Below, in pieces: positions 1 through 49,389 of a stretch of DNA of 49,389 nt. The notes below the pieces were generated by a model. The model was given only the letters and a program-made list of their open reading frames with translations. It searched no databases and was not told the origin of the DNA. The stretch is from an uncultured Spirochaetales bacterium (GTDB taxonomy: Bacteria > Spirochaetota > Spirochaetia > Sphaerochaetales > Sphaerochaetaceae): positions 1 through 49,389 of the forward strand of contig CADCOT010000010.1 of the NCBI GenBank assembly GCA_902803145.1. The letters are read 5' to 3'. Position numbers and translations under genes: made by a program. Numbering within the stretch: the stretch's first letter is position 1; the number at the start of each line of letters is the position of its first letter.

Positions 1-66
1 GCCTCCGTGGGCAATCTTAAACAAAAACAGAAGTTGAGTCAAACCCTCTGTTGAAATAAACTTTCT

Positions 67-369
67 ATGAGTATGAAAATGTTGGATTTTTTGCGAAAAA
101 TATATCTTGGTCCCGTCTTCTTCTACAGGCGGTTTATCTCTCCGGCCTTCCCTGCCAGTTGCAGATACACTCCAACTTGCTCACACTACTTCATCCAGGC
201 TGTTGAAAAACACGGAATAATAAAAGGCACAATTCTTGGAACTGCAAGGCTTTGCAGATGCAACGGCTACTTCAAGACAGGTCCGGATCCCGTGCCCGAT
301 GTCTTTAGGTTCAAAGGCATTAGAGAAGATTACAGAAACTTTAAGATAAAGACCTTACAAAAGAAATAA
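67..369 (+). CDS. yidD: Membrane protein insertion efficiency factor YidD
   Basis: 100-aa ORF with the YidD Cys-rich core (FYRRFISP..CRYTPTCSHY..KHG..KG..RLCRCNG). ATG at 67. The 3' tail overlaps convergent udk by 29 nt. Confidence 0.85.
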   Translation: MSMKMLDFLRKIYLGPVFFYRRFISPAFPASCRYTPTCSHYFIQAVEKHGIIKGTILGTARLCRCNGYFKTGPDPVPDVFRFKGIREDYRNFKIKTLQKK

Positions 370-946
370 GCACCTGAAGGGCTTTTTCGTTGTAACCGCC
401 TTCCGGAACAATCAAGTCTGCAAACTCACGCATGGGCTCAATAAAGTTGAAGTAACCGGGACGGACAACGTCCAAATACTGCTTGATTACGCTGTCTACG
501 GTTCTTCCTCTTTCTGCAATATCCCTCTGCAGACGTCTGATGAATCTTATGTCATCCGGAGTATCTACATAGATTTTAAAATCAAGGAGGCTTCTGATGT
601 TGGGATCGTAGAGGATCATCAAACCTTCAATAATAATTAGAGGTGCAGGCTCAACATGAATTGTTTCTTCCATACGACAGTGATGAACAAAGTCATATTG
701 GGGCATATCGACGGCTTTGCCGTCTTTGAGGTCCTTAAGGTTCTGATACAGAAGGTCGTTGTCAAAGGCATCCGGATGGTCAAAGTTGAACGCTGTAATG
801 TTTGAATTGTTTACAAACGCTGCGCTGCGGTAGTAGTTGTCCTGAGCTATGAAGACAAAGTTCTTGCTTGCCTCTGATATCTTTCTGACGATGGTGGATT
901 TGCCGCTTCCGCTTCCGCCTGTGATTCCGATTACTTTGACTTCCAT
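341..946 (-). CDS. udk: Uridine kinase
   Basis: N-terminal P-loop GITGGSGSGKST and uridine/cytidine kinase-like length (201 aa). ATG preceded by SD GGAGGG. Confidence 0.9.
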   Translation of the reverse strand: MEVKVIGITGGSGSGKSTIVRKISEASKNFVFIAQDNYYRSAAFVNNSNITAFNFDHPDAFDNDLLYQNLKDLKDGKAVDMPQYDFVHHCRMEETIHVEPAPLIIIEGLMILYDPNIRSLLDFKIYVDTPDDIRFIRRLQRDIAERGRTVDSVIKQYLDVVRPGYFNFIEPMREFADLIVPEGGYNEKALQVLISFVRSLS

Positions 947-959
947 ATAGCCCTCCGAT

Positions 960-2777
960 TTAGGATCTCTCTTCGTTTGTAGACTTCAGAACAGCAAGGA
1001 AGGCTCTCTGCGGAATCTCTACGTTTCCTACAAGTTTCATTCTCTTCTTTCCTTCCTTCTGCTTCTCAAGAAGTTTGCGCTTTCTGGTTATATCGCCGCC
1101 GTAACACTTGGCGGTAACATCTTTTCTGTATGCATTAATTGTTTCTCTGGCAATAATATTTCCGCCAATTGCAGCCTGAATTGGAATCTTGAACTGCTGG
1201 CGCGGAATTTCGTTCTGAAGCCTCTCACAAACCTGTCTGCCGCGCTGGTATGCATTTTCTCTGAAGACAAGCTGGCTCAGGGCATCAACAGGTTCTCCGT
1301 TAACAAGAATATCCATGCGAACCAAATCTGTTTTTCTGTAGCCGATAATCTCATAGTCAAATGAAGCATAACCGCGGGAAACGGACTTAAGTCTGTCGTA
1401 GAACTCAAACAGAACTTCACTTAAGGGCATCTCATAGGTTAGTTCAACACGCTTTTCATCTATGTAAGACATGTTTGTCTGAATTCCGCGTTTTTCCATG
1501 CAGAGGCTGATAATCACACCAAGGTAGGATGCAGGGGCTATAATACTTGCCCTTATGTAGGGTTCTTCTGCATAGTCAACCTTTACAGGCTCAGGATAGT
1601 CCAAAGGATTGTCTATCATCAGTTCTTCACCGTTTTTCAGATGAACAAGATATCTTACTGAGGGGCTTGTAAAGACTATGGAAAGATCAAACTCGCGCTC
1701 AATTCTTTCCTGAACAACTTCAAGGTGCAAAAGTCCGAGGAAACCGCATCTGAAACCCTGTCCGAGGGCTGCACTGCTGTCCTTTTCATAGACAAGTGAG
1801 GCATCGTTGAGTTTAAGGCGCTCTATGGCATCCAAAAGTTCTTCATAGTCGTTTGTATCAACCGGGTAGATTGAAGAAAAAACTACAGGTTTTACATCTT
1901 TGAAGCCTTCGCAAGGCTTTTCTGCCGGGTTGGAAGCAAGGGTTACAGTATCTCCGACTCTTATGTCGGAAACTGTCTTTATGCTTGCAATAAAGTAGCC
2001 TACATCTCCGCTTTCAAGAACCTTTGTACGCACAAGGTCAAGTTGGAAGATACCAACCTCTTCAACCTTGTACACAGCCTTGCTGTTCATGAACATTATT
2101 TCCTGACCCTCTTTAAGAGAGCCTTCAAATATGCGGAAGTGTACAACTACTCCGCGATACGGATCGTAGTGCGAATCAAAGATAAGAGCCTTAAGCGGTT
2201 TTTCAGAACTTCCTGACGGTGGCGGGATAAGATTTACAATGGCTTCATACAGACCGTCTACACCTTCTCCGGTCTTTGCGCTGACCATTACGGCAGTATC
2301 GGGATCAAGACCAAGGTCTTTTTCTATCTGCTGAAGACATGAGGGAATATCTGCACTGGGAAGGTCTATCTTGTTAATTACAGGAATAATTTCCAAACCA
2401 TGGTCAATTGCCATGTACAGATTTGCAAGTGTCTGAGCCTCAACACCCTGACTGGCGTCTATAAGAAGAAGAGCACCTTCACAGGAGCTGATTGCACGGG
2501 AAACTTCATATGAAAAGTCTACATGGCCCGGAGTATCTACAAGGTTCAACTCGTAGATCTCTCCGTCAGCTGCAGGATAATTCATGGTCACAGCTTGGCT
2601 TTTGATTGTAATTCCTCTCTCACGCTCTATGTCCATGTTGTCCAGAATCTGGGTCTGCATTGGACCGCGAGAATTAAGAAGCTTTGCCTTTTCAATAAAC
2701 CTGTCGGCAAGAGTGCTCTTGCCGTGGTCTATGTGAGCTATGATGCAGAAGTTCCTTTTGTGCTTGTTGTCAGGCAT
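960..2777 (-). CDS. lepA: Translation elongation factor 4 (LepA)
   Basis: GTPase motifs AHIDHGKST, DTPGHVDF, NKID and the LepA C-terminal domain. The track start at 2789 is TTG. I prefer ATG at 2777 ([10 protein letters not shown]), which overlaps the ftsH stop by 8 nt. Confidence 0.95.
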   Translation of the reverse strand: MPDNKHKRNFCIIAHIDHGKSTLADRFIEKAKLLNSRGPMQTQILDNMDIERERGITIKSQAVTMNYPAADGEIYELNLVDTPGHVDFSYEVSRAISSCEGALLLIDASQGVEAQTLANLYMAIDHGLEIIPVINKIDLPSADIPSCLQQIEKDLGLDPDTAVMVSAKTGEGVDGLYEAIVNLIPPPSGSSEKPLKALIFDSHYDPYRGVVVHFRIFEGSLKEGQEIMFMNSKAVYKVEEVGIFQLDLVRTKVLESGDVGYFIASIKTVSDIRVGDTVTLASNPAEKPCEGFKDVKPVVFSSIYPVDTNDYEELLDAIERLKLNDASLVYEKDSSAALGQGFRCGFLGLLHLEVVQERIEREFDLSIVFTSPSVRYLVHLKNGEELMIDNPLDYPEPVKVDYAEEPYIRASIIAPASYLGVIISLCMEKRGIQTNMSYIDEKRVELTYEMPLSEVLFEFYDRLKSVSRGYASFDYEIIGYRKTDLVRMDILVNGEPVDALSQLVFRENAYQRGRQVCERLQNEIPRQQFKIPIQAAIGGNIIARETINAYRKDVTAKCYGGDITRKRKLLEKQKEGKKRMKLVGNVEIPQRAFLAVLKSTNEERS

Positions 2778-4758
2778 CTGTTCTCTCAATTATGTCTGAA
2801 TTCTTAGGACCTATCTTCTCAAATCCAAGAATTTCACGGACTTCATTGTCATCAAGGGTTTCTCTCTCAATGAGAGCCTGTGCAAGGGTATCCAGCTGGT
2901 CTTTATGCTCGGTAAGAATTGTCTTTGTTTCCTTCATGCAGGACTCAAGGATTGAAAGAATTTCCTTATCAATCTTCTTTGCAGTATCCTCTGAAAAATC
3001 CTTATGCTGGGCAATCTCACGTCCAAGGAACAACGGCTCGCCTTCGCTTCCGAGTGCAATGAAACCAAGGTTGCTCATACCCCATTCAGTGACCATACGC
3101 CTTGCAATCTCTGTTGCCTGCTTGATATCTGAACTTGGGCCTGTAGATGTCTGTCCGTTCAGAATCTCCTCTGCTACATAGCCGCCCATTGTCATCTTGA
3201 TATGGCTGAGCAAGGCAGATTTCTTCATGTAAGAAACATCCTGCTCTGGGAGGCCCATTGTTACTCCTCCGGCATTTCCGTGAGGAATGATTGTTACCTT
3301 GTACAGCGGGTCAACGTCCGGCAGGTAGTAGAACAGAAGAGCATGGCCTGCCTCATGGTAGGCTGTAAGTTTTTTGTCCTCCGGAGTCATTACGTGGCTC
3401 TTCTTGGCAATTCCAAGGACCATCTTGTCTCTTGCGTTTTCAAAGTCAATCAGCTGGACGGTTTTCCTTTTAGCCCTTGTGGCGTAGAGAGCTGCTTCAT
3501 TGACCAGGTTTGCCAGGTCTGCGCCCGATGCTCCCGGGGTTGCTCTGGCAATCTTTCTCAGATCAATGGATTTGTCCATCTTAATCTTTGCAGAGTGGAT
3601 TTTGAGAATTTCTTCACGTTCATCAATGTCAGGCAGAGTAATAGCAACCTGTCTGTCAAAACGACCGGGTCTGAGAAGAGCCGGGTCAAGAACGTCTGCA
3701 CGGTTTGTTGCTGCAATAACAATAACACCGGTACCGGTCTCAAAACCGTCCATCTCTACCAGAATCTGGTTGAGAGTCTGCTCTCTTTCATCATGGCCGC
3801 CGCCAAGTCCGCTTCCGCGGCTTCTTCCTACGGCATCAATTTCATCTATGAACAGGATACAAGGAGCATGTTTTCTTCCCTGATCAAACAGGTCTCTTAC
3901 ACGGGCTGCTCCCATACCTACAAACATTTCTACAAAGTCAGAACCGCTGGTGTGGAAGAAAGACACTCCCGCCTCTCCTGCAACAGCCTTTGCAATCAGG
4001 GTTTTACCTGTTCCCGGAGGTCCTACAAGGAGAACACCACGGGGAATCTTTGCTCCGATTTCATTAAATTCTTTCGGATTCTTTAAGAACTCAACAACTT
4101 CTTCAAGTTCGTACTTGGCCTCTTTCTGACCTGCAACATCGCTGAATTTGACCTTTACGTCTTTTTCAGAGTACTGCTTGGCCAGGCTCTTTCCGAACTG
4201 GCTCATCTGTCCTCCTGCAGAGGCGTTTCTGAGCATCATTATCATCAGACCGATGAAAACTGCGTACGGTACAATCTGCAGAAGAATTGCAACCCATGAG
4301 ATATCGGCACTTGAGCCGCGAACCTCTACGGAGTGCTGATTAAGCAGATCCAGAAGTCCGTCATCCCTGTACGGAATGCGAGTCTTGGCCTCTGCGCCTT
4401 CAGTTGTAACAAGTTCAATTGTTGTTGAATCTTTAATGTTCACAGACACAACACGGTTGTTCGTAACAAGCGCCTTGAATGTTGTGTATGTAATTTCAGG
4501 TGCTGTTGACCTTGTTGTGAAAAGTGACAGTCCCAAAAGCAGAAACAATGAAACCATGACAACCAAACCTACACGGTTTCTGGGAGCACGGTTATCCGGT
4601 CTGCGCGGGGGCATCTGAGGTCCCTGTTTGTCCTCTTTGTTTTCTTCTTTATTCTGTTTTCCGGGGCTGAACTGAGAATCTTTAGGACGCCAATAAGAAT
4701 CGCTGTCCTTTTTTTCTTTCTCCTTTTCTTCCTCAACTCTATTATCTTTTTCTTCCAT
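2770..4758 (-). CDS. ftsH: ATP-dependent zinc metalloprotease FtsH
   Basis: Walker A GPPGTGKT, Walker B DEIDA, zinc site HEAGHA, and two TM segments. It has a long K/E- and P/R-rich N-terminal extension. The start is ambiguous: ATG 4758 is preferred and the track start at 4794 is TTG. Confidence 0.93.
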
Positions 4759-4778
4759 AGGCTTAAATATAGTTATTT

Positions 4779-6143
4779 TTAATCTATCAGACAAGTGTAG
4801 TACAAAGCTGTATCCCTCTGCTCGTCTTCAAGTCTGAAACGGGCAGCAAGTCTGTCAGCACCGCCGTAGATTCTGCCAAAAACAGCACAAATGCCGTTTT
4901 CATCTTCAATAACAGGAACCCTCTTTCTCAAGGCAGGCGGGATTTTCATGTCCTGAAGCACTCTGGAAAGCCTTTTTGTTCCTCCAGCCATTGTTATTCT
5001 GTCCCCTTCATGCGGGAATCTGACAACAACCTTTCCTTTGAAATCAGAAAACCTGATTCTCAGTGTTTTTGAATCTCCTGCCACATTTGAGCTGATTCTG
5101 AGATTAAGCGGAAGGTTGAGATTTACAGTGTTTTCCTCAAGTTCCTGGCAGTAGTTTTCAAACAGACAATCATCTTTAATTGAAGTCAGAAACAGAGTGT
5201 CCTGTGAAAAAGAAAACACCGCCCCGTTGGCAGAAACTGTCTCTTCCTGTCCACAGTAGGAATCCAAAACTCCATTTACCCGTTCTATCAAAGTCTGAGG
5301 CAGAAGTGTTGTCATAACATGTTCCCACATTCCGAACAACACCACCATCCTTCCGGCCTTATTCAGAGCCTTCAAGCTGCTGATTTTAACTTTGTCTGTT
5401 TCCTGAAAATCTACTCCGGAGCACTCTGAAACAGCGTTTTCACGAACTTTAAGAATCTTTTCAACATAGTCGGGATTCTCTTTTGCAAAGCGTGGCAGTT
5501 CAATGTTTCTGATGCGGTTTCTTTCAATTGAATTGTCGGTGTTTGTGCTGTCCTCACTCCACTGTAAACCTGCGTTTCTAAGGTAAGACTCAAGCAGATT
5601 TTTCGAATATTTCAAAAGAGGTCTTACAAGAGAAACATTTCCTGTTTTCTTCTTTTCACTGATTCCTCTCAGGCTTGTAACAGGACTGTTTCTGAGCATT
5701 CGCATGTAAACTGTTTCAAGTTGGTCATCAAGGTGATGAGCTGTAGCAATAAAGGGACAGTTATGATTTTCTGCAAGAACTTCCAAAGCCTTGTATCTGA
5801 GAATTCTGGCAGCCTCTTCTAGGCCGTTTCCTCTTTGCTTTGCCAGGTTCTGAACTGCATCTTTTCCAAGATCTGAAACTACTAGTTCCAAGCCAAGTTT
5901 TTTGCAGTTCTCTCTGTTCAACTGAACTTCTTTTTCAAGTTCTTCTTCAGGGCGGAGTCTGTGGTTAACATAGACTGCAACAATGTCAGATTTATTGATT
6001 GTTTTACTTAATAGAGCAACAAGAGCAAGGGAATCGCAGCCGCCTGAAAAGGCTGCAAGAATCCTGGGGTTTGCAGTGCCTGTAAGAGCTTTCAGGTTTT
6101 CAGAGAAGTCCTTTTCTATTGTAAGCGGATTGAAGTTTTGCAA
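4779..6143 (-). CDS. tilS: tRNA(Ile)-lysidine synthase TilS
   Basis: PP-loop motif SGGCDS near the N-terminus. The track start at 6170 is TTG. An in-frame TTG at 6143 has SD GGAGGAG 6 nt upstream and is preferred. It overlaps the pth 3' end. Confidence 0.85.
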   Translation of the reverse strand: MQNFNPLTIEKDFSENLKALTGTANPRILAAFSGGCDSLALVALLSKTINKSDIVAVYVNHRLRPEEELEKEVQLNRENCKKLGLELVVSDLGKDAVQNLAKQRGNGLEEAARILRYKALEVLAENHNCPFIATAHHLDDQLETVYMRMLRNSPVTSLRGISEKKKTGNVSLVRPLLKYSKNLLESYLRNAGLQWSEDSTNTDNSIERNRIRNIELPRFAKENPDYVEKILKVRENAVSECSGVDFQETDKVKISSLKALNKAGRMVVLFGMWEHVMTTLLPQTLIERVNGVLDSYCGQEETVSANGAVFSFSQDTLFLTSIKDDCLFENYCQELEENTVNLNLPLNLRISSNVAGDSKTLRIRFSDFKGKVVVRFPHEGDRITMAGGTKRLSRVLQDMKIPPALRKRVPVIEDENGICAVFGRIYGGADRLAARFRLEDEQRDTALYYTCLID

Positions 6144-6666
6144 CGTCTTCTCCTCCGATAAAAGCCTCAATTGCCTTAGCAGCGTCTTCTACGGCTTTCT
6201 CAAGTTCCTTGGCCTTGGCAGGATCTGTTTCCTTGCTGAGAACATGGTCAACAACCTCAACGCCCTCTGCAGGTCTTCCTGTCCCGATAAAGAGTCTGAT
6301 AAAGTCCGAACTGCCAAGGACTTGCTGAATGCTGTTCAGACCTTTTTGGCCTCCGTTTCCGCCGCCGTTCTTTATTCTGATTCCGCCAGTTCCCAAATCC
6401 ATGTTGTCACAGACAACCATAATGTCGGAAGCCTTAAGATTGTACTTTCTGAAATGTCTGAGGACTAAGCCGCTTTTGTTCATAAAAGTGAGAGGCTGAA
6501 TGATAATACCGCCGGGAACCTTTGCATAGCGGTAATTACACAAACAGCGCTTTTTCAGTTTGGTCTGAAAAAACGCTGCTGCGTATTCAACGGCATCAAA
6601 GCCTACATTGTGTCTTGTATGACTGTATTCGGAACCCGGGTTACCAAGACCGATAATCAGTTTCAT
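6100..6666 (-). CDS. pth: Peptidyl-tRNA hydrolase
   Basis: MKLIIGLGNPG..Y..TRHN signature. ATGA overlap with the rplY stop. Confidence 0.95.
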   Translation of the reverse strand: MKLIIGLGNPGSEYSHTRHNVGFDAVEYAAAFFQTKLKKRCLCNYRYAKVPGGIIIQPLTFMNKSGLVLRHFRKYNLKASDIMVVCDNMDLGTGGIRIKNGGGNGGQKGLNSIQQVLGSSDFIRLFIGTGRPAEGVEVVDHVLSKETDPAKAKELEKAVEDAAKAIEAFIGGEDVAKLQSAYNRKGLL

Positions 6667-6941
6667 ACAATCTGGAAGTCAGCATGAACCAGTGTACCGG
6701 TCATGATGTTTTCCTGAAGCTCTTTGAAGATGCAGTTGTAGACCTTGCCCTCAAGAGCAACTTCTACCTTGTCTCCTTCCTTGATTTTTCTGAGAGCAAG
6801 CTCAAAATCATGGGCGTTGAGAACAATGTGGAAGTTCTTGTCCTTTCCGTACATCTCTGCGGGGAAAAGGCCTTTCTTGATCAGTCTTCTTGATCCGGCA
6901 GATCCGAAATCTTCTGTTCTGGGAAGTGCTGCAATTGTCAT
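6663..6941 (-). CDS. rplY: 50S ribosomal protein L25 (short form)
   Basis: 92-aa ORF resembling the L25/Ctc N-terminal domain (R...GS..SRRLR.....PA..YG). SD AGGAG upstream. Conserved L25-pth synteny. Confidence 0.8.
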   Translation of the reverse strand: MTIAALPRTEDFGSAGSRRLIKKGLFPAEMYGKDKNFHIVLNAHDFELALRKIKEGDKVEVALEGKVYNCIFKELQENIMTGTLVHADFQIV

Positions 6942-6960
6942 TTTGTTTTCTCCTACTCTC

Positions 6961-6976
6961 GTTGGATTAATCCAAC
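6961..6976 (-). promoter_or_regulatory. Perfect 16-bp palindrome GTTGGATTAATCCAAC in the rplY leader
   Basis: Self-complementary sequence read directly. It lies between the predicted promoter and the rplY SD. Confidence 0.3.
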
Positions 6977-6997
6977 TACCATCAAAAATTCGTTAGA

Positions 6998-7026
6998 ACT
7001 ATATCAAACGTTTTAATTATTGTCTA
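6998..7026 (-). promoter_or_regulatory. Sigma70-like promoter for the rplY-pth-tilS-ftsH-lepA-udk string
   Basis: On the minus strand, TAGACA, 17 nt, TATAGT. It sits just downstream of tRNA-Gln. Confidence 0.5.
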
Positions 7027-7038
7027 TAAGGGACAATA

Positions 7039-7110
7039 CTGGGGAAGAAGGAATCGAACCTTCATAACCGGAGCCAAAACCCGGTGCCCTAGCCATTAGG
7101 CTATTCCCCA
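7039..7110 (-). tRNA. tRNA-Gln (anticodon UUG)
   Basis: 72-nt cloverleaf folded by hand. Acceptor TGGGGAA/TTCCCCA with U1-A72 and G73, anticodon stem CCGGG/TCCGG, loop TTTTGGC, T-arm GAAGG-TTCGATT-CCTTC. CCA is not encoded. Confidence 0.85.
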
Positions 7111-7135
7111 ATTTCTTTGCAAATAATAGAACACC

Positions 7136-7894
7136 TTAGCCTTGTGTGACAAGGTACCATGTATCGCCCGAACCGGACATGTACAGTCTTCCGTCGCTCT
7201 CATTCACCCCTTCAGGCTTTTTGCTCAGGATTTCAAAATCATTTTCAAAGGCCCACTGCAATACAGGTTTGTTATACATACTTACAAGTTTTTCCTCTGT
7301 CGGAAGTTTTTCTCTAAGTCCTGCAGCATCAAGTTTTGCATAGGCCTTGCCGGTTCCTTCTTTGGGGATGCTTGATTTGTATAGTTTGAAAACAAGATCT
7401 GTTCTGGCCTTAATCGGATGGATAATCTCTCCCCTTCCGCTTACAAAGGCGGCCTTGCTTTCCTGCATGAAAAACGGCACATCCGAACCCACAGCAGCAG
7501 CACAGTCCATCAGGTCCTGTTTGCTCAACGGCTTCCCTGAGAGCTCTTGAAGAGCAAGAAGCACAGCTGCGGCGTCGGAAGAGCCTCCGCCGAGTCCTGC
7601 CTTCACAGGAATCTTTTTTTCTACATTTATACAAATATTCGCTTCAATTGCGCTCTTTTGAAGAAAAAGCCTTGCAGCCTCATAGCAAGTGTTATCTTTG
7701 CTATCCGCACAATCCTCAAGCCCGCAAACTGTGATTGATGTTTTCTGAGCTTTTTCAAAGCGGATGAGAATATCGTCGCAGACGCAGTCTATCTTTTGAA
7801 AGATTGAGGCAAGTTCATGGAAACCTTCGGCGGTCTTCTTTCCAATGTACAGCCCTATGTTCACCTTAGGAAAGGCCTTTGTTCTCAGTTCCAA
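7136..7894 (-). CDS. ispE: 4-diphosphocytidyl-2-C-methyl-D-erythritol kinase
   Basis: GHMP kinase motif PVKAGLGGGSSDAAAVL and N-terminal AFPKVNIGL. TTG start with SD AAGGAG 8 nt upstream. It overlaps the stop of the upstream glycosylase gene. Confidence 0.85.
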   Translation of the reverse strand: MELRTKAFPKVNIGLYIGKKTAEGFHELASIFQKIDCVCDDILIRFEKAQKTSITVCGLEDCADSKDNTCYEAARLFLQKSAIEANICINVEKKIPVKAGLGGGSSDAAAVLLALQELSGKPLSKQDLMDCAAAVGSDVPFFMQESKAAFVSGRGEIIHPIKARTDLVFKLYKSSIPKEGTGKAYAKLDAAGLREKLPTEEKLVSMYNKPVLQWAFENDFEILSKKPEGVNESDGRLYMSGSGDTWYLVTQG

Positions 7895-8576
7895 ATTCCG
7901 TTCTCCTTAAGTGTTGCAAGTACCTTGCCTTCCCAGTCCCGGTTTGCCTGAGGGTTTCCGGGGCTTGGGTGAATAATTGAAATAACATCAAGCTTGCTTC
8001 CAAGTGCCTCAAGATGCTGTTTTGCATACTGGCCCACTCCGACCAGATACTGCGGTTTTACATATGAAACAACATAGTCCAAATATTCCATGCAAAGGTC
8101 TTCCAATGCCTTGCGCTCGTTCTTTAAGAGTTTGTCCGGTGTAATGTTTTTTGCAGTTTTTCCGCTGTCTAAAAATCCAAGCGGACAGAAATTAACAACC
8201 GCACAAAACTCAGGAAGCTTTGCACTGTCAGGAAACAGCTTTTCAAGCAAGCCCCACAATCTTTTTCCGCTTATCTCAGAGCGCTTGATATCCATACCTA
8301 AAACAGGCCTTCCCGGGTGCTGAACTCTAGGAGTTTCAACCTGATTGTTTATCTTCAGATAATTTTTGACCGCATTGATTTCTCCAAACGGAACACCCGT
8401 CTGAAGCATGCCGAAAGGACCGGGGTTCATTCCAAGAAAAAGAACCCTTGCTCCGGGTTTGACAAATCTGTTCAGATATTCTTCATGGTTTTTCCATGCA
8501 TATTCCAAAGGATTATAGACATAACCGTCAAAGGTAAAGCTAAGCGATGAACATTTATCCGAGAACTGCTTTGTTT
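7885..8576 (-). CDS. SMUG1-family uracil-DNA glycosylase (start codon unresolved)
   Basis: Strong similarity to SMUG1 as I remember it: YNPLEYAW, LFLGMNPGPFGM..TGVPFGE, HPSPGNPQAN. SMUG1-like sequence runs right up to the 3' end of tRNA-Val at 8577. There is no ATG/GTG/TTG in frame between 8576 and the TTG at 8508. See findings. Confidence 0.75.
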
Positions 8577-8648
8577 TAGGCGCGATTGGGTTTGAACCAA
8601 CGACTTCTACCGTGTGAAGGTAGCACTCTCCCACTGAGTTACACGCCC
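8577..8648 (-). tRNA. tRNA-Val (anticodon CAC)
   Basis: 72-nt cloverleaf: GGGCGTG TA ACTC AGTGGGA GAGT G CTACC TTCACAC GGTAG AAGTC GTTGG TTCAAAC CCAAT CGCGCCT A. G1:U72 pair. CCA is not encoded. Confidence 0.85.
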
Positions 8649-8658
8649 GTACCTGGCT

Positions 8659-8687
8659 ATTATTACTGTTTCCGTCTTTTAAAGCAA
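8659..8687 (-). promoter_or_regulatory. Sigma70-like promoter for tRNA-Val-CAC
   Basis: On the minus strand, TTGCTT, 16-17 nt, TAATAAT. It ends about 10 nt before the tRNA 5' end. Confidence 0.4.
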
Positions 8688-8702
8688 TAGTCATGGTTTT
8701 TG

Positions 8703-8728
8703 AAAAAAACAGGGCCCGAAGGCCCTGT
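8703..8728 (-). terminator. Rho-independent terminator after the 410-aa secreted protein gene
   Basis: On the minus strand, ACAGGGCC-TTCG-GGCCCTGT followed by a T-run of 6. It begins 19 nt after the stop at 8748. Confidence 0.8.
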
Positions 8729-8747
8729 ATCATTATAATCTTCCGTC

Positions 8748-9980
8748 TTACTTTGTCTGTGAGAGGAAGTTGTCGCCTCTGATAACGGCTCCGACTGTAA
8801 ACTCAGGAACAAATCCGTGAGGATCTGTTGTAATCTTTACAGATGCTGTTACATCAAGAGGAACTGTGTAGATTCCGGCTCTGATTGTAGGCTGTGCCTT
8901 CTCAATGATTGTAAGGAAGCTATCTCCATCCTCAATCTCAGAAATCAGACCATGAATACTAATATCTGCTCCGACTCTCCACCATGTTCCGAATTCAAGA
9001 GAAGCACTGAGACTTTCTGTAGATTCACCATCACTATATCTAATAACGTGCAGTCCACCATCAAGTGAAAGAGGAACATCTCCGGTCAAATCAAGTGTCA
9101 AGAATTCTCCAAGTGCAATATTTGCATTAACCCTGAAACCGAACAGAGGTTTATCGTAGAAATACAAGTTACTGTAACCTTCCAATCTGTTATCCAAATA
9201 GAAAGTTCCCTTAATATCAAATGTACCAACCTTAAACTCTGCAAGAGCCTCCAAGAGCCATCTGTCAAAGAGTTTGTGAAGAATTGAATCATCAAGCTTA
9301 CGAGCTGTATCTGTGGTCAGATAGAAGCCAACGTTGGCAAGACCGAACTGGAGTTTAGCACCAACTCTGGGAATAATGCGGTTATATGAGATACGAGAGC
9401 CACGCATGAAAACTCCCTGGCGCATGACAGAAGCTTCAGCCTCAACAAGACCAAGGTTTACCTTTATGTCTGCATACTGAACACTATTATATCTGTTAGA
9501 CAACGGATGCTTTAGGAAATCTGTTGAGTACAAATCAAGTTTAATAAGACCAAAGTCTGCCTTAAGCTGTGCTCTGTTTTGATAATCGTCTTTCATTACG
9601 TAATCAATGTCAAAATCACGTGAGCCCTTTCCTACCTCAAATTCAATCATATCTGTCTTGAATTCTATGGTGTCAATGTACTTAAGAATACTGGCTGTAG
9701 TTGTGTACATATCAGTTGTATCAAAAGTCAAAAGATAGTCAAAACCATGTGCATTGTCAGCATTGGGATCCCACTCTGCAAGAAGCCTTACAGTGAAGAA
9801 ATCTCCGTACACATAGGGCTTGAATTTGAAAACTGCTTTATTTGAACCCTCGAGTGACGGGTCATTTGTAAGATTGAATTCATAACTGATGTCTGATTCA
9901 ATTCCGTAATGCAAGCCATCTGCAAAAGCTGAGAAAGCAACTGCAGCAATGACCAAGATTACCAAAAAAGTTTTTTTCAT
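8748..9980 (-). CDS. Secreted protein of unknown function, possible outer-membrane beta-rich protein
   Basis: Signal peptide MKKTFLVILVIAAVAFSAFA. Alternating hydrophobic/polar pattern with many Y/F/G/D residues. It has its own promoter, a strong SD (AGGGAGGAG) and a terminator. Confidence 0.6.
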   Translation of the reverse strand: MKKTFLVILVIAAVAFSAFADGLHYGIESDISYEFNLTNDPSLEGSNKAVFKFKPYVYGDFFTVRLLAEWDPNADNAHGFDYLLTFDTTDMYTTTASILKYIDTIEFKTDMIEFEVGKGSRDFDIDYVMKDDYQNRAQLKADFGLIKLDLYSTDFLKHPLSNRYNSVQYADIKVNLGLVEAEASVMRQGVFMRGSRISYNRIIPRVGAKLQFGLANVGFYLTTDTARKLDDSILHKLFDRWLLEALAEFKVGTFDIKGTFYLDNRLEGYSNLYFYDKPLFGFRVNANIALGEFLTLDLTGDVPLSLDGGLHVIRYSDGESTESLSASLEFGTWWRVGADISIHGLISEIEDGDSFLTIIEKAQPTIRAGIYTVPLDVTASVKITTDPHGFVPEFTVGAVIRGDNFLSQTK

Positions 9981-10012
9981 AGGGCTCCTCCCTCTTTTAC
10001 TGTATATAAAAT

Positions 10013-10040
10013 ATTATACTTTTTGCTTATAAACAATCAA
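10013..10040 (-). promoter_or_regulatory. Sigma70-like promoter for the 410-aa protein gene
   Basis: On the minus strand, TTGATT, 16 nt, TATAAT. It lies about 30 nt upstream of the ATG at 9980. Confidence 0.5.
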
Positions 10041-10057
10041 AAACTGCCTTGCGTTAC

Positions 10058-10870
10058 TTATTTTTCGGTTATTTTTCCACAAAACCAATCTTTCAGAGAA
10101 CAAATGCGCTTCATAAAAGCACTTGGCAAATCAACCGTTGTGAACAAAACACGTACAGAAGGCTCTTGGTTATAGATTACCGCAAGTCCGGACACTATGA
10201 CACCTTCTTCAGTAAGTTCTGCATCAAGGTATAAGCGTAAAGCATTGGCATCCAAGCATTTAAAACCCATGTACTTAATTGGATTCACATTGCATATTTC
10301 AAGGAAAATCTCATCGTAGTAGCAGTAGTAGTTAATCTGATACAAATTTCCGCCAAATCTTGAATCCTTAAGCCAGGCATAACGTGTAAACTGTTGCGTT
10401 ACAGAATCCGAAACCGGATCGCTTGTTTTTTTCTTATTGTTTTTATCCACAACAAGATAAGCATCCGAGAAGAGAACTTCCGGTTTATCACCTGATCTGT
10501 GGGACAGATATGTAATTCCCTTTATAGTTGAGATAGCCTGTGCCATATTGAAGACAGAAAGATATTTCTGCTGTTCAGTCATATCCTTCATAGAATCTGG
10601 ATACGGAACAAATGAGGAGATGGCAACAGAGAAAGCATTTTCAAGGTTTTCTGTTCTGAATGCCAAATCCTGCATTATTGTATTTTCAGGCATTATCGCC
10701 CCTGTACTCTGTTCAAAGATTGTACTTGCCTCTTCATAGTCACCTGAAAGAAGCATTTCTATCTGCTGATCGTTCATTCTTGCCATAACTGTACGCATGG
10801 GCGAAAAAGCCCACAAAGGCAGACAGAGAGCAAAAACAAGGGCAATCAAAATAATCTTTTTAGTACGCAT
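10058..10870 (-). CDS. Secreted or lipid-anchored protein of unknown function
   Basis: N-terminal signal sequence MRTKKIILIALVFALCLPLWA with a possible loose lipobox (FALC). No recognisable enzymatic motif. It overlaps the upstream sugar-transferase stop by 11 nt. Confidence 0.6.
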   Translation of the reverse strand: MRTKKIILIALVFALCLPLWAFSPMRTVMARMNDQQIEMLLSGDYEEASTIFEQSTGAIMPENTIMQDLAFRTENLENAFSVAISSFVPYPDSMKDMTEQQKYLSVFNMAQAISTIKGITYLSHRSGDKPEVLFSDAYLVVDKNNKKKTSDPVSDSVTQQFTRYAWLKDSRFGGNLYQINYYCYYDEIFLEICNVNPIKYMGFKCLDANALRLYLDAELTEEGVIVSGLAVIYNQEPSVRVLFTTVDLPSAFMKRICSLKDWFCGKITEK

Positions 10871-12263
10871 TTCTGTTTATAAATCCTTTGAAGAACGTCA
10901 GAAAGACAATCCTCAAATCAAATGCAAAACTCCAGTTTTTGATGTAGTACAAATCATATTCTATACGCTTTACAAGCGATGTATTTCCTCTTAGTCCATT
11001 AACCTGTGCCCAACCTGAAATACCGGCTTTCATACGGTGTCTCATGTTGTATCCGGGAATCTCTTTCTCAAAGATCTCCTCAAGTTCAGGCCTTTCCGGA
11101 CGCGGTCCGATAAGACTCATTGATCCCTGAATTACATTGAAGAACTGCGGAATTTCATCAAGGCTTGTTCTTCTGAGGAACTTGCCAATTGCCGTCACTC
11201 TCGGATCATTTTCTTCTGTCCAGTGAGCGCCGCCCTTCTCCTTCATGTCAATTCTCATACTTCTGAACTTGAGCATTGTGAAAATCTTTCCGTCAATTGT
11301 CACACGCTTTTGTTTGTAGAAAACGGGACCGGGAGATGACAGTTTTACAAGCAAGGCCAACAGGAGGAAAAGCGGAGAAAGAATAACTACTGCAAGCGTA
11401 CAGGAAACAAGATCAAAGGCACGCTTGATAAACCATCTTCCGCTTGTCATGTTGAAGCTGTTTATCTCCAGCATGGGAATGTAATGGAAGGAACTGAAAC
11501 GGTTTCCAACATATGTTTTTGGAACTCTTGGGAGAGTGAAGACCCTTTCCTGAAGCAGTTCCATGCCTTCTCTGACAAGTTCAATTTCGCGGTTGTAATC
11601 AGTATCGCTGAAACTGATGACAACCATCTGAGCCTGTGAATCCTTTACAGCTTTGGCAAGCGATGCTGCGTTTATCTGCCTAAGCCCCTTTATCTGGTTA
11701 TCGGTTCCAAGATACTGGTAGTTAATCTTGAGTCTTGATGTTTCTCCACTCTCAATTACTGTGTTGTAGTAATCCCTGAGCCTCTCTCCGTTTCCTACAA
11801 GCAGAACATTTGTCTTAAAACGCCCTGTTTTGATCATCTTTGCAAACAGATTGTTGACAATGTAACGATCCAGTACCAGAAACAAAAACAGCATTACACC
11901 GAACATGAGAAGGTGCATACGGCTTATCTTGTAGTAGAAAACGTAGTAGTAAATTACAACGAAAGTCAGGAATACATAGATTGAAACATAGAACAAGCCG
12001 CCAATTTCTTTTCTCCACTGGCTAGTAAGACGAGCCTCATACATATGTGAACTGTTGAGGAAGAATATTCCGGAGAAAAGTGCAACAAGGCTGAGCATGC
12101 TGAACATCAGAGTTGATTCCTGAGAACCATCCTGAAGCACAAAGAAGCGCAGATAATATGAAACAAACCAAGCAAGAAGGATGGCAATACTGTCAAAGAA
12201 CAAGCGTGTTCTAAACTGAAACTTGCCAAATTCATTAGCTTTTCTTTGCTCTTTATGTTTCAT
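10860..12263 (-). CDS. Polyprenyl-phosphate glycosyl-1-phosphate transferase (WbaP/EpsB-type initiating enzyme)
   Basis: Bacterial sugar transferase C-terminal domain (RAFDL...PLFLL.ALLVKL.S.GPVFYKQ.R....G..F...KFRSM.....DPR.T..G.FLR..SLDE.PQ..NV..G.MSL.GPRP). Four N-terminal TM segments. Confidence 0.9.
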   Translation of the reverse strand: MKHKEQRKANEFGKFQFRTRLFFDSIAILLAWFVSYYLRFFVLQDGSQESTLMFSMLSLVALFSGIFFLNSSHMYEARLTSQWRKEIGGLFYVSIYVFLTFVVIYYYVFYYKISRMHLLMFGVMLFLFLVLDRYIVNNLFAKMIKTGRFKTNVLLVGNGERLRDYYNTVIESGETSRLKINYQYLGTDNQIKGLRQINAASLAKAVKDSQAQMVVISFSDTDYNREIELVREGMELLQERVFTLPRVPKTYVGNRFSSFHYIPMLEINSFNMTSGRWFIKRAFDLVSCTLAVVILSPLFLLLALLVKLSSPGPVFYKQKRVTIDGKIFTMLKFRSMRIDMKEKGGAHWTEENDPRVTAIGKFLRRTSLDEIPQFFNVIQGSMSLIGPRPERPELEEIFEKEIPGYNMRHRMKAGISGWAQVNGLRGNTSLVKRIEYDLYYIKNWSFAFDLRIVFLTFFKGFINRNAY

Positions 12264-12301
12264 GCCACAATTATAGAAAGATGTGGGACATCAGTCAAAC
12301 T

Positions 12302-13318
12302 TTAGAATAAACTATCATAATCATAATTATTAAAGAATTCCCATTCCTGATTACAATACTGATCAACATTATCGTTTGTAATCTGATATCTGCCTTCATG
12401 CATCCACTCAAGCATCTTTGTATTTACTGAGCCGTTGTAATGTCTGGGGTCAATGTAATTATCAAGATTCGTTATTAACTCTTCATTAAGGAAAAAAGAA
12501 AAGATTTTTATATTGTCGTAATTCAACAACTCCCTAATCAAAGCCTCTTCTGTTGCAAGATATGTATTAAGAGAACCCGAGTTGTTAAATTCATCAAACG
12601 TATAAATACTTACAGGAGAGAATATTATATAAAACGTTGTTTCAGGATTGTTCTTTACAAGATTTACTACATTATTTGATAAATTTTCCGTAACGGAACC
12701 ATTAATCCTTTGTCGAGTATTATTCCTTGCTGAACTGCGATTGTACTTACTATCCAAAACCGCCTTTCCTCCCGGTTCTCTATCATAGTAATAGGTGAAC
12801 AAGTCAAAAGAATCCGGTTCCATGCCAAACAGCGTTCTTACTACAACTTTTACTGAAGAAACAAACATATCAATATTCAGGATGTAGCGTACACCGTTTA
12901 AAGTGGTATTCTGTTCATCTGAAGAAGTATAGCCCTGTAAAAGGGCATAATAGTCCAAACACCATAAAACCATTTGAACATTATTGCCAGAACCTAGAGC
13001 GGCAGCAACATAGTCATGTTGTTTAGTCAAATAACTAGCCGCCTCTGCTAAATTAACGGATTTTACATTGAATATTTGGTCAAACTTAGATGTTTTAAAC
13101 CCAATTGCCATGGAATTTCCTGCAATCAAAGAATCATAAGTAAAATGCTCGGCAATCCCCATGTTCTGTTTCCCACTATCAAACAAAATATAAAAAAGGT
13201 TGCTGGAAGGAGCTCTGAATCTGAAACATGGATCTACTAAAAAAACAAGAAGAGCGCTTAAGCCAACAACACATACAATACAGAGAACAGAAATGAAAAA
13301 TAGCTTCTTGTAATTCAT
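12302..13318 (-). CDS. Membrane-anchored extracytoplasmic protein, DltD/SGNH-like partner of the MBOAT acyltransferase
   Basis: One N-terminal TM helix. Candidate block I (IAGNSMAIG) and C-terminal D..H block (IDPRHYNG) resembling DltD-type esterase/acyltransferases. It lies immediately downstream of the MBOAT gene. The call rests on motifs and context. Confidence 0.5.
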   Translation of the reverse strand: MNYKKLFFISVLCIVCVVGLSALLVFLVDPCFRFRAPSSNLFYILFDSGKQNMGIAEHFTYDSLIAGNSMAIGFKTSKFDQIFNVKSVNLAEAASYLTKQHDYVAAALGSGNNVQMVLWCLDYYALLQGYTSSDEQNTTLNGVRYILNIDMFVSSVKVVVRTLFGMEPDSFDLFTYYYDREPGGKAVLDSKYNRSSARNNTRQRINGSVTENLSNNVVNLVKNNPETTFYIIFSPVSIYTFDEFNNSGSLNTYLATEEALIRELLNYDNIKIFSFFLNEELITNLDNYIDPRHYNGSVNTKMLEWMHEGRYQITNDNVDQYCNQEWEFFNNYDYDSLF

Positions 13319-13325
13319 TTAACCC

Positions 13326-14714
13326 TCAATACATTACGTACAAAAAGACTCTTCCGCCGCTCATGGAAAGAACTCCGAACAGAAATAACAACGCTATAGC
13401 CAGAATTGTCTTGTAGTTTGATTTGCAACCGGAGACAATCTTTGTTGAATTGGGTGCCAAAAACAGAACAATAAATGTAACGACAAAATCTATTACAACC
13501 CATCCGATATTCTGCATAAGACCCTGAGGAAGAAGAATACTTATTGGAGCGTACTGAAGAGCAACCGTAATCGTCTGACTAATTCCACCGCTCATATCAA
13601 ATGAAAGAATAGTTCTGATTACCTCTATGGCATTATCTAAAGAAATAGCACGGAAGAATATCCAGGAGAAAACTACGAAAACCATGGTTAACATCCAACC
13701 TATAAGTTTTGGAAGCTTTGCAAGAGGCTTTTCAAAAATCCTGTATATGACCATGGCTAGCCCGTGAATGCAACCCCATACAATATAGTTCGCCCCACTT
13801 CCATGCCAGATTCCGCTTATAATGAAAACCACCATTATATTCAGATACATCCTGACTCTGCCCTTTCTGTTTCCACCAAGCGGAATGTAAATGTACTTAG
13901 TCAGAAATGATGTGAGAGAAATATGCCATCTTTTCCAGAAATCTCGGATAGAAACGGCTTTATAAGGCGAGTCAAAGTTCTCAGGAAGATCTATTCCCAA
14001 CAGTTTTCCAATTCCAATTGCCATATCACTGTAAGCACTGAAATCAAAATATATCTGAACAGCAAACGCAACTACAGAAATGAGGACAGAGATAGAATTT
14101 AACATATACGTCCATTCAAATCCAATATCCGCAACCTCGGCAAACCTATCTGCAATAAATATTTTTTTCACAAGCCCTATGGAGAACAGGTAAAGACCTT
14201 TGAACATTTTCTCCCAATCAGGATTTATGGTTTTATCGTTTTTACATTGAGAGAGAAACAACTGAGGCGGAGTAATCGGTCCCTGCATAAGTTTTGGAAA
14301 AAAGGTTTCGTAGAATAAGAAGTCAATAACAGTTACGTTTCTAAGTTCCTCATCGTTAATCATCTCCACTAGAAACGCAATGTTTTGGAATGTGTAGTAA
14401 CTTATTCCTAGTGGCAGAATCAGCCCATGGCCATACTTGTAGAAACATAGCAGAAGACAGTTCAGAACTACTCCGATTGTAACTATTCGTTTTCTGTTGG
14501 CCGATCTTTGAATCAGAAGCATCAGAACATAGTTAAAAACAATACTAATAGCGAAAACCCAAAGGTTGTGAAGACTTGAATATGCACAGAAGAACAAAGA
14601 TGAAACTATCAATAACAGTTTGGCAGCAATTGCGCTCCTCTTGCCGACTAAATAGTAAAGAAGTACAACAGCAGGAAGAAATATCAATGTAAAAGAATAA
14701 GTACTGAATGTCAT
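13326..14714 (-). CDS. MBOAT-family membrane O-acyltransferase (AlgI/DltB-like)
   Basis: Polytopic membrane protein with the MBOAT signature FW.RWHISL..F...YIYIPLGGNR and the conserved His in SGIWHG. Confidence 0.9.
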   Translation of the reverse strand: MTFSTYSFTLIFLPAVVLLYYLVGKRSAIAAKLLLIVSSLFFCAYSSLHNLWVFAISIVFNYVLMLLIQRSANRKRIVTIGVVLNCLLLCFYKYGHGLILPLGISYYTFQNIAFLVEMINDEELRNVTVIDFLFYETFFPKLMQGPITPPQLFLSQCKNDKTINPDWEKMFKGLYLFSIGLVKKIFIADRFAEVADIGFEWTYMLNSISVLISVVAFAVQIYFDFSAYSDMAIGIGKLLGIDLPENFDSPYKAVSIRDFWKRWHISLTSFLTKYIYIPLGGNRKGRVRMYLNIMVVFIISGIWHGSGANYIVWGCIHGLAMVIYRIFEKPLAKLPKLIGWMLTMVFVVFSWIFFRAISLDNAIEVIRTILSFDMSGGISQTITVALQYAPISILLPQGLMQNIGWVVIDFVVTFIVLFLAPNSTKIVSGCKSNYKTILAIALLFLFGVLSMSGGRVFLYVMY

Positions 14715-14718
14715 ATTT

Positions 14719-15636
14719 TTACTTCACCAAGAAATATAGACAAAAATGAGAAATCCACGCAGGGGCTGCCAGTAAAAGCTGAAGCAGATACAGAACAAAA
14801 CCGCCATGTACAAGATACGGATTTCCTTTTCTGTATTCTTTTGATGTAAGGAAAAAACCAAAGCAGTAAGGAAGAAGGCACTTAAGTCCTTTTGTCTGAT
14901 ACTTTTTTCTGTTTTCAAGCTGCCATCTGCAAGACCAAACCTTATTTATCACAGTTTGTCTGCTGATCTTTTGGTTTGAAAGATTGTTTCCTTCATCAAC
15001 GTAGTATTTTCTGATTATCAGGTTGCTATACCAGGATTTGTATTTCTCCTTCATGGGCTCCCAAACAACCCTTTCGGAAACAAATTTCACACCAACAGGT
15101 TCCGGAAAGCGCATACTACCTATTGCTGAAGCAGAAATTAGTGCAATTTTTTCTCCGCCAACTTGGAAGTCTGTCCTTGATGCTTCTTCTCTGCTTTGAG
15201 AATTAATGCCATCAGGATAAGGAAGTCCGACAATTTTGTCTGAATTTTGGGTAACACAGCGCCCTACATAGCACCAATAGTCTTTTCGCTTTTCCACAGG
15301 AACGTTATCCAGCAGTCCTACCAACTTCTCAATGCCGTCAGGAAACAGTTCATCATCAGAATCTAGCTGAACCAGGTATTCACCGTTGCAATGATTCCAG
15401 GCAACGTTTGTTGCTGTATGCTTTCCGCCGTTTTCTTTGTGATAGATATAAACAGGAAAAGAAACCTCTTTTGAATACTGCTCAAGTAACTGAAGAACAT
15501 TATCGGTAGAACCGTCATCCACAATAATGTGTTCCAAGTTCTTATATGTCTGAGCCTTCATTGAGTTGAATACACGATGAATCTTATCAGCACGGTTGTA
15601 GACACATGTGTATACACTTACCAGAGGATTATCCAT
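14719..15636 (-). CDS. Glycosyltransferase family 2
   Basis: VSVYTCVYNR...IIVDDGSTD...DSDDEL motifs and C-terminal TM segments. The track start at 15666 is TTG. ATG 15636 (MDNPLVSVY) is preferred and lies 4 nt after the upstream stop. Confidence 0.88.
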   Translation of the reverse strand: MDNPLVSVYTCVYNRADKIHRVFNSMKAQTYKNLEHIIVDDGSTDNVLQLLEQYSKEVSFPVYIYHKENGGKHTATNVAWNHCNGEYLVQLDSDDELFPDGIEKLVGLLDNVPVEKRKDYWCYVGRCVTQNSDKIVGLPYPDGINSQSREEASRTDFQVGGEKIALISASAIGSMRFPEPVGVKFVSERVVWEPMKEKYKSWYSNLIIRKYYVDEGNNLSNQKISRQTVINKVWSCRWQLENRKKYQTKGLKCLLPYCFGFFLTSKEYRKGNPYLVHGGFVLYLLQLLLAAPAWISHFCLYFLVK

Positions 15637-15640
15637 AACG

Positions 15641-17518
15641 TCAGTAGTAAATCCTGAATCCGACAATTGCCATGGCCGTTACATATGGAACCTGCCAGTT
15701 ACTATAATAACCTTCTACCTCACTTGTTCTGCCGGTATTGATCCAGCCGTTGGGATTGACGGGGTCATAGTCATAGTTGTAGTCAATAGCGTTATAAATT
15801 GGATTTCCATCTGGGTCTAAGAGCGGACTACGTGTTTTGGTATAGTCATAGTCTCTCTTCCATTCAGCAATTCCCTGAAGTCCGACAAATACAGAGAACG
15901 GAAAACCTTCAAACTGTTTTTCAAGAACAACAGAAACATCAAGAATATTGTTCCAAATATTATGGAAGAAATCCTTGTCAGCATAATCTCCAGCAACTGA
16001 TGCATCATAGTTCATCACAGTCAAAACAGTCGTTCCGTTTCTTTCACCCACCGGATAAACATCTACAGCGTACTGAGCACTTCTCATCTGGTCCTTAACT
16101 TTTACGTTAAGCGAATAGCCGTTGCCGAGTTGGGAATCAAATGAAAAAGCTATTTCAAGAGAATCCGGATTGAGAGGATAACCAATTAGCTTACCCTTGT
16201 TTACAAATGGAATCTGTATTGTTGTATTACCCCAAGGGTGCTCATTTGCAGACCAATTCCTGTGAGCACCATAGAATGGAGGAATATAAGTAAACTGGAT
16301 ATTCATTGTACTGAAAAGCCCAATTTTTGCAGGAAATGTTAATCCTAGTTGGTAGGCAAACATATTTCTTGCATGCTTAAAGAAGGTTTTGAGGTGAATA
16401 TCTCTGTCAAACTCTGCTATAGACATTCCTGCATAGACCTTCAGCGTGTTTGGGAAGACATAGGATAAATCAAAACCTGTAATAAGGTTGTCAAAATCTC
16501 CAAGATTGTCCTGAACGACTATATATACTGCAAGAGGATTGAGATATGAAAGTTCAAAACGCTTTCTCCAGACAAGAGATTCATACACTCCAAAGTCAAA
16601 ATGCCCTACTCTTAAATCCAGCCTGTGAGCTGAAAACATATTTCCAAATTCATCAGAATGCAGACCGTCTGAAGGCCACGTATAGCCATCAAAGGTATTC
16701 AATGCAAACTTCTGAAGCGGAGAATGAATTACAGAATACTCAATCCAATCTAAAGGACGTACATCAAATTCAAATGCCTCCATTGTGCTTCCGCCGGAAG
16801 ACAGTTGAAGATTAACAGCAGCAGGTCCCCATTCTCTCTTGATTGTACCCCATCTGAGATTGAGCCTGTTATCAAAGAAGGAAGCAGAGATTTCCGGCAT
16901 AGATGATACTCCCCAAACTATGCCCATATCATTATCAAGGTCTAGACCGCCCTTCATATATTTGGCATCGATATCAATTGGAAAATCAAGTGCGTTGTAA
17001 GCCCATGTATTAAGATTCTCTATATGCATACTGAAATTAATGTCAAATGAGAACAGATTAAACAAGTTTCCCATTACATAGGCTGTGGCTCTGTTTCTTG
17101 AATCAAGCAGCTTACGATCAAGTGTGTTGTATCCAACCTTATTAGTTGAAACAAACTTGGCGCCTATAGAAGCATTTGTGTCGTTGTTTCCGAATGAATA
17201 ACGTCCGGAATAAAGAACATCCTTAAATGAAGAAGTATTTGAAACACCATATGACTTTTCAAGTCTTGCAACAGTACTGTCAAGGAAGGCTTGCTCCTGC
17301 TGATTAAGAGCTTCAGTACTTCTGATAGCTGCCAAGAGATTAAGTATGAAATCCACGTTATAGGGCTTTATATAACTCTGAACGGGTATCAATCCCCTCA
17401 ATTCTGCTGATTCAATAATGTCATATGATGCATCATTAAGAGGGACAGAATGATGACTGTCTGCGAACACTGAAAAGGTTAATATCAATAAGCAAAATAA
17501 AACTAATATCTTCTTCAT
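15641..17518 (-). CDS. Signal-peptide outer-membrane protein, possibly capsule-assembly Wzi-like
   Basis: Signal peptide MKKILVLFCLLILTFSVFA. N-terminal LNDASYDIIESAELRGLIP resembles the Wzi N-terminal helix motif. LRWGTIKREWGPAAVNLQLSS resembles the Wzi WGPG..SL.LS motif. Ends in aromatic GFRIYY. Comparison by eye only. Confidence 0.45.
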   Translation of the reverse strand: MKKILVLFCLLILTFSVFADSHHSVPLNDASYDIIESAELRGLIPVQSYIKPYNVDFILNLLAAIRSTEALNQQEQAFLDSTVARLEKSYGVSNTSSFKDVLYSGRYSFGNNDTNASIGAKFVSTNKVGYNTLDRKLLDSRNRATAYVMGNLFNLFSFDINFSMHIENLNTWAYNALDFPIDIDAKYMKGGLDLDNDMGIVWGVSSMPEISASFFDNRLNLRWGTIKREWGPAAVNLQLSSGGSTMEAFEFDVRPLDWIEYSVIHSPLQKFALNTFDGYTWPSDGLHSDEFGNMFSAHRLDLRVGHFDFGVYESLVWRKRFELSYLNPLAVYIVVQDNLGDFDNLITGFDLSYVFPNTLKVYAGMSIAEFDRDIHLKTFFKHARNMFAYQLGLTFPAKIGLFSTMNIQFTYIPPFYGAHRNWSANEHPWGNTTIQIPFVNKGKLIGYPLNPDSLEIAFSFDSQLGNGYSLNVKVKDQMRSAQYAVDVYPVGERNGTTVLTVMNYDASVAGDYADKDFFHNIWNNILDVSVVLEKQFEGFPFSVFVGLQGIAEWKRDYDYTKTRSPLLDPDGNPIYNAIDYNYDYDPVNPNGWINTGRTSEVEGYYSNWQVPYVTAMAIVGFRIYY

Positions 17519-17527
17519 TGGTCTGAA

Positions 17528-18649
17528 TTATATCGTATGGGCAGTAATAAGAGAATTGTAAAACGCCTCAAGTTTGAGGGATTCTTCCTTAATATCGTAC
17601 CCCAATTTCCTTATTTCTTCGAATCTATTCTTACGGACAAAGCCTTCTGCTGCCAATATTTTGTCAGCCCAGAGTTCTTGAGTACCATCAATTGAAAGCA
17701 TTTGTACGCCGTCACAAAGAATTACTTCTTCCGTTATCCTATTTGAAAAAACACACGGCAAACCTGAAGTCTGAGCTTCTACTGCAACCACGGGGAGCCC
17801 TTCGTACAAAGAAGGAAGAACAAAAACATCCATTGCCTGATAAAGCTCATTTACATCTGTTCTGGCCCCGGTCAGAATAACTGAATCCTCAAGTCCCAGT
17901 TCTTTTACTTTCCTCTTTAATTCTTCTTCGTATTCAGGTTTCCCAACACCCACCAAAAGTAAAAGTGCTTTTGGGTTTTTGTCATGGACAAACTTAAAAG
18001 CCTCAACAAGGAAAATCTGGTTTTTTGTCGTATATATTCTTCCGACATGTCCAACAACAAAATGCCCTTCAAACCCCATTTCTTTTCTGACTCTGTCCCT
18101 TGTTTCCCGGTTAAACAGGAATCTTTCTGTTTCAACGGCGTTTCTGATTAATCTGACCTTGCCCTTTTCTACCATTTTGCTTCCGAACAGCCATTTTGCA
18201 GAATACATAGAACATGATGCATATGTATTTGCAAAGCATTTTGCAAACGGTCTGAGCATGTATTTAATGATATTCCTAACAGTTTCTCCCCTGCCGGCAT
18301 TGGTGTGGTTGTGATTAATTCTTACAGGAACATGAGCCTTCCATGCGCTGTACATGGAAATAGGTGCAAGTGTGTTCAGATTTGTGTGAACAATTTTGTA
18401 CTCGTTTTCCCTGAAATGACGAGTAAGAGTTCTGATTTGCTTCAAAGGATGTGAAGACGGAGGAATGATAAAATATCTTGCTCCCAAATCAATCAATTCC
18501 TGAGGAGGCTGGCATGCTCCGCCTTCCTCAACATAATAGTCAAACTGGTATTTCTCGCGATCAATATTTCTGTAGTAATTATTGATGACAGCCTCAACAC
18601 CTGCTGCATTCAGTTTACCTATTAATTGAGCAACTCTTACCGTTTCCAT
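17528..18649 (-). CDS. Glycosyltransferase family 4 (GT-B fold)
   Basis: C-terminal motif FVLPSLYEGLPVVAVEAQTSGLP. The track start at 18754 adds 35 implausible residues. ATG 18649 (METVRVAQLIG) is preferred. Confidence 0.88.
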   Translation of the reverse strand: METVRVAQLIGKLNAAGVEAVINNYYRNIDREKYQFDYYVEEGGACQPPQELIDLGARYFIIPPSSHPLKQIRTLTRHFRENEYKIVHTNLNTLAPISMYSAWKAHVPVRINHNHTNAGRGETVRNIIKYMLRPFAKCFANTYASCSMYSAKWLFGSKMVEKGKVRLIRNAVETERFLFNRETRDRVRKEMGFEGHFVVGHVGRIYTTKNQIFLVEAFKFVHDKNPKALLLLVGVGKPEYEEELKRKVKELGLEDSVILTGARTDVNELYQAMDVFVLPSLYEGLPVVAVEAQTSGLPCVFSNRITEEVILCDGVQMLSIDGTQELWADKILAAEGFVRKNRFEEIRKLGYDIKEESLKLEAFYNSLITAHTI

Positions 18650-18716
18650 CAGTCTGATGATAACACCAATAAGGTTTACTTTCCATATGACATGAAAAGT
18701 GATATTGTCTGAAAAT

Positions 18717-19679
18717 ATGGAAAGACAAAAAGGCGTAAGCATAATAGTTCCCACCTACAACCATGAGAAGTATATTGCTCAGGCTCTGGACAGTTTTCTT
18801 ATGCAGAAAACCAGCTTTCCTATAGAAGTTCTTGTCCATGACGACGCATCAACAGATTCCACAGCAGAGATAATAAAGGATTACGAAAAACGCTTTCCCA
18901 ACATAATCAAACCGGTACTTCAGACAGAGAACCAGTATTCAAAAGGTGTAAATGTTGAACAGACTTTCCTAATGCCTAAGTGCCAATACTGCTACACAGC
19001 AATGTGTGATGGTGATGATTACTGGACTGATGATACAAAACTTCAGAAGCAGTTTGATGCCCTTGAACAACACCCCGATATTGACATTTGCGCTCACAGA
19101 GCAACTGCAATTGATGCAAACACCGGAGAATCTGTAGGTTTCCAAGGTCCCTCTGACTCTTTCAGAGTTTTTACTCCTGAAGAAGTAATAAACGGTGATG
19201 GAGGCTTTGTAGCAACAGGCTCAATTGTCTACAGAACAAAACTGGATGATAAAATTCCGGAATTCAGGAAGATAAATGAACTGGACTACGGAGTTCAGAT
19301 TGACGGTTCTCTCCGTGGCGGAATGATCTACTTTGGAGACTGTATGTCTGCCTACCGCATCAGTGTGGCAGGTTCGTGGACAGCCAGAATCCAGGCAAAT
19401 CCGGACAAGGCCATACCGTTCTACAAAACCATGGATGATATGTTTGTTTCACTTGACTCATATACCAATGGCCGGTTCAAGAAACTGATTGAGAAAAAAA
19501 GAACCGAAAACAGATTCAGAATCTATGAGGCTCAGGGAAAATACAGAAAGCTTTTTGAAAAAGAGTTTAAAACGATAATTCAAAAAACACCGCGCTCAAC
19601 CGTTATAAAATACAGACTTGGATGCCTGTTTCCAAAATACATTCTGAACAGGGAAAGAAGGAAGAATGAGCAGCAGTAG
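18717..19679 (+). CDS. Glycosyltransferase family 2
   Basis: VSIIVPTYNHEKYI...HDDASTD...GDDYW motifs. The track start at 18699 is GTG. ATG 18717 (MERQKG) is preferred. Confidence 0.88.
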   Translation: MERQKGVSIIVPTYNHEKYIAQALDSFLMQKTSFPIEVLVHDDASTDSTAEIIKDYEKRFPNIIKPVLQTENQYSKGVNVEQTFLMPKCQYCYTAMCDGDDYWTDDTKLQKQFDALEQHPDIDICAHRATAIDANTGESVGFQGPSDSFRVFTPEEVINGDGGFVATGSIVYRTKLDDKIPEFRKINELDYGVQIDGSLRGGMIYFGDCMSAYRISVAGSWTARIQANPDKAIPFYKTMDDMFVSLDSYTNGRFKKLIEKKRTENRFRIYEAQGKYRKLFEKEFKTIIQKTPRSTVIKYRLGCLFPKYILNRERRKNEQQ

Positions 19680-21102
19680 AGTTCTTTCTAACTTTATCTG
19701 GAGACTCCTTGAACGCTTTGGAGCCCAAGGTGTGACATTTATTGTCTCACTTGTGCTTGCAAGACTTCTGGGCCCGGAAGTCTACGGTACTGTTGCGATT
19801 GTCCTTGTTTTTATTGCAATCTTTGATGTTTTTGTAGATAGCGGTTTAGGAAATGCTTTGATACAGAAAAAAGATGCAGATGATGTTGATTTCTCTTCTG
19901 TATTCTATTTCAACATTGCAGCATGCATTGTCCTGTACCTTATTGTCTTCCTTTTAGCCCCTGTGTTTGCCCTACTGTACAAAAATGACATGTTCGTCCC
20001 CGTGCTTAGGGTTATGGGACTTGAGTTGGTTATATCAGGTTTCAAGAATATCCAGTTTGCCTATGTTTCAAGGCATTTGGAGTTTAAAAAGTTCTTTTTT
20101 GCAACTCTGACCGGAACTATTATTGCTGCTCCTGTCGGAATAGTGATGGCACTAAGAGGCTACGGAGTTTGGGCAATTGTTGCTCAAAATCTGTCCAATA
20201 TTACAATAGACACCATCATCCTTTGGATTACCGTGAAATGGAGACCAAAAAAGACTTTTTCATGGGATAAACTCAAGGGTCTTCTCAGCTACGGATGGAA
20301 GTTACTGGCCTCATCTTTGCTTGAAACTGTCTATCAGAAACTGCGTCAGCTGATAATCGGCAGAAGATATTCAACAACAGATCTTGCCTATTACAACAAG
20401 GGAGAAACATTTCCCAATACAGCAGTTAACAATGTTAATTCCGCAATGAACAGCGTCTTGTTTCCTGTAATGTCTGAGAACCAGGACAACCCGGAAAACA
20501 TAAAAGCTATAACTAAAAAAGCAATCAGCATTGGCAGTTATGTGCTTATGCCTATGATGGCAGGTCTTGCAGCCTGTGCAGAGCCTCTTGTTCTGCTTAT
20601 GCTCGGAGAAGCATGGCTTCCATGTGTCCCTTATCTGCAAGTCTTCTGCTTTGTATATGCTTTTTATCCCTTTCATGTTGCAAATCTTAATGCAATCAAA
20701 GCAGTAGGAAGGAGCGACATATACCTCAAGCAAGAGATTGCAAAAAAGATAGTTGGAATCTTGGCCATAATAATTACAATGAGAATCAGTGTTTTTGCAA
20801 TTGCACTGGGTCTTGTTTTTACAGATTTGATTGACCAAGTTATTAACAGTTTTCCAAACGGAAAGCTGATTAACTACGCATACAAAGAACAGTTGGAAGA
20901 CTTGGCCGGACCTTTCTTCCTTTCAGTAATGATGGGAGGAATTGTTTATCTGATAAACTTTGTTCCTATCTCTTCGTTCTTGCAACTAATAATCCAAATA
21001 CCGCTTGGAATTGCCCTTTACGTAGCCCTCTCAAAGCTCTATAGATTGGATATATTTAAATATCTTATTTCTTCTGTTAGAATGCTCTTGAAGAGGCAAT
21101 AA
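19666..21102 (+). CDS. wzx: Wzx-type oligosaccharide flippase (MOP superfamily polysaccharide biosynthesis protein)
   Basis: 478 aa with about 12-14 TM helices. Typical N-terminus NFIWRLLERFG.QG..F...LVLARLL.P..YG. Confidence 0.85.
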   Translation: MSSSRVLSNFIWRLLERFGAQGVTFIVSLVLARLLGPEVYGTVAIVLVFIAIFDVFVDSGLGNALIQKKDADDVDFSSVFYFNIAACIVLYLIVFLLAPVFALLYKNDMFVPVLRVMGLELVISGFKNIQFAYVSRHLEFKKFFFATLTGTIIAAPVGIVMALRGYGVWAIVAQNLSNITIDTIILWITVKWRPKKTFSWDKLKGLLSYGWKLLASSLLETVYQKLRQLIIGRRYSTTDLAYYNKGETFPNTAVNNVNSAMNSVLFPVMSENQDNPENIKAITKKAISIGSYVLMPMMAGLAACAEPLVLLMLGEAWLPCVPYLQVFCFVYAFYPFHVANLNAIKAVGRSDIYLKQEIAKKIVGILAIIITMRISVFAIALGLVFTDLIDQVINSFPNGKLINYAYKEQLEDLAGPFFLSVMMGGIVYLINFVPISSFLQLIIQIPLGIALYVALSKLYRLDIFKYLISSVRMLLKRQ

Positions 21103-22196
21103 TGAGTATTCTTGTAACAAAATCCACACTACCCCCTTTTGAGGAATACATCCAGGAAATAAAGGAAATCTGGGATACTCATTGGCTTACAAACATGGGA
21201 GTAAAGCATGATACTCTTCAGGCCCTTCTTGAAGAGAAGCTGGACTCTAAACATGTTGTCCTGTATACAAACGGGCACCTTGCCCTTGAGAACATAATTA
21301 CAGCATTCAACTTTCCAAAAGAGGCAGAGGTGATTACAACACCCTTCACTTTTGCTTCAACAACACATGCAATTGTCAGAAACGGATTGAAGCCGGTTTT
21401 CTGTGACATAGATTCTGATACCCTGTGTATTGATGCTTCAAAGATTGAAGATCTTATCACTCCAAAAACCGTTGCAATAATCCCTGTGCATGTGTATGGC
21501 AATGTCTGTGATATTGAAAGAATCAGTTCAATTGCAAAAAAACACAATCTCAAAGTAATCTACGATGCCGCCCACTCTTTTGGAGAAACTTATAAGGGAA
21601 AAGCAGTAGCATCTTATGGAGATGCCAGCATGGTCAGTTTCCATGCCACAAAAGTCTTCAACACAATTGAAGGCGGTTGTGCGGCCTTTAAAGATGATTC
21701 TATGGTTCAAATTCTTGATGACCTTAAGAATTTTGGAATTCGCGGACCTGAAGAAGTAAGATTTGTTGGCGGAAATGCCAAAATGAGTGAATTTCAGGCA
21801 GCTATGGGAATCTGTAATTTAAGGCATCTGGATGAGAATATTAAGAAAAGACTCCATATAGATTCTCTTTACAGAAAACTGCTCGGCAATGTATCAGGTA
21901 TTCAACTCAAACCTGTTCAGGAGGGAGTGTCTTCTAACGGTGCTTACTTCCCTGTCTTGTTCAATAGTTTCAAGAAAACCAGAGATGAAGTCTTTGAGCA
22001 GCTTTCTGAAAATGAAATCTATGCACGTAAGTACTTCTATCCGGTAATTCAGGATTACGATTGTTACAAAGACAAGTACAGCAGTGCAGACACGCCTGTT
22101 GCAAAGAAAGCATCATTGAACGTTCTTTGCCTTCCAATCTATCCGGATCTCTCCGACGATGAAGTTAAAACCATCTGTTCAATAATACTGGGGTAA
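21102..22196 (+). CDS. DegT/DnrJ/EryC1/StrS-family PLP-dependent sugar aminotransferase
   Basis: Characteristic SFHATKVFNTIEGG (PLP lysine) and HVYG..CD motifs. TAATG overlap with wzx. Confidence 0.9.
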   Translation: MSILVTKSTLPPFEEYIQEIKEIWDTHWLTNMGVKHDTLQALLEEKLDSKHVVLYTNGHLALENIITAFNFPKEAEVITTPFTFASTTHAIVRNGLKPVFCDIDSDTLCIDASKIEDLITPKTVAIIPVHVYGNVCDIERISSIAKKHNLKVIYDAAHSFGETYKGKAVASYGDASMVSFHATKVFNTIEGGCAAFKDDSMVQILDDLKNFGIRGPEEVRFVGGNAKMSEFQAAMGICNLRHLDENIKKRLHIDSLYRKLLGNVSGIQLKPVQEGVSSNGAYFPVLFNSFKKTRDEVFEQLSENEIYARKYFYPVIQDYDCYKDKYSSADTPVAKKASLNVLCLPIYPDLSDDEVKTICSIILG

Positions 22197-22198
22197 AG

Positions 22199-23410
22199 AT
22201 GAAGAAACTCCTTTTGCTTGGTGGCTCCAGATATCTGATTCCTGTTATTGACTGTGCAAAGAAATTGGGAGCATACACCATAACTTGCGACTATCTCCCT
22301 GACAACTATGCTCATAAATGTTCAGATGAATACTGCAACATCAGCATTATTGATAAAGAAGCTGTTTTAGAAAAAGCCAAATCTTTGAAGATAGACGGAA
22401 TAATGTCCTTCGGAACCGACCCCGGTGTTACCACTGCAAGTTACGTTGCCGAAAAGCTTGGTTTGCCAAACACCGGACCATATAAATCCGTATCAATCTT
22501 GCAGAACAAGGGCCTTTTCAGAAAATTCTTGCAGGAACACGGTTTCAACGTTCCAGTTTCCAAAAGTTACAGTTCTTCAGACACAGAAAAAGCAATTTCA
22601 GATTTCTCTCCGCTCCCCTTCCCTGTCATAGTAAAACCCACTGACAGCGCAGGTTCGAAAGGAGTTTCAAAAGTAACTGAATCAAATCAGTTAGGTAAAG
22701 CAATTAGTTTTGCCTTGGATAATTCTTTGTCAGGTCAGTTCATTGTTGAGCAGTATCTTGAACAAACAGGTTGTTCTTCTGACTCAGAATGCTTTTCAAT
22801 TGACGGAAAACTGGTTTTCTCTTCTTGGTCCAGTCAGTACTTTGACCACAGTGCATCAAACCCCTTTACGCCTACCGGTTTTACTTGGCCATCTACAATC
22901 TCTGAAAAGAACATTAAAGAACTTGAGTCTGAACTTGCAAGACTGATAAAACTTCTTGATATGGGGACAACAATCTACAACGTTGAAGCCAGAGAAACTA
23001 CAGACGGAAAGGCTTACCTTATGGAGGTGTCTCCCAGGGGCGGAGGAAACAGGCTTGCAGAAATGGTCAGATATTCAACAGGCGTAGACTTGATTGAAGC
23101 AAGTGTAAGAGCAGCCTTGGGACTTCCGTTGAATGAGGTAAAACAGAAAGAGCCTGAAGACGGATGGGTAGAACTTGTTCTTCACAGTGAATCAGATGGC
23201 CATTTCAAAGGTCTTGAAGTAAACCCGGCAGTAGAAGAATTTGTTGTAGAAAAAGACCTTTGGGTTAAAACCGGCGATATTGTTGAAGGCCTTACTGGAG
23301 CAAACAAATCAATTGGAACCCTCATCCTTAAAACAAAAAATGAGAGGCAGTCCCGTGAAATACTGAACTGCCCCGAAAAGTTTGTGAGAGTTATTACTTC
23401 CCCCAACTGA
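22199..23410 (+). CDS. ATP-grasp domain protein (putative amide ligase)
   Basis: ATP-grasp signatures FPVIVKPTDSAGSKGV, EQYLE, and NVEARE...YLMEVSPRGGGN. Starts 2 nt after the aminotransferase stop. Confidence 0.8.
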   Translation: MKKLLLLGGSRYLIPVIDCAKKLGAYTITCDYLPDNYAHKCSDEYCNISIIDKEAVLEKAKSLKIDGIMSFGTDPGVTTASYVAEKLGLPNTGPYKSVSILQNKGLFRKFLQEHGFNVPVSKSYSSSDTEKAISDFSPLPFPVIVKPTDSAGSKGVSKVTESNQLGKAISFALDNSLSGQFIVEQYLEQTGCSSDSECFSIDGKLVFSSWSSQYFDHSASNPFTPTGFTWPSTISEKNIKELESELARLIKLLDMGTTIYNVEARETTDGKAYLMEVSPRGGGNRLAEMVRYSTGVDLIEASVRAALGLPLNEVKQKEPEDGWVELVLHSESDGHFKGLEVNPAVEEFVVEKDLWVKTGDIVEGLTGANKSIGTLILKTKNERQSREILNCPEKFVRVITSPN

Positions 23411-25163
23411 AGAATGAAAGCGGACTGAACTTGAAAGCAATCTGAGCCTGAACATCAGATGAACCTACTCCGCTTTGGAATTTGTAATTGAAGTAGTGCT
23501 GGAATGCAATTCCGCCGCTTATTTCAAGAACTCCGTCAAACAGGTCTGCAGTATCAGAAACAGCTATTCTAATCAGATGCTGGGGAACATTGCCCTCATT
23601 GTAACAGTGTGGAGACGGGAGTCCGTGAATACCTATGCCGTACGGTGCCATATCTCCATGGTAATCACCTTCAACAAACAGACCCTTATCACCATTTGCC
23701 TTGTAAAGAATATCAAGCCTTACAGTGTTGTTCTTTGAAACCAGTTCACCTCCAACTGCTACTGCAACAGTATTAGGTCCGAACTTGTAACCAAGATAGG
23801 ATACATCCTCACCTGAACACCACATCTGATAGTTTCCGGTTACAAGATCTACTTTGTAGTACTCAGGATTATCTTCATAATCCCCTCCCTTTTCCGGTTT
23901 CAGATACATGCCGGGACTTGTATATGCAAGTTCAGCATAGGTGTTGAGTTTGTATTCTTTAATTCGAGTTGAGTTTTTGACATTCAGCAGGAATCCGTAA
24001 ATGTTAGGACTGCCTTTTGTCTGTTCATCTGACTGCTGAATCTGATCAAACATACCCTGGAAATTCAAACTCCAACCCGGAAGGAATGCATAATCAATAT
24101 CAAATCCGAACCAGTTGTTTGTGTTATATCTGAACGAAATCCAGTTATGCATAAGAGAGAACGGATTGAAAATCTGAGGATCAAACGGAGAAGCCGTAGT
24201 GTAATCAAGAATTGCTTCATAAAGTCCAAAATTCACCTTGTCAAAAAGGTTGAATGTAGCTTTGTGTATTACAACAATCGGTCTTTCTTTGTTTAACTGA
24301 GGGGTCAGGTTAAAATCTTTTACAGCAGATTCTGTCTCTGAATTTCCATCTACTATATCACCTTCGTGGCTGAATGTATTAATCAGCATCTCATATGTGA
24401 AAGGATATGAGTTAACACTCAGTTTAAAAGTTTCCCTATACATGAAGTTATCACCTATGGAGAGATTTCCTGTAACTCCACTTCCTGATGAAACCCTCAT
24501 TCTTCCCACAGCAATACCAAATAACCCTGTTCCTCCGGCAAGATATGTATTCCACGGCCAGGTCTGATTTTCTTCATGAGAAAAAGGTCTGTCAAAGGTA
24601 ATATAAGGCACGTTATGTGAGAAATAATTACGGTGATAAGCTCTGAGGATTCTTGATAATTCGTACTCAAAATGTCCGAATATATAATCAGTCATTCTAA
24701 GATTTACACCGGCATAAACAGCAGGTTTTATCTCGTTGTAAGGAACAACCCAATCACGTCTGGGACCGTCCTGGACAACACCTTCCTCATCTTTATCATA
24801 TTCTTCTTCAAGCTGCGAATTGTAGAAAAACTCCGGAGTCAGTGCCACTTTCAATGAAGCAGAAAAATCATCAGAAATCTTCAGCCCAAGATTCTCACCT
24901 TTGAACTCTTTAATTAAATCCTCAAGTTCCTTTTGACCGTCTTCTGACAGTTTATCTTCAAGGTTTGTCTTTTCTATAACTCTTACAAGCATATCTCCGC
25001 TTGCAGGATAAATAAGGCCGGGCATTGTCATGCCGGCTTCTCTGAAAAGTGAATCAAGAGCCTTCACTTCTTTTGATGTCTGATTATAAAGCTGCTGAGT
25101 AGCAAATACTGAAGCCAAAACCAGACAGAAAACAATTGCAGTCAACAATACTCTCTTTTTCAT
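23394..25163 (-). CDS. Signal-peptide outer-membrane protein, possibly Wzi-like (second copy, divergent)
   Basis: Signal peptide MKKRVLLTAIVFCLVLASVFA. N-terminal EVKALDSLFREAGMTMP helix motif and GRMRVSSGSGVTGNLSIGDN are analogous to the Wzi-like motifs in the 625-aa protein. Apparently monocistronic. Confidence 0.4.
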   Translation of the reverse strand: MKKRVLLTAIVFCLVLASVFATQQLYNQTSKEVKALDSLFREAGMTMPGLIYPASGDMLVRVIEKTNLEDKLSEDGQKELEDLIKEFKGENLGLKISDDFSASLKVALTPEFFYNSQLEEEYDKDEEGVVQDGPRRDWVVPYNEIKPAVYAGVNLRMTDYIFGHFEYELSRILRAYHRNYFSHNVPYITFDRPFSHEENQTWPWNTYLAGGTGLFGIAVGRMRVSSGSGVTGNLSIGDNFMYRETFKLSVNSYPFTYEMLINTFSHEGDIVDGNSETESAVKDFNLTPQLNKERPIVVIHKATFNLFDKVNFGLYEAILDYTTASPFDPQIFNPFSLMHNWISFRYNTNNWFGFDIDYAFLPGWSLNFQGMFDQIQQSDEQTKGSPNIYGFLLNVKNSTRIKEYKLNTYAELAYTSPGMYLKPEKGGDYEDNPEYYKVDLVTGNYQMWCSGEDVSYLGYKFGPNTVAVAVGGELVSKNNTVRLDILYKANGDKGLFVEGDYHGDMAPYGIGIHGLPSPHCYNEGNVPQHLIRIAVSDTADLFDGVLEISGGIAFQHYFNYKFQSGVGSSDVQAQIAFKFSPLSFFSWGK

Positions 25164-25244
25164 AATTGTGTTGATTATAGTGCATTTAGACTAAGATTTA
25201 CAGGCTCTATAAAACCTGTTACCATTTTTCTTCGAAGGCGGAAT

Positions 25245-26345
25245 ATGGAACCTATAAGAGTCTTGTTGGTAAGTACTACAATGGATCGCGCAGGTGCGGA
25301 AACACTTATTATGAACATCTATAAGTCTATTGATCGTACTCGCGTTCAATTTGATTTTATTCTGCATTGTAACTACAAGTCCCACTATGAAGATGAAATA
25401 GTTGCTATGGGAGGTAGAGTTTTCAAACTTCCACCGTACAGAATTATCAATGAATATTCATTCCGCAAAGCTTATAGAGAGTTCTTCAAAGCTCATCCCG
25501 AGTACAAAATAATTCACGCTCATATTTACAATACTGCTTCAATTTTTCTTGATGAAGCAAACAAGTGCGGTCTACACACCATTGCACATAGCCACAATAC
25601 CTCAAATGGCAAAGGTCCAAAAGCTTGGTTCAGAAATTACCTTCACAGAAATCTTTACAAGATAGCCGAGTATAGATTTGCTTGTTCTGAGCAGGCCGGA
25701 AAGTGGCTATATAAAAACAAGGCCGATTTCACCGTTGTAAGAAATGGAATCGATACCGAAAAATTCAGTTTCAGTGAAGAGAAAAGAGAAATCGGCAGAA
25801 AAGCTCTTGGAATCTCCCCGGAAAAAACCATCGTAGGACATGTAGGAAGATTTGAAGTTGCCAAGAATCATGACCGTCTTATAGACATCTTCAGCAACTA
25901 TCACAAGTCAAATCCAGACAGCGTACTTGTGCTTGTTGGTTCAGGCTCGCTTGAGAATGAAATAAAAGCTAAAGTAGCAACTCTAGGTCTTCAAGACTGT
26001 GTAATCTTTACCGGAGTAAGACAGGACATAGACAATTTACTTTGCGCAATGGATGTTTTCCTGTTTCCAAGTTTATACGAAGGTCTTCCGGTCACCCTTG
26101 TTGAGGCACAATGCACGGGCATTCCGTGCGTAGTGTCGGACATTATTACGGATGAAGTTGATATTGCAGGCCTTATGAAAAAGGTTTCACTTTCTGACGA
26201 TAACAATAGTTGGGCACATGCAATTGAAGATGCACAGAAGATAGAAAGAAAGGATTGCTCTGATATTATCAGAAAAGCCGGCTATGAAATCAAAGACATA
26301 GCTAATTGGCTTCAGAACTTCTATATTGAAACTGAAAAACTGTGA
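25245..26345 (+). CDS. Glycosyltransferase family 4 (GT-B fold)
   Basis: FLFPSLYEGLPVTLVEAQCTGIP motif. SD AAGGCGGA upstream of the ATG. Confidence 0.88.
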   Translation: MEPIRVLLVSTTMDRAGAETLIMNIYKSIDRTRVQFDFILHCNYKSHYEDEIVAMGGRVFKLPPYRIINEYSFRKAYREFFKAHPEYKIIHAHIYNTASIFLDEANKCGLHTIAHSHNTSNGKGPKAWFRNYLHRNLYKIAEYRFACSEQAGKWLYKNKADFTVVRNGIDTEKFSFSEEKREIGRKALGISPEKTIVGHVGRFEVAKNHDRLIDIFSNYHKSNPDSVLVLVGSGSLENEIKAKVATLGLQDCVIFTGVRQDIDNLLCAMDVFLFPSLYEGLPVTLVEAQCTGIPCVVSDIITDEVDIAGLMKKVSLSDDNNSWAHAIEDAQKIERKDCSDIIRKAGYEIKDIANWLQNFYIETEKL

Positions 26346-26365
26346 TAGTATTGTGCTAGAAGCAA

Positions 26366-27334
26366 ATGAATAAGCAACTCATCATTGAAACGAATGATTA
26401 TTGGAACATCAAAAAAAACCCCTTCTTCTCTGTCATTACTCCTGTCTATAATCGTCGTGAGTTGCTAACAAGACTGATTGAAACAGTTAAGAACCAATCG
26501 TTTAAAGATTTTGAATATATAATTGTCAACGATGGATCAACTGAAGACCTTGATACATTAGTCCTGCCATTTCTTAAAGAATCTTCCTTCCCTGTAATGT
26601 ACATAAAGAAACCGAACGGTGGCGTTCATACTGCTAGAAATGCAGGAATAAGCAAAGCACGCGGATATCTTTCTGTATTGATTGATTCAGATGATGAGCT
26701 TATGAGCAACGCATTGGAATCGTTTTACAATGCTTGGCAAACTATTCCGGAACAAGATAAAGATAAATACTTCAGAGTTGCAGCTCTTTGTGTCACAGAG
26801 AAAGGAATTAAAGGTCAGTTATTTCCTGAGAATATCAATTCCCTACCCATCAAGAAAGCTGCAATTCAATATGAAAGACATTTGACGGAAATATTTCATG
26901 CTGACAAAACATCGGTTCTAAAAGAAAACCCCTGGCCCGAACCCGAAGGGATTACTTTTGTAACTGAAAGTATTATTTGGTTTAAATTACTTCGTGAGTA
27001 TAGGGTTCTGTGCATAAACGAGTTTCTCAGAGTCTATCATACAGAGGGTGATGACCATGTATTTGTCAACGGGAAGGCAAAATCAACACAATATATTAAA
27101 AACATTGTATGGTCATATGCCTATTTTCTGAACAATTGGAAAGAAAGGAAAACCCATTTAAAGAATTATTCCAACATGATTTCAATATATTGCGTTCTTT
27201 CAAAGGTTTTGAAGAAAAGAGGCGAAACATTGAGAGATGATATGCGTCTGAATCATCTCAGAGAGAAACTATTGGCAATTATTCTTTTTATTCCATCATC
27301 AATTATTGCAATTAAATACAATAACAGAAAGTAA
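26366..27334 (+). CDS. Glycosyltransferase family 2
   Basis: FSVITPVYNR...IIVNDGSTED...DSDDEL motifs and a C-terminal TM segment. Confidence 0.88.
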   Translation: MNKQLIIETNDYWNIKKNPFFSVITPVYNRRELLTRLIETVKNQSFKDFEYIIVNDGSTEDLDTLVLPFLKESSFPVMYIKKPNGGVHTARNAGISKARGYLSVLIDSDDELMSNALESFYNAWQTIPEQDKDKYFRVAALCVTEKGIKGQLFPENINSLPIKKAAIQYERHLTEIFHADKTSVLKENPWPEPEGITFVTESIIWFKLLREYRVLCINEFLRVYHTEGDDHVFVNGKAKSTQYIKNIVWSYAYFLNNWKERKTHLKNYSNMISIYCVLSKVLKKRGETLRDDMRLNHLREKLLAIILFIPSSIIAIKYNNRK

Positions 27335-28357
27335 TTATATTATCTTCTTTCCAAGAAGCATTTCCATTTTTTCTTTCAAACAGAAAAACATCAAATGGTG
27401 ATAACTCTTTTTTATTAATAGACATGCAGCCTTCTCTGTTTCTGAAAGCTTTCCGTGATACCCTTTGCGGGCGATAAACTCCCTTACGAACTTAGCATCA
27501 GAGTACTCATCCAACCATTTTTTCTTTTGGGAAAACGGAATACGGAAAAACAAAACTCGCATAATATCCATATTCAGCCAATATTCCATATATTTTCTGA
27601 AATCCTCAAAATCTTCATCGTTAAAGAATCCATTGTTCTTCAAAAAATCTAACACCAGCTCTTCTTTTTCATATGTGACAATGCCGGGATGGTATTCTTT
27701 ATGAGAAGTGATGCTTCTAGGATTGAAACGGTAGTTATAAAGAATATCGGGAATAACAACCGCTCGGTTGGAATACTGTATTATTTCCAGCGTTTGTACC
27801 TGATCTTCCCCTTTTGAAATATGAAAGTAAGGAGAAAAATCCACTCTTCCTAGGTTCTCACGCTTCGCAGCCTTTCTACATAAACTGTTCAAATTGCCAT
27901 TAAGAAAAACAAGTCTTGAAAAAGAACGTTTATCATCTATTACGACTGCAGAATCATCAGGAGAATTGGTAGAATCTATAACTTTTCCTTCTGACACTCG
28001 TCTTAAACCATAGATTACACAATCTGCATCATATTTTTTGGATGCTTCACGTATTCTTTCCAAGGTGTTAGGTTCCAACCAGTCATCGGAATCAAGATGA
28101 ACAATCCAATCCCCTTCCGCTTTTTTCAGAGCAAAGCGTCTGGTTGCAAAAAGCCCTTCGTTTGGCTTATGGAAAACTTTTATGAAAGGATATTCAGATG
28201 CATACCTATCACAAATAGAGGCACTTGAATCTGTAGATCCATCGTCAACAAGGATTAATTCGTAGTCTTTAACTGTCTGATTTAATACAGACCGGACACA
28301 ATCTTCAAGATATTTCTCTACATTATATACAGGACAGAGAATACTGAATTCAGGCAT
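27335..28357 (-). CDS. Glycosyltransferase family 2
   Basis: FSILCPVYNVEKYL...ILVDDGSTD...DSDDW motifs. Its stop codon abuts the stop of the convergent GT2 gene. Confidence 0.88.
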   Translation of the reverse strand: MPEFSILCPVYNVEKYLEDCVRSVLNQTVKDYELILVDDGSTDSSASICDRYASEYPFIKVFHKPNEGLFATRRFALKKAEGDWIVHLDSDDWLEPNTLERIREASKKYDADCVIYGLRRVSEGKVIDSTNSPDDSAVVIDDKRSFSRLVFLNGNLNSLCRKAAKRENLGRVDFSPYFHISKGEDQVQTLEIIQYSNRAVVIPDILYNYRFNPRSITSHKEYHPGIVTYEKEELVLDFLKNNGFFNDEDFEDFRKYMEYWLNMDIMRVLFFRIPFSQKKKWLDEYSDAKFVREFIARKGYHGKLSETEKAACLLIKKSYHHLMFFCLKEKMEMLLGKKII

Positions 28358-29543
28358 TATCCCTCATACCAACCAAAGCAACATATGAATTAAGTATGAT
28401 GATTGAAGGCACTTTGTCATAGTAAGAAACATTTGTCATCTCACTGATAAGAAGAACTATATTCAGAGCCAAAGCCAAATAGAAACAATTGTCCAGTTTC
28501 TTCTTAGCCAATCCTATTACAGAGCCCGTCAGATTAAGCGCATAATAGAGAATAAAACCTACAGCACCTCCGCAAGCAAGAAGCTCAGCATAGTTGTTAT
28601 GAAGATAGTAGTTAATCTCATAGAATTGCCCGGCAATTGAATGGGTTCCACCCATTCCTACACCAAGCACGGGATGCTCTTTAAAGATACTGAGTCCAAG
28701 CTTGATAAGACCGATTCTGATTTCACTTGATCCGTCCCCGCTATTTGATAAGGTTGCCAATGCTTCTTCCATTCTTCCCATGATAGGAGCAAGGAACGGA
28801 AGATTCCTCATTAGGTACAAAGCCGCTACCAAGGCAACAACAACACCCACAGCAATCAGCTTTCTCCACCCGCGTGCACGAAGGAAAACAAGAATAAACA
28901 AACCGGCAAAGAAGCAGATAAACCCTTCCCTGCTACCTGTTGCAAGAATTGCACTTAATCCGAACAGAAGAATTGGAATAGTCCAATATTTTTTCTCAAA
29001 TATCAGATAGTACATTCCGACTATCATAGACATGGCAATACTGAAACTCATTCCATTTTGGTCATTAATGTCAGCACCAATTCTGCTTCCTGTTAGAATT
29101 GAATCAATTATTTCTTTATGGCCGTAGTAGAGGTAGTAGAAACAGGCATAAAACACACCGGCCACAAAGACTGCATTGACAATCAACATACGCTTCTTTT
29201 CTGAAGCACAATAGTTGTACAAGAGGACTGCCAGGACAAAAAGTCTGAATACGGTCTTTGCTCTCATCATTGCCATATCGTGGTCTATTGCCCAAGTGGT
29301 TGAAAGAAAACAGAAAGCCGAGAATGCTGCATATAGAACTGAGAACGTTGATATCACATGTGAATGTTCGATAATTCCATAAATTAACAGCAGACCCATT
29401 AGGATTACAGCAACAAAGTTTGCATAACGCTCCGTTGCAAGTGCTGCATTTGAAAAGATAAAAAATACAGTGAAGTAAATATAGACGAACGGATCTATTA
29501 CCTTGGTCAGTTGTTCTTTTTTTGAAGAAAGACTATTAATCAT
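28350..29543 (-). CDS. O-antigen ligase / Wzy-like polymerase family membrane protein
   Basis: About 10-12 TM helices. GSREGFI and G.G.GG....HNNYAELLACGGAVGF match the O-antigen ligase (Wzy_C) domain pattern. The track start at 29567 is TTG. ATG 29543 is preferred. Confidence 0.8.
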   Translation of the reverse strand: MINSLSSKKEQLTKVIDPFVYIYFTVFFIFSNAALATERYANFVAVILMGLLLIYGIIEHSHVISTFSVLYAAFSAFCFLSTTWAIDHDMAMMRAKTVFRLFVLAVLLYNYCASEKKRMLIVNAVFVAGVFYACFYYLYYGHKEIIDSILTGSRIGADINDQNGMSFSIAMSMIVGMYYLIFEKKYWTIPILLFGLSAILATGSREGFICFFAGLFILVFLRARGWRKLIAVGVVVALVAALYLMRNLPFLAPIMGRMEEALATLSNSGDGSSEIRIGLIKLGLSIFKEHPVLGVGMGGTHSIAGQFYEINYYLHNNYAELLACGGAVGFILYYALNLTGSVIGLAKKKLDNCFYLALALNIVLLISEMTNVSYYDKVPSIIILNSYVALVGMRDNA

Positions 29544-29563
29544 TTCCCTTGTTCCTTTCCCAA

Positions 29564-31651
29564 TCAATAAAGCCAGTTAATTCCAAGAAAGATTTCATAC
29601 TCAAGACGTACATCCTCTCCCCTGAGTTTTGCAAATAATGTATCTGCATTGAAACCAAGTGAGAACCTGAACGGATATGCAGGATGCGAATCAAGTATTG
29701 CAATTCCCTCAACACCTACACTGTGAAGATAATTAACCTTAGATTTGTCTATAAACATGACAAAATCATAGAACGGATTTATGTAAGTATGCCCCATGTC
29801 CTCAAAGTTAAACAGAGCAGTTGTTAAATTAACGTTTCCGGCAATGACTGCCTTTGCAGGGAAACCTCCGGAACTGATAGCAGGGCTTTCATCAAGAATA
29901 CCTCTGAGAAGAGTTCCAAGACCTCCCTTATCAAAGTTAAACTCGTTGTAAGTAAATGAGTTGTAAGAGTAGAAATAGTCACTATCTGCCTGCGAATTCA
30001 ACTTATAAGGATCACTGGAAGATGTTTTGTCAAACCACAACCCTGAGTCACCGGATTTAGCCATTGCCAAAAGCCTGATTGAAGGATTGAAGAAGGCATT
30101 CTTCAACGGGAATGCAGTAATACTGCCTCTTAAGAAAAGTTGCGGTTTGAAACTGAATGCAAAACGTCCGGCCAACTGCAGATTGTACTTGATTCCGTGT
30201 CTGAAATTGTCCCTAAATGCAAAGAAATCCTCTCCGGAATCTATTCTGTTTATCTCTCCACCTGCCAGACCTGCAGAGAATGCAAGTTCAAGGTAAGGAG
30301 AATATTTGAATTTGTTCTCATTGCGTATAAAAGTGTTGTACAAGGTAACAATCGGAGAAACGTTCAGTTTGCCGTTTAAGAAGCCAAATGACTTTTCTAC
30401 CCTGAAATCAAAATCAAATCTGTAGAGATTTTTGTCATCATTACGCCATGTTTTGAAAATTACAGAGTCTGTGTAGTCATCAAGCATGTTGAATGAGAAA
30501 CTGGAATTTGTCTTTACGTAGTTATATTTTTCAACAGATGTCTTAGTTCTGTAGATTTCCCAGTAAACGTTGTTACTCAGCTTTTTCCCTGTAATATTCC
30601 CATCAGGCATGGCCACTGTAACAGTATTGTCCAATGAATAAAATCTTGAAGCTATCATGCTGTTCTGTGCAGGCTGAAATGTAAATACCGGAGTCTCAGA
30701 AACAGAAAAACCTCCAACCTTTATGTCAGAAACACTGAAGGTGAATTTATGGTATGAATCACTGCTCACAAACGGTGAAGGAAGAATCGGATAGTAAAGT
30801 CCGTTATATGTAGCTGACAGCTTTGCTGATCCCAGAGCCATATCAACATAACCGACATCAAGTGCCCATTTGTTTATTACAGGCTTGGCTGTAGGTTTGT
30901 AGTCAATTTCAAATCCTACGTTTACTTTACCGGGTCCTGCCTGCAGGCCTTTCTCTGCAATTTTGAATACATATGCAGATTTGGTTTTATCTCCGTAGTA
31001 ATAGAGAAGATTCAGAGATGTTGTAATCTCTGCAGTACCTATTTTCCATCCTGTTTCATCAAGAACAAGTTTCAGAAATGAGGTTTCCGTATTCAGAAGA
31101 TCAATATCACCTGACAACTCAGCAGAAAGTTTCAGATCATTAATCTTTATTCCTGAAATTGGGATACTGAACTTATAATCACCGTATTTGAATGATTTCT
31201 CCTGCTGAACACCGTCTATGGAGATGTCCATTGTGGCCATCAAGCCAAAGAGGTTTTTCTCTTTGAATCTGATTCCGAATACAAATCCGTTGTTAGAGTC
31301 ATACTTCGGGTACGGGAAGATGATAGTTGAATCTGCATCCTCCACGTAAACTTCAATAGTTACGCTGTAGTCCTCATCAACAGAAGAAGTAATTGAGTAA
31401 TTAACAGAAGAAACATTGAAGAGGTTTGTATTCCACAGGGCTGTACCTTTACGTTTTACCGCTGCTTCCAAAGCCTCAAGACTATCAAACTTTTCCTCTG
31501 TATGCGGATTAACAAGGTAATCAATGGCCTGTTCTGTAGTCTTGCCAAGAACTGTATACTTGTACCCTATTACAGTGTATGTTCCTGCATACAATCCAAA
31601 AACACATATTACAATCAGCACTAATGCTGCTATTATTTTCTTTGAAAACAC
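29564..31651 (-). CDS. Omp85-superfamily-like outer-membrane protein with one POTRA-like domain
   Basis: GTG start and signal/anchor sequence MFSKKIIAALVLIVICVFGLYA. POTRA-like YKYTVLGKTTEQAIDYL....FDSLEALEAAVKRKGTALWNTNLF....YSVTIEVYVED. GGLGTLLRGIL resembles the Omp85 loop-6 (V/L)RG(F/Y) lid-lock motif. C-terminal LGINWLY looks like a beta-signal. Assigned by eye. Confidence 0.5.
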   Translation of the reverse strand: MFSKKIIAALVLIVICVFGLYAGTYTVIGYKYTVLGKTTEQAIDYLVNPHTEEKFDSLEALEAAVKRKGTALWNTNLFNVSSVNYSITSSVDEDYSVTIEVYVEDADSTIIFPYPKYDSNNGFVFGIRFKEKNLFGLMATMDISIDGVQQEKSFKYGDYKFSIPISGIKINDLKLSAELSGDIDLLNTETSFLKLVLDETGWKIGTAEITTSLNLLYYYGDKTKSAYVFKIAEKGLQAGPGKVNVGFEIDYKPTAKPVINKWALDVGYVDMALGSAKLSATYNGLYYPILPSPFVSSDSYHKFTFSVSDIKVGGFSVSETPVFTFQPAQNSMIASRFYSLDNTVTVAMPDGNITGKKLSNNVYWEIYRTKTSVEKYNYVKTNSSFSFNMLDDYTDSVIFKTWRNDDKNLYRFDFDFRVEKSFGFLNGKLNVSPIVTLYNTFIRNENKFKYSPYLELAFSAGLAGGEINRIDSGEDFFAFRDNFRHGIKYNLQLAGRFAFSFKPQLFLRGSITAFPLKNAFFNPSIRLLAMAKSGDSGLWFDKTSSSDPYKLNSQADSDYFYSYNSFTYNEFNFDKGGLGTLLRGILDESPAISSGGFPAKAVIAGNVNLTTALFNFEDMGHTYINPFYDFVMFIDKSKVNYLHSVGVEGIAILDSHPAYPFRFSLGFNADTLFAKLRGEDVRLEYEIFLGINWLY

Positions 31652-31691
31652 AATTCTATCCCTACTATAACTATAACTGAAATTATACTTC

Positions 31692-31720
31692 TTGACAAAT
31701 AGATTGAGACAGGCTAACTT
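31692..31720 (+). promoter_or_regulatory. Sigma70-like promoter for the mgtE leader
   Basis: TTGACA (31692-31697), 17 nt, TAACTT (31715-31720). Confidence 0.5.
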
Positions 31721-31741
31721 AAAAATTTAGGAGGAATTGTC

Positions 31742-31798
31742 ATGGAATCAGCAGACCCTGGCCCAAGTAGAAACGCATTCCTCCGGAAGGCTTTCTGA
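31742..31798 (+). CDS. Candidate 18-codon leader ORF (MESADPGPSRNAFLRKAF) in the mgtE 5' leader
   Basis: ATG at 31742 preceded by consensus SD AGGAGG (31729-31734, 7-nt spacer). TGA at 31796-31798, 35 nt before the mgtE ATG, which has no SD of its own. Confidence 0.4.
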   Translation: MESADPGPSRNAFLRKAF

Positions 31799-31833
31799 CA
31801 GCCCGGATTTCTGTATTGCACTGACACAGTACA

Positions 31834-33210
31834 ATGGCAGAACGCAATATCGTAACAGTAGAAGAGACACTCAAGATTCTTTTGGAAGGCAGAAAGTATG
31901 CATCTGTCAAGGATATTCTTACTACAATGAACCCTTCCGACATTGCAGCTATTTTTGATGACCTTGATGAGCAGCACCTGCCCATGCTTTTCCGTCTGCT
32001 TCCCAAGGATCTGGCCGCAGAAACATTTGTTGAGATGGAACCTGACAATCAGGAACTCCTGATTCAGAGTTTTTCAGATACAGAGCTTAAAGCCGTTATC
32101 AACGAACTGTATGTTGATGATGCGGTAGACCTTGTTGAAGAAATGCCCGCCAACGTTGTAAGAAGAATCCTTGCACAGGCCGCGCCGTCAATGAGGCGCG
32201 ATATCAACCAGATACTCCACTATCCTGAAGACAGTGCAGGCTCTGTCATGACCACTGAGTATGTATGGCTCAAAGCTGACATGACAGTAGAACAGGCCAT
32301 CAAGCATATCAGAACAACCGGTGTAGACAAGGAAACAATTTATACCTGCTATGTTACAGAGCGCAGAAAACTTGTCGGCTTGTGTTCAATTAAAGATCTG
32401 CTTCTTGCAAAAGACGACAACATGCTTGTTTCCAGCATAATGGAGACCAACTTTATCAGCGTAACCACACATACCGACCAGGAAGAAGTAGCTCAGATGT
32501 TCAGTAAGTACAACCTGCTGGCCTTGCCTGTAGTAGATTCCGAAGGACGAATGGTAGGTATCATTACTGTTGACGACGCTATGGACGTCATGCAGGAAGA
32601 GGTTACCGAAGATATGGAAATCATGGCAGGTATGACACCTTCAGATAAAACCTATCTGCGTTCAACCCCCATTGATCTTTTCATACACAGAATCCCGTGG
32701 CTTCTCATTTTGATGATAAGTGCAACATTCACTGGCCTGATTATTACCGGCTTTGAAACAGCCCTTTCCAGACTTGTTGTTCTTACAGCATTCATTCCTA
32801 TGCTGATGGATACAGGCGGAAACTCCGGTTCTCAAAGCTCTGTAACAGTAATCAGAGCCCTCAGCCTTGGTGAAGTTGAGTTTGAAGACATTGGAAAAGT
32901 CCTTATTAAAGAACTGTGCACAGCCGTGCTCTGCGGAATATCTCTTGCCGTTGTCTGCTTTGGAAAAGTAATGCTTGTAGACAGAATTCTGCTTTCCAAC
33001 CCGGATGTAACAGTAAGAGTTGCCCTTGTTGTATGCGCAACAATGGCCCTGACAGTTATAGTTGCAAAGGGCATAGGATGCTCACTGCCCATCATAGCCA
33101 AAAAGCTTGGTTTTGACCCTGCAGTTATGGCAAGTCCGTTCATTACAACTATCGTCGATGCACTGTCACTGCTTATTTATTTCACTATCACCAAAGCAGT
33201 TCTGATGTGA
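31834..33210 (+). CDS. mgtE: Magnesium transporter MgtE
   Basis: MgtE N-domain, tandem CBS region, and TM domain with the DTGGNSGSQS motif. Confidence 0.93.
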   Translation: MAERNIVTVEETLKILLEGRKYASVKDILTTMNPSDIAAIFDDLDEQHLPMLFRLLPKDLAAETFVEMEPDNQELLIQSFSDTELKAVINELYVDDAVDLVEEMPANVVRRILAQAAPSMRRDINQILHYPEDSAGSVMTTEYVWLKADMTVEQAIKHIRTTGVDKETIYTCYVTERRKLVGLCSIKDLLLAKDDNMLVSSIMETNFISVTTHTDQEEVAQMFSKYNLLALPVVDSEGRMVGIITVDDAMDVMQEEVTEDMEIMAGMTPSDKTYLRSTPIDLFIHRIPWLLILMISATFTGLIITGFETALSRLVVLTAFIPMLMDTGGNSGSQSSVTVIRALSLGEVEFEDIGKVLIKELCTAVLCGISLAVVCFGKVMLVDRILLSNPDVTVRVALVVCATMALTVIVAKGIGCSLPIIAKKLGFDPAVMASPFITTIVDALSLLIYFTITKAVLM

Positions 33211-34730
33211 TCTGCACAGTTGATTCCGTCAACTGCTGCACTGACAATTCCCCCTGCATAACCTGCACCCTCTCCGCAAGGGTACAGACATTTATGACTT
33301 ACACTTTCAAAGGTTTCAGGATTTCTGATAATCCTCACCGGTGAACTGGTTCTGGTTTCAGTTCCTATAATCAGCGCCTCTTCTGTAACAAAGCCATGGG
33401 CCTTTCTTCCCATCTGTTCAAAGCCCTGTTTAAGTGCATCTGAAACATCCCGGGGAAGAACTGTTCTCATATTTGCGCTTGTCAGTCCCGGAGCATAGCT
33501 GGAAACAGGAAGAGATGTACTGACCTTTCCTCTCAGAAAATCAGTTAGCCTTTGTGCCGGTGCCTTCTGTGTGCAGGATGCTGCACTATATGCCATTCTC
33601 TCAAGTTCCGCCTGATATTCCATCACTTTAAGCGGATCAGTTGTGGCCAAATCTTCGCTATTAATCTGGGTAACTATTCCGCTGTTGGCCCACCTTGAGC
33701 CGCGGTTTGACGGACTCATTCCGTTTACAACCACCTGCTCTTTATCTGAAGCGGCAGGAACTACAAAACCGCCCGGGCACATACAGAATGAGTAAACTCC
33801 TCTTCCGTTGACCTGCTCTACAAAACTGTACTCAGCCGCAGGAAGATAAGAAGGTCTTTGTCTGTTAAGATGGTACTGAATGCTGTCAATTATCTGCTGA
33901 GGGTGTTCAAGCCTTACGCCTACTGCAATGCTTTTTGCTTCAATCCCAACACCGCGCCTTTGAAGCATTCTGAATGTATCTCTGGCCGCGTTTCCTATAG
34001 CAAGAACAACAGGGCCATTGAAGGTTTTTTCATTTCCTTCATTGTCTTTGCAAACAACCCCTTTGACATCATTGTTTTCTATAATCAAATCCGTTACGCA
34101 TGTGTCTAGATGGAACTCTCCTCCATGCTCAAGAATGCAGTTGCGCATTCGTTCAATTATTGTCGGAAGGACCTCGGTTCCTATGTGCGGATGTGCTTCA
34201 TAAAGGATTTCCGGCTTTGCTCCGAACTGAACAAACAGATTCAGAACTTTCTCATTTTCACCCCGTTTCTTGCTTCTTGTGTACAGTTTTCCATCGGAGA
34301 AAGTACCGGCTCCACCTTCTCCAAAGCTGTAGTTTGACGCAGGATTAACAAGACCTTCTCTGGATATGAGTGCAATGTCTGCCTTTCTTTTATGAACATC
34401 GGATCCTCGTTCAATTACAACAGGCTTTATCCCGTATTCAAGAAGCCTCAGTGCAACAAAAAGACCGCCGGGTCCGCTACCTACCACCACGGCCTGGCCT
34501 TTGGCCGGGTCTGCATCTTTGAATTCTGTGGGAACAAAAAGCTCGTTTAGGGGATTGATGCGACAAAGCAAATTGAACTTGATATCCTGGCGTCTGGCAT
34601 CAATACTCTTTCTGAGAATTATGTATTTCTGTTGCTCCCCGATACGCAGGGTTTTTCTGATTGCTCTGTCAGCTTTTTCTTCAGTGGCAAACTCGTTGGC
34701 AGGCAAAACAATTTGGATGTCTTTCTGCAT
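33177..34730 (-). CDS. NAD(P)/FAD-dependent oxidoreductase (COG2509-like FAD-dependent protein)
   Basis: Dinucleotide-binding motif VVVGSGPGGLFVALRL at about residue 80 and 517-aa architecture typical of this family. It overlaps the mgtE 3' end by 34 nt. Confidence 0.8.
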   Translation of the reverse strand: MQKDIQIVLPANEFATEEKADRAIRKTLRIGEQQKYIILRKSIDARRQDIKFNLLCRINPLNELFVPTEFKDADPAKGQAVVVGSGPGGLFVALRLLEYGIKPVVIERGSDVHKRKADIALISREGLVNPASNYSFGEGGAGTFSDGKLYTRSKKRGENEKVLNLFVQFGAKPEILYEAHPHIGTEVLPTIIERMRNCILEHGGEFHLDTCVTDLIIENNDVKGVVCKDNEGNEKTFNGPVVLAIGNAARDTFRMLQRRGVGIEAKSIAVGVRLEHPQQIIDSIQYHLNRQRPSYLPAAEYSFVEQVNGRGVYSFCMCPGGFVVPAASDKEQVVVNGMSPSNRGSRWANSGIVTQINSEDLATTDPLKVMEYQAELERMAYSAASCTQKAPAQRLTDFLRGKVSTSLPVSSYAPGLTSANMRTVLPRDVSDALKQGFEQMGRKAHGFVTEEALIIGTETRTSSPVRIIRNPETFESVSHKCLYPCGEGAGYAGGIVSAAVDGINCADHIRTALVIVK

Positions 34731-34733
34731 AAA

Positions 34734-35819
34734 TCAGCTTTCCCTGTATTTCTGATACAGTTTTGTGTATTGATCAGCAATAACTGAAACATCATACTGC
34801 CCTACACGCTCAAAGGCCTTCTCACAGAATTCTTTGCGCATTTCGGAATCTGAAAGAGCTTTTTCCATAGCATCACGCAGTGCCTGAACATCTCCTTTCG
34901 GGGTAAGAAGTGAACATCCGTCCACAATATCCCTGATCCCGCCAACATCTGTGGAAACTACAAGCAGCTTTGAAGCCATAGCTTCAAGTAAAACAAGCGG
35001 AAGACCCTCATATTCAGAACTGAGTAAAAAGGCATCTGCCTTAGCCATGTAGGAATGAACATTATCAACAGCACCCACAAGCTGAACTTTTTCCTTAAGA
35101 GAATTTTTGTTTATAAAGTCTTCCAAGGTTTCTCTTTCAGGGCCATCTCCCAGTAAAAGAAGTCTGACATCAGGGTGGTTTTTCTGAAGATCATTGAAAG
35201 CTTTAAGTCCAAGAATCTGATTCTTTTCCTTTGAAAGCCTTCCTGCCATGATGAATGTAAAATTGTCATGTTTTATCTTTTTTTCAGATGAAAACTTGCC
35301 AACATCTACAGGGTTGAAAATCAATTCAACATTCTTTTTTACTTTGTATTCTTTACGAACAAGACTTCTGATTGTCTCTGTTATTGCAACAGGAACAGCT
35401 TTTCCTCTTTTGTACAAAGCAGAAAAAACCATCCTTTTAGCTTTTTCAAACTCAAGAGTAGGAACACTATGAACGGTCTGAATCATCATTTTCCTTCTGT
35501 GGGTGAGGATCCACAAAGATGAATAAAAACCGCCTGCAAGGTGAGAATGAACAATATCAGGTTTGAAACGTGACAGTTCTTTTCCAAGTTTGAAGAATGC
35601 AGAAAACGAGAACCCGGGTTTCTTGTGCATATACCTGATAGGAACACCATGGTCCTCAACATCATGCTCAAGATGATTGTCCAACCTATCGCCGGAAATA
35701 CAAATTACCTCAACATCAAGTTGAGAGAGGTCTAAATGAGAAACAAGGCGCGAGACCATGGTCTCGGCGCCACCCATTCTAAAATCAGGAAGAACTACAG
35801 CTACTCTGGTCTTCTGCAT
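34734..35819 (-). CDS. Glycosyltransferase family 4 (GT-B fold)
   Basis: GGAETMV N-terminal motif and FLLSSEYEGLPLVLLEAMAS motif. ATG 35819 (MQKTRVAVVLP) is preferred over the track start at 35867, which overlaps the upstream gene. Confidence 0.85.
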   Translation of the reverse strand: MQKTRVAVVLPDFRMGGAETMVSRLVSHLDLSQLDVEVICISGDRLDNHLEHDVEDHGVPIRYMHKKPGFSFSAFFKLGKELSRFKPDIVHSHLAGGFYSSLWILTHRRKMMIQTVHSVPTLEFEKAKRMVFSALYKRGKAVPVAITETIRSLVRKEYKVKKNVELIFNPVDVGKFSSEKKIKHDNFTFIMAGRLSKEKNQILGLKAFNDLQKNHPDVRLLLLGDGPERETLEDFINKNSLKEKVQLVGAVDNVHSYMAKADAFLLSSEYEGLPLVLLEAMASKLLVVSTDVGGIRDIVDGCSLLTPKGDVQALRDAMEKALSDSEMRKEFCEKAFERVGQYDVSVIADQYTKLYQKYRES

Positions 35820-35835
35820 ATCAATAGATATTATA

Positions 35836-37092
35836 TCAGAATTTTTCCCTGTTAATCCAAAGTCCAAGAGCCGGATTCGGAATGTAGTAGATTACCTCTC
35901 CGTCAGGCATTGTATTGTAGCCGTAGGAAAGCTTTTCCGGATTGTAACGCTTTGCCATTTCATCGTAGTCCGCAGCTTTAAATCCTACACTCTCAATCTC
36001 TTTCTTGGATATGTTCTTAACCGCATAGGTAATTGAGAAACGGCCGTCAGAAGAACCGTGAATCAGGTGGGCTGCAACACCCATGTTGTCACGAAGGTCC
36101 TGATTCTCAGGAGCTTTGAACAGCTCAAGGGTGTGAAGTCTGCCATGGTAGCCGTACTTGCGGATAAGGGCATCGTTAATCGGGTCTTCACCAAAGTGCT
36201 CAACGCCGGGAGCAAGAATGATAAGTTCTCCACCGTCTGCAATGGCCATACGGGTTCTGTAGACAGCCTTGTTGCCAAGCCATGTGCTCTTAAATTCTCT
36301 ATCGTTAAGGTAGACAACGCACTTCTTGATTCCGTGGTCAACAAAGTCAATGTTCTTTTCCTGGCTCAAAGCAACGGCATCTTCAAGGCACTTTCTTGTG
36401 TTGCCAATGAAGACACCGTGGGTCTGAATCTTGTCATTAGGAGCTGTACATACAGTAAGAATGAACCATATGGGACGCTCTGAAAGGAAGGTCTTGAGTG
36501 CATAATCAAAAACAAGACGCACAGGAGTGAAATCCTTACCCATCATGCGTTCCATGCCGTAAACGGCACCGACCATATGGCTCTTGTTGATCATATCGGC
36601 ACCACCGGCGCCTACAAAGAGATTCTTTGCGTGGTTGGCCATACCAATGACTTCGTGGGGAACAACCTGACCGATTGAGACTACAAGGTCATAAGAAGGA
36701 TCCATGACAAGGCGGTTGACCTGGACATCAATGCTGTCCTTCCACAGACCTTCAGTTATTTCAGAAAGATAGCTGCCCGGGACCTCTCCCAAAGTTACTA
36801 CGTCCTTACGCCAGTTGTGACCTATGAAACGATCATGGGGAATGTCTCCGTACATGTCTGAAATCTGGGAATCTGTCATTGGAACATGGGTTCCCAGAGC
36901 TTCCAGAAGATCACAGCCAATTCCTTTTTCATCAAGGTAGTGATACATGATGTTTGCAATAAGCCCGGCGTTTGAAAAGCATCTGGTAAAGTCAGGAACT
37001 ATCAAAAGAACCTTTTTCAGCTTACCTTTTGCCAGTCTTTCATCAAGGAACGATACTACTTTCTCTTTAATCTGAAGGTCTGTCATTGCCAT
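35836..37092 (-). CDS. LarA-like (lactate racemase N-terminal domain / DUF2088 family) protein, putative 2-hydroxy-acid or sugar-acid racemase/epimerase
   Basis: By-eye alignment to LarA from memory. LLIVPDFTRC vs VIISSDHTRP; LGTHVPMT vs TGFHRPST; VVPHEV...HAKN...INKSHM vs ESHFF..GGRKS..MANHS; GGELIILAPGVEHFGED vs GGTIIMVAGARDGHGGE. TAATG overlap with the gnd stop. Confidence 0.55.
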   Translation of the reverse strand: MAMTDLQIKEKVVSFLDERLAKGKLKKVLLIVPDFTRCFSNAGLIANIMYHYLDEKGIGCDLLEALGTHVPMTDSQISDMYGDIPHDRFIGHNWRKDVVTLGEVPGSYLSEITEGLWKDSIDVQVNRLVMDPSYDLVVSIGQVVPHEVIGMANHAKNLFVGAGGADMINKSHMVGAVYGMERMMGKDFTPVRLVFDYALKTFLSERPIWFILTVCTAPNDKIQTHGVFIGNTRKCLEDAVALSQEKNIDFVDHGIKKCVVYLNDREFKSTWLGNKAVYRTRMAIADGGELIILAPGVEHFGEDPINDALIRKYGYHGRLHTLELFKAPENQDLRDNMGVAAHLIHGSSDGRFSITYAVKNISKKEIESVGFKAADYDEMAKRYNPEKLSYGYNTMPDGEVIYYIPNPALGLWINREKF

Positions 37093-38543
37093 TATGCGTT
37101 GTAGGTTGAAGCGCTTGTGCTTCCGCCTTCTCCTGTCCAGTTGGTATGGAAGAACTGACCGCGCGGAAGATCCACACGCTCATAGGTATGTGCTCCGAAG
37201 TAGTCTCTCTGTGCCTGAAGCAGGTTTGCAGGAAGACGCTCGGATGTGTAACCGTCAAAGTAGCTGAGAGCACTTGCAAATGCAGGTACGGGTACTCCGC
37301 TCAGAACTGCCTGGGCAACAACCTTTCTCCAAGACGGAACAAGTGAGTCAATTGTTGCTGAGAAGTAGTTGTCAAGCAGGAGGTTGGAAAGCTCGGGGTT
37401 AATGTCATAGGCTTCCTTGATCTTGCCAAGGAAAACGCTGCGGATAATACAACCGCCCCTCCACATGAGGGCGATTCCGCCGTAGTTGAGATTCCATCCG
37501 TATGTCTTTGCAGCAGTTCTCATAAGGGTGTAGCCCTGTGCATAAGAAATAATCTTTGAAGCATAAAGAGCGCGTCTGATGTCTTCAATGAACTCTTTCT
37601 TGTCGCCCTTGAACTGGGCTGCGTGCTTGTCTGTGAACTTCTTTGAAGCAAGAACTCTGTCTTCCTTCATTGCTGACAGACAGCGGCTGAAAACGCTTTC
37701 ACCAATCAGTGTAAGAGGAACACCTTCATCAAGTGCGGCAATTCCTGTCCACTTTCCTGTACCCTTCTGACCTGCTGTATCAAGAATCTTATCAACAAGA
37801 GGCTGGCCGTCTCTGTCTTTGAAGGAAAGGATATCTCTTGTAATTTCAATCAGATAGCTGTCAAGCTCTGTCTTGTTCCACTCGGCAAAGACTTCGTGCA
37901 TTTCATCTGCGCTCATGCCAAGAACATCCTTCATCAGGCTGTAAGCTTCACAGATAAGCTGCATGTCACCGTACTCAATTCCGTTGTGAACCATCTTTAC
38001 AAAGTGACCGGCACCGTTTTCACCAACCCAGTCACAGCACGGAGCTCCGTCTGCCTTTGCAGAAATTGACTGGAAGATAGGCTTAATGTACTGCCATGCT
38101 TCAGGGCTTCCGCCGGGCATGAGGGACGGTCCCTTAAGGGCACCCTCTTCTCCGCCTGAAACGCCTGTTCCAACATAGAGAAGACCTTTTTCTTCAACAT
38201 ACTTACAGCGTCTGATTGTATCAGGGAAGTGGCTGTTTCCGCCGTCAATGATAATATCGCCCGGCTCAAGAACTTCAAGAAGTTGGTCAATAAGGCTGTC
38301 AACTGCGCTTCCGGCCTTAACCATCATCATTACCTTTCTGGGTTTCTCAAGGTTTGAAGCAAGCTGCTTGAGAGTATGGCATCCGACAATGTTCTTGCCT
38401 TTTGCACGGCCGTTTACAAAGTTGTCAACTTTCTCAGTTGTGCGGTTGTAAACTGCGACTGTGAAGCCCTTAGACTCCATGTTCATTACAAGGTTCTCGC
38501 CCATTACGGCAAGTCCGATAAGTCCGATATCTGCTTTCTTCAT
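37092..38543 (-). CDS. gnd: 6-phosphogluconate dehydrogenase (decarboxylating)
   Basis: GLIGLAVMGENLVMN Rossmann N-terminus and full-length Gnd similarity (about 480 aa). ATG 38543 with SD GAGGTG is preferred over the GTG at 38552. Confidence 0.93.
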   Translation of the reverse strand: MKKADIGLIGLAVMGENLVMNMESKGFTVAVYNRTTEKVDNFVNGRAKGKNIVGCHTLKQLASNLEKPRKVMMMVKAGSAVDSLIDQLLEVLEPGDIIIDGGNSHFPDTIRRCKYVEEKGLLYVGTGVSGGEEGALKGPSLMPGGSPEAWQYIKPIFQSISAKADGAPCCDWVGENGAGHFVKMVHNGIEYGDMQLICEAYSLMKDVLGMSADEMHEVFAEWNKTELDSYLIEITRDILSFKDRDGQPLVDKILDTAGQKGTGKWTGIAALDEGVPLTLIGESVFSRCLSAMKEDRVLASKKFTDKHAAQFKGDKKEFIEDIRRALYASKIISYAQGYTLMRTAAKTYGWNLNYGGIALMWRGGCIIRSVFLGKIKEAYDINPELSNLLLDNYFSATIDSLVPSWRKVVAQAVLSGVPVPAFASALSYFDGYTSERLPANLLQAQRDYFGAHTYERVDLPRGQFFHTNWTGEGGSTSASTYNA

Positions 38544-38548
38544 ATTAA

Positions 38549-39625
38549 TCACCTCTTAACTCTTGCATTACCAGAGTAAATTGCCCACACCTGATCCTCA
38601 TCTGCAGGTGTGCCATAGTCATCATATACTGTTGTGGCAAGTACACCGGTTGCCCATGCAAACTGTATCCACTTGTCCTGCTCCCATCCGCGGAGAATAG
38701 CATAAAGAAGACCTGCTACAAAGCCGTCTCCGCCGCCGATTCTGTCAAGAACCTGGATTTCTCTGGGCTCTTCAACATACCACTTGTCTCCGACAAGAAC
38801 CAAAGCTCCCCACATGTGCTGGTTTGCATTCAGAACCTGTCTGAGTGTTGTTGCATAGACCTGTGCGTGGGGGAACTGCTTTCTGACTTCAAGAACCATA
38901 CCCTTGAATGCGTCAATCTTGGAAGCAATATCCTTTCCGCCTGCCTCAGGACCCTTGACGCCAAGAGCAAGCTGGAAGTCCTCTTCGTTACCAATCAGAA
39001 TGTCTGCATAGGATGCAATTTCTGTGAAGCTGGCTCTCAGTTCTTCTTCTCTGCCCTTCCAGAATGATGCTCTGAAGTTGAGGTCAAAGCTGATGAGAGT
39101 TCCGTGCTTCTTTGCTGCACGTGCAAGATCCAGACAGAACTGTGTTGTGTCTGCACTCATAGATGCAATAAGGCCGCTCAGATGGAGAATTCCGACTCCT
39201 TCCTTGCCAAAGATGCGTTCTGTGTCAAAGTCTTTGACGTTGAGGAAACGACCAACCTCACCGGCTCTGTCGTTCCATACTCTGGGTCCGCGCAGACCGT
39301 AACCGGAATCTGCAATATTGAACTGGTGTCTTACTCCCCACGGACCATCCTGCTTTACTTCGGGTCCTTCGTAATCAATATTTCTGAATCTGAGTTCACT
39401 CTTAATGAAATCAGCAATCGGAGAACCTGCTACAAAGGCTGTGAGGACCTTTGTCTTCAGTCCGAGTGCAGCGCTGACGTTAAGAACGTTGCTTTCTGCA
39501 CTTGTAGCCTGCATCTGATACATGCGGCTTGTGTGAACCGGCAGTCTGTCGGCCGGTGTAATTCTTACGCCCATACTTGTCGGACAGACAAGATGGTAAA
39601 GGCAGTTTTCCTTGACTTTAAGCAT
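38549..39625 (-). CDS. PfkB-family sugar kinase (2-dehydro-3-deoxygluconokinase-like)
   Basis: PfkB signature DRIGGGDGFVAGLLYA near the C-terminus and KdgK-like length. SD AAGGAG. Confidence 0.8.
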   Translation of the reverse strand: MLKVKENCLYHLVCPTSMGVRITPADRLPVHTSRMYQMQATSAESNVLNVSAALGLKTKVLTAFVAGSPIADFIKSELRFRNIDYEGPEVKQDGPWGVRHQFNIADSGYGLRGPRVWNDRAGEVGRFLNVKDFDTERIFGKEGVGILHLSGLIASMSADTTQFCLDLARAAKKHGTLISFDLNFRASFWKGREEELRASFTEIASYADILIGNEEDFQLALGVKGPEAGGKDIASKIDAFKGMVLEVRKQFPHAQVYATTLRQVLNANQHMWGALVLVGDKWYVEEPREIQVLDRIGGGDGFVAGLLYAILRGWEQDKWIQFAWATGVLATTVYDDYGTPADEDQVWAIYSGNARVKR

Positions 39626-39635
39626 TTATTTCTCC

Positions 39636-41234
39636 TTATCCGTTTACGGTTTCATGCAGTGTCTTTCTGACAGCCCCTTTTCCGGCCATCATCTTTGTGA
39701 AGTAATCAACAACCTGATCCTTAATGGGAGACTCCCAAAGGTTCAGACCGAAGATTACGGTATTTTCCATCAGAGGTTTGAGGTTCTTGTCAAACGGTCC
39801 CTTGTCTCCGAGCTTCAAGCCGGCAAGGTGTGCCTGTGAGCTTTCAAGAAGCGGATCCGGGCTAAGTTCAAATGCCTGACCGTTGTCATCTACGCCAAGG
39901 ATGTATCTCATCCATGAAGCAAATACCAGCGGGATGCACTTAAGGTTTTTAACATCAAGCTTGGGATTGTCCATGTACATCTTTACAGTCTCACCGAATC
40001 TGATTGCAAGCTTCTGGCTTGTGTCTGTTGCAATTCTCTGGGGAGTGTCGGGCATGAACGGATTGACCAAGCGGCGTTCTGTGACATCGTCAATGAACTT
40101 CTTGGGAGAGATGATTCCGGGGTCTGTTACAACCGGCATTCCCTCTACATAGCCAATGCGCTTAATGTAAGCAACAATGTCTGCATCTTTCATTTCATCT
40201 GAAATCTTTGTATAGCCCAGCATGCAGCCCATTACAGACATTGCAGTATGAAGCGGGTTCAGACATGTGCAGACCTTCATTCTCTCAACCTTGTTTACTG
40301 TCTCTCTGTCAGTCATGTAGATACCGGCCTTTTCAAGAGCAGGTCTTCCGTTGGGGAATGTATCTTCAATAACAAGATATTCACACTCTTCTGCGTTTAC
40401 AAACGGAGCAATGAATGTCTTCTTGTCTGTAATTACAAGGTCTGTGCTCTCAAAGCCTTTGCTCTGAAGGAGCTTCTTAACATCGTCATGAGGTCTGGGA
40501 GTAATCTTATCAATCATGCTCCAGGGGAAGGCAACCTTTGAAGGATCTGAAAGGTAGTCTACAAAGCCCTTGTCAACAAAACCCTTTGCAAGCCAGGCCT
40601 TTGCTACTTCCATAACACCGTTCTGAAGCTTTTCACCGTTGTGTGAGCAGTTGTCCATACTGACAAATGCAAACGGGAGCTTTCCTGCTTTGTATCTCTC
40701 AAATGCAAGAGCTGTAACCATGCAGATGATTGTTGTGCAGTTCTCAGGTCCTCTCTCAATGTCGGCCTGAACATAACCGGGGGCTGTTGCATAGCCCTTC
40801 TCTGTAATTGTGAAACTTACCATCTGAAGAGACGGATTGCGGAAAATCTTCTTCAAAGCAGCCCACTGTTCGGGAAGCTGTGTAGAAGTCTTATATGCCT
40901 GAGCTACTGAAGCAACAACCCTAAGGTCTACTGTTTCATCACTCTTAAGTGTTGCCATAAGGCAGAGGTTATCATACTTGTCATAGATATCATCAATAAT
41001 CTGATGGTCAAAACCTTCACCGACAACAATTCCTGTATCTGCTAGGCCCTGTTCAAGAAGGTCCTGCATTCTTGCAGCAGGAAAACCCCTGAAAATATTA
41101 CCTGCTCCGAAGTGAACCCATCTGCAGTTTTCTGCGGTGGCTTTTCTCATAGCCTGAATATCAAACTGAGGAAGCTTGATACCTGCTTTTTCCCATTGCT
41201 GTCTGTTCTTCAGATCTTCCAAACAAAGTTTCAC
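39636..41234 (-). CDS. Mannitol dehydrogenase family oxidoreductase (fructuronate/tagaturonate reductase-like)
   Basis: WVHFGAGNIFRGF dinucleotide-binding N-terminus and long-form (about 530 aa) architecture. The track start at 41255 is TTG. GTG 41234 with SD GGAGGA 6 nt upstream gives the typical MKLCLEDLKNR N-terminus. Confidence 0.85.
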   Translation of the reverse strand: MKLCLEDLKNRQQWEKAGIKLPQFDIQAMRKATAENCRWVHFGAGNIFRGFPAARMQDLLEQGLADTGIVVGEGFDHQIIDDIYDKYDNLCLMATLKSDETVDLRVVASVAQAYKTSTQLPEQWAALKKIFRNPSLQMVSFTITEKGYATAPGYVQADIERGPENCTTIICMVTALAFERYKAGKLPFAFVSMDNCSHNGEKLQNGVMEVAKAWLAKGFVDKGFVDYLSDPSKVAFPWSMIDKITPRPHDDVKKLLQSKGFESTDLVITDKKTFIAPFVNAEECEYLVIEDTFPNGRPALEKAGIYMTDRETVNKVERMKVCTCLNPLHTAMSVMGCMLGYTKISDEMKDADIVAYIKRIGYVEGMPVVTDPGIISPKKFIDDVTERRLVNPFMPDTPQRIATDTSQKLAIRFGETVKMYMDNPKLDVKNLKCIPLVFASWMRYILGVDDNGQAFELSPDPLLESSQAHLAGLKLGDKGPFDKNLKPLMENTVIFGLNLWESPIKDQVVDYFTKMMAGKGAVRKTLHETVNG

Positions 41235-41263
41235 TGTAAATCCTCCGTGTACCAAAAGACGTT

Positions 41264-41273
41264 ATTGTACAAT
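41264..41273 (-). promoter_or_regulatory. Perfect 10-bp palindrome ATTGTACAAT upstream of the sugar-acid operon (candidate operator)
   Basis: Read directly. It lies about 30 nt upstream of the GTG start. A partial repeat TTTGTAC is at about 41317-41323. Confidence 0.3.
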
Positions 41274-41336
41274 TTAGAGTATATTACGCGCGCACAGAGA
41301 TAAAAACGTTTATTATTTGTACTTTGCCGTATAAAT

Positions 41337-41363
41337 AAAAAAGCCCGAGACCAAACTCGGGCT
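41337..41363 (-). terminator. Rho-independent terminator after the 405-aa membrane protein gene
   Basis: Stem AGCCCGAG/CTCGGGCT (41342-41349 / 41356-41363) with a 6-nt loop, followed on the minus strand by TTTTTT. Confidence 0.8.
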
Positions 41364-41385
41364 TTATGGCAAATGTAATAATTGC

Positions 41386-42603
41386 TTACTGACTTACGCT
41401 TCCGATTAGAATCTGAAGGAACTTTTCTTCAAAGTTATTCTGGAAGACAGAGCTGTTCATAGCTTCTGTAACAAGGTCGTTCATAATGAACTGTCCTACG
41501 TAGTACGGATAAAGCTGTGCAGTGAAGCTTGTCCATGTTGTGTCTTTGTCTGTTGAAGTAACCTTAACAAAGACATAGCTTCCGTCAGCAGCCTTTACAG
41601 GAGCTGCAATGTAGCCTGCTTCAGCCTCATACAGTTCCTTTACAAGAGCCTCTGTAAGAACAGAAGCAAGATTACCCTTCTCATCTGCACTGTTAATTCC
41701 GTTCATTACAACAGAAGATTTACCAATGTTGTTTGAAACGTTTGTGAGTGAAACAACACCGTTTCCGTACTTTTCAGCAGCACCTGCAAAGTCTGACTTT
41801 GCAGCATCCTGAGCCTGAAGTGCCTTAACCTCAATGTAGGATGAGTAAAGACCTGCATCCTGTGAAAGCATGTAAGCCTTAATCTGCTCAAGTGTAGGCT
41901 CAACATCATTACCATCTGCGTCTTTTTCAACTGCCATACCTGAGCGGTCAAATGCAAGAGCTACATCGTCAGGAATGGCATTTGCACCGACAACAAAGTA
42001 GTCGACTGAAATTGTGTTCTCACTCAGAGAAGTTACAAAGTCAGTTTCCTGGGGACTTGTAAGTACTGTCTGCAGGTCTGTGTTGACAACGTAGTACGGG
42101 AAGATTTTCTTCAGGTAGTTGTATGTTGCACTTCTGTTTGCAGCAGCTGTTGCCTTGTAAACTTCTTCATCAAAGGTTGTGCTCTTATCTTCAGGAGCAT
42201 AAATGCCTGAATCAATAATAAGGCGGTTGACAAGTTCTGTAGGAGAAGAAACTCCGGCCTGCTTTGCCATATCTGCAAGAACACGGTAAATAACTTCATT
42301 CTGATAAGCCTGATACCAAGCTGAATACATTCCTGACCAATCACCTGAAAGGTAGGCTGACATGTAGTCAGAGTTGTTCACTGTATTGTAGAAAACAGAA
42401 CCGGCCTCATATCTGATAGGCTGTCCCTTGTAGTAACCGAAAACGTTGCTGTCATCATGGTCCTGCTGATACATGATAATCACGTAGGACAGTCCTCCGA
42501 CCATAAGGAGGGCAAGAACAGCAATAACAATGGTTGTACCTATTCGCTTGGCTGTCCAAGGTTCCTTTTTCTTGTTCTCTTTCAATTTCAGATCTTCTGC
42601 CAT
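41386..42603 (-). CDS. Membrane-anchored periplasmic protein, possibly a SurA-N/PpiD-like chaperone
   Basis: One N-terminal TM helix (IGTTIVIAVLALLMVGGLSYVII) followed by a soluble domain. The functional guess is weak. SD AAGAGG. Confidence 0.5.
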   Translation of the reverse strand: MAEDLKLKENKKKEPWTAKRIGTTIVIAVLALLMVGGLSYVIIMYQQDHDDSNVFGYYKGQPIRYEAGSVFYNTVNNSDYMSAYLSGDWSGMYSAWYQAYQNEVIYRVLADMAKQAGVSSPTELVNRLIIDSGIYAPEDKSTTFDEEVYKATAAANRSATYNYLKKIFPYYVVNTDLQTVLTSPQETDFVTSLSENTISVDYFVVGANAIPDDVALAFDRSGMAVEKDADGNDVEPTLEQIKAYMLSQDAGLYSSYIEVKALQAQDAAKSDFAGAAEKYGNGVVSLTNVSNNIGKSSVVMNGINSADEKGNLASVLTEALVKELYEAEAGYIAAPVKAADGSYVFVKVTSTDKDTTWTSFTAQLYPYYVGQFIMNDLVTEAMNSSVFQNNFEEKFLQILIGSVSQ

Positions 42604-42632
42604 TTAAAGACCTCTTGTAGTTTTAAGATTTT

Positions 42633-42705
42633 TCGGGCAGAGAGGATTTGAACCTCCGACTTTCTGGTCCCGAACCAGACGCGCTAGCCCCTGCGCTACT
42701 GCCCG
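42633..42705 (-). tRNA. tRNA-Pro (anticodon CGG)
   Basis: 73-nt cloverleaf: CGGGCAG TA GCGC AGGGGCTA GCGC G TCTGG TTCGGGA CCAGA AAGTC GGAGG TTCAAAT CCTCT CTGCCCG A. CCA is not encoded. Confidence 0.9.
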
Positions 42706-42719
42706 TAAACGCGTAAATT

Positions 42720-42748
42720 AGAATATGTTTTTATCAGTTGAGTGTCAA
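42720..42748 (-). promoter_or_regulatory. Sigma70-like promoter for tRNA-Pro (and probably the downstream 405-aa gene)
   Basis: On the minus strand, TTGACA (42748-42743), 17 nt, TATTCT (42725-42720). It lies 14 nt upstream of the tRNA 5' end. Confidence 0.55.
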
Positions 42749-42763
42749 TTACCGCACCTATTG

Positions 42764-42772
42764 TGTTATAGT
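42764..42772 (+). promoter_or_regulatory. Extended -10 element TGTTATAGT, possibly giving a leaderless mRNA
   Basis: TGnTATAGT ends 6 nt before the ATG at 42779. No SD is present. Confidence 0.35.
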
Positions 42773-42778
42773 ATCAAC

Positions 42779-43252
42779 ATGAGCTTCAAAGACTGGGATT
42801 CATATACACTCAGCTACCCTTCCGGAGGATGGTCAGTAACGGCACAGATTAGCCGCATTCCTTCATCTAGAATTTTCAGCATCAGGTTCACAGATAATTC
42901 CACTGGAAAAGAATGTGTGGCAGAGGAAAAAAGACTCAACTTCAAACTTGAAAAAGACTGGAAAGAAGACAGCTTTGTTGTCTTTTCAGGAGATCAGCTT
43001 CTTCTCAGTTTTATTCACAAGAACGGAAAGAGAAGCATAATTGCAAATGCGCCTGACCTAAATCTTCCTGACGGAAGAAAAGGTCTTACACTATACCTGA
43101 CGCTCAAAGGCGGCAAAACAACAGAGGAAGATGGTCCGATTGTAAGATGCACAGACATGAAAGCCTCAGGCGATATTCGTTTGGGACATGACACCCTGGA
43201 TTTGAAGGCAGACAACTGCACAGGGTGTTTTGAGTGGGGCCGTACAAAATAA
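42779..43252 (+). CDS. Hypothetical cytoplasmic protein (157 aa)
   Basis: ORF with an ATG at 42779 (MSFKDWDSYT). The track start at 42725 adds an implausible N-terminus that overlaps the promoter region. No recognisable motif. Confidence 0.55.
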   Translation: MSFKDWDSYTLSYPSGGWSVTAQISRIPSSRIFSIRFTDNSTGKECVAEEKRLNFKLEKDWKEDSFVVFSGDQLLLSFIHKNGKRSIIANAPDLNLPDGRKGLTLYLTLKGGKTTEEDGPIVRCTDMKASGDIRLGHDTLDLKADNCTGCFEWGRTK

Positions 43253-43270
43253 AAAGAAAGGAGAAAAACA

Positions 43271-43678
43271 ATGGCAGAAACACTTTTTACAAAAATTGCA
43301 AAGGGAGAAATTCCATCAGTAAAGATTTATGAAGACAATATTTGTTTTGCAATTCTTGACATTAATCCTATCGTGAAAGGACACTCATTGGTCATCTCCA
43401 AAGAGCCCTATCCTAACATGGCAGAAACTCCCGAAAGTGTTCTTGAGCATATGATTCTTGTTGCAAGAAAAGTTGACGGAAAACTCAGAGAGCAGCTTCA
43501 CTGCGACGGAACAAACGTTCTTATCAACAACGACAAGGCATCCGGACAAGAAATACCCCATCTGCACTTCCATGTAATTCCCAGATTCAAAGATGACGGC
43601 AGACGTTTCGGTTTTGAACACGACAAGTATGAAGACGGTGAAATGGCAGAGATGGGCAGGAGGCTCCTCTTAAAGTGA
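43271..43678 (+). CDS. HIT-family (histidine triad) nucleotide hydrolase/transferase
   Basis: Histidine triad HLHFHVIPR. SD AAAGGAG. Confidence 0.9.
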   Translation: MAETLFTKIAKGEIPSVKIYEDNICFAILDINPIVKGHSLVISKEPYPNMAETPESVLEHMILVARKVDGKLREQLHCDGTNVLINNDKASGQEIPHLHFHVIPRFKDDGRRFGFEHDKYEDGEMAEMGRRLLLK

Positions 43679-43947
43679 ACTGTCCCTACTGCAATACCCG
43701 TGTTGACGGTATCTATTACTCAACAACCTGTCCCAAATGCGGAAAAGCCCTGCATACATGCGTTGCATGCAAGTTTTACTCTCCCCAATCCCATTACGGT
43801 TGCAGAGAAAATGTTGACGAACTTGTCCAGGACAAGATGAGGCAGAATTTCTGCGACAGTTTTTCACTTACTGATAAGAAGATTGAGAACTCAGACTCAG
43901 AGCAAAAGAAAGCAATAGACGCCTTCAACAGTTTCTTCAATATCTGA
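43675..43947 (+). CDS. Small Cys-rich zinc-ribbon protein (90 aa)
   Basis: CPYC..(12)..CPKC then C..C...(8)..C pattern. GTG start in a GTGA overlap with the HIT stop. Confidence 0.55.
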   Translation: MNCPYCNTRVDGIYYSTTCPKCGKALHTCVACKFYSPQSHYGCRENVDELVQDKMRQNFCDSFSLTDKKIENSDSEQKKAIDAFNSFFNI

Positions 43948-43958
43948 AAACTGCGCCT

Positions 43959-44228
43959 TCAGTCGTACATCTGTGAAAGAATTTTTCTGAATGCAGAATC
44001 ATCCTGCTTGAGGATTCTGGATCCGCGAGTAATTTTGCACAGACTTATCTCCATGTCATGCGCAATCTTACGCTGGGTTGTTCCTTTGTACAGTTCTTTA
44101 AGAAGATACCAGCGCTTTGCAATATCCTCACGCTCTGCGGGAGTAAGAAGTTCTTCCAGAAGTTTGCGCATGTTTGCCTTATCAGTCTCTGCTGCAAAAA
44201 TCTCTACAAGTTCACTCAGATTATCCAC
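43959..44228 (-). CDS. TrpR-like YerC/YecD-family DNA-binding protein
   Basis: LLTPAEREDIAKRW.L...L..G.TQR.IA....IS...ITRGSR.LK signature. GTG 44228 with SD GAGGAGG is preferred over the TTG at 44255. Confidence 0.8.
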   Translation of the reverse strand: MDNLSELVEIFAAETDKANMRKLLEELLTPAEREDIAKRWYLLKELYKGTTQRKIAHDMEISLCKITRGSRILKQDDSAFRKILSQMYD

Positions 44229-44238
44229 CTTTTCCTCC

Positions 44239-45780
44239 TCAAAGCATTGGTGCAACTGCCCTGACTACCCCACGGAAAACACGTCTGAGTCTTCCAACCC
44301 TCTTTCTGTAATCCGTCGGAACCTGCTCACACAGTTCAAATGTCTTAAGAAAATCTGCCTTGACCTCCCTCACCGTCTTGCCTCCGTAGAAAACAGTTGC
44401 ACATTCAAAGTGCAGGAAGAAGGACCTGAAATCCATGTTTGTAGTTCCAAGTATAGCACGTTTGTCATCCGACACAAACATCTTGGAATGTATGAAGCCC
44501 GGCCTGTATTCGTAGATTTTCACCCCGTTTTCAACCAGCCTGTAGTAATTGCTCTCAGTCACCTCAAAGACAATTTTCTTGTCCGGAATTGACGGTGTGA
44601 TAATCCTGACATCCACCCCGCTCTTTGCCGCCAAAATCAGCGCATCCTGCATAACAGAATCAAGAATCAGGTACGGCGTTGTTATCCACACGTAGTCGTT
44701 GGCATTGTTAATAATTGTCAGGTAGGCATTTTCGGCCACGCGGTCGTCATCCAGCGGGCTGTCCCCATAGCTCTGTATATAGCCGGAGGACCGGCGATAT
44801 TTTAAAGTAGGCGCATATTTCTGAGGGTCTTCTATCCTATCCTGCTTAGGTGCTGCAAAGTTCCAAAGTTCAATGAACATCAGTGTGCAGTTCCAAACAC
44901 CGGCTCCTTTGATAATAAAAGAATTGTCCTTCCAATGTCCAAAGCGGATTTTCCTGTTTATGTACTCATCTGCCATGTTCAGGCCGCCGCTTATTGCAAC
45001 ATTGCCGTCCACAATACACATCTTTCTGTGGTCACGATAGTTCAGCCTGGGGTTCATTCTTGGCTTGATAGGGTTAAAGCACACAGCCTGAATTCCAAGT
45101 TTTCTCAAAGCATTATCGTAGCCGCCTTTGAGAGTAAAAGAGCAGCCGATATCGTCATACATGAGGCAGACCTTAACTCCCTGCGCTGCCTTCCTCTTGA
45201 GAATCTCCATCACGCTATCAAGAAGCTCTCCGTTATCATAGATGAAGAACTCCAAGAAAATGAAGTTCTTGGCCTTCTCAAGCTCTTCCAAAAGCGGAAG
45301 GTAGGCCCTGTCACTCTGAGGGAAGTAAGTTACGTTTGAGTTTGAATAAACAAGGGCATTAGTATGGTTCTGAATGTATTTTGCAAGGTTTCTGTCATCG
45401 GGGTCCTTAAGGCTGTCAACTTCAATGCTGCAGCCGGGAATATCGTTCCAACCCTTAAGTGCGTTTGCCTTATACATGCTCCTGATCTTGGATTCTTTTC
45501 TGCCCTGCTTTTTGTTTCCGAACAGGAGGTACAGAATTCCTCCCAAAAGCGGAATGACAAGAACAACAAGCATCCAGCTCATTCTGTACTCAGGGGCATC
45601 GTCTCTACAGAAAATCATTAAGGCAAGCACCGTTGCAACAGCGCTGTACAACGTAAATGATATGGAAAAATCTCCAAGATAAATAATAAGCACAACAATG
45701 AAAGCAATCTGAACTAAAATTGCCAGAACTGCCCAAAAGAGTCTGCTTGAAAAAATCTTGAGAAGTTTATGCAAGGTCAA
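44239..45780 (-). CDS. cls: Cardiolipin synthase
   Basis: Two N-terminal TM helices and two HKD motifs (HRKMCIVDG....GG.N and HSKMFVSDD....G..N). TTG start in a TTGA overlap with the upstream stop. Confidence 0.9.
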   Translation of the reverse strand: MTLHKLLKIFSSRLFWAVLAILVQIAFIVVLIIYLGDFSISFTLYSAVATVLALMIFCRDDAPEYRMSWMLVVLVIPLLGGILYLLFGNKKQGRKESKIRSMYKANALKGWNDIPGCSIEVDSLKDPDDRNLAKYIQNHTNALVYSNSNVTYFPQSDRAYLPLLEELEKAKNFIFLEFFIYDNGELLDSVMEILKRKAAQGVKVCLMYDDIGCSFTLKGGYDNALRKLGIQAVCFNPIKPRMNPRLNYRDHRKMCIVDGNVAISGGLNMADEYINRKIRFGHWKDNSFIIKGAGVWNCTLMFIELWNFAAPKQDRIEDPQKYAPTLKYRRSSGYIQSYGDSPLDDDRVAENAYLTIINNANDYVWITTPYLILDSVMQDALILAAKSGVDVRIITPSIPDKKIVFEVTESNYYRLVENGVKIYEYRPGFIHSKMFVSDDKRAILGTTNMDFRSFFLHFECATVFYGGKTVREVKADFLKTFELCEQVPTDYRKRVGRLRRVFRGVVRAVAPML

Positions 45781-46802
45781 TCATCCTCATTAAGATCTGT
45801 GTCGGGCATGCGGTCATCTTCATCATCTTCTTCTTGGCGCACAACCTGTTCTCGTACAACAAAGGCCGGTCCATTGTAATCCTTAATCAGTGAAAGCCCC
45901 TCAAACGGTTTTCCGCATGCAACAAGATCCTTGTTGTCCTCCATTGACTGGGCAAAAGCCTTACGAGTTGCAGGATTCTCCAATCCCTTGAAAAGGTTTT
46001 CCATGTAATCTTTTGAAACAGTACAAGTTGCAGGATAGTTCTTTGTAAGTCCCCACCCTATGTATGTCATTGCATTTTCGTACTCTTTCTTATGAACCTC
46101 AACCTGGGCTCCGTGCAGATACGCCTCAGGGAACACTGCATTTTCAACATTAATCAGGTGGTCATAGATTTCTCCAGCCTTGTTCCAGCGTCCTACCAAA
46201 ATGGCATACCAACCCTTGTTATCAACAAAACCCGGAACATCTATTTCAAGTTCATCAGCACGGGCAATAATCTTCTTTGCTTTTTCAACTCTGCCGTCTG
46301 CGAGAAGGTATGTTGTAAGGTTTACATAGAGGTTGTTATCCCCGTATCCGGCATCCAAAACGCTTTCAAGCATGTCTATTGCTCCGGATGTGTCTCCTTC
46401 TTTCCAAAGACCCATGGAAAGTCCGATTTTTGCCCTGTTTATATCTTCTTTGCTGCCCTTCTTCAGAACGTCTTTGAGAATGGCAATGCCTTCGGATGTG
46501 TGGTTTTTCTGAATCAGAACTGTTCCGATTGCAATTTTCTGCTCATTGCCCACCCCGGCCTTAACAGAAGCCTTAAGTTTTGCAATTGCTTTCTCATCCT
46601 CACCCATCTTCAAATATGAGGCTCCCTGTGCAAAGTAAACAAAGCCTCGTCTTAGGAAGATGAAAACTCCCAAAGTAACAACAATTATTGCCACCCTGAG
46701 CATTGTTGGCATTTGAACAAACAAACTTCCGACAATAATAAAAAGCGCTCCCAGAAACAGAAGAACTGATTTATTGAACTTTGTCTGCTGTGTATAAGGC
46801 AT
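45777..46802 (-). CDS. Membrane-anchored TPR-like repeat protein
   Basis: Two N-terminal TM helices followed by helical repeat-like sequence and an acidic C-terminus. ATG 46802 with SD GGAGGA and a TAATG overlap with queH is preferred over 46841. Confidence 0.6.
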   Translation of the reverse strand: MPYTQQTKFNKSVLLFLGALFIIVGSLFVQMPTMLRVAIIVVTLGVFIFLRRGFVYFAQGASYLKMGEDEKAIAKLKASVKAGVGNEQKIAIGTVLIQKNHTSEGIAILKDVLKKGSKEDINRAKIGLSMGLWKEGDTSGAIDMLESVLDAGYGDNNLYVNLTTYLLADGRVEKAKKIIARADELEIDVPGFVDNKGWYAILVGRWNKAGEIYDHLINVENAVFPEAYLHGAQVEVHKKEYENAMTYIGWGLTKNYPATCTVSKDYMENLFKGLENPATRKAFAQSMEDNKDLVACGKPFEGLSLIKDYNGPAFVVREQVVRQEEDDEDDRMPDTDLNEDD

Positions 46803-47341
46803 TATTTCTCTTCCTCCGCTGATTCTATTGAAAACTCGCATCCGCAGTACTGCTGTCTATACAGTCCCAACTCTTTGGACAATCTTATGCTTTCCGCGTA
46901 TCCGTTTTTCTTTTTAAAATCCATTTCTTCAAAACCTTCGTAGTTTTTTCCAACTCTGAAGATTGTGCTGCTGTTTTTGTATCTGCTTACAGTAAGTGTT
47001 GTAGTAAAGTGTTCAATCCCCAATCTCTTGGCTTCTTCAAAAGCTTCTTTCAGATTGAAGTCAAAGCACCTTTCACACCTTTTACCACCCTCGGGTTCGT
47101 TTTCAAAACCTTTTACGTAATCAAGCCATGCTTCATGGTCATACTCAACTCTGTGCACTTCAAGTCCGTAGTGTGAAGCAACCTTCAGAAGTTCTTCCCA
47201 CCTCTTTTGGTTCTCCTCTTGTGGCCATATGTTGCTGTTGCCGTAGCAGATCACAGGACTCCACCCTTCTTCAATCAGCCTTTTAAGACAAAGTGTGGAG
47301 CAAGGTCCGCAACAACAGTGAACCAGAATTTTTCTTCCCAT
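46802..47341 (-). CDS. queH: Epoxyqueuosine reductase QueH (DUF208)
   Basis: Conserved Cys pattern HCCCGPCS ... CERCF ... YCGC. ATG 47341 (MGRKILVHCCC) is preferred. Confidence 0.85.
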   Translation of the reverse strand: MGRKILVHCCCGPCSTLCLKRLIEEGWSPVICYGNSNIWPQEENQKRWEELLKVASHYGLEVHRVEYDHEAWLDYVKGFENEPEGGKRCERCFDFNLKEAFEEAKRLGIEHFTTTLTVSRYKNSSTIFRVGKNYEGFEEMDFKKKNGYAESIRLSKELGLYRQQYCGCEFSIESAEEEK

Positions 47342-47392
47342 AGAAACAATAATAATAAAAAAGAACACTCAATGCCACAGATAAAACAGTAC

Positions 47393-47421
47393 TGGACATA
47401 ATCCGCACAATATGCAAGAAT
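47393..47421 (+). promoter_or_regulatory. Possible promoter for tRNA-Val-GAC
   Basis: TGGACA, 17 nt, AAGAAT. It ends 12 nt before the tRNA 5' end. Weak match. Confidence 0.3.
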
Positions 47422-47433
47422 AGTTGACGCAAC

Positions 47434-47505
47434 GCACGGTTAACTCAGCGGGAGAGTGCCACCTTGACGTGGTGGAGGTCGTAGGTTCAAACCCTACACC
47501 GTGTA
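47434..47505 (+). tRNA. tRNA-Val (anticodon GAC)
   Basis: 72-nt cloverleaf: GCACGGT TA ACTC AGCGGGA GAGT G CCACC TTGACGT GGTGG AGGTC GTAGG TTCAAAC CCTAC ACCGTGT A. G1:U72 pair. CCA is not encoded. Confidence 0.88.
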
Positions 47506-47507
47506 AA
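47488..47507 (+). repeat. Direct repeat copy 1 (CAAACCCTACACCGTGTAAA), the 3' end of tRNA-Val-GAC
   Basis: 20/20 identical to 47650-47669. Confidence 0.9.
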
Positions 47508-47512
47508 TGCTA

Positions 47513-47538
47513 AGAGCAGGTTAAATACCTGCTCTTTT
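47513..47538 (+). terminator. Rho-independent terminator after tRNA-Val-GAC
   Basis: AGAGCAGG-TTAAATA-CCTGCTCT followed by TTT. Confidence 0.7.
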
Positions 47539-47556
47539 GCATTTAAAAGGTCCAAT

Positions 47557-47569
47557 TAGGGTTTGAACC
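47557..47569 (+). repeat. Inverted copy of the tRNA-Val T-arm segment (TAGGGTTTGAACC)
   Basis: Exact reverse complement of GGTTCAAACCCTA at 47484-47496. Confidence 0.85.
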
Positions 47570-47649
47570 GGAGCGTTAAGCAAGAGCCGAGATGTCGCAG
47601 GGTCTTGCAGCGGAGGCGGCCTGAAGCCAGACTTCCGGGAGGCGTAAGG

Positions 47650-47669
47650 CAAACCCTACACCGTGTAAA
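47650..47669 (+). repeat. Direct repeat copy 2 (CAAACCCTACACCGTGTAAA), a partial tRNA 3' end
   Basis: 20/20 identical to 47488-47507. Weaker similarity extends upstream (GGAGGCGTAAGG vs GGAGGTCGTAGG). Confidence 0.9.
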
Positions 47670-47672
47670 CGG

Positions 47673-47704
47673 AACAGCGTCCTATATGGGCGCTGTTTTC
47701 GTTT
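47673..47704 (+). terminator. Rho-independent terminator
   Basis: 10-bp stem AACAGCGTCC / GGGCGCTGTT with loop TATAT, followed by TTCGTTT. Confidence 0.75.
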
Positions 47705-47729
47705 ATAGGTTTGATTAAAGTCCTTGCAT

Positions 47730-47810
47730 TTCGATGATAGACCTAGTTTTTATGCCTAAATTATCGAATTTTTCGATGATAAACCCCATTTTTATGCTTT
47801 AATTATCGAA
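47730..47810. repeat. Two tandem 39-bp units (42-bp period) with inverted termini
   Basis: Unit 1 (47730-47768) is TTCGATGATAGACCTAGTTTTTATGCCTAAATTATCGAA. Unit 2 (47772-47810) is TTCGATGATAAACCCCATTTTTATGCTTTAATTATCGAA. They are 33/39 identical. The junction forms the palindrome ATCGAA-TTT-TTCGAT. Confidence 0.85.
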
Positions 47811-47832
47811 ATGAGCAGAGGCATCTGAATAT

Positions 47833-49389
47833 TTATTTCTTGGTGCCGCGGTATTCAACGCACATCATTGTAATGTCATCAAACTGGTCTGCGCCTTTCT
47901 CAAAGGCATCAACAGCTTTTCTTACGTTGATAAGAATGTGCTGAGGATCTGCATTAGGCTCAGAGTTCAAAGCATTAATCATGCGCTCACTGCCAAAAAA
48001 TTCACCAGCTGCATTTGTTGCTTCCGGGACACCGTCTGAATAGAGGAAAAGCTTTGAACCGGGCTTAAGTGTTATTTCGTAGTCGGTGTACTTTGCTGTA
48101 TCAAGACCGCCCACAACCACGCCGTGCTTATCTTTGTATATCTCAAACTTTCCTTTCGGTCCCTTGATGACAGGATATTCATGACCGGCGTTGGATGCCA
48201 CAAGACGTCCTGTAGACACCTCAAGAATTCCAATCCAAACAGTAACAAACATCTCTTCCCTATTGCTGTTGTAGATAGACTTGTTGGAGTCCATAAGAAT
48301 CTGAGCCGGAGACTTGCCCATCATGGCATTGTTGGCAATTGTAATCTTAGAAGCCATCATAAACAGAGCTGCAGGAATACCCTTTCCGGAAACATCGGCA
48401 ACAACCAGACACAGATGATTATCATCAACAAGGAAGAAATCGTAGAAGTCTCCTCCAACTTCCTTGGCAGGATCCATTGAAGCGTAGATGTCAAACTCCT
48501 TCCTGTCAGGGAAACAAGGGAAGATATTGGGAAGCATATCGCTCTGAATTCTTGTAGCCAGATTCAGTTCGGTGCTGATTCTCTCCTTCTCCGCAGTGGC
48601 TGTAGTAAGCTTTTTGACATAATCAACAATGCTCTTTTCCATGCGGTCTATGGATTCAGCCAAAGTGCCAATTTCATCATTTCTGGCAATATCTTCCTTG
48701 AGGGCCTTTGCAGTCAACATCTTACCATCCGAGGCAAATCTTGAAGCTTCTGCTGAAATCTTTGTCAAAGGATTAAGGATGATACGTTTCAGATATCTGC
48801 TCTGCAGTAAGATAATCAAACCGGAGATAATCAGGAGAGAGATGATTATGTTCTGAACATACTGAGAACGTCTGGTTGTAATTGCATCCATCTGGCGCTG
48901 AACACACAGAATCGCCCTGGTTCTGCCATCAGAATCCTTAATGGGAACCATGGCTGTAATGTGGGCTTCTGTTTCAATATAACCTTTGTCACGAATTACA
49001 ATCTCTGAATCAGACTCGCCTTCATAAAGCTTGCGATACTTGGTTTTGTAATCATCATTGGTTGTCTGTCTGTAGTAACCGAAATGAAAACGTGAATAGT
49101 TACTGTTTTTGTTGATTGTGGAAATGATGAAGGTAATGTGGTTGTAGTCAGTCAGGTTTGGGCAGATTACGTAGATAAAAGTAGCACCTGATGTATTGCA
49201 CAGGGAGTCCATCTTTTCATACAGCTGGGCATACTCCTCTGTCTCTCCATTGCTGGCAATAAGAGCACCAAGTCTGTCGCCGTCAATCATTACTTTTGCA
49301 GTTTCTGCTATTTCTATTGCACCCTTTTGGTAGATGCTGGACATAGCATTTGTAATGCTGTTATAGCCTACAATACAGGCAATTACACC
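47833..49389 (-). CDS. Sensor PP2C/SpoIIE-family serine phosphatase with HAMP domain (5' end outside the window)
   Basis: The C-terminal PPM domain has EVGGDFYDF and VADVSGKG. The HAMP-like region contains NPLTKISAEASRFA...DEIGTLAESIDRM. The frame stays open upstream of the ATG at 49344 and encodes a hydrophobic segment (GVIACIVGY), so the gene very likely starts beyond 49389. Confidence 0.85.
   Translation of the reverse strand, partial: GVIACIVGYNSITNAMSSIYQKGAIEIAETAKVMIDGDRLGALIASNGETEEYAQLYEKMDSLCNTSGATFIYVICPNLTDYNHITFIISTINKNSNYSRFHFGYYRQTTNDDYKTKYRKLYEGESDSEIVIRDKGYIETEAHITAMVPIKDSDGRTRAILCVQRQMDAITTRRSQYVQNIIISLLIISGLIILLQSRYLKRIILNPLTKISAEASRFASDGKMLTAKALKEDIARNDEIGTLAESIDRMEKSIVDYVKKLTTATAEKERISTELNLATRIQSDMLPNIFPCFPDRKEFDIYASMDPAKEVGGDFYDFFLVDDNHLCLVVADVSGKGIPAALFMMASKITIANNAMMGKSPAQILMDSNKSIYNSNREEMFVTVWIGILEVSTGRLVASNAGHEYPVIKGPKGKFEIYKDKHGVVVGGLDTAKYTDYEITLKPGSKLFLYSDGVPEATNAAGEFFGSERMINALNSEPNADPQHILINVRKAVDAFEKGADQFDDITMMCVEYRGTKK

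Follow-up and report, generated by a model that had tools for sequence, protein, structure and literature searches.

How could a Wzx/Wzy-type glycan cross, or be held at, the outer membrane of a spirochaete when its locus encodes several predicted outer-membrane barrels and none of the usual export proteins? The question is raised by positions 8748-31651 of the window, by which we mean the whole stretch of DNA analyzed, 49,389 nucleotides from an uncultured Spirochaetales bacterium. To our knowledge, polysaccharides cross the outer membrane by three routes (a Wza-type helical pore, the barrels of synthase pathways, and a recent composite of a short OPX protein plus a barrel); among the spirochaete phylum, we know only of Leptospira as a maker of LPS, and Sphaerochaetaceae-type spirochaetes are diderms.

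Gene content and borders of the glycan locus

Pfam and NCBIfam profile scans of all 18 open reading frames (ORFs) identified the block as an 18-gene Wzx/Wzy-type glycan locus (Table 1). Its left border is formed by a terminator-like hairpin and tRNA-Val, and its right border by mgtE. The G+C content is lower within the locus (36 to 42%) than in the flanks (43 to 48%). The scans recovered the whole enzyme set listed in an initial annotation of this DNA: an initiating phosphoglycosyltransferase (PGT), four GT2 and two GT4 glycosyltransferases (GTs), Wzx, a Wzy_C protein, an MBOAT protein, and an aminotransferase adjacent to an ATP-grasp ligase. That annotation had also proposed four transcription units, three of them with a large secreted protein; strand switches give five units, three of which do carry barrel genes. 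Its suggestion of a spirochaetal host agrees with the related loci, which sit in Sphaerochaetaceae/Spirochaetales metagenome-assembled genomes. As part of a joint explanation in which we place moderate confidence, the block would be the surface-polysaccharide locus of a Sphaerochaetaceae/Spirochaetales spirochaete living in gut or rumen.

Table 1. Features of the glycan locus and its left border (coordinates refer to the window)
Feature	Position	Strand	Evidence or remark
tRNA-Val	8577-8648		Left of the terminator-like hairpin
Intrinsic-terminator-like hairpin	8709..8728	-	8-bp GC-rich stem and T run; directly after the 410-aa gene, before tRNA-Val
P1, 410 aa, SPase-I signal peptide, predicted outer-membrane beta-barrel	8748..9980	-	AF2 and Foldseek
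DUF6675 protein, 270 aa, signal peptide	10058..10870	-	PF20380, 7e-33
Initiating polyprenyl-phosphate hexose-1-phosphate transferase (large WcaJ/WbaP-type PGT)	10860..12263	-	Bac_transf 9.3e-69; TIGR03025 403 bits (cutoff 295.55)
338-aa protein, N-terminal membrane anchor	12302..13318	-	Downstream of MBOAT; single N-terminal hydrophobic segment
MBOAT-family membrane O-acyltransferase	13326..14714	-	PF03062, 3e-28
GT2 glycosyltransferase	14719..15666	-	Pfam
P2, 625 aa, signal peptide, C-terminal ...RIYY	15641..17518	-	Distant Wzi-family, predicted outer-membrane barrel
GT4 glycosyltransferase	17528..18754	-	Pfam; true start probably downstream of the listed GTG
GT2 glycosyltransferase	18699..19679	+	Pfam
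Wzx flippase	19666..21102	+	Polysacc_synt_3, 8e-97
DegT/DnrJ/EryC1 sugar aminotransferase	21102..22196	+	Pfam, 1.7e-96
ATP-grasp ligase	22199..23410	+	Pfam; probably sugar amidation or amino-acid addition to sugar
P3, 589 aa, signal peptide	23394..25163	-	Second Wzi-family predicted barrel
GT4 glycosyltransferase	25245..26345	+	Pfam
GT2 glycosyltransferase	26366..27334	+	Pfam; close counterpart missing from the 87%-related locus L001
GT2 glycosyltransferase	27335..28357	-	Pfam
Wzy_C-family membrane protein, ~9 TM segments	28350..29567	-	PF04932, 7e-16; TM count
P4, 695 aa, signal peptide, predicted POTRA-like domain and very large beta-barrel	29564..31651	-	AF2 and Foldseek

The MBOAT protein had been paired with a "DltD-like" partner, the 338-aa protein. 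The MBOAT half of this pair stands, and the DltD-like label found no sequence support (zero Pfam, NCBIfam, or PDB matches). Both genes are missing from the related locus L042, and the 338-aa protein is possibly an extracytoplasmic partner of the acyltransferase.

Genes for OPX, PCP, and ABC export proteins were found neither at the locus nor in 595 kb of related neighborhoods. None of the 18 ORFs matched the Poly_export, Wzz, GNVR, or ABC families in Pfam, which bears out at the locus the reported lack of Wza, Wzc, Wzz, and an ABC exporter. Likewise, Escherichia coli Wza, Wzb, and Wzc as phmmer queries returned zero matches (E ≤ 10) across the window and 595 kb of related loci. Neither an OPX nor a PCP gene was found in the window or in ~46 related neighborhoods, a result that covers only the locus and these neighborhoods.

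Secreted proteins encoded within the locus

The four signal-peptide proteins already recognized in this block (410, 625, 589, and 695 aa; here P1 to P4) are all present as ORFs. In each, a single hydrophobic stretch at the N terminus is accompanied by an AxA-type cleavage site, and helical transmembrane segments are otherwise absent. The DUF6675 protein, which the initial annotation had missed, is a fifth secreted protein and belongs with the barrel set; it too carries a signal peptide only, and we found no mention of this domain in the literature. P1 to P4 fall into three unrelated families (the paralogues P2 and P3, then P4, then P1). Structure models of P1 and P4 were both beta-rich, and all of their top PDB matches were outer-membrane barrels, consistent with the barrel prediction made for these two proteins.

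Two of the four proteins had been called Wzi-like, and for P2 and P3 this assignment was supported by transitive matches to the Wzi family (Caps_assemb_Wzi, PF14052; gathering score, 30.1 bits). The window proteins themselves fell under that score (P2, no match; P3, E = 0.13, 11.6 bits), and among their relatives 10 of 32 members of the P2 family (best, P0135; 1.8e-7, 31.0 bits) and 4 of 13 P3 homologues (best, P0147; 9.8e-8, 31.8 bits) matched the profile at E ≤ 0.01, the best member of each exceeding the gathering score. Profile-profile alignment of the two families (hhalign, A1 versus A2) gave a probability of 97.6% (E = 2.7e-12). Judged from these alignments, P2 and P3 are distant paralogues and appear to be remote members of the Wzi superfamily.

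The AF2 model of P4 (pLDDT, 78; pTM, 0.57) has ~28 membrane-length strands and an aromatic C terminus. It begins with a beta-alpha-alpha-beta-beta element (E24-35, H40-47, H58-73, E78-88, and E94-105; pLDDT, 73 to 82) that is POTRA-like at the model level. One protein had been described as Omp85/POTRA-like, and for P4 this holds weakly and only at the level of fold: the top Foldseek matches were BamA, TamA, LptD, and SlpA (E = 7e-6; TM, 0.2 to 0.36), with TM scores to BamA and TamA (0.2 to 0.3) no better than those to LptD or SlpA. P4 showed no match to Omp85 at the sequence level, with no PF01103 (Bac_surface_Ag) or POTRA Pfam match in 19 family members at E ≤ 1, no PDB-sequence match, and hhalign probabilities of 2% against E. 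coli BamA and 0.1% against TamA. The family is small (16 homologues in 5.8 billion proteins), and its C-terminal residue is F or Y in 19 of 19 aligned members. Two motifs are invariant: R583-G584 ("LRGI/V"), five strands before the C terminus, and F627-x-D629, in the second of the last five strands, with the trailing G absent. As far as these searches reach, P4 represents a family with neither annotation nor a sequence link to a known translocon.

P1 had zero Pfam matches, and its family is likewise small (8 representative clusters in 1.84 billion proteins). The closest fold to its AF2 model (pLDDT, 77; pTM, 0.69) was that of the alginate porin AlgE (Foldseek E = 1.5e-9; TM, 0.45 to 0.47, below 0.5 and hence a fold-level likeness only), followed by the 18-strand OccK/OprD porins.

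A conserved module accompanies glycan genes in related spirochaetes

We compared 34 Sphaerochaetaceae/Spirochaetales loci found through P2, the most widely conserved and most sequence-variable member of the set (179 homologues). The recurring arrangement was a co-directional operon, PGT-P4-P2-DUF6675(x1-2)-P3(x1-2), adjoining Wzx, Wzy, and GT genes; in L013, its intergenic gaps are 25, 19, 31, -4, 3, and 13 bp. Homologues of PGT or GT genes occurred in 27 of the 34 loci, and at least one other module member also in 27 (all three in 13). DUF6675 lay beside P2-like genes in 20 of 34 and was often duplicated in relatives. Distant module loci also carry Wzx and Wzy_C, and P4 invariably opens the locus on its mgtE side, while GT content varies. 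This recurrence indicates that the linkage of the module to glycan genes is real and not due to chance. A check for such linkage had been proposed for all four large secreted proteins; it was found for P2, P3, and P4, together with DUF6675. P1 occurs in one narrow clade, is missing from most module-bearing relatives, and is not part of the conserved module. Within that clade, the P1 slot is conserved in L042, L043, and L044, and the three P1 homologues found all adjoin DUF6675/PGT.

Module proteins have diverged faster than their flanks. Identity to L042 was 43% for P2, 61% for P1, and 63% for DUF6675, versus 85% for PGT, 83% for UDG, and 80% for IspE, as would be expected of proteins that are surface-exposed or matched to the glycan. 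Comparison of the loci shows that P4, P2, P3, and DUF6675 form a module, predicted to act at the outer membrane and specific to this lineage, that moves together with glycan loci; in this clade, P1 is added to it.

A proposed route for the glycan and its alternatives

We favor, with some reserve, an explanation in which a Wzx/Wzy glycan is served by a module for outer-membrane passage and/or anchoring. As domain content shows, the large PGT initiates an undecaprenyl-PP-linked repeat unit, which is assembled and decorated by the six GTs, the aminotransferase, and the ATP-grasp ligase, flipped by Wzx, and O-acylated by the MBOAT enzyme, with the Wzy_C protein most likely as its polymerase. The finished polymer would be taken through or onto the outer membrane by the module. 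P4 and/or P1 may form the channel; P1, being missing from most module-bearing relatives, cannot be a general one. The Wzi-like P2 and P3 may either anchor the polymer in the manner of a lectin or form additional pores, in both cases fitted to a serotype-specific glycan; DUF6675 may be a periplasmic accessory, and a periplasmic OPX/PCP component, if needed, would be encoded elsewhere. Since most of the barrel genes are kept as one operon beside sugar-building genes in relatives, the barrel proteins probably serve either to bring the sugar coat out or to hold it in place; that they export it rather than merely anchor it is what we infer. A stronger version, in which P4, DUF6675, and two to four barrels derived from Wzi, encoded with the PGT, form a self-contained machine that brings the polymer to the surface with neither OPX nor PCP, strikes us as rather unlikely.

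The strongest competing explanation, though a doubtful one, is a composite translocon of known type, in which an unlinked class-3 OPX and a PCP cross the periplasm, P1 or P4 is the partner porin, and P2 and P3 serve as standard anchors of the Wzi kind, so that only the unlinked genes would be noncanonical. Class-3 OPX proteins are periplasmic only and need a barrel partner, and they are listed for two of the three Sphaerochaeta genomes covered and for 7 of 49 Spirochaetes; however, their matches extend to monoderm phyla and are therefore no proof of an export role (Saidi et al. 2022, Table S4). Barrel porins have a precedent in Wzx/Wzy pathways in EpsX/WzpX, whose closest fold, like that of P1, is AlgE (PMC9601211, PMC9603273). 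On the other hand, the OPX gene usually lies beside the barrel gene in described systems (41 of 48 OPX genes in myxobacteria; PMC9601211), whereas here none appeared even where the module and PGT form one tight operon, and the restricted distribution of P1 also counts against it as the partner.

Less probable still are explanations in which the barrels do not handle polymer in transit. They could be anchors only, in keeping with E. coli Wzi, an anchor and not an exporter that is dispensable for export (PMC9601211). They could be acceptors or beneficiaries of glycosylation, with the Wzy_C protein as a ligase or O-oligosaccharyltransferase acting on lipid or on these proteins; the Wzy_C Pfam family includes WaaL ligases and PglL-type enzymes, and the locus has a single such protein. 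Or they could be porins for nutrients whose regulation is coupled to that of the coat, AlgE-like and OccK-like folds being shared with uptake porins. However, the variable GT genes of the related locus L002 include a member of EpsG, a polymerase family, and lack a Wzy_C gene; in this context, the Wzy_C protein of the window is most likely a repeat-unit polymerase rather than a ligase. Unrelated porins also offer no easy account of why the module is so tightly coupled, in operons, to the initiating PGT in many genera. Chance insertion of unrelated outer-membrane protein genes into a variable island, suggested by the low G+C content, the neighboring tRNA gene, and the clade-specific P1, is highly improbable: it is contradicted for P2, P3, P4, and DUF6675, which recur alongside glycan genes, mostly as one operon, in 27 of the 34 independent loci, and for P1 the conserved slot and the position of the three homologues found so far speak against it.

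In this locus and its relatives, Wzx/Wzy glycan genes are regularly coupled to an outer-membrane protein set of another kind, two families of which (P4 and DUF6675) lack annotation. Under the favored explanation of a module for passage and/or anchoring, barrel-assisted Wzx/Wzy export would here rest on uncharacterized families. If the module exports or anchors the glycan, it would extend the list of export solutions, give a function to DUF6675 and to many Wzi homologues outside enterobacterial capsule loci, and point to the structures that probably determine serotype at the surface of rumen and gut spirochaetes, which are abundant but uncultured. Export free of OPX and PCP, if true, would be a fourth route across the outer membrane; an unlinked class-3 OPX serving the locus would still make it a useful example of a composite system in a new phylum.

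Comparison with known systems

One parallel is the composite translocon of Myxococcus (EpsX/WzpX, EpsY/WzaX, and a long PCP; PMC9601211, PMC9603273, PMC12819527), which is likewise Wzx/Wzy dependent with an integral outer-membrane barrel encoded in the cluster. In contrast to that system, the adjacent short OPX (Poly_export/PES motif) and PCP are missing here and in all related loci examined, and the conserved barrels are not P1, which is not lineage-wide, but the Wzi-like proteins and the new P4 family. Compared with the synthase-dependent porins (AlgE, PgaA, and BcsC), P1 is AlgE-like and of similar size (410 versus ~490 aa), but sequence identity to AlgE is only 8 to 10%, and the locus has a Wzx/Wzy-type pathway with neither synthase nor TPR scaffold.

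P4 resembles the Omp85 superfamily (BamA, TamA, and TpsB) in its aromatic C terminus and in its best PDB matches, BamA and TamA, and its model starts with a domain that may be POTRA-like; the Omp85 barrel, however, has 16 strands against ~28 in the model. By our own reading, its RG and F-x-D motifs resemble the loop-6 (V/I)RG(Y/F) and strand-13 (F/G)xDxG motifs of Omp85 and lie at the right strand positions.

P2 and P3 would belong to the same superfamily as Wzi, the outer-membrane lectin known from the group 1 capsules of E. coli K30 and Klebsiella, and are likewise encoded inside a Wzx/Wzy locus. Unlike Wzi (~480 aa), they are 110 to 145 aa longer, with ~170 to 220 N-terminal residues outside the Wzi profile, and such paralogues number 2 to 4 per locus with no wza-wzb-wzc. 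In Klebsiella, wzi alleles track K type, and the strong variability of P2 between close relatives is reminiscent of this pattern.

Locus organization and enzymes

The 18 genes of the glycan block (8748-31651) are flanked by housekeeping genes, and G+C content is 36-42% within the block (window 8000-32000) versus 43-48% in the flanks. Pfam and NCBIfam searches bore out every enzyme listed in the initial annotation: a large WcaJ/WbaP-type initiating phosphoglycosyltransferase (PGT), four GT2 and two GT4 enzymes, Wzx, an MBOAT protein, a DegT aminotransferase, and an ATP-grasp ligase, together with a Wzy_C protein of about 9 transmembrane (TM) segments that we infer to be the polymerase. The encoded pathway is of the Wzx/Wzy repeat-unit type and includes O-acylation and amino-sugar modification. 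The reported lack of OPX (Wza-type), PCP (Wzc/Wzz-type), and ABC exporter genes also held, with no block ORF matching Poly_export, Wzz/GNVR, tyrosine kinase, or ABC transporter models. The 338-aa putative partner of the MBOAT protein carries a single N-terminal anchor; its former label, DltD-like, lacks sequence support, as no similarity to DltD or to anything else in Pfam, NCBIfam, or PDB could be detected. DUF6675 likewise had no informative PDB match.

Positions of features in the glycan locus and its flanks
Feature	Position	Strand	Remarks
Left flank			uridine kinase, LepA, FtsH, TilS, Pth, tRNA-Gln, IspE, UDG-family gene, tRNA-Val
tRNA-Val(CAC)	8577-8648	minus	within N-terminal part of listed 282-aa UDG-family ORF, 7885-8733(-)
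Strong terminator-like hairpin	8728-8709	minus	left end of block, directly after P1 gene, before tRNA-Val
P1	8748-9980	minus	410 aa
DUF6675	10058-10870		fifth secreted protein, between P1 and PGT; Pfam E 7e-33
PGT	10860-12263	minus	
P2	15641-17518	minus	625 aa
P3	23394-25163	minus	589 aa
P4	29564-31651	minus	695 aa
Transcription unit 1	18754 to 8748	minus	carries barrel genes
Transcription unit 2	18699-23410	plus	
Transcription unit 3	25163-23394	minus	carries barrel gene
Transcription unit 4	25245-27334	plus	
Transcription unit 5	31651-27335	minus	carries barrel gene
Right flank			MgtE, FAD-dependent protein, further GT4, LarA-like protein, 6PGD, others

Strand switches divide the block into five transcription units rather than the four first counted, and three of these (the first, third, and fifth) carry barrel genes, as had been stated. 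As listed, the divergent GT4 (GTG at 18754) and GT2 (GTG at 18699) genes overlap by 56 bp at their starts (window 18699-18754); translation probably begins at internal ATGs, which would leave a very short divergent promoter region. A promoter scan returned 49 sites against 50.5 expected from shuffles, indicating no enrichment.

At the left edge, the stretch SVGECYLHTVEVVGSNPIAP in the UDG-family ORF is a translation of tRNA-Val, which means that the true start of UDG has to be downstream of the tRNA. The glycan locus thus borders on a tRNA gene and a terminator, an arrangement common in genomic islands. At the right edge, an extra GT4 gene (34734-35867, minus strand) lies beyond mgtE and the FAD-dependent gene, and the 87%-related locus L001 has an additional GT-D gene (4953-5831) beside it. 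The glycan region may extend past the right boundary initially drawn. Unrelated to the finding, a 405-aa protein (41386-42603, minus strand) adjoins tRNA-Pro; it has a single N-terminal membrane anchor and matches no Pfam family.

Four secreted proteins are predicted outer membrane barrels

The signal-peptide proteins P1 to P4 each have one N-terminal hydrophobic segment, an Ala-X-Ala-type site directly after it, and no further helical TM segment. None gave a significant match in direct Pfam and NCBIfam scans, and searching PDB sequences with the P2, P3, and P4 family profiles returned no relevant match. Two of the four had been guessed to be Wzi-like, and family-profile matches agree. Although P2 and P3 share no pairwise BLAST similarity, their profiles aligned over 355 columns (hhalign, 97.6% probability, E 2.7e-12). 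The Wzi profile PF14052 was matched by 10 of 32 P2-family members (best E 1.8e-7) and 4 of 13 P3-family members (best E 9.8e-8); two members across these families exceeded its gathering score, and coverage extended up to positions 52-389 of 392. Taken together, the profile alignment and the partial family matches indicate that P2 and P3 are remote Wzi-superfamily paralogues. The possibility that P1 or P4 is a truncated Wzi was ruled out: hhalign against the Wzi-like profiles aligned signal peptides only, and these proteins therefore represent separate families.

The P4 family is very small (16 homologues among 5.8 billion proteins). Its AlphaFold model (pLDDT 78, pTM 0.57) comprises a beta-alpha-alpha-beta-beta domain at residues 24-105, followed by about 28 consecutive membrane-length strands. 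The top Foldseek matches in PDB were all outer membrane barrels (BamA and TamA, E 7e-6, then LptD and Deinococcus SlpA), with low TM-scores (0.2-0.36). In a 19-member alignment the aromatic C terminus is invariant, as are an RG five strands before the end and an F-x-D in the second of those strands, the latter two resembling Omp85 motifs. However, the Omp85 and POTRA Pfam models matched none of the 19 members, the P4 profile found nothing among PDB sequences, and hhalign of this profile against Escherichia coli BamA and TamA was negative. Because of these negative tests, we did not file P4 as Omp85: the original Omp85/POTRA-like assignment holds only as a weak resemblance of the predicted fold, not for the sequence. 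Based on its model, P4 is called a POTRA-like large-barrel protein of an uncharacterised family.

Among 1.84 billion proteins, P1 had no more than 8 representative relatives. It was also modeled as a barrel (pLDDT 77, pTM 0.69), with best PDB matches to the alginate export porin AlgE (E 1.5e-9, TM 0.45-0.47) and then to the 18-strand OccK/OprD porins.

Most of the barrel families travel with Wzx/Wzy loci in relatives

We scanned GTDB species genomes with the P2 profile and searched the ORFs of the resulting 34 loci with the window proteins and family HMMs. Nearly all loci belonged to rumen or gut MAGs of the Sphaerochaetaceae/Spirochaetales. A co-directional array recurred, consisting of PGT, P4-like, P2-like, DUF6675 (one or two copies), and P3-like (one or two copies) genes. 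PGT or GT homologues were present in 27/34 loci, at least one other module member (the module being the P4, P2, and P3 families plus DUF6675) in 27/34, and all three in 13/34, several of the remaining loci being cut by contig ends. Short intergenic gaps in one such locus, L013 (25, 19, 31, -4, 3, and 13 bp), indicate an operon. Wzx and Wzy_C genes occurred in the same loci; no OPX or PCP gene did, and searches with E. coli Wza, Wzb, and Wzc gave no match at E ≤ 10 across the window and 595 kb of related loci. The linkage of barrel and glycan genes, which the initial annotation proposed to check, is thus recurrent, and this synteny contradicts chance co-location.

Across P4 homologues with identities of 87% to 49%, the P4 gene invariably comes first at the mgtE side of a locus rich in GT genes, the set of which varies between loci. 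A relative at 33% identity is divergently oriented beside a Wzi-like gene, PGT, and DUF6675, with Wzx and teichoic-type genes adjoining. In a rumen Spirochaetales MAG (L045, 1-16878), P4-like, Wzi-like, PGT, DUF6675, and PAP2 genes lie next to teichoic-acid-type genes (Glyphos_transf, IspD-like, and Acyl_transf_3), and the module is therefore not tied to one glycan chemistry. Among the loci examined, L002 encodes a protein of the EpsG family but none of the Wzy_C family within its variable GT block; its mgtE gene beside P4 (4836-6241) seems split or truncated, with two overlapping ORF fragments and a called gene of only 165 aa.

P1 was found in none of the 34 loci. A metagenome scan with an alignment of 4 close P1 sequences showed its slot kept in three closer contigs (P2-PGT-DUF6675-P1-UDG-IspE); in more distant relatives, radical-SAM and HAD genes occupy it. 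Between the window and L042, a close relative, P2 (15641-17518 versus 5691-7517), P1, and DUF6675 are 43, 61, and 63% identical, compared to 85, 83, and 80% for the neighboring PGT, UDG, and IspE. Such fast divergence suggests that selection is diversifying or that alleles are exchanged to match the glycan type, and it fits proteins that are exposed at the surface and/or matched to a variable glycan.

Two further observations concern these loci. A recurrent 338-342-aa cytoplasmic protein lacking a Pfam match is encoded directly upstream of a small PGT (L028, 5656-6672; L030, 4408-5436); we rejected it as a hidden PCP, since it lacks TM segments and contains an RDPRD motif, which we read as sulfotransferase-like. 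Module-bearing contigs in bins labelled Clostridium, Faecalibacterium, Acutalibacteraceae, Comamonas kerstersii, Bacteroidaceae, Oscillospiraceae, and Bacillota (L014, L016, L025, L026, and L035-L038) probably reflect binning or labelling errors rather than true hosts.

Possible roles at the outer membrane

A conserved set of secreted, predicted outer membrane proteins is genetically coupled to a Wzx/Wzy pathway. We lean toward the explanation that the module handles the glycan polymer at the outer membrane. Channels would be formed by P4 and, in this clade, by P1 too; P2 and P3, as Wzi-like barrels, would serve as lectin-type anchors or extra pores, and DUF6675 as a periplasmic accessory. Alternatively, an unlinked OPX/PCP pair encoded elsewhere in the genome could serve the locus, given that class-3 (periplasmic only) OPX is listed in 2/3 Sphaerochaeta genomes and that, of 49 Spirochaetes genomes, 0 are listed with class-1, 2 with class-2A, 2 with class-2B, and 7 with class-3 OPX (Saidi et al. 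2022, Table S4). The absence of OPX and PCP applies to the block and the related loci; we regard the unlinked pair as rather unlikely. That the barrels are anchors only, or glycosylation acceptors, seems less likely still.

Literature searches (PF14052; Wzi with spirochaete or Treponema; Sphaerochaeta with LPS) found no description of the arrangement and nothing on DUF6675 or Wzi-like proteins in spirochaete glycan loci; spirochaete data are absent from the supplements of Schwabe et al. The module is genuine, conserved, and undescribed; it makes it possible to test whether a Wzx/Wzy polymer can cross an outer membrane without OPX/PCP. A recent preprint names Leptospira as the sole spirochaetes in which LPS is known (PMC12236494), consistent with the premise of a host lacking classical LPS. 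The system is best described as barrel-assisted Wzx/Wzy surface-glycan assembly from Wzi relatives and uncharacterised families. A porin role has been proposed for Wzi-barrel-only homologues that lie near OPX genes, and in Myxococcus the Wzx/Wzy pathways rely on an 18-strand barrel resembling AlgE (EpsX/WzpX) alongside a PCP and a short periplasmic OPX (PMC9601211, PMC9603273). EpsX/WzpX provides a precedent for barrel-assisted Wzx/Wzy export, although there the AlgE-like barrel is paired with OPX and PCP.

Follow-up and report, generated by a model that had tools for sequence, protein, structure and literature searches.

To our knowledge, Omp85 proteins have been regarded as strictly protein-handling and as having an invariant 16-stranded barrel, and we know of no characterised member that handles glycans rather than proteins. 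Within the superfamily, the barrel of TpsB proteins is a translocation pore and not an insertase. Spirochaetes encode further Omp85 paralogues that are not BamA and lie in putative export clusters; BBJ25 of Borrelia, an atypical Omp85 protein, is reported to share its gene cluster with an ABC transporter of the MacB-like type and with a LolA-like protein (PMC13078400), and in Leptospira a “noNterm” class takes its name from its missing N-terminal domains (PMC11358297). A genetic link between polysaccharide synthesis and a protein of the Omp85 type seems not to have been described before. Here we analyse a 695-aa protein encoded in a window of 49,389 nucleotides (the whole stretch of DNA studied) from an uncultured Spirochaetales bacterium. 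We find that it is a divergent Omp85 relative and no regular BamA, TamA or TpsB, and that linkage of its family to surface-glycan loci is conserved. The family, which includes members from the oral species T. socranskii and T. lecithinolyticum (Treponema), has no Pfam model, is annotated as “hypothetical” and appears to be restricted to Spirochaetota.

The gene unit on the minus strand

The gene for the 695-aa outer-membrane protein (29564-31651, minus strand) has a GTG start and is the first of three. It is followed on the same strand by genes for a polytopic membrane protein of the Wzy_C O-antigen polymerase/ligase family (28350-29567; Pfam PF04932, E 7e-16) and for a 340-aa GT2 glycosyltransferase (27335-28357; Pfam Glycos_transf_2, E 4e-36). 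The preliminary description had placed these three reading frames at the same coordinates, with the same spacings of 20, 4 and 8 nt, and had called the last two Wzy/ligase-like and GT2; all of this was reproduced. Because there are 14 full-length homologues of near-equal length (49-87% identity), we take the 695-aa reading frame to be a real gene. The Wzy_C gene would encode 405 aa from a TTG (29567-29565) that overlaps the TGA stop of the 695-aa gene (29566-29564) by 4 nt, or 397 aa from an ATG (29543-29541) 20 nt downstream of that stop. The gene call in an 87%-identical relative uses the ATG, and the ATG at 29543 is the likely start. The Wzy_C gene in turn overlaps the GT2 gene by 8 nt (28350-28357), and the sole solved relative of its product is the WaaL ligase 7tpg (E 3e-4). 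A search of the unit for a convincing terminator found none, which together with the spacing of 20 or -4 nt and the 8-nt overlap fits a single transcription unit; in the window, the 695-aa gene would open a unit that runs on into the Wzy_C and GT2 genes. We note that a promoter-like site, TTGTCA-17-TATAGT (31670-31698, minus strand; 10/12 consensus), lies just 5' of the GTG codon, within the 182 nt that separate the gene from the divergent mgtE, although it is a consensus match only and such sites are no commoner in the region than in shuffled sequence.

Domains and predicted barrel

The 695-aa protein is very probably an Omp85-descended outer-membrane beta-barrel with a signal peptide, one periplasmic POTRA and a middle portion expanded to a predicted 28 strands. 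The signal peptide (aa 1-22, MFSKKIIAALVLIVICVFGLYA, cleaved before G; 31586-31651, minus strand) is evident in the sequence and appears in the model as a helix at 3-20. The single POTRA (aa 23-106; 31334-31585, minus strand) is of the beta-alpha-alpha-beta-beta type, its elements in both AF2 models, as assigned by DSSP, being beta 24-35, alpha 40-47, alpha 58-73, beta 78-91 and beta 94-105. Structure prediction has in this way recovered the signal sequence and the one POTRA-like unit of the preliminary description. The POTRA is matched in relatives by PF07244 (best E 6e-6), by a profile match to the Anabaena Omp85 POTRA 3mc8 (Alr2269; E 0.42), and by hhalign, which places family positions 25-177 onto BamA 344-484 (POTRA5 and beta1-3; E 6e-4). 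PYPKYDSN (aa 113-120; 31292-31315, minus strand), part of the most conserved family motif, falls on barrel strands 1-2 and aligns with BamA beta1.

The predicted barrel (aa 109-691; 29579-31327, minus strand) comes from an AF2 model built on a 137-sequence alignment (pLDDT 94.8, pTM 0.85), in which the POTRA is followed by 28 strands, 23 before a long loop and 5 after it; this is a count of strands and not proof of one closed barrel. The loop (aa 533-600; 29852-30055, minus strand) has 68 residues, precedes the fifth-from-last strand and is the counterpart of Omp85 loop 6. The GGLGTLLRG motif, likened at the outset to that loop, was found at aa 576-584, and within it begins LRGI (aa 582-585; nt 29897-29908), which corresponds to the superfamily's (V/I)RG(F/Y) and whose R583 and G584 do not vary among 137 relatives. 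On the fourth-from-last strand, the second after the loop, F627-Y-D629 (29765-29773, minus strand) is the likely counterpart of the Omp85 beta13 FxDxG; D629 is invariant and F627 nearly so in the 137 relatives, the final G of (F/G)xDxG is replaced by V or A, and hhalign places PFxD on BamA SFFWDMG (BamA 736-742; E 0.0065, against a single sequence only). The FxD thus occupies the second of five post-loop strands, as in BamA beta12-16. Motif spacing is like that of TamA, with R and D separated by 46 aa (44 in TamA), and D lies 66 aa from the C-terminus (70 in BamA). The aromatic C-terminus LGINWLY is also present, as had been claimed.

When the model was compared with the PDB using Foldseek, the top ~47 matches were almost all BamA, TamA or FhaC (E down to 3.6e-7), with LptD among the weaker matches, below the Omp85 proteins and with a TM-score of about 0.2. 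TM-scores to all solved barrels, including every solved Omp85, were at most 0.29. Neither PF01103 (Omp85) nor PF03865 (ShlB) matched the window protein even at E 10. Among relatives there were sub-threshold matches to TIGR03303 BamA (E 7e-7 and 1.7e-6), TamL, POTRA and ShlB (at best a weak E 0.009, in one relative). The Omp85 identity suggested in the preliminary description therefore survives in the POTRA, the RG loop and the Foldseek matches, but not in the 16-stranded barrel, since 28 strands follow the POTRA in the high-confidence model, nor in any Omp85 Pfam or NCBIfam model, none of which reaches threshold. Very probably the protein has retained the opening strands of an Omp85 barrel, the loop-6 RG “lid-lock” with its putative FxD partner and the five closing strands, while inserted hairpins expanded the middle. 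The shortest family members (<480 aa) keep about 16 of the 28 strands by alignment, and so the ancestral barrel may be canonical.

Several established identities were considered and rejected. BamA (TIGR03303) is ruled out by one POTRA instead of five and by a best score among relatives of 28 bits against a cut-off of 297, and TamA/TAM by one POTRA instead of three and by the lack of a tamB (AsmA-like) neighbour in the window or related loci. The two POTRA, plug helix and adjacent TpsA exoprotein gene of TpsB (type Vb) are missing; for OPX/Wza, there was no Poly_export (PF02563) or SLBB in the protein or any scanned neighbour; and LptD, which has an N-terminal OstA beta-jellyroll, a 26-strand barrel and an LptE plug, is set aside because the N-terminal domain here is a POTRA and because LptD ranks below the Omp85 matches, with the TM-score given above.

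Genomic context and possible roles

We surveyed 78 distinct species-level loci, with genes more than 6 positions away (n=203) as the far set. An initiating phosphoglycosyl transferase (PGT, Bac_transf) is the family's most constant partner; it lies directly upstream on the same strand in 26/78 loci and within 3 genes in 36/78, compared with 0/203 far genes (Fisher p = 2e-7). PGT, DUF6675 and Wzi-like genes together account for 79 of 386 near genes but for only 2 of the 203 far ones (p = 1e-13). Upstream of the family gene there are also Rml or epimerase genes (11), GT4 (6) and Wzy_C (2). The order of the partners varies between clades, being PGT then family gene in Treponema, and both family gene-PGT-DUF6675 and family gene-Wzi-like-DUF6675-Wzi-like in Sphaerochaetaceae-type genomes, which argues for maintained linkage and against one frozen arrangement. 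All three kinds of partner occur in the window's own locus: the PGT (10860-12263), the secreted DUF6675 protein (10058-10870), a secreted Wzi-like protein of 589 aa (23394-25163) and a second Wzi-like paralogue of 625 aa (15641-17518), all on the minus strand. The same locus encodes a Wzx-type flippase (Polysacc_synt_3; 19666-21102, plus strand). Poly_export and Wzz families (Wza, Wzc) were absent from the scanned window genes and from the top-25 families of 126 unlabelled related-locus genes. By contrast with these partners, the pairing with the Wzy/ligase-like gene that the preliminary description had singled out is not conserved, for it was seen in only two places, the window and the relative with 87% identity; in relatives of 49-62% identity, a GT2 or Caps_synth-type glycosyltransferase gene comes next.

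This neighbourhood suggests that the 695-aa protein is probably a functional part of a Spirochaetota-specific Wzx/Wzy-type surface-glycan pathway. The conserved parts of such a pathway would be the initiating PGT, the 695-aa family, one or two Wzi-like outer-membrane proteins and DUF6675, with Wza-type and Wzc-type export proteins apparently not encoded in these loci. Gene neighbourhood and predicted structure further lead us to propose, tentatively, that the protein may perform the outer-membrane step. A periplasmic partner or the cargo would dock at its POTRA, the barrel, having been widened, might pass a finished or lipid-linked glycan to the surface, possibly via an Omp85-type seam between first and last strands, and the Wzi-like proteins would retain or organise the glycan at the cell surface. 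Taken together, these three readings would make the protein a part of a spirochaete glycan pathway that derives from Omp85, resides in the outer membrane and possibly acts in export or insertion; this too is a provisional explanation. It is more doubtful that an Omp85 insertase scaffold has become a translocon or insertase for Wzx/Wzy-made surface or lipid-anchored glycans, replacing Wza/Wzc, in a barrel grown stepwise from ~16 to 28 strands by hairpin insertion.

Wzi-like genes often lie immediately downstream of the family gene (L016, L018, L025, L027, L051, L059, L077 and L087), as might be expected of a dedicated insertase, a BamA/TamA-like paralogue that folds outer-membrane proteins encoded in the locus (the two Wzi-like barrels, perhaps others) and never touches glycan. 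The established action of all characterised Omp85 proteins on proteins and the retention of the POTRA, RG lock, putative FxD and strand-1 region also accord with this role. We nevertheless consider it rather unlikely, because no neighbour is as constant as the inner-membrane PGT, found within 6 genes in 42/78 loci (the counts for the two Wzi-like seeds are 13 and 10), because barrel growth to 28 strands would be left without explanation, and because organisms with BamA do not normally need a private insertase for 18-stranded barrels.

About a third of the family's relatives lie away from glycan genes. In the window clade the family gene is fixed beside mgtE, at the edge of a glycan locus that varies, and its position there may be partly historical; in L012-L014 it has mgtE on one side and NUDIX, defence or Cas9 genes on the other, and in L007/L011 its context is housekeeping, with LptFG-TGT-NUDIX on one side, where LptF and LptG lie two genes upstream, and RNase H on the other. 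Such sites would suit an Omp85-derived protein with a general role, for instance as a porin, as a housekeeping factor in membrane biogenesis or as a partner in lipid transport, that has hitch-hiked beside glycan genes at the border of a recombination hot-spot. That general role is improbable given the strong enrichment of PGT, DUF6675 and Wzi-like genes in differing orders across Treponema, Sphaerochaetaceae and Pleomorphochaeta, and the frequency of same-strand pairs with the PGT upstream. Finally, the protein could be a transporter of the TpsB (two-partner secretion) or TamA type that serves one specific secreted protein, a reading for which FhaC and TamA among the Foldseek matches and the ShlB match in one relative could be cited. 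It is very improbable indeed, as there is one POTRA where TpsB has two and TamA three, the model shows no N-terminal plug helix after the signal peptide, and no large TpsA-like or TamB/AsmA-like gene recurs beside the family.

If the glycan translocon reading is true, the protein would be without precedent among Omp85 relatives, both in having a cargo that is not protein and in having a barrel of other than 16 strands. A phylum-wide, unnamed family in glycan loci would challenge the strict protein-handling, 16-strand view of Omp85, and retention of the catalytic lid-lock while the barrel apparently expands would challenge it a second time. The family is also a candidate for how Treponema and related spirochaetes, in whose scanned loci no Wza/Wzc-type exporter was found, equip the outer membrane with surface glycans or glycolipids, and as a surface-exposed conserved barrel in oral Treponema it may merit attention as a marker or antigen. 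Should the protein be only a private insertase, PGT, the 695-aa family, Wzi-like proteins and DUF6675 would form a new conserved module worth annotating.

Comparison with known systems

The 695-aa protein shares with BamA and TamA (PDB 5d0o, 4c00 and others) a signal peptide, a beta-alpha-alpha-beta-beta POTRA and a C-terminal barrel, the loop-6 RG (FDKGGLGTLLRGI here, FYAGGSSTVRGF in BamA and FFAGGDRSIRGY in TamA) and, probably, the FxD on the second post-loop strand; the aromatic C-terminal strand reads YEIxIGxGxxY in the family and FQFNIGKTW in BamA. It differs in having one POTRA, where BamA has five and TamA three, and 28 predicted strands (23 before the RG loop), where they have 16 (11 before). 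Unlike those of BamA and TamA, the family gene often sits in glycan loci, and it has no nearby BamB-E or TamB genes. The TpsB protein FhaC (PDB 4qky), a Foldseek match, likewise has a short RG-to-D spacing, whereas the two POTRA, N-terminal plug helix and adjacent TpsA cargo gene of TpsB systems have no equivalent in the family. The BBJ25 cluster is reported to be of another kind, not one with glycan genes (PMC13078400); BBJ25 and the Leptospira noNterm class (PMC11358297) are set apart here by their descriptions, not by sequence.

Wza forms an octameric channel of alpha-helices and acts together with Wzc; it has no sequence or fold relation to the family. A possible functional analogy is with monomeric barrels that have a periplasmic docking domain and pass a glycan, such as PgaA, BcsC, AlgE and GfcD/Wzp-type porins, and LptD has a very large 26-strand barrel that releases glycolipid through the seam between its first and last strands. 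The periplasmic domains of these porins and of LptD (PDB 5iv9) are TPR or beta-jellyroll, not POTRA; they are without the RG/FxD lock, and no homology to the family was detected. The spirochaete loci, which encode proteins resembling the Wzi lectin (PDB 2ynk), follow the same logic as enterobacterial K-loci, in which the GT, wzx and wzy genes vary and are bordered by conserved genes for outer-membrane proteins and by that for the initiating transferase.

The 695-aa protein and its predicted fold

We have found that the 695-aa protein encoded at 29564-31651 of the window (minus strand, GTG start) has no match of its own in Pfam, NCBIfam or, by phmmer, the PDB sequences, and that Spirochaetales metagenome bins supply 14 full-length homologues, 49-87% identical to it, as well as two shorter homologues. 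An exhaustive profile search recovered 539 cluster representatives at E <= 0.001, mostly of 430-640 aa, conserved chiefly over ~150 residues at the N-terminus and ~120 at the C-terminus. None of the 120 relatives listed has a precomputed Pfam domain, and NCBI calls the members checked 'hypothetical protein'; the Treponema lecithinolyticum member is labelled 'OMP85 family' and 'OMA87' in UniProt and IMG. The predicted fold, the sequence links and the motif geometry lead us to place the protein in the Omp85 superfamily, as a divergent descendant.

AlphaFold2 with a 137-sequence alignment gave a confident model (mean pLDDT 94.8, pTM 0.85), superseding an earlier, mediocre run on 16 close homologues only (pTM 0.57). 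The model has a signal-peptide helix at the N-terminus, the single POTRA proposed in the preliminary description (β 24-35, α 40-47, α 58-73, β 78-91, β 94-105) and then 28 β-strands, of which strands 23 and 24 are separated by a 68-residue loop (aa 533-600) containing LRGI. The top ~47 Foldseek matches in the PDB are almost exclusively BamA, TamA and FhaC (best E 3.6e-7), at TM-scores of no more than 0.29. The links at the level of sequence are weak but agree with one another. Relatives match PF07244 (POTRA; best E 6e-6), the BamA family TIGR03303 (E 7e-7 and 1.7e-6, spanning POTRA5 and the first barrel strands), TamL and ShlB. The 120 top homologues listed for the E. coli BamA barrel are all at least 88% identical, so the hhalign comparisons relied on single E. 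coli sequences and have low power. In them the family profile falls on BamA 344-484 (E 6e-4), the strongest family motif, PYPKYDSNxGF...NFxG, on BamA β1-β2 and the NWLGTG turn, and PFxD...RxSxG on BamA SFFWDMG...RMSAG (E 0.0065), and TamA gave no alignment outside the POTRA.

As the preliminary description had it, the sequence contains GGLGTLLRG (aa 576-584) and ends in LGINWLY, and reading the former as an Omp85 motif proved right. R583 and G584 are invariant in the 137-sequence alignment, as are G486 and D629, and at least 90% conservation is seen at P113, G122, N133, G136, R484, N606, F627, G646, E648, G666 and E686. R583 and D629 are 46 residues apart, compared with 44 in TamA; D629 is 66 residues from the C-terminus, compared with 70 in BamA, and lies on the second of five post-loop strands, matching BamA β12-16.

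The predicted barrel departs from the canonical 16 strands: the count in the model is 28, with 23 strands before loop 6 where BamA has 11. An odd number before the loop and an even total fit the requirement of one continuous meander. When the model strands are mapped onto the alignment separately for each length class, a graded series results, in which members below 480 aa lack ~12 model strands and keep ~16, the 480-539-aa forms common in Treponema retain ~18, and all 28 occur only in forms of at least 660 aa; the inserted strands fall between strands 5 and 19. Short members include EPF27540.1 of T. socranskii and ERJ94500.1 of T. lecithinolyticum, each 511 aa long. From this one model and the alignment we infer the expansion of a single barrel.

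The three-gene unit and its mgtE border

The coordinates, order and spacings of the three minus-strand genes, when re-derived, agree exactly with the preliminary description. The TGA stop of the 695-aa gene (29566-29564) overlaps by 4 nt the TTG start of a Wzy_C gene (28350-29567; Pfam, E 7e-16), whose alternative ATG (29543-29541) lies 20 nt beyond that stop and is the start annotated in the closest relative; the Wzy_C gene in turn overlaps a GT2 gene (27335-28357; Pfam, E 4e-36) by 8 nt. Because its sole solved relative is the WaaL ligase 7tpg (E 3e-4), the Wzy_C protein could be either a ligase or a polymerase. Consensus matching found no convincing terminator between the three genes, and the best promoter-like match of the region, TTGTCA-17-TATAGT (a consensus match only), is located just upstream of the GTG, within the spacer common to the 695-aa gene and the divergent mgtE.

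Among close relatives, mgtE always adjoins the gene, at the edge of the glycan locus. The gene on the other side differs among them, and so the pairing with a Wzy- or ligase-like gene that had been suggested is not conserved. Of these relatives' loci (numbered with L), L001 (87% identity) alone has Wzy_C, followed by GT2, in the next positions; L002 (62%) has a GT2 there and an EpsG-type polymerase elsewhere, and L003-L005 and L009 (59%, 50% and 49%) have a Caps_synth-type GT. In L012-L014 the relative stands between mgtE and NUDIX, WYL, toxin or Cas9 genes, and in L007 and L011 it comes after LptF-LptG-TGT-NUDIX. We note that these non-glycan long forms (L007 7576-10028; L012 9989-12526; L014 1649-4321) directly adjoin a gene for a NUDIX hydrolase in both orientations of the arrangement, that LptF and LptG lie just upstream in L007 and that the Cas9 gene of L012 lies 3 kb downstream. 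We also note a conserved sugar-acid block beside mgtE (window 33177-41255), which borders the locus in L001 and L012 as well. It comprises a FAD-dependent protein, whose gene runs 34 nt into the 3' end of the convergent mgtE, a GT4, a nickel-dependent hexonate epimerase (LarA family; NF052594, E 2e-183), gnd, a PfkB kinase and a mannitol dehydrogenase (39636-41255), the last assigned solely from its counterpart in L001.

A glycan module in the window and across Spirochaetota

The window holds a ~21-kb Wzx/Wzy-type glycan locus (~10058-31651) that contains, besides Wzy_C, several GT2 and GT4 genes, Wzx, a DegT aminotransferase, an ATP-grasp enzyme, and three large secreted proteins of no assigned family (695, 625 and 589 aa). 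At one end the gene for a secreted DUF6675 protein (10058-10870, minus) overlaps by 11 nt the 3' end of the gene for the initiating phosphoglycosyl transferase (PGT, Bac_transf; 10860-12263, minus), a PGT>DUF6675 pair found again in many Spirochaetota loci. An MBOAT acyltransferase and the 338-aa protein that follows it (12302-14714, minus), which has a single membrane helix at its N-terminus and no family, resemble an AlgI/DltB-like enzyme and its partner for glycan O-acylation; profile searches found no solved relatives of DUF6675 or of the 338-aa protein. The 625-aa (15641-17518, minus) and 589-aa (23394-25163, minus) proteins lack family matches of their own and are mutual paralogues. PF14052 is matched by 7 of 36 of their relatives (best E 1e-7) and their profile reaches the capsule-assembly lectin Wzi (2ynk) at E 0.065; judged by these profiles, they are distant, divergent Wzi relatives. 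Such Wzi-like proteins recur beside the Omp85-like gene in other spirochaetes. Just beyond the locus, a 410-aa protein with a signal peptide (8748-9980, minus), also without a family, has a faint match to a TP0733-type outer-membrane barrel (E 0.06).

Scanning one genome per species yielded 181 relatives of the 695-aa protein, the best 80 of which come from Treponema (T. socranskii, T. lecithinolyticum and T. ruminis among others), Sphaerochaetaceae, Pleomorphochaeta, Oceanispirochaeta and other spirochaete bins. A few of the 80 are from bins assigned by name to other phyla; contigs with the spirochaete-type module occur in bins called Clostridium, Muribaculaceae, Lachnospiraceae, Faecalibacterium and Bacilli (L017, L019, L021, L027, L063), and are probably mis-binned rather than cases of horizontal transfer. 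Proteins of the window served as seeds for the annotation of 78 distinct loci. PGT sits immediately upstream, in the same orientation, in 26 of the 78 and within three genes in 36, compared with 0 of 203 genes more than six positions off (Fisher p = 2e-7); PGT, DUF6675 and Wzi-like genes jointly account for 79/386 near genes and 2/203 far genes (p = 1e-13). The order varies by clade: Treponema has PGT>gene, whereas other genomes have either gene>PGT>DUF6675 or gene>Wzi-like>DUF6675>Wzi-like. Unlabelled upstream neighbours are chiefly Rml/epimerase and GT4 genes, and Pfam identifies two Wzy_C proteins among the upstream neighbours; a phmmer seed found no Wzy near the relatives, which is weak evidence because Wzy proteins diverge too far to be recovered from one seed sequence. 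A further 126 unlabelled genes from module-type loci fall most often into the families LicD, sugar-binding proteins, PAP2 and EpsG, and Poly_export and Wzz are absent from the top 25. Tandem duplicates of the Omp85-like gene occur in L030 (5675-10037), where a small PGT of 201 aa lies between the copies (593 and 616 aa), and in L072 (9560-12502).

Possible function and known Omp85 proteins

The gene, its homologues, the conserved motifs and the neighbourhood counts are observations, and the fold is a prediction. Beyond these, the 695-aa protein probably serves, at the outer membrane, a spirochaete glycan pathway whose loci show neither Wza nor Wzc. Its most likely part there would be to mediate the passage or insertion of a glycan or glycolipid, and the Wzi-like proteins would act at the cell surface. 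The main rival is that it is a private insertase for the Wzi-like barrels. A general role, with the gene hitch-hiking at the locus border, is a weaker rival. A TpsB-like or TamA-like role is rejected on domain count and missing partners, as are BamA, LptD and Wza identities on domain count and partners.

Full-text searches turned up no description of the family or of DUF6675, nor of any polysaccharide locus with an Omp85 protein, in keeping with the preliminary description, which knew of no Omp85 protein coupled to polysaccharide genes. We rate as new the predicted combination of Omp85 ancestry, one POTRA and an expanded barrel; the association with a glycan module is likewise new and statistically solid, and the cargo class is potentially so. 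The nearest reports concern other atypical spirochaete Omp85 paralogues, BBJ25 of Borrelia (PMC13078400) and the noNterm proteins of Leptospira (PMC11358297).
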